Shown here: positions 1 to 64,000 of the stretch, piece by piece
Layout of the letters: every line of letters starts with the position of its first letter
How positions within the stretch are numbered: position 1 is the first letter of the stretch
Assembly (NCBI GenBank): GCA_964016885.1
Contig: OZ024741.1
Coordinates: 64,604,001-64,668,000 of the forward strand
From: Eledone cirrhosa
Taxonomy: Eukaryota
Direction of reading: 5' to 3'
DNA: 64,000 nucleotides
The notes under the pieces: generated by a model
What the model was told of the DNA's origin: nothing
The model's database searches: none
The model's input: the letters and a program-made list of their open reading frames with translations, nothing else
Position numbers and translations under genes: made by a program

Positions 1-797
1 GACCACCTGGGACCAACTCGAGTCCAGCACCAGCTCAAGGAAGTCATTTGCACTTGGCGGCCAACGAAAGGTCTCCCAGTCAATCTCAGGGTGATTGAAG
101 TCACCTGCAATGAAAACATAAGTGGCTGTCTTCCTGGCAGCAGCTCTGAGGATATCACAAAGTTGAGTGTCCTGATGGTAATTTGGGGGACGGTAAACGA
201 CTCCAAGTAGCAGTGTTGACATGGTCATACGTATATCGCAGAAAAAAACTTCCTGCTGTGATTGGTTCAAATCAGCACAAGGAATTGCCGACAGATTTGA
301 CCGAACGTAGACCATTACACCACCACCACGACGATTAATACGGTCTTTACGAAACAGGTTGTAGCCAGTCATGCTGAAAACCCCATCACAGAGTAAGGGA
401 TGTGCCCAAGTTTCCGTGACTGTAATGAAGTCCGGGTTGATACTTTTGACGTAGGAGTCAAAAAGATGAATCTTATTGCATAGACTACGTGCATTCAAGG
501 ACAACAGTTTGTACTTTGATTCCAGTCTATGATTATGTGCAGGGGATGGCAGGTTGTTCTGATTTAGTTTCCCAGAGTTTTTTCAGTTTCTTTATTGTCA
601 GTTGTTGTGGGTACACTGTTTTCAGACCAGCTGGTGTCTCTTTTCCATGATTCGCCAGCCTTAACAAACCTCCATATCTGCCCATCATCTCGTAGGCTGA
701 AGCTTTCATGTTCTGCCGAGCTGCGGTTTAGGGAAGCTGCAGCACGCAACTTTGGGCGGACATCAGGTGGAAGACCAGGACGTGTTCGGAAAGCATA
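1..797 (-). mobile_element. CR1-like LINE, 5'-truncated within ORF1: ORF1 C-terminus (stop at 566-564) plus intact start of the ORF2 APE endonuclease, running off the window
   Basis: Uninterrupted frame 582 to <1 encodes LNARSLCNK..ITVTETW..GYNLFRKDRINRRGGGVMVYV..GVVYRPP..IAGDFNHPEIDW, the APE motifs of CR1/L2-group LINEs. ORF1 ends ...KTLGN*. Confidence 0.9.
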
Positions 798-846
798 TAA
801 ACACTGTTTGGAAACATTGAGGAAATAAATATCAAATATAACTTAC

Positions 847-889
847 TTTCTGAGGTAGAATTTTGTCTGCAATCTTCTTTTTCTTTTTT
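847..889 (-). CDS. SMARCD1: BAF60/SMARCD exon (KKKKKIADKILPQK), 43 nt, phase 2/0
   Basis: Acceptor aaaacCAG, donor AAA|GTAAGT. Peptide matches the conserved SMARCD motif AKKKKMADKILPQR(IRELVPES). Gene continues beyond the left edge of the window. Confidence 0.92.
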
Positions 890-1671
890 CTGGTTTTAAA
901 AACAGCGAGGGTGGGGAGAGAGAAATACAGTGAGAGGAAAGAATGTTTAATAATTTTTCCAAAGTTGTAGAACATGAGGGTTAGAATGTTACATGATTTA
1001 ACAATAAACTTAAAAGATGGAATGTGTAAAACAATCATATAATATGAAATTACAGGCAGGGCGTTAAATTTAGATTTAAACCAAATACTTCAACATCCTG
1101 TACCACATGAGACTATTAGCAAGATACTCTTCAACAATACACAACAACACTATGATTGGCCTCACATCAAAAATTAAAGCCAATTTTTACAATGATTCTA
1201 TTCACTAGATACTCTAAAAATTTGGCCTATTTTTAGATATTTTCAGCTAAATCATTATAGGATGTTATGAACTAATATGTTGCTTTCTACTGCAGCACCA
1301 CGTTAATTTTTAAAAGTTCCTCCCTCCATCCACACTACCCACACTAGTCTATGAGGTCCTACAAATCTTGCCCTTCCTCCTTTGACAAAAGCATAACAAA
1401 TATAAGAGTCTTGTCTCATCATCTTGTGAGTACACAGGTGAAACACTAGAGTAACAAGACTCACTACTTAACCATAATAAAGAATATTTAAACACTACTT
1501 TGGTTTTGAGTACTCATTCAATATCATACGGATATATATACATTATTATTATTATTATTTTAATTCACTAATCTCAAATACAGCAAATTGCAAATAAAAG
1601 CCATTCACATATAAAGCTATCTTGAAATCTACATCAAGACGAAGAATTGTAAAGCTATCCAGAAAACTTAC

Positions 1672-1783
1672 GGTTTAGAGATTTGCTGTGGTGCTCTTGC
1701 TTCATTCGCTGACCGTTTCCGATCCAGAGGTCCCTGCATGCCAGGAGGTGGCATTCCAGGTGAAATTCCTGTTCGAGGCATAC
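1672..1783 (-). CDS. SMARCD1: BAF60/SMARCD exon ((G)MPRTGISPGMPPPGMQGPLDRKRSANEARAPQQISK(P)), 112 nt, phase 1/2
   Basis: Acceptor ttttttctttAG, donor ACC|GTAAGT. DRKR...PQQI resembles SMARCD1 QSRKRPAPQQI. In frame with both neighbouring core exons. Confidence 0.9.
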
Positions 1784-2249
1784 CTAAAGAAAAAATAATT
1801 GAAGAGATTTTGGGAGGTGGTTATTTTCATATATATATTCCAGATAAGACATCTTAAACATAGGCAAACACCAAGACAAACTGAAAAACGAACAAACATT
1901 TTTAGTTATCAATCGCGAATCCAATAAAGAAAATAAACATACATTTTCACTTAGTATTTTTTGCCACCACTATCATCATCAACAATCGAACCTGCCACGT
2001 TCTTCTTTTAATGATTTAGTGCCATATTGAATTCAGTTTTTATTCCATGTTGGAAGTATTTCACTAAGTTTGCCATATTCTTGTGGCATTAATCATTAGA
2101 CTGTAGTCATAGTAGAGTACCATTTTCTAGGAGAACAGGGGAAGTGCTGCATTTTGTATTATAACCGAAATGCCAATGATTGTTGTTCTCACTTGGTTAT
2201 TTTTGTAGAATTATTTTCTTAATATAGCAACCCATTAATTGGTCAGGAT

Positions 2250-2700
2250 CCTTCATATTTTCTTACACCCACTTATTCCTGATAGATTATATGGAGGCAG
2301 AGTCCCCCAACACTTTGCAGAGGGTCCTATTGAAAGCAGATGTCACCAAATGATCCAGCTGGATTCCCAAACACAAGACCAACCAGGATTATGGATGTTA
2401 TCCAACCACCTTGCTTGTGGTTTATTTCTGGGTCTCCTACCAGGACCTACAGTTTGATAAACACTATTCTACATTATAGCTTCTTAGATCAACCCATCAA
2501 ACCTCTGGTATATATAATATTGACTTCAGTCGGATAAAATACAATGTGGACCAGGATGAGGACTGAATTAAAATCGTAAAAGAGATGAAACCAAATACCA
2601 CAAGGAGTTTTCTTTGACACTCTACCAATCTGCTATCCTCCCAGAACCCCATCCTATAATATGTCCATGAAAATGTCATGGAAATATCACAACTCTTCAG
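2250..2700 (-). mobile_element. Degraded RTE-clade (Rex3/Expander-like) LINE 3' fragment
   Basis: Minus-strand peptide GRRPRNKPQARWLDNIHN.GWS..GIQLD resembles the Rex3-type C-terminus GRRPRGRPRTRW..LAW.RLGI. Homologous to 25393-25515. Confidence 0.55.
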
Positions 2701-2980
2701 TTCTATTCTCTTAGATCCTAGTCTAAAATGCTATATTCTAAATAGATATAGCAGCACTGTAGATTGTTTTGTTAATACATACACAAAACAGTTTTTTTTC
2801 AAAAGGTCACTCTTATGTTACATTCTAATGCAAAAAGGATAAGGAAACAACACTGTTTGCTCCAGTCCATTTGGCAGATAATAGGTTCCACTCTTCCTCC
2901 AACATTTTTCAAGTCATGTAGTATGTTAGCAGAGAAAATGTGCGTGTGTGTGTGTGTGCATATATGCATACAAAAAACAC

Positions 2981-3317
2981 ATTTCATTTCATTTTCATTT
3001 CATTTTACGTCCACGCTTGCAAGGGTGGGACGGGAACTGATTCTGGCTTGATTTCTACAGCTGGATGCCCTTCCTAACACCAACCTCATTTACAGTGAGT
3101 GCTGGGTGCTTTTTTGCCGTGGCACCTCCACGACCACTTTACAGTGGAATGATAGGGACCCCAGTCCCTATCATCTCATTTCTACAGCTGAGTAAACTGG
3201 AGCAATGTGAAATAAAGTGTATTGCTCAAGGAAACAACACATCACCCGGTCTGAGAATTGAACTCACAACTTTTCGATTGCAAGGCCAATGCTCTAACCA
3301 CTAAGCCATGTGCCTCC
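2981..3317 (-). mobile_element. Full-length tRNA-derived SINE (family A) with RTE-type 3' tail
   Basis: A box TGGCTTAGTGG, B box GAGTTCAATTC, core CCTTGAGCAA.ACACTTTA, tail GGTTGGTGTTAGGAAGGGCATCCAG...GGACGTAAAATG. Near-identical copies at 23998-24289 and 30851-31101. Confidence 0.85.
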
Positions 3318-4019
3318 ATGTGTATGTATATAGATATATGCATACACACATATGTGTGTGTATATGTGTATACATATACACACACAAGTATGTTTGAATG
3401 TATGATTATATGTATGCAACACACACGATTTTAAGAACAATTCCTCTAAGAAATGTTACTGTTCCAAACAGTATAAAATGATTAATTGTTGGGTAAGTAA
3501 ATTTCTTTATAAGTGAGAATCAATTCCAACATTCTTTTCAAAATGTTTTCTAATCAATGTAGAAATGACAATGCACCATAATAAATAAACACCATTACAA
3601 CAGCTAACAAGCATGCTTCTATATGGTCACTAGACTGGCTAGAAATAGCACTAAATCTCCCTCCAATCATACTCTACCATCTTACAAAATGAAGGACACA
3701 TTTGTTAATGCAACCCTGAGAAGAAAAGTTGAGATAGTCAATGCTGGAATATTTGATCATAAGTAAGCTTAATCAGGAATGACCTGGTACTCAACGACAC
3801 ATTTATATAGTTTATTTCTATGTATGATAGACCACTATGAAATTAAGAATCATAAATGATATTCCTTTAAATAAAAGGTGTCCTTCAGAGAGAAAAGGTT
3901 GGGAACCACCAGTATGTGTGTGTGTGTGTATGTATATATATATATATATTTGTGTAAATATGTTTTGAAATAGCAGCGAGTTTGAAATTTGAAATAGAAG
4001 CTTTCGGCGTATTTTTGAC

Positions 4020-4080
4020 TAAAGGAATTTTATCCTGATAGTGGGGTTTAGAGCCCCACTATCAGGCTAAAATCTCTTTA
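4020..4080. repeat. 61-bp imperfect hairpin (~28-bp arms)
   Basis: taaaggaattttatcctgatagtggggt pairs with gccccactatcaggctaaaatctcttta around a 5-nt loop. Confidence 0.85.
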
Positions 4081-6539
4081 TATATATATATATATATATA
4101 TGCTGATGCCATGATAAAAAACAAAAAAAAAACACCAAGTCTATGCTGTCAGATAGTAGGGTGGTGCCTCAATAAAACACACCTGGTACTCACTAAGTGG
4201 TTGCTATTAGGAGAGGTGTCCAGTCATAGATACCATGCCAGAATGGAAAATATGAGTGAGACACAGTTGGACCTATCTAATCTCAGAACATGACAACCCA
4301 TCTAGCCCATGCAAGAATGGAAAATTGATGTTAAACAGTAATGATGATGATATATATATATATATATATTATATTATGTATGCATGTATAGTTTGTATGA
4401 GTATATAGCTATATGTATGTATGAGCTGGTAGCTACACCTGATAAAAATACCAAGCAAATCAATGAGACAAAAAAAAATGGCATTGCACTTGGATCATCT
4501 TCCAAATAGGGACCACCAATTAACAAATACTGGCCTCTGTGTTCATTCCTAGTTACTATTGACATAAACAAGTGAGTTAAGGTACCTTTCCTCTAAGTAA
4601 AACATGTCAGGTGATGTACCCTAAGAAAAGAATATGAGCCTAATTAATATTTACATTTAAAAAAAATACGTTAACTGAATAGATACCAAATCATCTGAAA
4701 CTAACCATGGTTCTAGAATACACTGTTGTTTATTATAGTGTTTTTATTTATCTTAACACGCCAACACTCATAATTTTATATAAGAAACTTTGTTACATTA
4801 TGTTCCAAACACCAGCTTAATAATGAGAAAGTTATTTTACTAAATCCCTCCAAATTCTTGATTATTTTCAAAATTATTTGACAATCATAGTTAATGTTTT
4901 TCATTAGAAATATGGTAACAAATGGGTCAAAACCAAGTTAGCACAGAGTAGAGTGCCAGAGTAGCATAACCCACAATAAAAATGTGGATTTATCAGTTAG
5001 CTCTGTACCACAGGTCTACACATGTAGAGCTGACTGGAATTCTAACAACGATTATCAAGATTTCAACCAGTTTAATTAATTCCTTGCATATGAAACCATG
5101 GGTAGATTCCTTTAGCTTGACAAAAAAATCTTGTATGGAAAAATATAATGTATTTTGCAAACATGGATCTCTACTTAGTTATGAGTAATCTTGTAATGCA
5201 GAAAACAAAGATATTTTAGAATATTTATATAGCCCAACTTCTATGCTAAACCTGAAAATCAAATAGAAATATAAAAATCCAAGATGATACTGATCAAAGC
5301 ATCTCCTAGCCATCAATTCTAGTAATATTTGAAACACTGACTATTGAAGTCACAAGTCAATTTGTATAGTTGTCTATAATATTTGATCATTTGAATCTTC
5401 AAAGAGCTTAACTTCAATAGTACTGCTTGAAGAAGTGGGGAGATTGCTATATTATCAGCTATATACACACATACACACAGCTTTTTTCACAATCCAAAAA
5501 CATGTGGGTATAACACATCAAATATAACTATTCAAAAATGTGACAACCCTTGACAAAAATATTTATATTCATTTCAAAAGATATATTTCCATGGTTAAAA
5601 CAGCAACTATGTCATTAGGAGAAAAATTCCCATGGTGTAGTTATGAATATTCAAACAACTATACACTATTATTTTAAATGTTACATGATAATTAGACGTG
5701 ATATTTTATAATAAATGGATTGAGAAATTGTATACATAAAAGCATATTTAATCATGGTGTAAAAGAATTTGGGGCTTATTGTTCCACTGTCAAATGATTT
5801 ATCATTTCAACTCTTCAGGTATCAAACCACCTGAACCCCACCTATTTCTATAAAACTAAGTTGTTTATCAAGTGTTTATATTTATCTAAAAACCTTCCAT
5901 AATTTCATGTATGTACATTTGTTGAGTTATGCTTCAAATGCCAGTTTAATAATGAGAAAGTTATATTAATAAATCCCTCCAAATTCTTGATTATTTTCAA
6001 AATTATTTGACAATCATAGGCAGTATCTTTCATTAGAAATATAGTAATGAAAAAGTTTACAGGAATTTCCTAAATTAATAGTATTTTTGAAAGAGTGGTA
6101 AGTAAGCATAATTCTATAATATATGAGAAACACAGTGTGTATGTAGCTATGTATTCTTTTTACCAGTATGTTTTACATGTGATTTGTGTATAAATGGATG
6201 TGTAAATACAGGAATATTCAGACAAAGTGGAGAACAAAAGAATTCCTTTAATCCTTCTGATACCAACCCATCCAAAACCAGTTCTGATTCTATGAAACAA
6301 AACACGCATTTTAAAGGGTTCCTGTTTAAATTGAAATTTTCCAACATGATTTGATATAAGATCCATATATTAACTTACTATCTTAGTAATTTATAATATT
6401 AAAATAATTTTAGAAAATTTCTCAAAAGTTTTCGTTGATTAATTGAAATATAGGGTATTTCATTAGAAATATGGCCACAAAAGAGTTAAAATAAACAAGA
6501 CAACAATTTAGACAAGATTATTCCAATTGAACAATAAAA

Positions 6540-6725
6540 TTAATGTGCAAGTGTCTGAGCATTCACAGACACTATGTGACAAAGCTGACCCTTTGAATTA
6601 CAGGTACAGCTCACTTCTGCCAGCAAAGTGAAATGGAGTAATGAGAAATAGAATGTTTTGCTCAAGGACACAAAACAAACATCATGGCCTGAACATCCCT
6701 AACCATTAAGCCACATGTCCTCACG
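6540..6725 (-). mobile_element. Degraded tRNA-derived SINE with family-A-like head and a different tail
   Basis: Minus-strand head GTGGCTTAATGGTTAGGG and core TGTCCTTGAGCAAAACA. Confidence 0.55.
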
Positions 6726-7788
6726 ATTTAGATGATTTATACTTAATTACACAACTATTTTGAGAATTGGTATTCAAGTACACAAGTATGTGTAAAGAAC
6801 ATGCTTTTCAATTCTAAAACTATATACCATATTCTGATATGTCTGGTAGTTTTATGCCTTCCTTTCATTCAAAGTATGGGGCAATACAAGAAAAAGCTAT
6901 TATAACATATTAATCTGGCAATGGAAATACAAGCACATCTCTGATATTTCCAGCAGATTTAAAATCAACTTTACATTAAGATTATTTCTTTCACTTCTGT
7001 AACTTTCAATATTTCAACTCACATGACATAAATGATTGCACAACCCACATAAATATATCTATAAAAATATAATCATACAAAACCTTTGAGAAAATGACTA
7101 TACACATGAAGAAAGTGGACTAAAATAGAACATACAAGCAAGATATGGACTCTAAGCTGCATTACAGGCAGAATAAGAACTGATAGAGTAGAAGGACCTT
7201 TTAACATGGAACAATCCCTCTATTACTAGTAGCATGATCAAATGCACTCAGTGCACACTATAAAAGAATTGGGGATAAAAAAAAGCATCCAGCAATAGAA
7301 AATCTGCCAAACTTTCATGTGTGAAAAAAAACAGGAAATCTGCAAGCCTCATCAAGTTACTTATCTAGGAAGGCAGTAACTCTGAATAGGGTGGGGATTT
7401 AATCCTCACATGGAACAGGGTTTATTTTATTGTGCCACTGGAAAATAAAATACATCTAGTTCACACAAAACTAAAGTTGGTTTGTTTTCTATGTTGCTGT
7501 GTGTGCAACATGACAGGAGTAATGATGACCCATCCAACCCATGGAAAAGTTGTATGATGATGATGATATGCCACCTAAAGAATGACAGAAACATGAAATT
7601 TTAGCTTCAGATGAATAAACAAAACCCAATGTAACAAATAACCCCTTGCTTGTATGCCTAAGAATACAAACATTATATATATATATATATATAGATAGAT
7701 ATTTAAATATACATATGAACAGGACACGAAGCAGACACACATATAAGATAAAAGGAAGAAAAAACAGTCGCCAGACTGAGAAGCGTAC

Positions 7789-7827
7789 CATTCACATTGG
7801 AGTGTGACTGTCGGGATTGGACGCTTT
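7789..7827 (-). CDS. SMARCD1: Candidate 39-nt cassette microexon ((E/K)SVQSRQSHSNVN), phase 1/1
   Basis: Acceptor atttttcCAG after a ~74-nt AG-free zone with poly-U and TACTGAA branch-like motif; donor ATG|GTACGC. Open in phase 1; CpG-retaining flanks. Confidence 0.65.
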
Positions 7828-9878
7828 CTGGAAAAATACCGGTAGATATAAAAGACGAAGGCATTCAGTAAGTTGAATGTAAAAAAAAAAAAAAGAAAGA
7901 AGGCTGAAGAAGCTGCACCAACGCAAGTAAATCCAAACAGTTAATAACAAATAACTCCAAATAATCAATAGTTGTTTTAATAGAAGGAAATTTAAATGAA
8001 GTAAGCTTGTGTAGTTACAAATAACTGCTCACTTATTAACTGATATAACTAGACATAGTTTCTGGTTTTTGTGTTGTGTATTTTTTCAGAACTGAGACAA
8101 TTTTGCAATTGGTAGTAGAGCTGAGTTTGTTTAATACTGTTAAATAACAAGCTAAAGAGTGAAAAATCTAGGTAGAAGTTTCAATTTCACTAAGTGGAAT
8201 AGAGAAAAGGTTGAGATAAGGAAGAGGGGAAGGAGAGAGTTTAGTGATTTAGTTAAGAAAAATAATACTATATTGCATTTTTTTTATATATAAAATTTTA
8301 TTTTCTCTGCTTTTTTTTTAAATTCATTTTTATTTTATATTTTTTGATAAATTTATTCCAGTTGCCATTTAAAAAAATATCATGAAGTCTTTACAGACTT
8401 AAAGGATAATAAGTTTTTAACAAACATTCCATTTAAAAGGCAAGGGGGCATACTGCAGCTATACTGCCAAGTGCGGAGGACATACAGACCTCTTGTCAGA
8501 AAACTATTAACTAATGTTCCCTTTAAAATAAAAAGAGAGCAATGATAATCGAAAGGAGTGAAACATACTTCAGCTAACTTTTACCAAGCAAAGATCTACT
8601 AATATGGCAAATATTTGAGTACAACTCAGACAAGGTCTCAGTTGAACGCAATTTAAATAGTATCAGGTATAACATATAAATATACACATTAAGAACAATA
8701 GTAACATTTTCAGATATAGGTTATTAATCAAACCTAGTTTAACATGTTCCAATACTCCTTTGTCATATCTGTAAGTTGTTCACTTACAACTTGTAACAGT
8801 TAATAAGTAAAATCTAAATTACTAGGTGGACAGGGACTTTCTTTAGTTTCATCTACAGACTATCAAGTATGATTAAATGAGTTTATTTTGTCACACAGCT
8901 AGACTGTCCATTATCATCCTAATCACCTAGTCATTTCATTGACATACTGTTATACAAGGAAACAAAAAGTGCCTTTCTCATCACATTGACCAAGTGTCAA
9001 TTTCAGACTAGTGACCAAATTTCATAGACACGTCTGATGTCTTTTAATTTCTCAAGAGGCCTTACAATAAAACAACACCTCAATGTGGTGGCTTAAAAAT
9101 TAAGTCAATGACTTAGATATAAATATTTCAAAAGGCACTTCATCAGAAAAATAAGCAAAACTAAACGTTAGCTAGAAACTAGAATTTGAATGTGCTATAT
9201 TGTGTCTGGGAATCCAACAATTTATCACTGGGCTACATTGACATCTTTGATACAATGTAAGAAAATCTTGTTTTAATAACCTTAAAATTGCCACTCACTC
9301 TTCAACTTCTCTTTCCTGACCCTCTTTGTTTTCTCTCTACTCCTTTCTCTCTTCTTTAGCTCTCTTTCTGTATTTAAAGAGGTGATAGTATTTTCAAACA
9401 AACTATCGTAGAAAAAAAACTTTTCAAGAGTTGATCCACAGATAACAATTAGAAGCAATACTTCAAGACAGAGCAGAATTATAGCAAAATTATGAAATCA
9501 AATTATCAAAGAAATGCTATTAAATGGAGAAATGGTTTCAATTTGTTTTGAAGAATGGATATTAGATGCATTAGAAATAACCTTTTTTTTTTTCTTCTTT
9601 TTTTTTCTTTTTAAATATTACGTTAGAAACAGAGAAAAGTCAGTTTTCAACTTTAATGCCTAGTGAATATGTAAGAAGTATGCAAAGAATGAACAAGAAT
9701 TTATATGAATATAGGAATTTATAGAAATATGTATTTATAATATAAAGTGTTTATATATATATATAGATGGTTTCAATTTGACCCAGGCATGTAGGTGCAA
9801 CCAACAGTGCATTATATCTTATTCTAGAATATGAAAGCATTTTAAAATTTATTGGAAATATTTTCTATTTTCCTTTAA

Positions 9879-10134
9879 CCCTTTTGATACCAAACTAGCT
9901 GAAACTGCCCTGGATTCATAATCCAAAACCACTCGTTTTAAAATGATTATTCTTATATTAAAACCTTTCGTTATAATTTTATGTTAGAAATTTTTGATAA
10001 GTAATGTTCTAAATATCAGCTTCCTACTGAAAAACTTAGTTATGTTATTAATTTACACCAAATATTTGGTTATTTTCAAAATTAGTTGAAACATGTAGGC
10101 AGCATTTTTCATTAGAAATGCAGTAACGAAAGGG
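9879..10134. mobile_element. piggyBac-like MITE family 1; related copies at ~4670-4930, 5808-6060, 6250-6490, 14480-14732, 21192-21450, 29660-29882, 34019-34283, 34997-35230, 43812-44036
   Basis: TTAA on both sides (9875-9878, 10135-10138). TIRs CCCTTTTGATAC / GTAACGAAAGGG; internal motif cattagaaatatggtaac shared among copies. Confidence 0.75.
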
Positions 10135-12857
10135 TTAACATTTCATAAATTTATTTCCCTCTTCTATCAAGAGCTGAATGGTTCATTAAATGTAGGCATT
10201 TGCATAATTTATTGAAAAATTAATTTGACAAATATGTCACTGCTAACTCCTACCATGCAGCAGGGGTAGCTAGTTTCAACTCAGCTGAATAAGACAAATA
10301 GAATAGGCTTTGTCAAAACTGTAACACATAATAAGAGCAGTGGTAGAATTTAAATTCTGTGAACTACCATCTTAGCCATTCAACCACTAGATAGTCAATA
10401 TAAAAATGTCAGCTGCCAATATAGAAAAGATTGGGCAGCACTTCCATCTCTGGCTATGTTGTAAAATAGATTAAACTACAAAGTGAAAAGTGCTGTAAAA
10501 ATGACACTACAGAGGTGACATCTTAAGACAATCACAATGGGGAAAACTATTTAAGAACTATATACAAGAGATGGAATTTCAGAAATAAAACTTTTGAAGC
10601 TGGGTCAAATATGAACCATATTTTAAAAAATAGTTACGGTAATCAAATATTCCTTCATGCAAACTCTTCAAAAGATTAAGACAGAACAAGTTTATCAACA
10701 TCATTGCACCAACACTTGCAACACGCATAAAAGCTATATCAACAACAAAACAAAACAAAAACATTTTTTTTTCCAGTGATGCATTATTGAATTACAACAA
10801 TTTACTGATACAAAACAAAAAGCCAATCAAACAATATAAGAGACAGCCGATAAAAAAAATATCTAGAAAAGAAATTAAATGAAATGCCCAATAAAACAAG
10901 AAAAATAGACTGAGTTAGCAAAACATAACATAACATTAGACATAGATAACAAATGTAAGGACTAATAAAGAAACACAAAACACAATTACATTCAGAGCAG
11001 GACAAAAATGTATTATGTCAGTATATTAGAAAGGCTGGGAATAAAAAGGCATTAAATAAACCATGCTTTTAGCTCAGTTGCAACTACATTGTGTTAACAT
11101 TGTATTAAAAATGTTTGTACAGGAATTAGTTGAATGGGATATTTCCACACACAAAAGGAAATTGCCAAAATTCTCATTTAGAAAAAAAAAATAACTAAAA
11201 AATAAAATCATCTTTTAGAAGTGTTTATTTTAAAAGTTGATTCTTTTAACTTTTAATGTTCTGTGCCACATGAAACCACATTAGCAAGACATTATTGAAA
11301 AGTATAAAACATTATGACTGCATCACATTAAAAATTAGTCTTTTGTCTAATACTGCAAATTTTCACAACAATCTGTCCACTTATAAAGATATAAACATTT
11401 CCTGCTAAATTCTCACAAACTTTAAATCTACATAGATCTCTATTTCTTTGACACATATAATTAAACAAAAAACAACATAAAGAGTTCTTAGGAAATTAAA
11501 AGATGAGTGAAATGTTCCAAAAGGATACCTTATCAGCTGTTTCCATCGCTGACACCTCAACCCTTAGAAGCATGAGATTCTATGACAATCGTTAAACTAC
11601 AATAATTTCCCAGTGTTCTGTCCTAGTTTTTACTTCATATTCAAAGATTTTTTATACCAACTCAACTAAAACCACTTTAAGTTTAGTGATATAAAACTAT
11701 CCAAATCAAAATCTTGCAACATTATTTTATATAAGAGCTTTTTGTTAAGTTATGTTACATGAACATTAAAAATGCACAGGTTCAATTCCCAGTTGGCCCT
11801 TTTTTAAAATTATTTTAAATGATCTTGCGTTACTAGTTATCTAGTGTTATTAGTGACCTCTGGTTAACCTCTATACATCAATTTGCATTCACATCATCCA
11901 AGCAATTAAAAAGATCAAGTATAATATTTTTAAATGTGGACAGTGTATTTCATTAGAAATATGATTGCAAAAGTGGGTGCATATAGATTTTAACACCACC
12001 AACAAAATACTTATTTCACATAACTTTCTTCACTAAGTAATATAGTAAAATATATATATATATCAAATATATAGCTGATGCTCAGTGCCATACTATCAAT
12101 ATATATATGGCACAGCTCTTCAATAAGTAGAGACAAGTCATATAGATAACATATATATTGTCAAGGATTTATCAACCATAAACAAGATCTTCCAGAGCCT
12201 GGAGGATTCAAAATGATTCAACAGAAACATTTAGCTGCTTTATAGCAGTCCTTGTATTTCATCTTTTAACTTGTTTTTGCATTGTTTATTCTTGAAATCT
12301 CACTGTCTCTCCCTCCCTTTTCTACCCTATGAATCCCTATACAAAGTTCTCTAATTTGATTTCTTGCTTTCAAAGTAGTCCCAGCATATGAGTAGCTGGA
12401 AGTAAACAAAAATTCAAGAAACTTGTTGAAACCATAAAACAAGCATTATGTAATGGAGTTGTGAAACAAAAACTATACTCTAAACGACACTTAAAAATAT
12501 TTAAACATCAAAATATTAAAACTTCATAAATATATTTTATACTCATGAGAATTTCAAAACCAAGTCATCTAAATATGTTTTGATTAACTACCTTGGCTTA
12601 TGAACAGGGTTTCGATTTTTGCCAAATTTCTCAGGCATAAAATTGGGATAGGGGGTATTATATTTGAGTATATAGAGTAAGTAGATTTTGGTTTACTAAC
12701 TGCCCTTCCTTTACAGATTGTAACTTTAAATGACTGAAAATTCTAATTTGAGGTTTTTGTCTACTTCATTGTTGTACACAAGACATGATATTATTAAGAA
12801 TTGGTATGTTTCTCCTATAACTCATTTGTATATATACTTCTTTAAAATTGTAGACAC

Positions 12858-13010
12858 AGCATAGTCAAATGGTTAAGGAGTTTTACTTTGCAATTATTTG
12901 GTCCCAGATTCGATCACACTTTGTGTCACTCGGGGCAAGTGTCATAGCTTTGAGTCAACTAATGCCTTGTAAGTGAAACTGGGTAGACAGAAAATGTTTG
13001 AAAGCCCATC
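12858..13010 (+). mobile_element. Degraded tRNA/CORE-type SINE (family C); related fragment on the minus strand at ~40825-40915
   Basis: A-box-like TAGTCAAATGG, B-box-like GATTCGATC, core GGGCAAGTGTC, tail GCCTTGTAAGTGAAACTGGGTAGACAG. Confidence 0.5.
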
Positions 13011-14085
13011 AGAAGAACAAGGAAGCGTTAGCTGCATAAGAATTACCAACCTATAAGATCAACCATAGAAATGGTTCATGTAACAAAAGGTAAATAAATA
13101 CACAAGAGGTTATAGCTTATATTTTCCTGAGAACATTTTATTAGGATATAATTTATCTTTGCAACTATCATAATGACAGTAAGTTTCCAGAGACAGTAGC
13201 TTGATTTGGTTCTGAGTTTGAGCTATTTCATTTCATGTTACTAATATTTTCAGGGAAGGGCATCAATACCACAACAACCATGGCCCCTCATTTCTAATTT
13301 CAAGACCTCATAAACAAGAGGGAGACATATCCATGCACTAATTAAGTATGGTCTAGAAATAGGTTTGCTCTTACAAAGAACCTTGCCAAGCTCCAATTTA
13401 AAAATAGATGAAAATATTTTCTAAGGAATGTCACAGAGCATATACATAAATACTCAAATAACCAGTTATTTCCCTTTGCATATAGATTGGTTTGTGAAAG
13501 GGGGAAGGAATTAGTTATAACATTATAATAATAATAATAATGAAATTATTGTGTACAGTGCTCAGGTGCACTACAACTCATCAAAGGTGCATGTATAGTA
13601 CATAGAATAATGTACAAATGTCAGGAAAATAAACAGTGTATGAGTCATGATATAATTAAATTAATGACAGGCAAAATAATAATCTCTGCATATTCTAGCA
13701 GATTGCCTACAATTAGGAAAGGCCTGGAAAAAATGAATAGAATGTATGTATGCATTTGCCTTCAGCATGGAACAAGCAAATCCAAAGACAAAACCTACTA
13801 TTAATAAATAACTATACCTTCAACAGCATAAAAGTAATTTTTGTCGATGAAGTCAACTAAATTGACATTAGCCATTTATCATTGCTAATTTAATTTTCTG
13901 ATAAATAAATTCAAAGTAGTTTTACATTTTACTATTCATCACAACAATATCAAACACAACTCATTTACTTGATCTAATGCTATTTGTTATAAGCAATGCT
14001 AATTAACAATTGTAGATAGAGCAAGGGTTTCTTTTTTGTTCTGTTTTGTTTTGATTTTTATTCAATAACCAAATATTGTCTAAAT

Positions 14086-14247
14086 CAGGGTTTTGCAAAT
14101 TTTTTCAAATGCAGAACCCTTTATGGTTCAGAAACTTTTGGGAGAACCGCAAAGTCTAATACTCTTATGGTCGTAATATAAATATACTCCTCTACCTTTT
14201 TTCACAAACCTCAGACACTCCTTTGCGAAACCCACTTTGAGAACCTG
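14086..14247. mobile_element. hAT (Charlie-type) MITE
   Basis: TIRs CAGGGTTTTGCAAA / TTTGAGAACCTG. 8-bp TSD gtctaaat / gtctagat matches the NTCTAGAN target preference. Confidence 0.75.
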
Positions 14248-16339
14248 GTCTAGATGATGCATGGTTGAACAATAACATACAATAGGTAGAAAAGGAGGTG
14301 AAAAGACCAACTGAATAAGGTATTGCACTCCCAGTTCAAATTTATTTAAGTTGTCCCATTGTGCATTTTTGTGCCTGACTCTAAAAAGTACATTATACTG
14401 ATTAATATGACAGATGTCAAGTATAAATATGAAAACTAAGAAATATCTGCAATAAACCTATCTCTGAAAAGAGAAAGATTAACATATTTGATACCAAGCT
14501 ATCTGAAAACGCCCTGGGATTTATGATTAAAAAAATATTTGTTAAAGTGCTTACATTTATCTAAAAAAACCTTCCATCATATTCTATGTAAAAACTTTAT
14601 TTAGTTATGTTCTTAACATCAGTTTAATGAAAAAGTTAGTTATTTTATTAAATCCTTCCAAATTCTTAATTTCGAAATTATTTGAATATTATAGACAGTA
14701 TCTTTCATTATAAATATAACAAAAAGGCTAACACTAGAGAGTCCAGAATTTAGCACAAACCTTCTTAGAAATCTGAGATTTCAAGGGAATATTTTAATAT
14801 TGGCAAATTTATTCTAATAGCAAAATGCCATTTTTGCCACTATCCTATCAGTAATGAAAGAATAGATAATGTAGTTAGCCAGACAGACTGAGGCAGAGTT
14901 ATGTGATTTACCAAAGAGTATGTTAAAATAACTACCTTGTTTTGTTGGATACTGGAGAGGAAGGGAGTTCCAATAGTTATGCAATATTTTCCTAAATTAC
15001 AATATCCTATGATTCTCAGGGGGTTGTGGAGATAACACTCAACTGAGCTAGTGTTACAAATATTAATTCTATAGTTTACAATAACATAATATACCATCTA
15101 GTTTGACATCAACATTCACTTATTAAAAAAAAACCTTTTTATACTAATCTGTCTGTAACCAGCCCTGGTTCTATGATACTGTCCATTTTCAAGTGTTCAT
15201 ACTTATATTAAAATTTTCCAACATAATTTTATCTAAAAAGTTTTTGTTAAGTAGTGTTCCAAAAGTTGTTTAATGAATACCTCCACAGGAAGTGTATTTC
15301 ATTAGAAATATGGTAACAAATCGATTAAAAGGAAAAACACTGTGTTTTCCAGACTAGCATTTATACATGTTTACATTGAACTGAATAGTATATTATGCAT
15401 TCAATCTTTTATAGATGGTAAACTTGATTAGCAATAAAACCTACTTTATTACTAAGTGTGAGATGTATGCATTATGCAGTTTGACACTGGTGCCAACATA
15501 AGACACATTGCTAAGAGACATATAGCAATGTCTCTGAAAGAGGATTTCAAACTAATAGATATGAAACAGAATAGCCACCTATCAGCCATCACATGTATAT
15601 TTATTTTTACAAGCAAATTTCAAATGACTATGAAGATCAATAGCTGTAAAAATAATAAACATAGATTTTTTGTATTGAACTATATATTTCAAAATTATTC
15701 TAACACAGTGTCTAATAAACACCAAAATGTTGGCATTTGACACCAAAATCAGTTCAAATTATCTGATAGCAATTTGGAATGACAAATTTTAGGAACAAAG
15801 AAATGAGGACTATCAAAAACATCTTGAGTGGTATCAAGCAATGATACACAACAGCAATAATTATGATGTGTTTCCATAAAATGTTTCAGAAATAATTGTT
15901 TCTACTTTTGGCACAAGGCCAGCAGTTATCCAGTGAATTACTGGTACTTTATTTTATCGACCCCTTAAGGATGAAAGGCAAAGTCAGAAATAATGAACAC
16001 ACAAATGAAAGTAATTGACAATAACAAAAGCTTTATCAACAAAAGAGAGGCTATGCAGTTCAACACCAGATCAGAGGAAATAATGGTGTAGTGAGTTAGA
16101 TGCACAAATTGTTGTGAACATTTGATTAACCACCTCCATATAGCAGGATAACAAGAACTGCTGCAGTAACCATAAACTCATACACTGACAATGTTAAAAC
16201 AGAAAATAACAGCGTTCCTTCTTCATATACATTGCCTCAAAACCTTACTTGACAATAACTCTATCACACTCTCACTTAGTAGTTGCATTAAGGAGACATG
16301 TTAATATGAACCTGTAACTCATGATAGAGTCAGAGGGGT

Positions 16340-16625
16340 GCTGTAGTGACATACAGCATGTCTTTGGTATTTTCAACATGGCAGAGCCCATCAACTCTCC
16401 AGGTCTGAACACAGCTGATTTCTTCCAGAGAAGGAGAGCAAGAATAACAGAAAGGAAATGAGAAAAAATTATAGAGAAAAAAATTAACTCCAGTGTTTAT
16501 TGACCTCGAAAGGATGACAGGCAAAATTGATCTTAGCAGGTTTTGGACTCAGAATGCAGGGAGCCGGAATGAATACCACAAAGCATTCTATCTGATGTTC
16601 TAATAACTCTGCTAATTAGCTGCCT
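16340..16625 (-). mobile_element. SINE family B, long-tail variant (also ~19025-19310 and ~35500-35772)
   Basis: Family-B head and body (CTGAGT.CAAA..GCC..TCATCCTT) joined to a shared distinct tail (plus strand TCTGAACACAGC..TTTCTTCCA). Confidence 0.65.
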
Positions 16626-16840
16626 ATATTAAGGGGATAAACAAGCAAAATGACCACAGCAGGAACAACAATATATTAACCATTCCGATGCTGCTATCAA
16701 CTACAAAGACCAAACAATAGCAATACAATAAAATAGAAGCCAAATATATAACTCAGCCAGCAAGACAAGAGACAAGAGCAGCAGTCCAAAACAAGAAGCC
16801 ATTTTAACCGTCTGGTTTAACTGGTGAAGACAATACTTAC

Positions 16841-16873
16841 TTGAGGTTCCAGACTCTCGGGTCTTGCTATTGG
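16841..16873 (-). CDS. SMARCD1: Candidate 33-nt cassette microexon ((A/T)NSKTRESGTS), phase 1/1
   Basis: Poly-U tract, CTTAAT branch-like site, UGC at -17..-15, acceptor tttgTAG, donor TCAA|GTAAGT, ~71-nt AG-free zone; open in phase 1. Confidence 0.7.
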
Positions 16874-17651
16874 CTACAAACAAATGGGCAGTTTCATTAA
16901 GGTAAAAAAAAAAAAAAAGAAAGGAAAACAAACCGACCATATACAACTTCATAAATGATTTTATCATATATATATATATTATTATTATTATTATTTACAT
17001 TATAATTAATTTCATATAGATCATAATGCAGTGACATAATGGCCTGCAATAATTTGCAGGGAATTTCCATTTGTCATTCAGCCAATAATTCTTCGTTCAT
17101 AGTAGATAATGAAATCCAAATCTTCAGTTTTTTACCAACAAATAAAACATTAGCAAATGTTACACAGAGAGACATAAGAATTGAAAATAAGCAGTTTTTA
17201 CAAACAACCAGTAGTGTTTTTACATCAATATTTTCCAATTCCAACAGGTAAAAAATAATATTAAATATTTTTTTTTAAAGAAACCATTTAGTTATTTATT
17301 AAACCTTGTTTTGAATTAGTACACAGACACAACTGACAGAAAACTGCACAGGAAAAAATAAAACAACAAAAGTGCAGGTAATTCTAACAGATACAAAGAA
17401 ACTGGAATCACCAAGATACACTGGCATGCAGTAACAACTCCCATTGTAGCTGCTCCCAAAAAATCCTTCCCTTCAACTACAAATCCATAATAACATGCCA
17501 AAGAGAAAAACGGAAATGTAAATATGAAAAACTAAATATTCAAAAAGATATATAGATATATATTAGTAAAATAATATTTAATTCAAAGTCCAGGCAATAT
17601 TTATAAAAAAGTTTTCACATTGAACAAAATAATTAAATACCCAGAAGCAAA

Positions 17652-17711
17652 AAAACAACCAAGCTAAAGACAAAATTTCATAAAACAACCAAGCTAAAGA
17701 CAAAATTTCAT
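17652..17711. repeat. 30-bp perfect tandem duplication
   Basis: aaaacaaccaagctaaagacaaaatttcat x2. Confidence 0.9.
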
Positions 17712-18258
17712 AATACTAAATAATCCCTCAAACAACATTTAAATATGTAAATAAAATATATATAAATATACACCAATACATATATAGATAGTTTAAGGTC
17801 TGGGTTATTATTACTATTATTAGTTTAAATCTTTTCATGATTTCAGTAAATTGTAAAAACTAGTGTCTTTTTATTTAGTCGAGAGACTTGTAAAGAAAAT
17901 ATATAACCTGCAAATGACCAAAGCTTGATCACTGTTTGAAATTTTATCTAATGAAGACAATAGAGTTTGCCTGAAATACTTGAAATATAGTATAAGAAAC
18001 AAGTATTAGTACAATTCCTAGAGTAAAACAAACCCTTAGAAGCTAAAAGACAAGTATATCTTAGTTTAAACTTTCAGAAAACAAGCTCTTGACTTTTCGG
18101 CAATAAATATCATGCTTATATAAAACCCTATTTATAGTCAACTTATGTCTGATTCAGACTGTTTTAGAAGAAAAAAACAAAAAAAAAATTTATTTCCTCT
18201 ATTAAAAATACAAATTACTATGATGTCATCCTGTCACTTACACAAAGATTAATTTTAA

Positions 18259-18380
18259 CTCTTAACATCCTGTACCACACGAAACCTCATACACAAAATG
18301 ATCTTGAAAAGTATAAATATTCAAATTAACAAACCTATTTTCAGACATTTTCTGCTAAATCATTACAGGGGGTTTAAGAG
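18259..18380. mobile_element. TTAA MITE family 3 (longer copies at ~1085-1275, 11245-11410, 41925-42152)
   Basis: TTAA flanks; TIR CTCTTAACATCCTGTA; shared internal gtaccacatgaaacc and ttttctgctaaat. Confidence 0.65.
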
Positions 18381-19953
18381 TTAAACAGGATAAAATATGA
18401 CAACCAAGAGGAATTGGAAAAATAAAAGCTGCCAAGAAAATATCTACATCAGGTAGAATTAGAATGTCCATATATAAAATCCTTTGAAAACAAAATGCCA
18501 ATTTTCAAGATGACCATCTAATGAAATAGCACTAATAAATATTTTGAGGAATATAGAAAAACCTAACAAATAGATACAGAAGTTGTAACTAATTTCAAAT
18601 TGGAAAATACTAAAGCTTCTTCAAACTGGAAACAAGAGTTGCAGTTGATCACATTCATGGAATACTGGCCAACCAGCTGAAGGGTTAATGGTCCACAACT
18701 TCTCATTATGAACTCTGGATCATTTGCAAAGAAACTAAACTTTAAATAAGCCTAATCTATTTCGCTGTAAATAAGTACAATGAAGTACTGTAGTTTACAG
18801 CTCTAATCAGCTGCAGTAACATTAATAATTCATAAGTTAATAAATAATTCACTGTAATAGTTCATTAGTTTCCACTGTCGAACTTAAATCCTCCAATAAT
18901 CCTTGGAAAAGACCATTTTCCTTATATCAACTCTTATATTACTACAGGATGAAATCTTCAGTGATTTCTCAATAATACAACTGATTGTGAAGTATCTATT
19001 GTATGTATGGACCAGTAACTCCTGATGTAGTCTTAGTGGCACCATATATAGCATGTCTTTGGCATTTTAAACCTGATGGAGTTCATCATCTCACTAGGTC
19101 TGAACACAGCCATTTTCTTCCAAAAAAAGGAGAAAGAGAGTGACAGAGAAAGAAATATAGAGGAAGAATCAACCCCAGTAATGGACTGGTACTTTTTTAA
19201 TTTACTTCAAAGGAATGAAAGACAAAGTTAACTTCTATGGGTTTTGAACTCAGAACACAGAGCCAGAATGACTTCTGCAAAAGCCTTCTATTCGACATTC
19301 TAATAACTGCCCACGAAGTGTTTATTACTGTATGCCAAAAAAAAAAAAAGAGAGTCTAATAACAAACTTATGACCAGAGAATACAGGAATAAATTGTCCT
19401 ACAGATATGTAACAAAAACTTCTAAACCAGTGAACAATAACCACCATTGTGCATAAACCTCAAATCAATCAGTACCAGCAAGTGAACTATTTCTGAAAGT
19501 CAGCGAAATATGCTTCAAAAGAAGCAAGTCCCAAGCAAAACAGCAAATTACCAAGATGTTAAAGATGGTATATGTATAGTTTTAGATTGTTTTTTAAGAC
19601 ACTGTAATTAACATAGAGTTAAATAAAATTCAGAAGTAGAATTGTTTCTTTTATGAGTTTATATTTCAGGTAGATTTCACCAGAAGTGATTTGAGTTTGT
19701 TAATTCAGTGACAGGATAATTCAACATTCAAATATATTATTTTATGAGAATATACAAGCCTACTTATTCACTTTTAGACTATAACTACAGTAATTCTATG
19801 GAAAGGTATTTTAAATATGTATTAGTCAAGTTTTCAATTCTTCAGTCTCATGTTCACATTTTATACACACGTGATTACATACATACACACACACATATAT
19901 ATATATATATAATATATATATAATATAATATATATATATATATATATAATATA

Positions 19954-19998
<45 letters not shown>

Positions 19999-20687
19999 TA
20001 TATAATATAATATATATAATATATATATCATCATCATCGTTTAACGTAAATATATATAATATAATATATATAATATATATATATAATATATATAATATAT
20101 ATATATATATATATAATATATATATATAATATATATATATATACACGTGTGTGTGTGTGTAAACTTCACTTGGGTTGCAAACCAAGAGATTTGAAACTCC
20201 ATCTCAATTCCTCAGACATACTACATGAGAATCACTAGCGAAGTTGCTAACAATCCAGAAAGTTACAGGGCCATGTAATAAACACATACACACACACAAA
20301 ATTTGGCAGGGAGGAGAGTAAAATGTAATGAATAAAATGAATAAATGGTATCCCTAAATAGAAAAGGGCAAAATATAAGATCACAAAAAAAACTGACATA
20401 TCAGACAGCAATACAACATCTACTTTTGTATTAAAACCTACAAGTATTTTTTATTATTTCACTATTTTTTTACTTATTGAATACTCAATAATTCAGGGAA
20501 TTTTTCACTGAATTTATTTTAGATTTTATTTTATTATATAATCTTAAATGTGCATCTTCAAAACCATCCCAGCCACAATGACAAAGGACAAAAGAAAAAT
20601 ATATAAAAAAACGTTATAGAAAACACACACATACATCATATATACACATATATACATTAAATATATACACACACATTTTTTATATAT

Positions 20688-20690
<3 letters not shown>

Positions 20691-20735
<45 letters not shown>
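20691..20735. repeat. (AC)22 microsatellite, read as (UG)22 in the pre-mRNA
   Basis: Direct reading; starts ~65 nt downstream of the 78-nt exon donor on the minus strand. Confidence 0.95.
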
Positions 20736-20740
<5 letters not shown>

Positions 20741-20800
20741 GTATAAGAAACCAATGCAGCACATGAAAGCAAGCATAACAGAAGAGGAAAGACAACTTAC

Positions 20801-20878
20801 TTGAAGTCTTGTGAGATGTAGAAGAGGAGGAAGAGGAGGAAGAAGAGGAAGAGGAGGAGGAGCAAGTACTACTAGAGG
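20801..20878 (-). CDS. SMARCD1: Candidate 78-nt poly-Ser cassette exon ((A)SSSTC-S14-TSHKTS), phase 1/1
   Basis: ~168-nt AG-free pyrimidine-rich region with branch-like CTTAAT, acceptor ctctgtTAG, donor TCAA|GTAAGT. Length divisible by 3 and open in the required phase. Confidence 0.6.
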
Positions 20879-22386
20879 CTAACAGAGGAGGGGGGAAGAA
20901 AGAGACGAAGAGAGAATGATTAAGAGTGTGGGAAGGAAAGAGAGAGTGAGAGCACAAGAGAGAAAAAAAGAGAGAAAGGGAACACAGAAAAAGAGAAAAA
21001 TAGGTATGTTAAAGTAAATAAATCACAATTTGTATGGTACATACGGTACTGACATATTATAGTATAGTGCATAGTAGTTACAGTGCATAGCAAAAGGAGT
21101 TAGTAGTAACAATAATTGTTTAAAGTTCGGTCAGATGTAATGATGTGGCTCAAAGAAAATTGGTTTGTCCACTGTTTCTCTTTCATTTTATTTAACCTTT
21201 TTGATACCAAACTGCCTCAAACGACTCCTGGGTCTACAGTATAAAACTGTTTATATTAACGTGTTTATATTCATCTAAGCATCTTACAATATAATTTTAT
21301 GTAAGAACCTTTATGTTATGTTATGTTCTGAACACCAGTTTAATAATTAGAAAGTTAGCCATTATACTAAATCCCTCTAAATTCTTGATTTTTCTCAAGA
21401 TCATTTGAAAATTGCCGGCAGTGACTTTCATTAAAATATGGTATCAAAAGCACAAGTTAACATTTTCTGGGGACTGGATATAGTTGATTCTATCAACCCT
21501 ATTTAATTTTCTGCCTTTCCCACATTCACACTCATAGGAATCAATAGCAATATTGGCCCTCAGCCTCATTTGATCTCAAAACCTAAAAGACCTGAAACTA
21601 TGGATTTTAATATATATATATATATATATAGTATTTAGTCCAGTGCTCTAAATAAATAAAGAATCGGCCAACAGTATCGCTTCCACTAACTGATCATATC
21701 ACTTGATATAATCAACCAGACCCACCCTGATAATATGTGGTCTGGTTCATATGTTAGATACCCTTATTTTAACATCAGCACTTGACTGGGATATATTTTA
21801 TATGTTGCAGAAGTTGATATCAGTGAGATCTGAACCAATAATACATTGTTCCTAGCACTCTGTTGATTCTACAATCCACCTCCCTAATATAATGATTTCT
21901 AATTTGGGCACAAGTCCAACAAATTGTGGAGAGGGGAAATCAATTAAACCAACCCCCTGAAAGAATGAAAGGTAACACTGATCATGGAATGTAAAGGGTC
22001 ATAACTAAATGCTGCAAAGTATTTTGTCCAACGCTCTAATGATTCTGCCAATCTACTGCCCTTCTCCCTAATATAATAATACTTTTAATACATAAAAATC
22101 TACAAAATTCGAGCTTATTCATAAAAAAATTCTAAAATGTTCTTATCTCAAAGCGTATCAGATCTATATACAAAGTCATCAAATGAACTTTGATACCTAT
22201 ATAAGCAAAAAAAATCACCAAGATCAACTACATATATGTGTGTGTGAGTGTATGTATGTATGCTATGTATGTATGTATGTATGTATGCTAAAAAGCCACA
22301 TTCGATCACAGCGCTGTTATATATATATATATGTATATTTTTATTGTTGTTATTATTATTATTATTATTGTTGTTATTAATATATA

Positions 22387-22436
<50 letters not shown>

Positions 22437-23997
22437 CTCGGGCAATGGCCATACTCGATAACGAGGGGGCAGCCATCATTATGTATGTATGTATGTATGT
22501 ATATGCACACACACACACACACACACACACACCAGTAGTAGCACTACCACTACTAAAAAGAAGAAAGAAAAAAACAAAATAACCTGATTAGTTATTTTCT
22601 TTTTTTCTTTCTTCTTTGAAAAAGAAAAACTTTAAACAAATATAGTATTCTTGAATAAAATAAATATTTAAAAAGAACTAACCAAGAGGGGAATAACTCT
22701 TATTACCTAGTATAATGCAAAGAATGAAGACAATACCCTGTAAAAACTAAATTATTTCTACTGGATTTTGTCTTATTTACATGATTACACAATGGCTGCT
22801 ATTGGAGGAATGAAAAAGAAAAATATAGCTCACACCTATGCAAGTCTAGCTGATCGCCAATGAGATTGCATCACAGAAGAGGTTTTAATGATAGAAGCCC
22901 CCAAAGCCTGATATGATATCCTGGTCTTCACATATTACTTTGGATACCTTGAAACTAGTTTCATCCAGTAATTTGCATATTTTATGCAAAACAAGAAGAA
23001 AAACCTCTAAGCATATCCAAATTTGGGAGAATGGGTAAACTGATTAAATCAATCCCAGTATTTCACTGCTACCTTATTTATCAACCCCAAAAGAATAAAA
23101 GGCAAAGTTGATCCTAGCGGGATTTCAATTCAGAAAGAACCAGTTCAAATGTTGCAATGGCATTTTATCCGATGCTCTAGTAATTCTACCTATCCACCAC
23201 CCTTTGAGCTCATATTACAAGAACTACATAATAATAATTATAATAGTGTAGCATCTTAACCTGATATATGCATAGTCTAATGATGATTATATATATAATT
23301 ATATACATATGTAAGTGTGTAAAGTGATGATGAAATGTAAATAACCCATCTACTACACTGTTTCTGTGAATTCTAAGTATCTTAGACACACATTGTATAT
23401 CCAAACTAATGAAATAGAACTCAACAGCAAAGCATGTTGTGATTAGTGTTACAATTAATAACTAGTCACAAAATAAACTTTCTGAATATAATTGTTTTTC
23501 CCTTCTACATTACATTTCCTGAATGCATAGCTTAATTGTAAAAGAAAATGTAAGAAAAATAATAAATCAACGTTTAATAAAGAAAGAAAATTTGTGTGTT
23601 AAATACCACTGCAACTTTATATCAAATTTAAACAGGTGAAATATAGGCTGATGTTTGGTGAGGAGGGCCTCAAAATTTGGATATAACTGATGAACTTGTA
23701 GTGACCTGATCAGTAAATTATATATCAACAGTTGCTTTCATGTTTTGAAAAGGATAATTCTTGTCTGTGTATCAAATCAAAATTAAATATTCTGCCATGT
23801 AAAATCGTTAATGGAAGAGCCTTAATTTTGTGGAATAAAATTGCTGGATTAATTCCACGAATATACAAGGTGTGTATTGAAAATGCAAATCGACACCTGT
23901 AAGTTTACTTTGCAATATGAACAAAAGTAAGCAAGAGAAGCCTGATTCAATTTCAGGTTCTGTAATTGTTCTCTCAAAAATAATTTTATTATATATA

Positions 23998-24289
23998 TCA
24001 TCATTATCACTATTTTATGTCCGTTTTTTCCCTGTTTGCAAGGGTGGGACGGGAACTGATTCTGGCTTGATTTCTACAGCTGGATGCCCTTCCTAACACC
24101 AACCTCATTTACAGTGGAATGATATGGACCCCAGTCCCTATCATCTCATTTCTACAGCTGAGTAAACTGGAGCAATGTGAAATAAAGTGTCTTGCTCAAG
24201 GAAACAACACATCACCTGGTCTGAGAGAATTGAACTCACAACCTTTCGATTGCAAAGCCAATGCTCTAACCACTAAGCCATGTGTCTCC
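23998..24289 (-). mobile_element. SINE family A copy lacking the internal ~48-bp unit
   Basis: Near-identical to 2981-3317 except for a deletion between TTTACAGTG direct repeats. Confidence 0.85.
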
Positions 24290-24332
24290 ATATATACATA
24301 AATATATTTATATATATATACATATAGACGCA

Positions 24333-24456
<124 letters not shown>

Positions 24457-24609
24457 GATTTGTGCTAAAAAGAAAAGTACTGATTTTCCTATGTACAACA
24501 TGGTAATGCACGACCTTGATGTATATAGGTGTGTTCGTTATGACCTTAGATTACTTGTTTCCACATGATCGATGAGTCAGGCATGAGTTATTACTGTTTA
24601 TGTACAGAC

Positions 24610-25392
24610 ATGTTTCAACGCAGGAAAATACACCAAACAGTACACAATCAAATTTTGTGAGAAACTCAACAAATCTGCCACCGAAACATTTAATTCTTTA
24701 ACACAAGCTTATGGAGATACCACTCTATTGAGGAGTAAGATTTTTAAGTGGCACAAAGCTTTCAAAGAGGGCTGAGAAAATGGTGAAGACAAACCTTGTT
24801 CTGGAAAACCAATCTCGTCAACAAATGAACAAAATGAGGAATTGTTGTGAGCAGTGATGTCAAAAGATCGGCAATAAAGTGTTAAGATGATTGCAGAAGA
24901 AACAGGTTTGGACAAAAATGCAATTCACATAAGTTTAACAAACCATTTGCACATGTGAAAAATTTGTGCAAAACTAGTGTCCGAACACTCATCTGTGAAA
25001 CAAAAAGCGAACAGGTTGGAAATTTGTCAGGATTTGCTAGAAAGACTCAAAATTGAACCAAATTTCTTATATAAAGTAATAACAGGAGATGAATGGGTAT
25101 TCAAGTACAATCCAGAAGCAAAACAACAAAGTGAGGAATGGCACACAAAAATTTTTCCTCATCTGAAGAAAGTACACATAAGCAGATCCAGTTTTTTCAA
25201 CAGCTAGAATTTTTACCTCCAGGACAGGTATTTAATGACACCTGCTACAAAGATGTCTTGGAATTGGTCCAGTGAGTCCAAAAGGACATTGCAGGAGATT
25301 GGGTACTGCATGACGATAATGTGCCTGTTTACACAGCACTTTCAATTAGAGAATTTCTGGCAAAGAAAATCATTCCCACTCTTCCACATCTC
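24610..25392 (+). pseudogene. Dead mariner-family transposase remnant
   Basis: IKFCEKLNKSATETF..QAYGD..IFKWHKAFKEG*E..SGKP (HTH), KICAKLV, VITGDEWVFKYNPE.KQQSEEW, WVLHDDNVPVYT..REFLAK. Multiple stops and deletions; truncated before the third catalytic Asp. Confidence 0.9.
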
Positions 25393-25515
25393 CAGCTGGT
25401 CTCATTTGGGCATCCAGCCGGATCAATTGGAGATGGTTGCTTCTGACAGGACCTGCTGGGAGGAGTGTTTGAGGACTCTACTCCCACGATCAGTGGGCAA
25501 AGAAGAAGGGATGAT
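25393..25515 (+). mobile_element. RTE-clade (Rex3/Expander-like) LINE extreme 3' fragment
   Basis: WSHLGIQPDQLEMVASDRTCWEECLRTLLPR resembles WERLGIPPEELEEVA.ER.VW..LL.LLPPR. Confidence 0.65.
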
Positions 25516-26333
25516 ACACCAATTCTCTAGACTGAATAGGATGAGGAAGCCCTGCATGTTATTCACCCTGCTGGAAATAGCAATTCATTCTCCTACAATC
25601 ACACCCTACTCTCTTCAAAAAATAAAGACACGGTGGATAATATATTCCAAGTTATACAAAAAAAATGGAATGATCATCACTTGAATGCCTTTGAATTTAA
25701 GACTGCTCAATCTAAAATAAATAGCTGAGACACCTATTTAATAAGTAAACTTCCAAGAAAGCTGTGTATATACCTCCCAATTATGTGAAATGAGCCTTGC
25801 AGAAAAGAAACATCACCAATGAAATTGAGTGCAAGTTTCGTAAATTATATGGAAAATTTACCAATTACATGAACATTTTGCCAGAGCATAATTTTGGGAT
25901 AGATAGTCTGAATTAAGATATTCATTCAGGCTCATATTGCTAAGAGATCATCACAATGTTCAACAGACTTGTAAAATATCGAATTTGTACCAAAATGTTT
26001 AGAAATGTTAGACTTTTATAATGAACTTACATGGATCATTAAAATGTTTCTCAGAAAATGAATGATTTAAAAAAATGTAGCAAATACCAACCCACCCGAA
26101 AAAGCCTGCATTTAAAATATTTAAATTTAAATTCAAACTTTGAACCAAAATCTCATTATTACATACCAGGTAATATTAGATTTCAGTAAAATATATTGCT
26201 TTTCTTATTAAATTGAAAGTTTAGTTTGTTTTTTTTTCACTAAACCTCTCATATTTGTTGATTATTTTGATAAGATTCTTGTTGGAAGTATGGATCTTGT
26301 TTTTGTTTAATATATAAAAGTCATACGTTTTAA

Positions 26334-26554
26334 CCCTTTAACATTTACATTACTCTATATATACTATTGTATTTTTGTGGTAAAGGCTTTATCTTACATA
26401 ATGATCTCACATGATATTGAATCTACTAGATTTTGGTGTTATTTATTTTGAGAACAATAACTTAATGTCAGTATGAGCGACCAGTTAAAGCCGGTTTGAA
26501 CAGAAAGCGGTGAGAGAATTCTGGCCGGATATGGCCAATTTAAATGCTAAAGGG
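26334..26554 (+). mobile_element. piggyBac-like MITE family 2
   Basis: TTAA TSD on both sides; TIR CCCTTTA(G/A)CATTTA. Copies at 38133-38340 (inverted) and 42453-42672. Confidence 0.85.
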
Positions 26555-27961
26555 TTAAATGTTATTTCTCATATCATTGTTTAATATCACTGTAATTGTG
26601 AATTGTGATTATATGTATATCATATTAATACACATCTTAAATTGATGTATTCATAAACAAGTTTTTCCTCAATAAAGGCAATAGAAGTATGAACAAAACT
26701 ATTTGAGTAAAATCATACATTTGGTGAACAGATGTGTATATTTTTAGTACCAAGACTGAATGGCAAAGTATATGAATACTTTGAAAAATTTAACAATAAA
26801 TAAACAAAATAGTATGAAGATATTAATATAGACATTGCCTTGCAATAAATGGAAATAATTTAAGTCATCTGACCGAACTTTAATTTTTAAAACAAGCCTG
26901 ATGAAGTTGAAATTCTTTTTTTTAAAGAAACCTGGATAATTCCATTTTTGTAATTTGAATTGCAAGTTTTTTTTATGTGAAACTATATGTTGTAACCAAC
27001 CAGTATTGTTGCACTTTTAGGAGGGTTATTTTGTCAATTAAAAACACATGGACAGCTTGAAATCCTCTTCTTTACTCTTAGTTCACCAACATGTGTGTGT
27101 TCTTAATATGCAAAATTACCCTCAAAATACAACAAATCGGAAAAAGTTTTACCATAGCAACCTTTCCTTTCACATAACTACATGTATATGTGTGTGCATG
27201 CATACAGAAGTGTGTATGTGTGTGCATGCACACGCTTATTCAGAATGACATTGCTTAAAAGATTCAAGAGCTTGGTTTTGGAATTGTTTGCTGGAACATT
27301 TACAGTCAGATTACAATACTGCTCCTTTCAAATGTCCAAACTATTTGAAGACTGATGGAAATACTAATGAAAAGATATGGAGGAAAGGTCTGAAAATCTA
27401 AGCAAGTAATGCAACCTGAAATGCTTTAGTAATAACAAGGCTGTTATTTAGGCAAAAGAACAGTCCCAGATTGTACTCAATTGGATCAACTTCAGTAAAT
27501 GCCAGTTACTTTATTTTTATTTTCTGAAAGATGACAAAACTAGAATCAGTCAAAACTGGCAAGATTTGAACTTGGGGCATACAGGGATAGAATTAAATAT
27601 TCTCAATTAACAATTATCTTCCCTGCTAGAAAAGACCAGATGGGTCTTTACTGACTAAGTCAGTACTCAAGCAAGCCACCGACATATTAGATGGGCCAGG
27701 AGCCTGCTCTGGCTTACATATGTTCCCACGCTCTACTGAGTACATTTTATATTATGTATTTAGTAAAGTTATCTACCATTTTTGACACACTTCAAAACAA
27801 GGCCACTTATTACAGGGGAGAGCATAGCCAATACATATCAACCCAGTAATTTACTGGGTCCTAATTTTATTCATCTCAAAAGATAGAAACCAAGATCAAC
27901 ATTGAAGGCATTTCAGGTCACATAACATGACTTCTGCCACTTCACCACCCACTCCGTCAAA

Positions 27962-28340
27962 TAATAATTGTTTCTATTTTTGGCACAAGGTCAGCAATTA
28001 ACCCAGTGAATTATTAGTGCTTTATTTTATCGACTCGTAAGGAAAATAGGCAAAGTCAACTTCAACGGGATTTGAACTCAGAACATAAAGGGCCATAACA
28101 CTATGCTGCAAAACATGGTGTCTGACACTCTACTGATACTGCCAATCCAATGATAATAATTTCTAATTTAGGCACAAGGCCAGCAATTTGTGTGGAAAGG
28201 GAAAGTCGATTATACCGACCCTAGTTTTTTGCAGTTACTTTATTTCATCAACCATGGAAAGATGAAAGGCAAAGAACCAGAACAAATACCACAATGGCAT
28301 TTTATCCAATGCTCTACCAATTCTGCCAATCCACGACCCT
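27962..28340 (-). mobile_element. Two adjacent SINE family B copies
   Basis: Plus-strand signature GGCACAAGG.CAGCAAT...AAGGCAAAG...CTGCCAATCC occurs twice. Confidence 0.75.
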
Positions 28341-28604
28341 CATAATAACAAAATAAAGTAATGGTACAGATTTGAAAAAAAGTAAATAATTATAATAAAG
28401 TCTGAAAGAATTAAGTTCTTTTTCTCATCCTTTTTCTTTCAGACTTTATCTTTCCAACTTTTCTCACTATTTAGTTGTGTAAAGGTGGATCAGTAATAAT
28501 AATAATTATTAATAAAAGTTAAATCAACAAATAACAGAAAAAAGATAAAAGAAAATCTCTAAGCTAACAATATTTATCTCCGTCTCTCTTTCTCACTCTC
28601 TATT

Positions 28605-28639
<35 letters not shown>

Positions 28640-29214
28640 GCCTAATTTAAACATATGGAATAGCAAAGAAATTAGAAAAACAAATAAAACTACCAAAACT
28701 AACAGAGAGGAAGTTATATGGTTGGAGCAAAAATAATAATTTTTTAAAATGAATAGTGATAAAAAAAATGAAGTACATCAAGTAAAAAAAGCTCATGGAT
28801 GGATCTTTAAAATTTGAGAAATAAAAAAAAAATACTGCTAAAATGTGTGGGGTGGGTGGGGGGGTTTTGAATGTATCTAGCCATGTGTGTGTTTGTATGT
28901 GCAGATGTGTATGAGTAAGTGAGTGCATGCACACATTTTGATAGGCAAAAACCATGCATTCACAATACAATACAGAGCAACCTGATTTGGATGTGGAAAA
29001 CATGTTTTGATGATAATTTTCAGCCATAATTAAATAATTTCTTTTTTAAATCAAAAAAATATTTAAATCAGAACTATGAACGAAAATCATGCATTAAATG
29101 AAGAGTGTAATGACAATTACTGTAAGCAGCACAAACAGTTCACTTTATGAAAAATACACTCTTCTTTACTGGCAGTTTTAGAATGAGGGCAGGGAAAGTC
29201 AAACTCACATCTTA

Positions 29215-29410
29215 ATAATTGTTTCTACTTTTGGCACAAGGCCAGCAATTACCCCAGTGAATTACTGGTACTTTATTTCATCGACCCCATAAGGATGAAA
29301 GGCAAAGTTAACCTCGGCGGGATTTGCACTCAGAACATAAAGGACCATAACTCTATGCTGCAAAGCATGGTGTCTGACGCTCTACCGATACTGCTAATCC
29401 ACCACCCTAA
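29215..29410 (-). mobile_element. Full-length SINE family B
   Basis: tRNA-like head, central GCCGAGGTTAACTTTGCCTTTCATCCTT..GGGGTCGAT..AAAGTACCAG, (ATT)n tail. Confidence 0.85.
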
Positions 29411-30850
29411 TAATAACTTTAGGAAAGGGCCAAGAGGAGATATTGGTGATGTACAGGACAGTTTAACTCATATTATAATGGTAGCTTTTGAATGAAATTG
29501 AATGGTAACTTTAAGATAGGGTCAAAAAGGGAAGTTTAACCCATGTTGTAATGGTAAATTTCGAATGAAATTAAACCAGAAATGGTAAGGTAGTAAAGTA
29601 AAGAATTATAATACCATGTCACCTACTAATAGCATCTGGATGGGTTTCAACAATTAATCATCCCTTTTGTTACCATATTTCTAATGAAAGACACTACTCT
29701 ATAATTTTTTTAATTATCTAAAAAATAATTCAGAATTTGGAGAGATTTAGTAAGCTGGTGGATGGAACTTAAAAATTCTTACATAAAATTATGATGGAAG
29801 GTTTTTAGATATATATAAAAATTTTAAACTATACAGCTTGCTATCACAGAACCAAGGTCGGTTTGGTATCAAAAGGGTTAAGTAATGTAAATAAACTCTT
29901 CAAGTCATATCATACTCACTAAAGGATTTACAATAGGATTTGAATAGTCATTTGATAAATATATGTGAATAATATTATCTGGCGGGATAAGAATGAGTGA
30001 ATTATCTTTGAGATGCCACAACATATTGTGTTTACTAAATTACAAGAACAGCAAAATCTGTTGCAATACACAAGCTGTATTTCTCGTTTTAATAGATTTG
30101 CAATCTGTAATAAAGGCACTCTGAGTTACTTAACTATTTCTAGATTCATAGTAATCTCTACTTATTACATGTTTGAATTATATATATATTGGCAATGAGG
30201 AAAGAGCACTGGATGTAAAATATTCATTTTTGAGAAAAGTTGCATACAGGAGTTAATGGTAATCGCAACTGAGCACCAAAAGGTATTTGATCAAGAGGTG
30301 GGTGCGTTGGTAAGGACATACAATATGATGGGTATAAAGATCAGTGAATTGATTATAGAAGGATGCAATGAGGGAAGAAGTAAGCTGTATAAATTTTGGT
30401 TGCAAGTCAAAAGATCAAGCATGAAAATGTTGAGCCTCACAAATGAGATAATGCATGGAAATAATCTAGATTATAAACATGTCCCATTCATAACATCATA
30501 GAATATCAAACATGAAAACAATTATAATTGTCTATCCCCTCCCCAAAACGACCCCCCCCCCCAAAAGTGTTGACATAACTACCAGGATAACTTCAAATTT
30601 CAAATAATAAGAATGCATTTAATATTCATCTAAAAAAACCAGCCACATTATTTCAAAATCGATGATAGGAAACAAATCAAACGAACAGGTACCCATAAAC
30701 AGAATTTATAAGTGAAACCAAAGAAGTTACCTCCCTTCGTACAGAGAATGGTAATAAAAATGTAGATACAGGATGATAGAATTATTTAGCGATACTCATA
30801 GCCACTAACTATTTAAATTAAAAATTACATATTTTATATATATATATATA

Positions 30851-31101
30851 TGAGCAAGACACTTTATTTCACATTGCTCCAGTTTACTCAGCTGTAGAAA
30901 TGAGATGATAGGACTGGGTTCCCTATCATTCCACTGCAAAGTGGTCATGGAGGTGCCACGGCAAAAAAGCACCCAGCACTCACTGTAAATGAGGTTGGTG
31001 TTAGGAAGGGCATCCAGCTGTAGAAATCAAGCCAGACCAGTTCCCGTCCCACCCTTGCAAGCAGGGAAAAGCGGACGTAAAATGATGATGATGTTGATGA
31101 T
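30851..31101 (+). mobile_element. 5'-truncated SINE family A
   Basis: Reverse complement of most of 2981-3317; ends in GGACGTAAAATGATGATG. Confidence 0.85.
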
Positions 31102-31811
31102 AGCTATTAATTGAAAGAAAGTCAAATCTATAACATTCTAATACCAATTTATATAATTTTCATACATTCAAATCAAGTAAACTACTAAACTTAATCATCT
31201 CCATAGTTATACCGAATATGAAAACATAAAATCTAAGTGAAATTCCAATCATAAAACCTAAATTCCACATCAAAAATTTAAAGAAAAAACAATCGGCAAT
31301 ATTCAATTCTACTAAATTTTGAAATGCTTCACCATGCAGCAGTAGGCTGTTCATTAAATAACTGTTCTACAAGAAACCATATATTGTCATAATAAAATAC
31401 CAATATTTTATATTGAAAAAGTCTAAAAGTTTACTAGCGTGGAAGATGGACGTTGAACGATGATGATGATGATGATGATATATATATATATATATGAAAA
31501 ATGAAACAATGTATTTATCTCAATATCTCCAAGATTCAGAAAACTAACCAGATTATAGGCTAAACTATGACATATATATATATAAATTCAACATAAAATA
31601 CTCCTGAAGTTGATTCAATTAGTTATCTTAAACCATATTTCTAGACAATTTGAGAGTGAAATTAGATAAAAAAGATTTTCCAACTTCTCAAAAACACCAT
31701 TTTGTACCCTCCTTTATAGTCTATTTCTACTAATAAAAATGTCTGACTCTAGATTCATAGGAGAAATATAGCTGAGTGAATCAACTGCAGTAGATGACAA
31801 GAAGTTGTCTT

Positions 31812-31870
31812 ATCAACTCAGTAGATGATTAATACCATCAACTCAGTAGATGATTAATACCATCAACTCA
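31812..31870. repeat. 25-bp tandem repeat x2.4
   Basis: atcaactcagtagatgattaatacc repeated. Confidence 0.85.
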
Positions 31871-34800
31871 CAAGAGTTGTTGGTTTAAGTCAAACTTTGA
31901 GAGGTTCAAAATCAGAATTGTAAAGGGTGAAAATAAATATTTTCTGCTAGATATCAAGCATATCCATCTTTGTATTTTTGTGTGCTAGTTTGGCATGAAA
32001 GGAGAATAGTTTATGATCATTAAATTATCAAACAAAAAGTTTTAAAAAACCCACTGAATTTAGCATGTTAACAGGCAAGAAAACAGATAGGGGCTTTGCA
32101 AACCATACTTGCACACAGCTACAGACGATAGCTTTGCAAACTTTAAATATATGAATAAAGTTGTTAATAATATTAATGATTGTGATAGTGGTGATGATTT
32201 CTTCTGAAGGGACAACGTCACAAATTTTTTAACGTTGAATATGAGTGTGTGACGTTCATGCCTTTCTCTAGGGCATTAGTGATGTGAGTGAAGTGAATTG
32301 GCTTTAACCGAGAACCAAAACCACATTGCAGACTTGGCTCACTGGGGAGCTTACCTCTAGCTCAAAGGCACTCATCACAATAATATAAGAATAATAACAA
32401 ATGACAGTCAAGATAGCACAAAAGGATGGAATTAATTGGTAAACATACGAACCCTGTCCACGCCCAACCCCCTCCCAGAATGGCAAAACAGTCCAGGAAC
32501 AAGCCAGCATAGTTATGGTGCTATACCTTTTTCCCTTTTTCGCATCACCAATGTCATATAGGTGGGACTTGAAGCTACAATACATAAAGCAAACTTCAGC
32601 TGTGATAGGGGATTTTTTTTTTAGAGGTATGTGCATAAGCTAACAAATTAATTTACAAAATAATTTTTTTATAATTTTACACAAGCAACTGGCATACCAC
32701 TGGTAATGGGCTGCACAAAAATATTGCAGTAACTGGACTCCCCAGCAAAATGCAAAGGGTGCCAAGAATTTACCTCTTGCTAGCACCATCTTAAAAAAAA
32801 TATATATATATTTAAATTAATAAATTGGTTTTAAATTTTGCATGTGCTATAAAATGAAAATCAAAAGTGGTATAGGAAATTAAAACTGAATTCCTAAACT
32901 AAAACTTATGACTTTCTATCCCCAAATATATATCTTTCATGTTAATGAATGTATAATGAAAATGTTTGGGTATTTTTTGTTAAAGAAATCTGGAGGCAAG
33001 CCAGGTGCAGGGAAGGTATTTAGACAACCTAACAGACTAGTACATGACAGGTCCTTATTTTTCCAACCCTATCAAAATCAAAGAGGACAGACGGAAAAGA
33101 AAAGTCACCACTGACACGAGTTCTGAGATAGTACAGAAACCACCATCATTATTTTACATTCACTTTTCCAATCAACTAATCATCATCACCATCTTCATCT
33201 TTACGTCCACTTTTCCATGCTGACATGAGTTGGACAGACATTTTCACTCTTTTAGTCACTTCTTACGACACACAGGGATACATTGTGTCTATGCCAGCAT
33301 GTCATGTCATAAATCTAAAAATCTTAAAGTCATTAACTAAACAAAATAATTGTATCAACCAAAATGCCAATAAAATATACACAAACAGACAGATAACAAA
33401 TATTGAAGAAATTTCTTACTCACAACTAGTAATGTCATGTAAATGCTGATAGAACATTGAACCAGAAAATATGAGTGTAAGTTCAGCTCCAATATGCATG
33501 GATCAATAAATAGATTGTTGTCATTAGGCAGTATATCTAAGTATTTCAGCCTAAATATATATATGCTTTACACTCGCACACACAAATCTATAATTTTTTT
33601 TAAATGGCACAAGGCCACAGAGTATATAAGAATGGTACATAGCAACACAAAATTAAGTACTTTTGTACTTTAATCTCTTTGCTTTACCATTTCTGTCAAC
33701 AACATCCACTACTGTGTCCTTTCCTTAATAACAATGACTAGAAATAATTTATAATTAAGACACCTAAACACAAATCAAATAAATACTGCATGTATATCTA
33801 AGTAAAGGCACAGAACAAAATAAAGATATAACATTGTTTGCTAAAGCAATGGAAGGAATTAATACAAATAATAAAGCAGATTCACTGAGTAAAAGAAAAA
33901 AAAAAGAAGAGAAAATGAAGAATGACTAGCCAATACAAATAAGCATCCTAACAATCGTAGATCAATAGGCAGAAAAATAAATTATTCTCATCTCATTAAC
34001 ATTAATAAATTAGTTTCCTTAACCCTTTTCATACGAACCTACCCTTTCAGCAGCATATTTCAAAATGAAATACCCTGGATTTTAGTTAATTAATGAAGAA
34101 TGTTGAGAGATTTATTCTTTTTTTATTTCATTATTAAGATGGTATTTGTAACATAACCTAATAAATAGTTTTTATATGAAATTATGTTAGAAGGTTATAA
34201 TTTAAATAGGAGCACTTTAAAATGGGAGGGTTTGTTTCATAGAACCTGAAGAGGTTTGGGACAAGTTGGTATCAAAAGGGTGAAGATTACATGTGGATCT
34301 ATGACACAAAACCAGTTGTTTTATATTATTGATATTTAAATTAAAACCTTCCATCATAATGTCATGCATGAACCTTTAAGTTATGTTCATACCAATAAAT
34401 GTTAGTTATTTCACTAAATCCCACCAAATATTTTCAAAATTAATTATAACAAAAAGAGTATTTTTGCTGAGATTATGCTCCTTCATCTTATCTCCAAACT
34501 ACTAAATGCTATACTGAGTGTGGTAACACAACCAGAGTACCTCTACCAAATAACTTCATTTGAAGCAAAAGTTACCAGTCTAATAATACTACAGTTGCAG
34601 CTGTATTGACGTTATACAGTTCATATATACTCTACATGTGTATGTACATACACACACATATACATACAAAGTAGTAAAATAATAAATACCAAGACATGGC
34701 TATATAAAGATAACATGGTTAGTTTTCACAAAAGGCCTGCATGTCACAGCTAAAGAACAGACAATTACCTAGTAGTAATCAAAATTGAGTTATTAACTTG

Positions 34801-36689
34801 ATTCTGCCAGGAACTAACCACCTAGTTACAACAATCACCACAATATTCATGTATACAAGATAGAGAGAAAATAAAACACATATACAAGAAAAAAGCATAT
34901 AGCCATCACAAAAGCATATACCATTACTCTGGAACTGTTAAATGAAAGCAACTCTGGTGTGCTGTTATTAAGTTTTCCTAAATCAGAAGCTCATATTACC
35001 CTTTTAATACCAATCCACTTAAAACTGGCCCTCGTTTTGATACAAAACTGCCCATTTTAACTTTCCATCATAATTTAAAATAATTTTTTGTTAAATTATG
35101 TTTCAAATATTAGCTTACTAGCGAAATTGTTAGTTATTTTATTAAATTTCTCCAATTCTTTTTTATTTTTAAAATTATTTCAAACGCCATAGTTAGAGTA
35201 TTTTATTAGACACAGTAACGAAAGGATTGCTTAGGCCAATGTTTCTATTTAAAAGCTGTGGTAGAAAGCAGATGAGGTTAACATCACTGTCCAGTGATAT
35301 TAACCTATTACAGTCAACATTTCCAAATGTCCTTATTCCTCAATAAGGTGTGTGGTATAATATGGTGAGACCCAGAAGCCCATAAACTTACTGGAATATT
35401 ATGACATAGTCATCAAATAATCATTCATTATCTTCTCCAGAATTGACTGCCAGCAATATATGCATGGGCCCATAATTCCAGATGAAATTGTAGAGTCATC
35501 ATAGTGACATACTAGGGCATTTTAAACTTGGTGGAGCTCATCCCCAATTCATATCTGAACACAGCTGATTTCTTCCAGAGAAGGATGGAGGAAGTGAGAT
35601 ATAAGAGAAGAATTGGTCCCAGTAATGGATGGGTACATTTTTTTTATCGACCTTGAAAGGATGAAAAGCAAAGTTGACCTTGGTAGGTTTTGAACTCAGA
35701 GCGCAGACAGTTGGAACAAATATCACAAAGCATTCTATCCAATGTTCTAGTGACACTGCCAATTTGCTACCTTGCCAGCAATGTACTCCAAGACAAATTG
35801 AAACCAGCAGTACAGAAAGGAACTTCTCAACTAATTGTCTACAAGATAAATTCTTTGCACACTCAAGTTATTTAGCCCCTCTACAATAGTAAATAGAAAA
35901 ACTTTGATATGTTTGTATCAGGGCAACTACAAATATTTCTTGGCATTGGCTAATACCACTGAACTGATAGGTGGTAATAAATAAAAACCAACCATTGGGA
36001 CTATGGTTTATAACACAAGGGAGCCATTAAACTGCTTGTAACCAGCACACTGCCAAGTGGATGCCATTACTTACAATAATATTCAACAAATGATAAGTTA
36101 TAGATATAACATGCAGTCTTATGAAGTTTTGAATTTGTCTGTGTGTATGTGTGTGTGTGATTGTTAAAACTTAAAGACTTACATTTAAAAGAAAAAAATG
36201 TAAACGAGAGGCCGCATGCCTATTCACAAAAATGTGAACAAAAAAAGTCATTACTTTATATGTATGTTTGTATGTGTGTGCGTGTGTGAGTATGTGTGTG
36301 TGCGTGTGTGTGTCAGTGTGTATGTGTACATATATAAATATATACATGAGGAAAGAAAACAAGAAAACTTAGAGACTTGAGGTTATGCCGTTTGCATGCA
36401 AAAGATATTCAACAGAAATTCATTGGAAACTGAAGGATTACTTTCACCTAGAAAGGTAGTAAGAAAACTGATAGATGAAGGCAAAAGAAAGAGAAAAGAG
36501 AAGATGGAAGTAAAAGGATAAACACCATATTTGAAATACAGGGAAATATCATGAAATTAAAATAATAAAAATAACAATAATAATAATAGTATGTGGAATA
36601 TATATATATATTAAAAACAAGAAAATGTTAAACGAATATTGCTAACTAACTGACAAGCAATAATATAGCATAATAATGGAACCACTTAC

Positions 36690-36798
36690 CTGGATAACCA
36701 TGTGTAGGAACACCTGGTCCACCGGCTCTCATTCCCATCGGTGGCGGCGGAGGCCCGCCACTGCCCATCTGCGGTCCAGGGTATGGGGCCCGAGGTCC
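36690..36798 (-). CDS. SMARCD1: BAF60/SMARCD exon, Pro/Gly/Met-rich (GPRAPYPGPQMGSGGPPPPPMGMRAGGPGVPTHGYP-), 109 nt, phase 0/1
   Basis: GC-rich island; acceptor tttcatttattttgaAG and donor CAG|GTAAGT. Composition resembles the PGM-rich N-terminus of SMARCD proteins. Joins in frame to exon 1783-1672. Confidence 0.85.
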
Positions 36799-38132
36799 CT
36801 TCAAAATAAATGAAAAAACATCTCCCACTAGACAGCCACAAGTAAGGTTGATAAGAGTTACAACATGGTGTATCCAAATGACCTCTTAACATACAATTTT
36901 AGAAATCAGCTTCAGCTCAAAACACTTTCTTGATTGACTAGTTGTAAAACAAAGCAAAGCAACTGGAACTCTAATTATTTAAATCCATTTTACACATGAA
37001 CTATGTGTACACATACATCATCATCACTATTATCATTTAACATCCATTTCCCTGCTAGCAAGTCAACACAGAATCAGTAGTCATATGGAGCTACTGACCT
37101 CTCAAATAGTCCAAGGGCCTATATCTTACATACATTCCCATATTCTGCCCAGTACTCAGACAGACCAGAGACCTGCATCTCGCCTACACACATGTATATA
37201 CATATATATCTGTAGGTATATGTGTCTGTGTGTATGTTTTTTTTGTGTCCTAGTCATCATTAAGACATCTGGCTAGGAGAAAGTCACTGATATAAAACCT
37301 GTGACTTCGTTTGCATCCAATGGTGTAGATGAGTTCTACTTTTGGGGTTCAGAGTGTGGAATTGGCCCCGAGCAAAGTCTTTCCTCACTTAAAAAAGCTT
37401 CAAGACAGGCATCGCTTGATATGTGACATTTTTTTGCAATGCATGACATTGCTAGCCATAGACAAGCCCCTAGCAGGACTGAAAAGCTACGTCCATGATG
37501 CTAATGCTTAAGTATCAAGCGATGGCATGATAATCTTCATTCCTATGTCAAATCTCAGTGTGTGACGACTCATGGAAAAGGGACATAAAACAGTGTTGAT
37601 GATGATGATACCCTAACCCATTGAAGCATGGAAAAATGGATGTAAAAATGGATGTAAAAATGATAATGCTATAATTATGAGTCAATTTTTCACAAATAAA
37701 TTTCTATAGAATGGGTATAAAGTTGATTGAATCAACTCCATTATAGACTTGGTACTTAGTTTTTTGGCTCTAGAGATATTAAGTAAAGAGAGGAAAGTAA
37801 GTGCTGTTGGGCACTTAACCTTTTCATTACCATATTTTTAATTAAAGATACTGCCTGTGATAATTTTCAAATTATTTTGAAAATAATCAAGAATTTTGAG
37901 TGACATAGTAATATAACTAACTTCTTCATAATTAAGCTGGTCAGTCATATTTTTAACTGAAGTATATTTGTGATCTGACAAACCCTGTATACAATTAGGT
38001 ATATGACAGGTGATACATTATATAATTATTTAATTGTTTATTTAATTAATTTTCTACTGCTAACAAAACTCAATGCGTCGGGAACAAATTTTTTTTTTTT
38101 TTAAATATATCACCAATCCTTTCCTTATTTAA

Positions 38133-38340
38133 CCCTTTAGCAATTAAGCCGGCTGTGTCCGGCCAGCATACCCTCACCTCTTTCTGTTCAAACTGGTTGT
38201 AACCGGCCGCTCATACTGACGTTAAGGTATTGTTCTCAAAATAAATAATATCAAAATCTCAGAGATTTGATATTATGTGAGGTAAAGCCTTTACCACGAA
38301 AATACAATAGTAAATATAGAGTAATGTAAATGCTAAAGGG
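38133..38340 (-). mobile_element. piggyBac-like MITE family 2, inverted copy
   Basis: TTAA flanks at 38129-38132 and 38341-38344; reverse complement of 26334-26554. Confidence 0.85.
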
Positions 38341-38477
38341 TTAAAACAGTAGGGTTCAATTTGAAGAAGATTTCACCTGCTATTTCCAGCTGAATGAGTA
38401 ACTACAAAGATACTATAGTTTCAGTTAATCACTTGGAAGTACCTTCATCTCAAAACCCTGAAATATAATTACAAGTA

Positions 38478-38985
38478 CAGTAAACCCTTCATTTAACGGA
38501 CCCAAATTTAAAGTATTTGGATTTAATGGACAAATAATAATAATTGCTCCTACTTTTGGCACAAGGCCAGCAATTATCCCAGTGCATTACTGGTACTTTA
38601 TTTTATTGCCTCCATAAGGATTAAAGGCAAAGTTAACCTGGGCAAAGTTAACTCAGACCGTAAAGAGCCGTAACTATGCTCCAAAGCATGGCATCTGATC
38701 CTCCATCGATAATGCCAATCTACCGCCAAATGATAATAATAATACAACACTGTACAACTACTAAAAGCACTCTTTAACTACACTGTTGAAAGTGAAATCA
38801 CTATTACATATTCCTTGTTAAAATTGAATTTTATATTGTGCACTCATGTATATTGTATTAAAGATGTTTGTTTTTTACATTAAAAGTAATAAAAACTTCT
38901 CCCCGTGTTACTTTTGATTTAATAGACTTTCAGCATTAGCAAACAAACCTTTCCCCTATTAGTTTGTTAAATTGATGATTTACTG
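38478..38985. mobile_element. Tc1/pogo (Tigger-like) MITE with a nested SINE-B (~38535-38745)
   Basis: TA|CAGTAAACCCTTCATTTAAC at the left end, GTTAAATTGATGATTTACTG|TA at the right; TA TSD. Confidence 0.6.
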
Positions 38986-39068
38986 TACTTTGATACTTAA
39001 AAAAAGAAAAGAAGCTGATGGTCAAATCAGCTCAAGTAAACTAAGTTGCCATTATTATCTGCCAGTTG

Positions 39069-39255
39069 GGGCGGTGGATTGGCAGTATCGGTAGAGGGTC
39101 GGACGCTATACTTTGACATATAGAGTTACGGCCCTTGCCATTCTGAGTCCAAATCCCGCCGAGGTTAACTTTGCCTTTCATCCTTACGGGGTCGATAAAA
39201 TAAAGTACCAGTAATGCGCTGGGTAATTGCTCGCCTTGTGCCAAACATAGAAACA
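39069..39255 (+). mobile_element. Full-length SINE family B in the rare plus orientation, with 18-bp TSD
   Basis: A box TGGCAGTATCGG, B-box-like GAGTCCAAATCC. Direct repeat attattatctgccagttg at 39051-39068 and 39256-39273. Confidence 0.9.
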
Positions 39256-39581
39256 ATTATTATCTGCCAGTTGCAATTCCTGGCAACAGATGGTGGAATT
39301 TGAACTCAGAATGCCGAGAGCCAGATCAGACATCACAAAGCATCCTGTCCAACTCTTTAATAATTTTGACTATCCACAGCCCTTAAACTAGTAATTTATC
39401 AACCCTGAAAGGATGAAAGCCAAAGTTGACCTCAGCAGGATTGGAACTCAGAGTGCAGAGAGCTGGAATCAATACCAAAGCATTTAATCTAATGCTCTAA
39501 TGATTCTATTTTGCCACTTATAGGTACTTAAATCAGAACTAAATCTAGTTAGTAATCCTCTTCTTTCTGTTTTGATAATAA

Positions 39582-39767
39582 CAATAATTGTTTCTACTTT
39601 AGGCACAAGGCCAGCAATTACCCAGTGCATTACTGGTACTTTATTTTATCGACCCCGTAAGGATGAAAGGCAAAGTCAACCTCGGCGGGATTTGAACTCA
39701 GATCGTAAAGGGACGTAACTATGCTGGAAAGCATGGCGTCCGACCCTCTACCGATACTGCCAATCCA
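39582..39767 (-). mobile_element. Full-length, CpG-retaining SINE family B (another at ~40130-40340)
   Basis: Reverse-complement match to 39069-39255; B box GAGTTCAAATCC. Confidence 0.9.
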
Positions 39768-40467
39768 AATACTTCTGGAGTACACCTGTGAAAGCGTTTT
39801 AACTTATTTCTAGCCAACCAAGAAAATATTCTGCCAGATATCAATAAATTGGTTATTTCAGATATAAATAACAATCAAAATCAAGCACAATTTTAAAAAA
39901 AAAAAAACCATTAATAATCAGTTGCTTTTTTACAGTTAAGAGTACTTTCTCTCTCACATGTACACACACATATACATACATACATACATTGTCTTTGTTT
40001 CACTCACACATCTCTTTCTCGGTGACCATAGTGTAACATTAAGACTATAAAAAACAAACTAGTGTTCAGAAATCTTCCTTACCTCCAATAACTTATGGAA
40101 CCAAAACTGAAAGACCTTAACATGTACTCAATTTCTAATTTAGGCTTAGGGCCAGCAATTTGAGGGGGAGGAGAAAGTCGATTAAATCGACCCCAGTGCA
40201 TTACTGGTGCTTTATTTTATCGACCCAATAAGGATGAAAGGCAAAGCTAACCTCGGCGGAATTTGAACTCAGAATGTAAAGGGCCGAACTCTGCCGCAAA
40301 GCAAGGAGTTCAACACCCTACCGATACTGCCAATCCAATAATAATAAATAGCAATCAATAATTGTAATAGGGAATGTTAAATAGTAAAGATTTTGCAATC
40401 CTCCACATCCCAAACTTTTCTACTCTCTCTCTTTCTCTCCATCAATAACACTAACAAATATACTTAC

Positions 40468-40473
40468 CTCAAT
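40468..40473 (-). CDS. SMARCD1: Candidate 6-nt microexon (ATT GAG = Ile-Glu), phase 0/0
   Basis: Minus strand reads ...ctcatttaaaaattggcTGCattaCAG|ATTGAG|GTAAGTA. Consensus donor, CAG acceptor, UGC at -10..-8, ~42-nt AG-free zone, and it lies in a phase-0 intron. Confidence 0.45.
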
Positions 40474-41009
40474 CTGTAATGCAGCCAATTTTTAAATGAG
40501 ATAAAATAAAATACATACTGGCCTGATACAATTAAAATAATGATATACAGACCAATAACAGTAAGATTAATAGATAAATAGAATGATCATAAAAGTACAA
40601 AATTTTTATATATACAAAAAAAATTATATTCCTACACTTCATCACATTCACTTCAGCTAATAAAGTCAATCTGGGTGTAAAGGGACTTAACTGAAGTGAA
40701 ACCAAATACTATAATTTTGTTTGTTTAATACACTGATTCTGCCAATCCATGACAACACATACCACACTGTATATAACAATTGTGTGTGTGCGTGTGTGTG
40801 CGCAGGTATACACATTGCACACACACACTCATCTGATGAGCTTCTGCAGTTTTTTGTCAACCAGATTTCACTCACAAGGTTTTAGTTGATGTGAGGTTAT
40901 AATAGAAGACACAAATCTGGGGATGACAGAAGACCTAAGTCTCAGACATAGTAGTAGTACTGAACACAGAATGATGTCCAGTATAGGTGCAAATCAACAC
41001 CTTTTAAAA

Positions 41010-41560
41010 AAACATGAGCTTGGAAGGAGTTCTAGGGAACCAACGATCTGATCAGGAGAAACTGAGTATAATGTTTAGTGCAAGGCCAGAGGAAGTTGAA
41101 CACAACATATGTGTTGAGAGGAAAGAGATGAACGAGTCTAGAAAGCTCCGAAAAAGAGGTAGAGAGGGAGAGGAGATAGCATGTCTGGAAGCCAGAGATT
41201 GGAAAGTGTCTTTGAATGACTTTATACCAATTACCTGAGTGGCACATCAGTGTCAGTATGAACAATAGCAACACTGTCCCAAATACTGGGGAAATACTCC
41301 ATTGTGGGTCTCACCTGAGCCTTGTAGAAGTCCATTAGTTGTTGGAGCTGAAGAGATGGACCAATCACTGGGATGTAATCCTAGCTATGGTGAGAATGAG
41401 TGTACTCCATAAGAAAGCATTGGCAATTTCAAGATCTAGCATTTGGCATGATTACACAAGCAGTAGTCAAATGCTTAAGAAGTGTGAAGTGCAATGATGC
41501 TTTCTTGAAATGGAAGGGGGGGTGAAAGAGACAAGACTGGTGCGACCCCCATTGGAGGAT
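41010..41560 (-). mobile_element. Degraded CR1-group LINE, region C-terminal to the RT
   Basis: Minus-strand peptides LQWG...LVSF, QLMDFYKAQVRPTMEY..IW, FQSLASRHAISS and WFPRT match the post-RT region of CR1/Zenon-like LINEs; frameshifted. Confidence 0.65.
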
Positions 41561-42452
41561 ACTTTCATGGTTTCTGTTCATAGAATAAATGCAGGAGGCT
41601 TCACATGAGGTATCAAGACTGCTTGTGGATAACACTTGGTTAGAGAAGGTGAATGCATTTATCTATATCACAAGGCATTTTGTCCGATGCTCTCCCAATG
41701 CTGACAATCCAACCACCACTCGTAGTAGTAATAGCAGCAGTAGTAGTTATACAAGAAGAAAATTTTTTGTTAAATTAATGAGAATTTTTATCATTAAACA
41801 TTTGTCAGTTATTTCAGTATACAATGTAAAATACTTTAAAAAAAGTGAAATGACCAGTCAAAACAATGTGTATCAAACGAAACTGATATTTGAAAATAAT
41901 TTAGTGACAAAACCTGATTTAACATATATTATTTCTTAATTTGTACCATATGAAACCAAATTAGCAAGACATTATTAAAAAATACAAAACAACACTACAA
42001 CTGCATCACATTAAAAATTAAAGTCTTTACTCAAATATTGCAATTTTCTTTTCACATTGATCTGTCCACCAGTAAAGATATTACAAACATCTGAATTAAA
42101 GAATGCCTTTTAAATATTTTCTGCTAAACCGTTACCAGATATTAAGAGTTAATTATAGGCTTCTGACAAAACCTGATTTAGCTTTCAACTACTCAAGCAT
42201 GACTAACTACAGCTCTCCAACAGCGCTATTTATGAAAAAAGATTCCTCTATATAATTGTAAACTTTTTATACTCTTTAACCTTTTTGTTAATATATTTCT
42301 AATGAAAATCACTTGTCTATGATTTTCAAATTTTGAACATAATCAAGCATTTGGAGAGACTAAATAATATAATATTGCTTAGTAAATATAAAACATGATG
42401 GAAAATAAGGGTGCCAGTTAAACTGTATCAGATTTAAGGCATCTTATTTTAA

Positions 42453-42672
42453 CCTTTAGCATTTACATTACTTTATGTATGTTATTATATTTTTGTAGTA
42501 AAGGCTTTACCTCACATAATTATCTGACATAATATTGAACCTATGAGATTTTGATGTTATTTATTTTGAGAACTATACATTAACGTCAGTGTGAGCAGCT
42601 AGTTACAGCCAGTTTGAACAGAAAGAGGTGAGATAATTCTGGCCAGATACGGCCAGTTTAAATGCTAAAGGG
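42453..42672 (+). mobile_element. piggyBac-like MITE family 2
   Basis: TIR CCTTTAGCATTTA...TAAATGCTAAAGGG; TTAA / CTAA flanks. Confidence 0.85.
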
Positions 42673-43128
42673 CTAATGCTGCAAGGCAGTGAATTGGCAG
42701 AGTTATTAGGGTGTTGGAATAAACAAAACTCTTGAGAAAGAAAATGCTAATTGTGACTGATATCCCTGCCCTAACTTGCAGGACATTTAACAATACCAGC
42801 CATCTATCTACCATGCTATCCAAATTTTTTCTATTCATGCCCTTCATTCCAGTGAAGTACTCTTAAATGGAAACATAATTGAAATATGATTGAGGTCAAA
42901 TACATCATAGTCTTACAACTATATTATTAATTTCTGTTATTGTCTATTTGTTATTATTTGATAGATAACATTAATTTACCTATTTCTCTGCAGTTATTAT
43001 TTGAGCAGCTCCAGCAAATCAAATTCTAATATATCTACTGCATATGACAATAAAATAACTCTGTTCAATTTTGTTATCTGTCAAATCTTGATAAAATTAA
43101 TAGCAGTGATCCTGTATATGAATAGATA

Positions 43129-43607
43129 TCTTAACTATAATAAAGGAAGGAGTGCGGGACTGCATCCAGAATATATTTTTTTACCCCGTTTGTAAAATAA
43201 GTTGGATTACTTTGAATAAATAATGAATGAATATTACATAATTTATCTACTAAATTTCGTGGCTGTTCATTAAATATATTTTATAGCTTATTTAAAGATT
43301 CACTTCTTTAAAATTATCAAATGTCAACACCTCCGGTTAGCGGCCGTTATATTATAACGCTTATAATCGCATAATTTCCGTCGCTAATTTTCTCCTAATG
43401 CAGTTTATATATAATATCGTCTTTTTTTAAATGTATCATGGATTACTTTACTGATTACAGAAGACAGTGTAACACAGTCTTCGTTCATTTTCTGTGTATA
43501 TTGTCAATTACGATTTTATTTACATGCATATATATTTGTGTATAATATCAATATACACACTACACATGCTAGCAGAAAACCACTCGAATGGGTGGTTTTT
43601 CTGTTAG
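43129..43607 (+). mobile_element. Probable non-autonomous Helitron (~479 bp)
   Basis: A|TCTTAACTATAATAAAG 5' end, subterminal hairpin 43569-43607 ending TTAG|T (degenerate CTAG), inserted between A and T with no TSD. Confidence 0.5.
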
Positions 43608-45324
43608 TATATATTAATGAAGTTAGAAATATATAACTTATAATAATTTTGGAGAAAAGCCAGATGATATGTTAATACCATTAGCTTAAGAACTAAAAAC
43701 CAGTTATATTAGTTGAATAGTTAACAATATGAATAATAATTGGATTATTCAAATGTTTCCTATCACCCATATTCACACGGAGTAACGGATATAGCAAGCA
43801 AAGAAGTTAGGGCTTTTGATACCAACCTGTCCCAGGTTCTATGAAGCAAAACCACTTATTTCAAAAGGTTCCTACTTAAATTAAAATTTTCCAGTATAAT
43901 TTAACATAAGAACCTTTTGTCGTGTTATAAATACCATCTTATTAAAATACTAATTTTCGTAAATCCCTCCCAATTCTTCATTAATTACTTCAATTACAAC
44001 GTATTTCTTTAGAAACATGGTAATGAAAAGGTTAAATGACTAGCTGAAAGCAATCAGGTAAATCTGCAATTTCAGTTGCTTCACTGCTAGTGACTATCAT
44101 CTTTGTAAATACTTTGACAATTGGACAGGTGAAAAAACCATATACTTTGATTATTTAAAGTTAATGGCTATAATCCCATGACATAACACAATATAATTAA
44201 ACAAAATGAAGTCTGAACAAACTTCATATATACTACATTAACAATTTCTAATAGTTAACAACAACACAAGACCATAGCAGATGCTGGAGTTTTTATAACA
44301 AAAACATTTTTTTTTAGTAGTAGTATATAAATTCTATGTGTATGTTTATTCATAGATAAGGTAAAAAAAAGACTGAACCAAGATTTCATTCTATCTAATG
44401 GCTTTTTGGTCAATTGTAAACATCCACAGATTGAAAAGGAAAATATATGAATTCTTTTTTTAATGGCTTAGTCAGAGGAAGCGTGGTAGTACCCATGATG
44501 TTTTGTAAAGATTCTGAGACATGTGGAAGAAAATGAAAAAAGAAACTACATCTCATAAATTATCCTCAAACTGTAGCTCTAGTTCAAATACAAGCAACAA
44601 GATGGACTTTACTAAAGATATCCAAAAGCTTAAAATTTTCTCAATTTGGTTTTTTTATCTTTTGTCTTCACAAAAATACTAGCTTAAATGATTAGTAGAA
44701 ATATTCAAGATAAGATGGCACAAGACTTAACAATAAAAACAGTTACATATTTCACCATTTTCTTTAACAAAATGATACTGATGTATTAACATAAGCAAGC
44801 AACACAGGTATATTAAGAATAAAGCCATGCTTTCTGGTCAATAAATTTACAAGGCAAATAGAAAAATATCTTAAAATAACCTTTACGAACTTTCTTTTGA
44901 ATATTAGCAAAATACAAGACAATAGCAACTATAGTTGACAAAACCCAACTATATGAAATTAAACAGCCAATGTAACTAGTATATTACAGTTTAAGTAGAC
45001 ACGATATATAAAACAATACACACAACACTCTACTATTCTAATTCTACATGTCTGTAGTCTATGAATGAAGCTTGAACATGTGTACATACACTCAACTACC
45101 TTAGAATTCAGTAATCTCTTCAATGTAGGGCAAGCCATACACATCTACTACAACTAGTGTGGGGGGAAGGGGCTGGTATCTTTTAAATGCATAACAAATA
45201 AGACCATACATAAAAACAAAATAAAAGTTTTAAAAAATAAGAGTCAGACTCACTAACTTTTTCTCCTATTTTACATTGCAATTTCCATATATACAAATAC
45301 ATATCTATGTATCTAGTATGCACC

Positions 45325-45900
45325 ACCTAAGCCCTACCCCCCCCCCCTTCCATACACCTACACGCCTTAACACTCCACCCACATCCTAATCACACACACA
45401 CCCTTCACCCATACCTTTACATCTTCTGTCCTAGTCCCCATTCTGCACTATAATGTGGTAGTTTTGGTGCCATGACAAAAAGCGGCCAGTCCACACTGTA
45501 AAGTAGTCATGTTGGTATCATGACAAAAAACACCCAGCCCACACTGTAAAGTGGTCATTACAGTGCCACAATAAAAGGCACCCAGTCCACATTGTAAAGT
45601 GGTTGTGTAGGTGTCATGATAAAAAGCAACATGCTCACACTGTAAAATGGTCGTGTAGGTGTCATGACAAAAGGCACTCAGTCCACACTGTAAAGGGATC
45701 ATGACGGTGTCACAACAAAAAGCATCCAGCTCACACTGTAAACGTGGTTGGGTGTTAGGAAGGGCATCCAGCCATAGAAAACAAGCCAGAAACAGTTCTG
45801 TATAAGCAGGATATGGCCAACTGACCTGACTTGCCTCAAATGTGACAACTTGTCTAACCCATGTTAGCGTGTAAGATGGACGTTAAACAATGATGATGAT
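45325..45900 (+). mobile_element. RTE LINE 3' UTR fragment containing a 48-bp tandem array (6 units, 45444-45731)
   Basis: C-rich tract; CACACTGTAAA-like motif recurring at 45492, 45540, 45588, 45636, 45684, 45732; then GTTAGGAAGGGCATCCAG...GGACGTTAAACAATGATGATGAT, as in 50725-51075. Confidence 0.8.
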
Positions 45901-46393
45901 ATATAATTTACAGTTATGGAATCCTAGTTAAAACATGTTATTAGTTTCAAAGAAACTAACAATGAAAGGTTAAAAAGTCTTGTTGAGTCCAATCATTAGA
46001 CACAAGGTAACATAATCCCTTTTCACTAAAAGAGTCTGAGTGAAATGAATTATGTCAACATGAGTCTGATAAATTGAGCTCGAGGCTTTTTGATCTGTCA
46101 CTGTTGTCTCTCTGAAACTTATAGAAACATGTGTTTGACAAAGATTCCATATTAAAATGTGAGAGGTTCTTACTGTTGCTTCTCACAGCTGTCACCAATT
46201 GCATGACTAGTGGTAAAATGAAACTGTAGCAACAGGAGCAAATCTCAGATATTAATAAATATATACTCTAATTCATGTTATTAAGTACTTTATGTTTTTA
46301 TATTAAAACACATATATATTTATCATCATCATTTAACATCCCCATTCCCTGCTAGCAAGGATTGTACAGGATGTATATATGCATGCATCTACG

Positions 46394-46910
46394 TATATAA
46401 AGGTTTAGGGTAAACGTTATGTTAGATATAACTACCACTTTTAAATTAGAAGTCTTAGCTGTGAAAAGAATAAACTGTGAATTGTAAATGCCATCAACTA
46501 TTCCTTCATACTGAAAAAAAAACAACAGAAGATTATTCTTATACCTGCATTTCAATGATTATTGTTATCTCAACAAAGAAGATCTACTATGATTTTATAA
46601 GTGAACATTGCTATATCATACAGAATAAAAAATACCTGAATGGTCAGTCATAAGTTGCCAAACATATGCACGACATGCAAATTAGACTGACCATTTCAGG
46701 TATTTTTTACAATCTGCCATGCACGGAATCATAGGAGTTGTTATTCTCTGAGGATGTAATAATATCTAAAATGCTGGCATGAGAATAATTCCTTTTTTGT
46801 TTTTCTATATATGGAGAAATAAATTAAAGTGTTGACTCTTTTTACAGCTAAGTCCACTAATTTAAAAACAATTATATCTACCTTAAGTTTACCCTAAATC
46901 TTCAAATATA
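46394..46910. mobile_element. Old foldback element / long imperfect inverted repeat (~515 bp)
   Basis: Outer arms tttagggtaaac..cttagctgt / acagctaag..gtttaccctaaa; middle arms partially complementary; inner stem 46626-46649 pairs with 46685-46709. Confidence 0.75.
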
Positions 46911-46946
46911 CACTGTAATTTAGCACATTCTCTCTATATAGAGAGA

Positions 46947-46984
<38 letters not shown>

Positions 46985-47038
46985 ACTGGAAGGTAATATC
47001 CGTAGTGGTAGAGCACTCAGTCCATGGGGCGAGTTAGG

Positions 47039-47190
47039 TAGAAGTGGTAACACAATAGTTAGTTCACCATACCGAGAACAATTGTTTCACCTTAGTGGAT
47101 CCTCAGCTCGTAACATTACGAACTGAGAATACGCTAAAGTGAAACAATTGTTCTCGGTATGGTGAACTAACTGCTGTGTTACCACTTCTA
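47039..47190. repeat. 152-bp near-perfect palindrome (foldback MITE-like)
   Basis: tagaagtggtaacac..agttagttcaccataccgagaacaattgtttcac pairs with gtgaaacaattgttctcggtatggtgaactaact..gtgttaccacttcta. Confidence 0.9.
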
Positions 47191-47456
47191 TATATATATA
47201 TATATAAATCAACCAATTTCCTTTATCTTTCAATGTATATTAAAAGAAAAGAAAAAGTTTACAGAACCACTCAGACAGCATAATACAATAACTAAAATAT
47301 TCAGTCTACATATCAACCAACAAAGATGTATAAAGAAGGGGGAGAAAAAAACAAACAAAAATAAAAGCCAACCAATGAATACTAACAAACACATCACTGT
47401 AAAGAAGGCAGGAGATAGAAAACGAACGCACAGAGTGTCGAATAAGTAGGTCTTAC

Positions 47457-47540
47457 CTTCGGATGATTGATAACGCCACTATCCTTTTCCATCGAGTTCT
47501 TGTGGAAATTGGGCTGGCGAAACCGCTCCTGCTGAGCCAT
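47457..47540 (-). CDS. SMARCD1: BAF60/SMARCD probable first coding exon (MAQQERFRQPNFHKNSMEKDSGVINHPK), phase 0 end
   Basis: ATG at 47540-47538, 28 open codons, then donor AAG|GTAAGA (47456-47451). In-frame TAG 30 nt upstream of the ATG. Locally CpG-retaining. Phase 0 matches the next exon at 36798. It could be one of several alternative first exons. Confidence 0.7.
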
Positions 47541-47551
47541 ACAACAAACAG

Positions 47552-47560
47552 TTACACCAT
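47552..47560 (-). promoter_or_regulatory. Minimal uORF ATG-GTG-TAA ending 11 nt upstream of the BAF60 start codon
   Basis: Minus strand acATGGTGTAActgtttgttgtATGGCT; out of frame with the CDS. Relevant only if it is transcribed into the 5' UTR. Confidence 0.45.
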
Positions 47561-48292
47561 GTGTCTGCTAGCAGATTCAATATATTCTCTCTTTCCCACT
47601 CACTCTTTTATACGATATATGCATGGGAGGGGTACACATTTACATACACATTATAAAAAAAACAAACTAAAATCAAATAGTCTACATAAATGATTTAGCA
47701 TAAAATGAATCGTGCCTTTAAATTTATCGTTGCTTCTATTCATACTTGGTGGGATGAAGAGAGAGTCAGGAAGGAAGCTTTGCTAAGATGAACTCAAAAT
47801 CTGTTTGGTTAGAACAGAAATTGAGTGAACTTGAAAGCAAATATTTTCAAGTTATAGAGAAATAACGAATGTGATTTTTTATTTTTCCACATCTATAAAT
47901 GAGATTTTATATATATATGCATATAAAAATGGTTTACCGAAGGGAGCCAGAGTTAAATAAGGTATTCAAAACATTAGTAAAGAAGGCACATATTCATTTC
48001 ATATAAAAATGACTTCTTCAGGAACAGAATGTATCATTTTTTTTAAATCATCAGTACAATCCTCATGATTTCAAATGAATGAAACAGTCAAGTAGAAGTG
48101 ATTGATATATGAGAGAGACTGACAGATACATATATATATATATATAAATATATAAATACATATATATATATATACATATATATATAAATATATAAATACA
48201 TATATACATGTAAAGTTATATTTAAAATTGTTGGGTTACAACTAGTAAATATTTATAACTGATATAAAAGCACTCGACAAATATTTGGAGTA

Positions 48293-48599
48293 TATTTACA
48301 ATATTAAATAAATGGAAAACTATATTTATAAAACCATATTTATTTCATTATATATATTTCGGGGATATCATATTAACAATATGCTATGCCTTCATCAGAC
48401 AAAATACAATATAAACAGTTTTATAGATAAATATATTCGACATACGGTATGTCGAATATATTTATCTATAAAACTGTTTATATTGTATTTTGTCTGATGA
48501 AGGCATAGCATATTGTTAATATGATATCCCCGAAATATATATAATGAAATAAATATGGTTTTATAAATATAGTTTTCCATTTATTTAATATTGTAAATA
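48293..48599. repeat. Perfect 307-bp palindrome (153-bp arms, 1-nt centre at 48446)
   Basis: Identical ORFs on both strands (48312-48497 + and 48395-48580 -); centre ttcgacatac-g-gtatgtcgaa. Confidence 0.95.
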
Positions 48600-49087
48600 C
48601 ATATATATATATATACATATATATATAAATATACATATATATACATATATATATATATACATATATATATAAATATATAAATACATATATATATATATAC
48701 ATATATATATAAATATACATATATATACATATATATATATATACATATATAAATATATAAATACATATATATATATATACATATATATATAAATATACAT
48801 ATATATATATATACATATATATATAAATATACATATATATACATATATATATATAATACATATATAAATATATAAATATATAAATACATATATATATATA
48901 CATATATATACAAATATATAAATACATATATATATACATATATATACAAATATATAAATACATATATATATATATACATATATATATAAATATACATATA
49001 TATACATATATATATATATACATATATAAATATATAAATATATAAATACATATATATATATACATATATATACAAATATATAAATAC

Positions 49088-49138
<51 letters not shown>

Positions 49139-49171
49139 TACATATATATATATATACAAATATATAAATAC

Positions 49172-49222
<51 letters not shown>

Positions 49223-49225
49223 TAC

Positions 49226-49294
<69 letters not shown>

Positions 49295-49349
49295 TACATA
49301 TATATATATATACATATATATACATATATATATATACATATATATATAT

Positions 49350-49396
<47 letters not shown>

Positions 49397-49541
49397 CATA
49401 TATATATAAATATATAAATACATATATATATATATACATATATATATAAATATATAAATACATATATATATATATACATATATATATAAATATATAAATA
49501 CATATATATATATATACATATATATATAAATATATAAATAC

Positions 49542-49576
<35 letters not shown>

Positions 49577-49581
49577 AATAC

Positions 49582-49612
<31 letters not shown>

Positions 49613-49665
49613 CATATATATACATATATATAAATACATATATATGTATATATATATATAAATAC

Positions 49666-49699
<34 letters not shown>

Positions 49700-49713
49700 A
49701 CATATATATATAC

Positions 49714-49764
<51 letters not shown>

Positions 49765-49807
49765 CATATATATACATATATATACATATATATACATATA
49801 TATATAC

Positions 49808-49858
<51 letters not shown>

Positions 49859-49921
49859 CATATATATATACATATATATATATATACATATATATACATA
49901 TATATACATATATATATATAC

Positions 49922-50002
<81 letters not shown>

Positions 50003-50009
50003 TATATAC

Positions 50010-50088
<79 letters not shown>

Positions 50089-50138
50089 CATATATACATA
50101 TATATTATATACATATATATACATATATACATATATAC

Positions 50139-50173
<35 letters not shown>

Positions 50174-50203
50174 CAATATATATATATATACATATATATA
50201 TAC

Positions 50204-50266
<63 letters not shown>

Positions 50267-50279
50267 CATATATATATAC

Positions 50280-50332
<53 letters not shown>

Positions 50333-50341
50333 CATATATAC

Positions 50342-50422
<81 letters not shown>

Positions 50423-50452
50423 CATATATATATACATATATATATATATACA
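48600..50452. repeat. (TA)n/TACA satellite block
   Basis: Direct reading; TAAA variants cluster in the first 1 kb. Confidence 0.95.
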
Positions 50453-50454
50453 TA

Positions 50455-51075
50455 GAGATAAGAGGGATCAGATGTTGTTTACTCGAGAGAAGGCTACGTT
50501 GGTATGGACACGTGATGCGCATGAAAGTCGATAGCTGTATAACAAAGTGCAGGGCAATAAAGATAGACGGTAGTCACGGAATAGGCAGACCTAGAAAAAC
50601 CTGGGACGAGCTGATAAACTCCGACCTCACACACTTACACCTCTCCAAGACAATGTCACTGGACCGAGACCTTTGGCGGTACTCAGTAACAGAGAAGACC
50701 CGCCTTGCCAGTTGGCATCTCTAACAAAATACACCCCGTCCCGCCACCACCCCCACCCCATCCACACCACCCCGTTCTATGTAAAGTTATGTTGGTGCCG
50801 CGCCATCCAGGCCGAAACAAATGAGATCGTGTAGGTGTCACGACAAAAAAACACACAGTCCACGCTGTAATGTGGCCGTGTAGGCAACACGGTAAAAACC
50901 TCCCAGACCCACACTGTAAGTGTGGTTGGTGTTAGGAAGGGCATCCAACTGTAGAAAACCTGCCAGACAGTCCTATGCGAGCAAGACAATCACTCTTGCC
51001 TCAAGTGGGACTACCCCCGTCCAAACCCATGCAAGCGTGGAACACGGACGTTAAACGTTGATGATGATGATGATG
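50455..51075 (+). mobile_element. RTE-clade LINE 3' end (ORF C-terminus, 3' UTR and (GAT)n tail)
   Basis: [12 protein letters not shown]...[15 protein letters not shown]...DRDLWR, stop at 50722-50724. Tail GGACGTTAAACGTTGATGATGATG; CpGs retained. Confidence 0.9.
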
Positions 51076-59477
<8,402 letters not shown>

Positions 59478-60090
59478 AGATATGGGCTACAACACATTCA
59501 TTGAAAATACTATATTGGCTGAAAGGCATTTTTGTAAAAAGACATATTCATAGAAAAACCAAATTAGTTGGAAGCCAAAATTGATCAAAAACATATTCAA
59601 CATCAAACATTGAATGATATATTTATAGAAACACAGAAATCTATCAAAACTCAATTATTTTTAAATAATGTAATTCTAAAATGAAAGAAATATCTTTTAA
59701 ATAAAATATAATTTCAATTTAGTTTCATGCTGTGTTATTTTTCTCAGAAAATAATTGTAAATAGAAATACATCAAAACTTAATCTCAACTTAATCTCAGG
59801 CGTTTTTTAGTATGTGTTCGATATGTTGAGAATTCAACACAGAATAGCTATTTTAATATTCTAATAGAGGCACACATCCACAAACCTTATGGGCAGATTA
59901 TAGTTGATTAGATCTACTAAAAGGTTTGCCTGGTACTTACTTTGGAGACACATAAAGGATGATAAAGATAAAATTGAAGAGGGAAGAAATTTAACCAGTT
60001 ATTCAGTGCCACACATAATTCTGTTCAATGCTTTATGAGTTCATCACTACACCACTCACTGCTTTGGTAAAATTTTCTAACAGAGGCACT

Positions 60091-60290
60091 NNNNNNNNNN
60101 NNNNNNNNNNNNNNNNNNNNNNNNNNNNNNNNNNNNNNNNNNNNNNNNNNNNNNNNNNNNNNNNNNNNNNNNNNNNNNNNNNNNNNNNNNNNNNNNNNNN
60201 NNNNNNNNNNNNNNNNNNNNNNNNNNNNNNNNNNNNNNNNNNNNNNNNNNNNNNNNNNNNNNNNNNNNNNNNNNNNNNNNNNNNNNNNNN
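60091..60290. other. Assembly gap (200 N)
   Basis: Run of N; the round length suggests a scaffolding join of unknown true size. Confidence 0.99.

Positions 60291-64000
<3,710 letters not shown>

Follow-up and report, generated by a model that had tools for sequence, protein, structure and literature searches.

The window, a stretch of 64,000 nucleotides of Eledone cirrhosa DNA, carries part of a BAF60/SMARCD gene on its minus strand, as the first-pass annotation had proposed. This identity is borne out by a SWIB domain match (PF02201, E 4.6e-17) in an exon that lies 10.5 kb beyond the downstream edge of the window, by the orthologous protein P0028, whose match to human SMARCD1 chains reaches E 1e-213, and by the BAF60 core exons, all of which were detected, in order. 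The gene was also said to be single, and all 12 SMARCD matches among the 23 candidates scored (a lower bound) do lie at one locus, with no second SMARCD gene detected in the genome among them. The supposed first exon at 47540 is really an internal optional cassette (Q, Table 1). The ATG at 47540, upstream of Q, is probably not the start, because both first exons of the Octopus models match at C2:64696210 and C2:64695338, 27–28 kb past the end of the window.

Table 1. Constitutive exons and cassettes of the BAF60 gene in the window, in the order of transcription
Feature	Position	Strand	Length (nt)	Phase	Acceptor/donor	Peptide	Remarks
Q	47457..47531	-	75	0-0	CAG/GTAAGA	QERFRQ...HPK	cassette
IE	40468..40473	-	6	0-0	CAG/GTAAGT	IE	candidate microexon
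E2	36690..36798	-	109			GPRAPY...HGYP	constitutive; upstream anchor of the phase-1 array
A0	32527..32574	-	48	1-1	TAG/GTATAG	ASSPTYMTLVMRKREK	cassette; TGC at -17; missed by the first-pass annotation
A	20801..20878	-	78	1-1	TAG/GTAAGT	poly-Ser, ends TSHKTS	cassette
B	16841..16873	-	33	1-1	TAG/GTAAGT	(A/T)NSKTRESGTS	cassette
D	9299..9367	-	69	1-1	CAG/GTGAGT	RELKKRERSREKTKRVRKEKLK	cassette; missed by the first-pass annotation
C	7789..7827	-	39	1-1	CAG/GTACGC	SVQSRQSHSNVN	cassette
E3	1672..1783	-				MPRTG...ISKP	constitutive; downstream anchor
E4	847..889	-				KKKKKIADKILPQK	constitutive; start of the conserved BAF60 core

Seven cassettes were found, five of which (A0, A, B, D and C) stand in tandem in one intron, and all seven have canonical splice sites, preserve the frame and are phase-symmetric. 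The four segments reported earlier (IE, A, B and C) are present as described: all are minus-strand segments bounded by AG and GT, are open, have lengths divisible by 3 and the claimed phases (0 for IE, 1 for the others), and are preceded by AG-free zones of 42, 168, 71 and 74 nt, respectively. The six junction codons given for them, none of them a stop, recur among those computed here, and none of the 128 combinations of the seven cassettes contains a stop codon. A loose pseudo-exon scan of the two introns (YAG, an AG-free zone of 40 nt or more, a donor of the GT class, 3–81 nt, open) returned eight candidates, and three when run on the opposite strand; if the donor must be GTAAGT, the numbers are three (IE, A and B) and zero. 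The sequence alone is thus suggestive, and the orthologues settle the matter. The other loose candidates (45447, 29840, 28641 and 28599) are not supported by any orthologue and are left out of the cassette count.

The counts below refer to 28 listed Octopus models (27 with both flanks), all of them database predictions, and the largest cluster has 10 more members. SMARCD isoforms of Octopus bimaculoides (XP_014770215.1, XP_052826317.1) belong to the same gene and combine Q, A0, B, D and C in many ways, as do two more Octopus accession series (XP_0363624xx and CAI97281xx), which we take to be O. sinensis and O. vulgaris. They differ from the Eledone cirrhosa locus in that exon A is absent and a 21-nt exon stands where Eledone cirrhosa offers 6 nt. 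No study of these annotated isoforms was found; they exist as database predictions only.

In the upstream intron, Q is present in 19/28 listed Octopus models and in 0/11 decapodiform proteins. The candidate microexon IE has a TGC at -10 and forms the 3′ end of an open 21-nt frame (40488–40468, LAALQIE), the acceptor of which reads AA here. The corresponding 21-nt LAVLQIE form occurs in 13/28 listed Octopus models and, like Q, in none of the 11 decapodiform proteins, and the 6-nt acceptor is used by none of the 28. IE might therefore be a leftover of the Octopus exon whose acceptor was lost (or was corrupted by an assembly slip in an A-run), with the 6-nt form unused. The longer frame remains open even though AA precedes it, but the 6-nt form has a perfect GTAAGT donor, a CAG acceptor, its long AG-free zone and the TGC, and no other candidate in its 10.7-kb intron passes the strict donor filter. 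For IE taken by itself, the leftover reading has a serious but minority chance of being right.

In the second intron, the first 13 residues of A0 are identical in 7/28 listed Octopus models and in P0040, the protein of a Logan contig. Cassette A is coded by a (TCC)n-like tract, its acceptor zone is 95% pyrimidine over its whole AG-free length, and it is found in 0/28 listed Octopus models. A counterpart, ANSNT(S)nTSSKTS, directly follows E2 in two models of the cuttlefish Sepia pharaonis. Both of these models continue into intron-like sequence and look like mis-spliced predictions. Cassette B, with a TGC at -17, bears a K-x-[KR]-[DE] pattern common among the inserts and is present in 18/28 listed Octopus models and 4/11 decapodiform proteins; for C, the counts are 15/28 and 5/11. 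Cassette D is basic and 88% purine, occurs in 10/28 listed Octopus models and 0/11 decapodiform proteins, and corresponds to a predicted single helix (residues 145–167) in the structure model of P0028.

Each of B, C, A0, D and Q is present in some listed Octopus models and absent from others. Three contigs of cuttlefish-like origin add to this: P0013 (a 2022-nt Logan contig) encodes a whole 547-residue protein with B and C, P0040 (a 2069-nt Logan contig) a whole 539-residue protein with A0, and P0039 (1672 nt) the skipped form. Being of transcript length and encoding whole or skipped proteins, these are spliced transcripts. Inclusion and skipping are thus both documented in relatives, by contigs in the case of B, C and A0 and by gene models in the case of D and Q, and the earlier reading of B and C as optional exons holds in the orthologous models and contigs. 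Between octopods and the cuttlefish-like contigs, 13 residues of A0, 10/12 of C and 8/10 of B are identical. The array had been called hidden; B, C, A0 and D are already in public gene models, so that the description is only partly true.

Cassette inclusion looks nested, not free. C or D occurs in 16/27 listed Octopus models with both flanks, and all 16 also contain B; LAVLQIE is found only alongside Q (13/13 listed models); and 9 of the 16 possible A0/B/D/C combinations are seen among the 27. The earlier count of 16 isoforms from four independent exons is not supported in that form, given that the window has seven cassettes or more and that they look nested. A Sepia model with C but lacking B was also seen. 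A search of Eledone cirrhosa runs that used the final exons plus the 3′ end returned four runs of one study, none of them on record as RNA or with a tissue. In one of them, X4, a 110-nt contig lies exactly on E2 at a depth of 138, compared to a depth near 2 for intron pieces, and by this measure the run looks like RNA. Over the A0–E2 interval, the contig ends at both E2 borders, with no cover of A0 and no exon–exon joint; as contigs from one study, these data are neutral on splicing in Eledone cirrhosa.

The array is not a cephalopod speciality. Sixteen species sets selected from the lophotrochozoans, including snails, clams and a brachiopod, have Ser/Thr/Lys-rich optional inserts at this position; the sets were chosen for their many isoforms and are related to each other, and the second Octopus set was excluded to avoid double counting. 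All 27 informative junctions (62 comparisons) fit phase 1 and none fits phase 2. The inserts are composed of 28% Ser, 14% Lys and 11% Thr, compared to 26% Pro, 16% Gly, 11% Met and 10% Gln in the constitutive tail, and the K-x-[KR]-[DE] pattern, which was picked after viewing the data, occurs 21 times in 14/16 sets against a shuffle mean of 1.2 (neither the composition nor the pattern figures include a deuterostome set). This pattern does not fit a SUMO site, the consensus of which has the spacing psi-K-x-E, and no function is assigned to it. Ser/Thr-rich first cassettes are also found in other molluscs and Lingula, and the order of a Ser/Thr-rich exon followed by a K-x-K-D/E exon repeats in limpet, periwinkle, other snails, oysters and Lingula. 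The insert peptides vary between mollusc classes, and beyond cephalopods exon orthology is a matter of position, phase, order and a short pattern, with no alignable sequence. No insert at the same position was found in a small sample of 20 proteins from five clusters outside the lophotrochozoans (two deuterostome-like, insects, Daphnia and sea anemones). One deuterostome cluster has a second set of similar cassettes in another intron. The array is real and ancient and is partly annotated in databases. It is apparently undescribed in the literature: no paper on a BAF60 cassette array was found, and the supplements of two bioRxiv surveys may list the exons.

The N-terminus had been described as disordered, and residues 1 to about 220 of P0028 are indeed mostly predicted at pLDDT <50. 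The insert site lies just upstream of human residue 86, inside residues 43–167 of human BAF60A, which are listed as binding nuclear receptors and SMARCA4 (PMC6862534).

We favour, at a probability of about 60%, the reading that these seven short frame-preserving segments, with their splice sites and frames, orthologous inserts present or absent in relatives, a common position and phase-1-compatible junctions, form a regulated, partly nested cassette array in two introns of a predicted disordered tail. The array would have been inherited from a likely lophotrochozoan ancestor; one source of its growth may be the tandem duplication of an exon with the K-x-[KR]-[DE] pattern, and Q, IE and D are putative lineage-specific gains. 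With the cassettes included, a tail rich in Pro, Gly, Met and Gln would receive modules rich in Ser, Thr and Lys. A tissue-restricted splicing factor would switch the cassettes on; for B, A0 and IE this would most likely be neuronal Srrm234 with its eMIC domain, a candidate with about one chance in two. The stretch that binds transcription factors in human BAF60A would thereby gain phosphorylatable and basic residues, and partner binding may be retuned with the folded core untouched. A bolder version is tentative and rather improbable: a neuron-specific BAF switch maintained across lophotrochozoans for more than 500 million years by splicing rather than paralogue exchange, in which Srrm234-eMIC loads tandemly duplicated Ser/Thr and K-x-K-D/E modules into the transcription factor-binding tail of the single BAF60, and octopods have expanded the set to at least nine cassettes, gaining a basic helix and a recently shortened microexon of 6 nt.

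Microexons in the strict sense are 3–27 nt long, and looser use extends to about 51 nt. By the strict limit, IE is the only one among the seven window cassettes (a 27-nt upstream exon lies outside the window); by the loose limit, IE, B, C and A0 qualify, and A, D and Q are longer. A TGC within 25 nt of the acceptor is found in 3/9 cassettes (B, A0 and IE) and 0/15 constitutive exons. The background at intronic YAG sites is 25% (304/1201), which 3/9 does not exceed, and the UGC was rejected as proof of neural control. AG-free zones span 17–168 nt for cassettes and 17–117 nt for constitutive exons. An eMIC-like regulator is suggested by a weak match in two parts, to PF15230 positions 12–55 (29.3 bits, over the cut-off, E 0.004) and to positions 56–67 (E 7.6); on contig C22 these form two exons in the expected order, separated by 21 kb. 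At E 0.001, the Eledone cirrhosa genome has no eMIC (PF15230) match. The array bears a partial resemblance to the SRRM3/4-Srrm234 eMIC programme (PMC8797185; 10.1101/2024.09.17.613571): its exons are short, keep the frame and fall in a predicted disordered region, AG exclusion zones can be long, three cassettes have a UGC close to the acceptor, and the genome has a candidate eMIC-like regulator. It is unlike the programme in that most BAF60 cassettes are 33–78 nt long and five stand in tandem in one intron. The odds that a neural Srrm234/eMIC programme controls the array are about even.

Regulation and function could also belong to a programme other than a neural one, acting in germ line, muscle, embryo or stem cells, e.g. 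through PTB-type repression at UC-rich acceptors. The long pyrimidine-rich acceptor zone of A has no TGC, C, D and Q have none within 25 nt, the majority of cassettes exceed the strict microexon length, and exon 7 of DPF2, a member of the same complex, is PTBP1-regulated (PMC11701043). Against this stand the TGCs of B, A0 and IE; moreover, long AG exclusion zones and UCUC tracts characterize eMIC exons in Drosophila too (PMC8797185), and UGC is not strictly required for a response to SRRM4 (10.1101/2024.09.17.613571). A non-neural programme is unlikely, at odds of roughly one in four. The weakest contender is a tolerant intronic hot spot in a disordered tail, in which exons that keep the frame are gained and lost, with low inclusion and little functional effect, and the Lys/Glu pattern reflects purine-rich splicing enhancers and not a peptide motif: the microsatellite-like A, the purine content of D, the absence of Q, LAVLQIE and D from the 11 decapodiform proteins, the divergence of insert peptides between mollusc classes and the second deuterostome cassette set speak for it, but the residues kept between octopods and the cuttlefish-like contigs, inclusion forms abundant enough to be assembled (P0013, P0040) and the exon order recurring from limpet to Lingula make it improbable.

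Vertebrates obtain tissue-specific BAF complexes largely via paralogue swapping, and invertebrates have single genes. The vertebrate BAF60A, B and C resemble the array in that diversity is concentrated in the disordered, transcription factor-binding N-terminal half, but they are three genes, not one spliced gene; the only BAF60A splice isoform named in the available part of the source lacks residues 423–463 and has no N-terminal insert (PMC6862534). Splicing also alters chromatin regulators in DPF2/BAF45d exon 7 (DPF2 being a BAF subunit), LSD1 exon 8a and TAF1 exon 34′. These are one or two neuronal exons each in vertebrate genes, unlike the nested, lophotrochozoan-wide multi-exon array in the tail of a core subunit, and SMARC genes are absent from the main text of that review (PMC11701043). 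A survey of 20 species reports that nuclear chromatin genes show enrichment for expression that is tissue-specific, but not for splicing that is (10.64898/2026.09.05.749416), so that a deeply conserved BAF60 splicing switch would be an exception. Given the optional exons in cephalopods and similar optional pieces in snails, clams and a brachiopod, it is likely that molluscs and the brachiopod use splicing to tune one BAF60 protein, and neurons are a possible site. The array would offer a concrete route to BAF specialization in the subunit that links BAF to transcription factors. Should its inclusion prove low or flat, it would count as a further example of a hot spot where a disordered tail tolerates splicing changes.

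The feature is real and bigger than the first-pass annotation had reported. It lies on the minus strand, in what appears, as claimed, to be the only BAF60 gene detected: all 12 matches of a full-length Octopus query (12/12) fall at this single locus, the BAF60/SMARCD core exons are all present and in order, and a profile match places the SWIB exon 10.5 kb downstream of the window. The match between the orthologue P0028 and human SMARCD1 spans residues 186 to 625. The structural model of P0028 is mostly below pLDDT 50 across roughly the first 220 residues, in line with the proposed disordered N-terminus, and has a single predicted helix at 145–167 within this region.

Cassettes IE, A, B and C stand at the positions originally given, with AG/GT ends, lengths divisible by three and frames open in the phase of the host intron. 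Two further cassettes, A0 and D, had been missed and come from mapped cephalopod proteins, and the exon first taken as the start of the gene is an internal 75-nt cassette, Q; two first exons lie beyond the window. As predicted, junctions are stop-free (0/128 combinations of the seven in-window cassettes contain a stop). A loose pseudo-exon scan of the two introns returned 8 candidates versus 3 on the opposite strand, and 3 (IE, A and B) versus 0 with donor GTAAGT; this signal is small and suggestive, so the case rests on orthologues.

Features of the locus and related sites (G000:C2, contig carrying the window; G000:C22, another contig of this genome; L0xx, excerpts)
Feature	Location	Strand	Remarks
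Window locus	G000:C2:64604001-64668000		
Two alternative first exons	G000:C2:64695338, 64696210		upstream of window; with cassette PQFIQASYR in L012, L013
Cassette PQFIQASYR	G000:C2:64682643-64682617		27 nt, phase 0; upstream of window
(AT)n-like repeat	window:48600-64000		intron between PQF and Q
Gap in repeat	window:60091-60290		200 N
Palindrome	window:48293-48599		intron upstream of Q
Cassette IE	window:40473-40468	minus	6 nt, phase 0
Cassette A0	window:32574-32527	minus	48 nt, phase 1
Cassette A	window:20878-20801	minus	phase 1
Cassette B	window:16873-16841	minus	phase 1
Cassette D	window:9367-9299	minus	69 nt, phase 1
Cassette C	window:7827-7789	minus	phase 1
Open frame	window:1-582	minus	194 codons; intron after E4
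Exon GPSVYNRDRKSVDR	L003:4396-4355 (G000:C2:64588396)	minus	42 nt, phase 1; after SWIB domain
eMIC-like exons	L023:1501-1638, L024:1501-1536 (G000:C22)		end of probable Srrm234 gene; long AG-poor acceptors before both

The 27-nt cassette reads PQFIQAPYR in cuttlefish. The neighbouring intron holds ~15 kb of nearly pure (AT)n-like repeat and a perfect palindrome (153-nt arms, 1-nt spacer), a fold-back element or an assembly artefact. The 194-codon frame presumably resembles a LINE endonuclease. At the E2 acceptor (window:36798-36801) Octopus models differ by one Lys (tandem acceptor); Eledone reads TTGAAG there, so the upstream acceptor seems absent.

A query with constitutive exon E2 gave 13 proteins, whose clusters supplied gene models of Octopus (28) and usable proteins of cuttlefish-like animals, decapodiforms (11); all counts rest on the models listed (15 of 25 members in the largest cluster). 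The Octopus models carry Q (19), LAVLQIE (13), A0 (7), B (18), D (10) and C (15), with exon A and the 6-nt IE in 0/28 listed. The listed decapodiform proteins include A0 (1), A-like (2), B (4) and C (5), with D and Q in 0/11 each. The A counterpart directly follows E2 in two Sepia pharaonis models, both of which continue into intron-like sequence. The Octopus counterpart of IE is a 21-nt exon; its frame is still open in Eledone (LAALQIE), with AA before it and the inner CAG retained, and the Eledone IE could be either what is left of this exon or a cut-down version of it. Three Logan contigs of 1.7–2.1 kb encode whole proteins, with B+C (P0013), A0 (P0040) or no insert (P0039), and at this length can only be spliced transcripts; they are direct evidence of alternative cassette use in a cuttlefish-like animal. 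Among contigs of Eledone cirrhosa run data over the A0–E2 stretch, none joins two exons.

Inclusion looks nested. The up to 16 isoforms proposed from free combination are not supported as such: A0, B, D and C show 9/16 of their combinations among the 27 listed Octopus models having both flanks, B is present in all 16 carrying C or D, and Q in all 13 carrying LAVLQIE. Outside Octopus, one Sepia model carries C and lacks B. The likely isoform number is thus neither 16 nor 128.

The array is common to lophotrochozoans, judging from protein isoforms. An insert-region query gave 120 of 1025 relatives; 20 clusters were examined, picked for many members or as outgroups. Inserts occur in clusters with records of Littorina, Patella, Mactra, Batillaria, Mytilus, Bradybaena, Dreissena and Lingula and, as we assume from accession series, of oysters, scallops, abalone, Aplysia, Biomphalaria and a nemertean. 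Short inserts between an HPY-like E2 end and an MPR-like E3 start set the isoforms within these clusters apart. In 62 comparisons with the skipped isoform one junction residue is replaced in 27 (10 from Lingula), and phase 1 fits 27/27, phase 2 0/27. In the longest inserts from 16 sets, Ser makes up 28%, Lys 14% and Thr 11%, whereas the constitutive tail has Pro 26%, Gly 16%, Met 11% and Gln 10%. The pattern K-x-[KR]-[DE], picked post hoc in related sets, occurs 21 times in 14/16 sets versus 1.2 in shuffles. A recurrent order has a Ser/Thr-rich exon first and at least one K-x-K-D/E exon after it (three in limpet and oyster sets, some five in Lingula), a sign that exons may have been duplicated in tandem. 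Twenty listed proteins from five outgroup clusters have no insert at this position. A deuterostome cluster (P0090, P0288-P0293), presumably crinoids, has three optional Ser/Thr- and Lys/Asp-rich inserts after GGYP, one intron upstream, which may be convergent or of older origin.

The site after SWIB is a second conserved splicing hot spot, within the folded core. Its 42-nt exon is present in 28/28 listed Octopus models and 7/11 decapodiform proteins (two of the other four are fragments or skip it), and snail, abalone-like and Lingula isoforms have unrelated 6–17 residue inserts there.

The cassettes are frame-safe, optional in relatives, conserved in position and set in a predicted disordered tail; that they mark a neutral splicing hot spot is improbable. 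Inclusion would replace part of the Pro/Gly/Met/Gln tail by phosphorylatable and basic modules, and with D the tail would gain a basic helix. The insert site comes just before the position that aligns with human residue 86, within residues 43-167, which a review (PMC6862534) lists as binding nuclear receptors and SMARCA4. Partner binding would likely be altered and the core unaltered.

The suggested neural role has a candidate regulator in an eMIC-like (PF15230) match on two exons, which scores weakly and yields no hit at E 0.001. In non-vertebrates, eMIC processing of Srrm234 confines the microexon programme to neurons (PMC8797185). TGC precedes the acceptors of B (-17), A0 (-17) and IE (-10) and 0/15 constitutive acceptors, a triplet that 25% of intronic YAG sites also have. 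We put neural eMIC control at about 0.5; a different regulated programme is a rather doubtful driver, if a better one than neutrality.

Searches on cephalopod and mollusc microexons, SMARCD/BAF60/Bap60 splicing, neuronal BAF splicing and chromatin-regulator microexons, with subscription journals little covered, found no paper on this array. The main text of a survey including O. bimaculoides (10.64898/2026.09.05.749416) contains neither SMARCD nor BAF60; passages of 10.1101/2021.02.24.432780 and 10.1101/2024.09.17.613571 were also drawn on. The nearest described cases are DPF2 exon 7, LSD1 8a and TAF1 34' (PMC11701043). The cassettes are mostly in public gene models already; the array itself is apparently undescribed. 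In this chromatin regulator it appears to behave as an array of regulated cassettes, and is a candidate only for membership of the neural programme.

What the first reader, a model, noticed from the sequence alone, without database searches (positions are those of the whole stretch)
40455..40520. 6-nt Ile-Glu microexon candidate with UGC at the canonical position
Seen: U-rich tract, CUCAU branch-like motif, ggcUGCauuaCAG|AUUGAG|GUAAGUA; frame-neutral in a phase-0 intron. An exon this small is missed by standard aligners and gene finders. Caveat: a consensus donor with a nearby CAG can arise by chance in tens of kb of intron, so this needs transcript evidence.
Basis: partly seen in the sequence, partly recalled or inferred. 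Interest (0 to 1): 0.7.

Follow-up and report, generated by a model that had tools for sequence, protein, structure and literature searches.

The report
Shrunken octopus microexon beside TG acceptor
In an octopus chromatin-remodelling gene (SMARCD/BAF60), a 21-base optional exon annotated in related octopuses lacks its normal start signal here and is likely cut down to 6 bases, a form not seen in the one transcript data set available, while that data set shows the next exon being joined at a rare non-standard TG splice signal.

Summary
The motif is real: minus strand, exon 40473-40468, in SMARCD/BAF60. It is the last 6 nt of a 21-nt cassette exon annotated in three related octopus assemblies (HPK-LAVLQIE-GPR in 13 of 19 informative proteins; IE alone in 0 of 19). 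Here the 21-nt exon's acceptor reads AA, confirmed by contigs of two samples, so the internal CAG is the only canonical acceptor. The UGC sits on the one residue that differs from relatives (Ala for Val), so it is not shared. A 6-nt, eMIC-type neural microexon is my best guess (0.45); a dead exon (0.33) and use of the AA (0.15) remain open. Inclusion is not shown: the one run with spliced junctions joins the upstream exon to the next exon without it. Two junctions carry an extra AAG (Lys), explained only by a GT-TG intron (TTTTG|AAG|GGA). The TG is unchanged in a second octopus species, and +K forms occur in relatives' proteins. TG tandem acceptors are known in human (CNBP has the same motif) and fly. 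Verdict: genuine but modest.

The parts
47457..47531 (-). 75-nt cassette exon QERFRQ...NHPK of SMARCD/BAF60, upstream of the candidate
   Evidence: 24 of 25 residues match octopus proteins; spliced in X4 record 7; skipped in X4 records 5 and 8 and absent from Sepia proteins
40468..40488 (-). Homologue of the 21-nt cassette exon LAVLQIE of related octopuses; reads LAALQIE here
40489..40490 (-). AA where the 21-nt exon's acceptor AG would stand
   Evidence: X1 contig 40320-42012 and X4 contig 40319-40852 have 0 differences
40496..40500 (-). CTCAT branch-point-like motif; A at -24 from the 6-nt exon but only -9 from the 21-nt start
   Evidence: sequence; function inferred
40481..40483 (-). UGC at -10; spans the Ala-Ala codons, where relatives have Ala-Val, which cannot spell UGC
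   Evidence: inference from codons
40474..40476 (-). CAG, the only canonical acceptor before the donor; AG-free zone of 42 nt
40468..40473 (-). Candidate 6-nt microexon ATTGAG (Ile-Glu); inclusion not observed
40461..40467 (-). Donor GTAAGTA shared by the 6-nt and 21-nt readings
36802..36803 (-). Non-canonical TG acceptor, 3 nt upstream of the AG
   Evidence: X4 junctions decoded 30 of 30 letters; only GT-donor solution; unchanged in X1, X4, X6
36799..36801 (-). AAG (Lys), exonic when the TG is used; its AG is the canonical acceptor
   Evidence: +K and -K forms in relatives
36690..36798 (-). 109-nt exon GPRAPY...HGYP
32527..32574 (-). 48-nt cassette exon (ASSPTY...), AG acceptor
   Evidence: 15 of 16 residues match relatives
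16841..16873 (-). 33-nt cassette exon (ANSKTRESGTS), TGC about 17 nt upstream
   Evidence: 11 of 11 residues; both included and skipped in X4
9299..9367 (-). 69-nt basic cassette exon (RELKKRE...)
   Evidence: 22 of 22 residues
7789..7827 (-). 39-nt cassette exon (SVQSRQ...)
   Evidence: 13 of 13 residues
1672..1783 (-). Exon GMPRTG...ISKP
847..889 (-). Exon KKKKKIADKILPQK; the gene continues below the window to the SWIB domain and stop codon

Best explanation
This site is the 3' end of a small cassette exon of octopus SMARCD/BAF60 that is annotated as 21 nt in related species and is likely spliced here as a 6-nt Ile-Glu microexon in a minority of (probably neural) transcripts, while the next exon is entered at a non-canonical TG acceptor that adds one Lys. 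Shown: the homology, the AA in place of the upstream AG, the TG-derived junctions in one spliced data set. Inferred: without an upstream AG, the CAG 15 nt further on is the first AG after the CTCAT branch point; a 6-nt exon would be skipped by default and included only where the eMIC form of Srrm234 binds the UGC; the TG is chosen at the second step while the AG 3 nt downstream is recognised at the first. The effect would be 1-3 residues in the low-complexity N-terminal arm, one of about ten optional pieces there.
For: 13 of 19 proteins with the upstream exon carry LAVLQIE at this place, matching 40488-40468 in 6 of 7 residues with the donor at the exact end. AA is real in two samples. Around the CAG: 42-nt AG-free zone, 51% T, branch-like A at -24, UGC at -10, donor GTAAGTA; long AG-free zones, UGC near the 3' site and a CUAAY branch point are listed for fly eMIC exons (PMC8797185, passage), and UGC was found in 74-79% of human SRRM3/4 microexons (bioRxiv 10.1101/2024.09.17.613571, passage). 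Both differences from relatives (no upstream AG, presence of UGC) point the same way. An SRRM_C match passes the Pfam cut-off in this genome (29.3 bits, cut-off 27). TG: the mixed loose end at 36802 equals the computed mix of upstream-exon+AAG and PQF-exon+AAG in 30 of 30 letters and in agreement 0.62, and none of the other 41 ordered pairs of candidate junctions does; no AG-AAG-GT/GC microexon exists in the intron and GT-TG is the only single-intron solution with a GT donor; the exon is single-copy.
Against: No transcript with IE was seen: X4 record 7 runs through the whole upstream exon into the next exon with no branch. IE alone is in 0 of 19 informative proteins of relatives although they keep the Gln codon. 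The UGC is not conserved in relatives, so it may be a chance change; CTCAT departs from CUAAY and the UCUC-rich tract of fly eMIC exons is missing. Loss of an acceptor more often gives plain skipping than a tiny exon (general knowledge). I could not read the relatives' DNA at this place, so their AG is inferred. X4 is one sample of unknown tissue, and contigs drop minor variants, so it cuts neither way strongly.
Confidence: 0.45

Rival explanations
1. Dead exon: the lineage lost the acceptor of the 21-nt cassette (AG to AA) and the exon is now always skipped; the CAG, the donor and the UGC are leftovers or chance.
For: No inclusion in X4; IE alone never annotated in relatives; the exon is optional in relatives (6 of 19 skip it) and absent from 10 decapodiform-type proteins, so loss should be cheap; octopus introns here differ by only about 10% between species (X6 record 32), so 6 of 7 residues can persist without selection.
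Against: Perfect donor kept; UGC at -10 arises from the one coding difference; strict motif in only 6 of 200 shuffles (defined after the fact).
Confidence: 0.33
2. The 21-nt exon is still used, through the AA itself: either a non-canonical AA acceptor that leans on the CAG 15 nt downstream, as the TG leans on its AG, or an AG made by A-to-I editing. Relatives might then have AA too.
For: The same gene uses a non-AG acceptor one exon on. Fly has 3 annotated GT-AA introns, all with a nearby canonical alternative, and 10 genes with more than one non-canonical intron (PMC4528330, passage). Non-AG sites lie within 28 nt of an AG in human (PMC2374985 section 12); here 15 nt. RefSeq models of two relatives carry +K forms, so they may admit non-AG sites. 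The frame is open (LAALQIE).
Against: No such transcript in X4. The AA is unpaired locally (pairing probability about 0.2) and the best intronic duplex (-36.9 kcal/mol) is no better than those of 15 control stretches (-30.6 to -58.8). The X4 intronic contig shows no A-to-G there (contigs drop minor variants). [quoted passage not shown] CTCAT is too close (-9) to serve this site. The one ENA model with LAVLQIE lacks K (P0026), as expected if its pipeline allowed only AG (pipeline rule recalled).
Confidence: 0.15
3. The AA is an allele or an assembly slip, and other individuals have the AG and the ordinary 21-nt exon.
For: The site lies in a run of five A; SNPs masking an AG explained many apparent non-AG sites in human (PMC2374985 section 7).
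Against: Contigs of two samples (X1 = S1, X4 = S2; same study) match the window with 0 differences across the site. X1 may be the source of the assembly, so it rules out a sequencing slip more than it adds an individual.
Confidence: 0.07

Closest known systems
21-nt LAVLQIE cassette exon of octopus SMARCD1 models (XP_014770233.1 of O. bimaculoides; XP_036362436.1; CAI9728118.1)
   Same: Same intron, same donor, 6 of 7 residues, frame-neutral, optional.
   Different: Here the upstream acceptor reads AA, the Val is Ala (creating UGC), and only a 6-nt canonical reading is left; no IE-only form among 19 informative proteins.
eMIC/SRRM3-4-dependent neural microexons (fly Srrm234, PMC8797185; human, bioRxiv 10.1101/2024.09.17.613571)
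   Same: 3-27 nt, frame-neutral, UGC close to the AG, long AG-free zone, strong donor; SRRM_C match in the genome.
   Different: Neural inclusion and eMIC dependence untested; UGC not conserved in close relatives; no UCUC-rich tract; branch motif CUCAU rather than CUAAY.
TG alternative 3' splice sites in U2 introns (PMC2374985): CNBP intron 3 TTGTTG,AAG|, GNAS intron 3 CTG,CAG|; Drosophila bifid (PMC4528330)
   Same: GT donor, TG 3 nt upstream of a weak AAG acceptor, pyrimidine at -3 and purine at +1, both forms made, conserved intron flank.
   Different: A mollusc; the TG form looks the larger one in contig depth (29.3 and 33.2 against 11.7, not quantitative), as for fly bifid but unlike CNBP (25% of ESTs).

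Membership tests
eMIC-dependent neural microexon | Exon of 3-27 nt with canonical AG/GT ends, frame-neutral | tested here: met
   CAG|ATTGAG|GTAAGTA in a phase-0 intron
eMIC-dependent neural microexon | Included in mRNA | tested here: inconclusive
   Not in X4 contigs, which drop minor variants; 0 of 42 proteins
eMIC-dependent neural microexon | Neural-specific inclusion | not testable with these tools
   Only one spliced data set, tissue not on record
eMIC-dependent neural microexon | UGC near the 3' site and long AG-free zone | tested here: met
   UGC at -10, AG-free zone of 42 nt
eMIC-dependent neural microexon | UCUC-rich tract and CUAAY branch point (fly) | tested here: not met
   Tract is U/A-rich with a single UCUC; motif is CUCAU (criteria)
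eMIC-dependent neural microexon | Conservation of size and UGC across relatives | tested here: not met
   Relatives have 21 nt and Val where the UGC lies; read from proteins only
eMIC-dependent neural microexon | Regulator present (Srrm234 with eMIC region) | tested here: met
   PF15230 match, 29.3 bits, positions 12-55 of 67, one exon
eMIC-dependent neural microexon | Inclusion depends on eMIC | not testable with these tools
   Needs a minigene or knock-down
TG alternative 3' splice site | Transcript junction maps to a GT...TG intron | tested here: met
   Two junctions in X4, decoded from a mixed consensus 30 of 30
TG alternative 3' splice site | Canonical AG within 28 nt that is also used | tested here: met
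   AG 3 nt downstream; X4 record 5, depth 11.7
TG alternative 3' splice site | Not a genome error, SNP, paralogue or hidden 3-nt exon | tested here: met
   TG in X1, in the unspliced X4 contig and in organism C; single copy; no AG-AAG-GT/GC in the intron. A heterozygous TAG allele dropped from the contigs is not formally excluded
TG alternative 3' splice site | Conserved site and flank | tested here: met
   X6: no listed difference in 36799-36848 against 5 in the exon; Leu, not a NAG codon, precedes Lys in unspliced ORF P0042
SMARCD/BAF60 gene | SWIB domain and full-length match to named SMARCD1 proteins | tested here: met
   PF02201 at 72.9 bits; exon-by-exon tblastn; names given by sources

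The most novel reading that the evidence does not exclude
Octopus SMARCD uses two non-AG acceptors in a row: the TG shown here, and the AA of the 21-nt exon, spliced either as a true GT-AA intron leaning on the CAG 15 nt downstream or after A-to-I editing in neurons, so that one donor yields a 21-nt and a 6-nt microexon from an AA/AG tandem.
Probability: 0.13. Interest if true: 0.7.

Novelty: new member of a known kind. Interest (0 to 1): 0.35.

Why it matters
If the 6-nt form is used, two close octopus lineages differ by a 21-nt against a 6-nt version of one exon, with the UGC present only in the short one: a natural before-and-after for how an exon enters or leaves the neural microexon programme, testable with one minigene. 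The TG acceptor extends a rare splicing exception, described in vertebrates and fly, to a mollusc, where it may be the main site; pipelines that allow only AG would miss the +Lys protein. The protein change itself is small (1-3 residues in an arm that is predicted disordered in human BAF60A; PMC6862534, passage).

Tried and rejected
Run search on the last exon and 3' UTR: no holder on record as RNA; X4 was recognised as transcript data only by its spliced junctions. Laying 11 kb with 4 of the 9 runs was flooded by repeats; its difference table was cut, so organism C's letters at the candidate could not be read. X5 and X7 gave nothing on the exon: no test. Assembly slip at AA: rejected. Editing partner for the AA: none better than controls. 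Separate 3-nt AAG exon, shifted donors, paralogue: rejected. Two further protein searches found only two short unspliced ORFs. A second cluster look-up listed the same 15 of 25 members; 10 were never seen. Papers: no SMARCD microexon or cephalopod TG acceptor appeared in the listings of searches 'microexon+SMARCD1', 'microexon+octopus' (19), 'cephalopod+RNA editing+splice site+acceptor' (46), 'BAF60+alternative splicing+N-terminal+cephalopod' (60), 'non-canonical splice+GT-TG+invertebrate' (61), 'octopus+non-canonical splice+acceptor' (71); the library lacks most subscription papers. bioRxiv 10.64898/2026.09.05.749416 has 0 hits for SMARCD or Bap60 in its main text; its supplements, and the 2019 eMIC paper (not held), could list this exon. 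The data archive of PMC9699675 gave no readable text. Earlier scan notes: none relevant.

Full report
Observation. The motif is present on the minus strand: CTCAT at 40500-40496, TGC at 40483-40481, CAG at 40476-40474, ATTGAG at 40473-40468 and GTAAGTA from 40467. It lies in a phase-0 intron of 10,658 nt between 47457 and 36798. A strict motif defined after seeing the site occurs once in the intron, never on its antisense strand or in 100 kb outside the gene, and in 6 of 200 shuffles; a looser donor gives 2 hits and 20 of 200 shuffles.

Host gene. The gene is the SMARCD/BAF60 subunit of SWI/SNF: one SWIB match in the genome (72.9 bits), exon-by-exon matches below the window, and relatives named SMARCD1 by their sources. 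Its N-terminal part is a chain of optional pieces: two first exons and a 27-nt PQFIQASYR exon above the window, then exons of 75, 21 or 6, 109, 48, 33, 69 and 39 nt inside it. In human BAF60A the N-terminal half is predicted to be disordered and residues 43-167 bind nuclear receptors (PMC6862534, passage).

What relatives have here. Of 42 proteins fetched, 19 carry the 75-nt exon; 13 of these continue LAVLQIE, 6 skip it, 0 have IE alone. They come from three assemblies: XP_0147702/XP_0528263 (named O. bimaculoides by a source), XP_0363624 and CAI97281 (O. sinensis and O. vulgaris by my recall, not named in the call). Ten of 25 members of the largest cluster were never listed. So the donor is a real exon end. 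But the two letters before the 21-nt start are AA. A DNA-like contig (X1, 40320-42012) and a contig of a second sample (X4, 40319-40852) match the window with no difference, so AA is no assembly slip. I could not read the relatives' DNA, so their AG is inferred.

Transcripts. No run was on record as RNA. X4 shows spliced junctions and exon depth of 138 and 33 against 3-12 in unique intron, so I treat it as RNA of unknown tissue. On the 109-nt exon it gave 8 contigs. Upstream partners: the PQF exon at the AG (depth 11.7), unspliced intron (11.7), and two contigs breaking at 36802 (33.2 and 29.3). The tool printed only a mixed consensus for those two. Among 42 ordered pairs of candidate junctions, only upstream exon + AAG with PQF exon + AAG reproduces it, in 30 of 30 letters and with the same agreement of 0.62; the record length of 131 also equals 27+75+3+26. 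No contig holds the 6-nt or the 21-nt exon. Such contigs drop minor variants, and about 49 of 123 depth units at the boundary are not accounted for by listed contigs, so this is not proof of absence.

The extra AAG. The genome reads TTTTG|AAG|GGACC. The only single-intron solution with a GT donor ends in TG; no AG-AAG-GT or -GC exon exists in the intron; the exon is single-copy. The TG is in X1, in the unspliced X4 contig, and in DNA of organism C, whose contig has 7 differences over 36630-36848, 6 listed, none of these in the 50 intron letters before the exon against 5 in the exon; a neighbouring intron flank differs by roughly 11% (record 32; my hand estimate from a cut table, giving p of about 0.02 for at most one change, though acceptor regions are generally better kept). 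+K forms occur in 19 proteins of two assemblies; an unspliced ORF with Sepia-like residues reads Leu-Lys-Gly-Pro-Arg, and Leu cannot be a NAG codon. The 10 decapodiform-type spliced proteins lack K, so use of the site may differ by lineage. TG acceptors are a known exception: 36 human genes, always beside an AG within 28 nt, CNBP with the same TTG,AAG motif (PMC2374985, sections 7, 11, 12 read); 23 GT-TG and 3 GT-AA introns in fly, with a TG as the main site in bifid (PMC4528330, passages).

Mechanism and odds. With no upstream AG, the CAG is the first AG 24 nt after the branch-like A, behind a 42-nt AG-free zone, with UGC at -10 and a full donor; these are features of eMIC targets (PMC8797185 and bioRxiv 10.1101/2024.09.17.613571, passages), and an SRRM_C match passes the cut-off in this genome. 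I put a 6-nt, likely neural exon at 0.45, a dead exon at 0.33, use of the AA (non-canonical or edited) at 0.15 and an AG allele at 0.07. These odds are judgement. Editing has no structural support and is reported to alter octopus splice sites very rarely (PMC9699675, passages and part 1 of 3 of its tables). The direction of change (21 to 6 nt or the reverse) is unknown. The TG acceptor I hold at about 0.9.

Novelty. Both elements are new members of known kinds. I found neither in the listings of six searches; closed preprint supplements and the unavailable 2019 eMIC paper may bear on this. Interest 0.35.

Noticed in passing
window 36803-36799 (-): Non-canonical TG acceptor 3 nt upstream of the AG, used in two of three spliced upstream junctions seen in X4, conserved in organism C; adds a Lys.
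   Followed up: yes
window 32574-32527, 16873-16841, 9367-9299, 7827-7789 (-): Four more frame-neutral cassette exons (48, 33, 69, 39 nt) in the next 35-kb intron; the 48- and 33-nt exons have TGC about 17 nt upstream; the 33-nt exon is about half included in X4 (depth 54 against 52).
   Followed up: partly
L011 4643-4617; L014 8138-8082 and 7338-7291; L003 about 4396-4354 (-): 27-nt PQFIQASYR exon shared with Sepia, two alternative first exons, and a short optional exon (GPSVYNRDRKSVDR) after the SWIB domain that some decapodiform-type proteins lack.
   Followed up: partly
L004 8500-7180 (-): Two AATAAA signals after the stop (near 8300 and 7185); X4 holds 0.14 of the words of this stretch, which fits a short 3' UTR ending at the first.
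   Followed up: no
window 48000-64000: About 16 kb of very A/T-rich simple repeat (G+C mostly 6-12%, strong skew) with a 200-N gap at 60091-60290, inside an intron of the gene.
   Followed up: no
window 1-842 (-) continuing into L002 10000-7750; L003 7585-5051: LINE-like retroelement fragments (endonuclease and reverse-transcriptase-like frames, recognised by eye) in SMARCD introns, in the sense direction.
   Followed up: no
G000:C22:28167743-28167880 (L013): Exon matching Pfam SRRM_C, the likely eMIC region of the octopus Srrm234 gene.
   Followed up: partly
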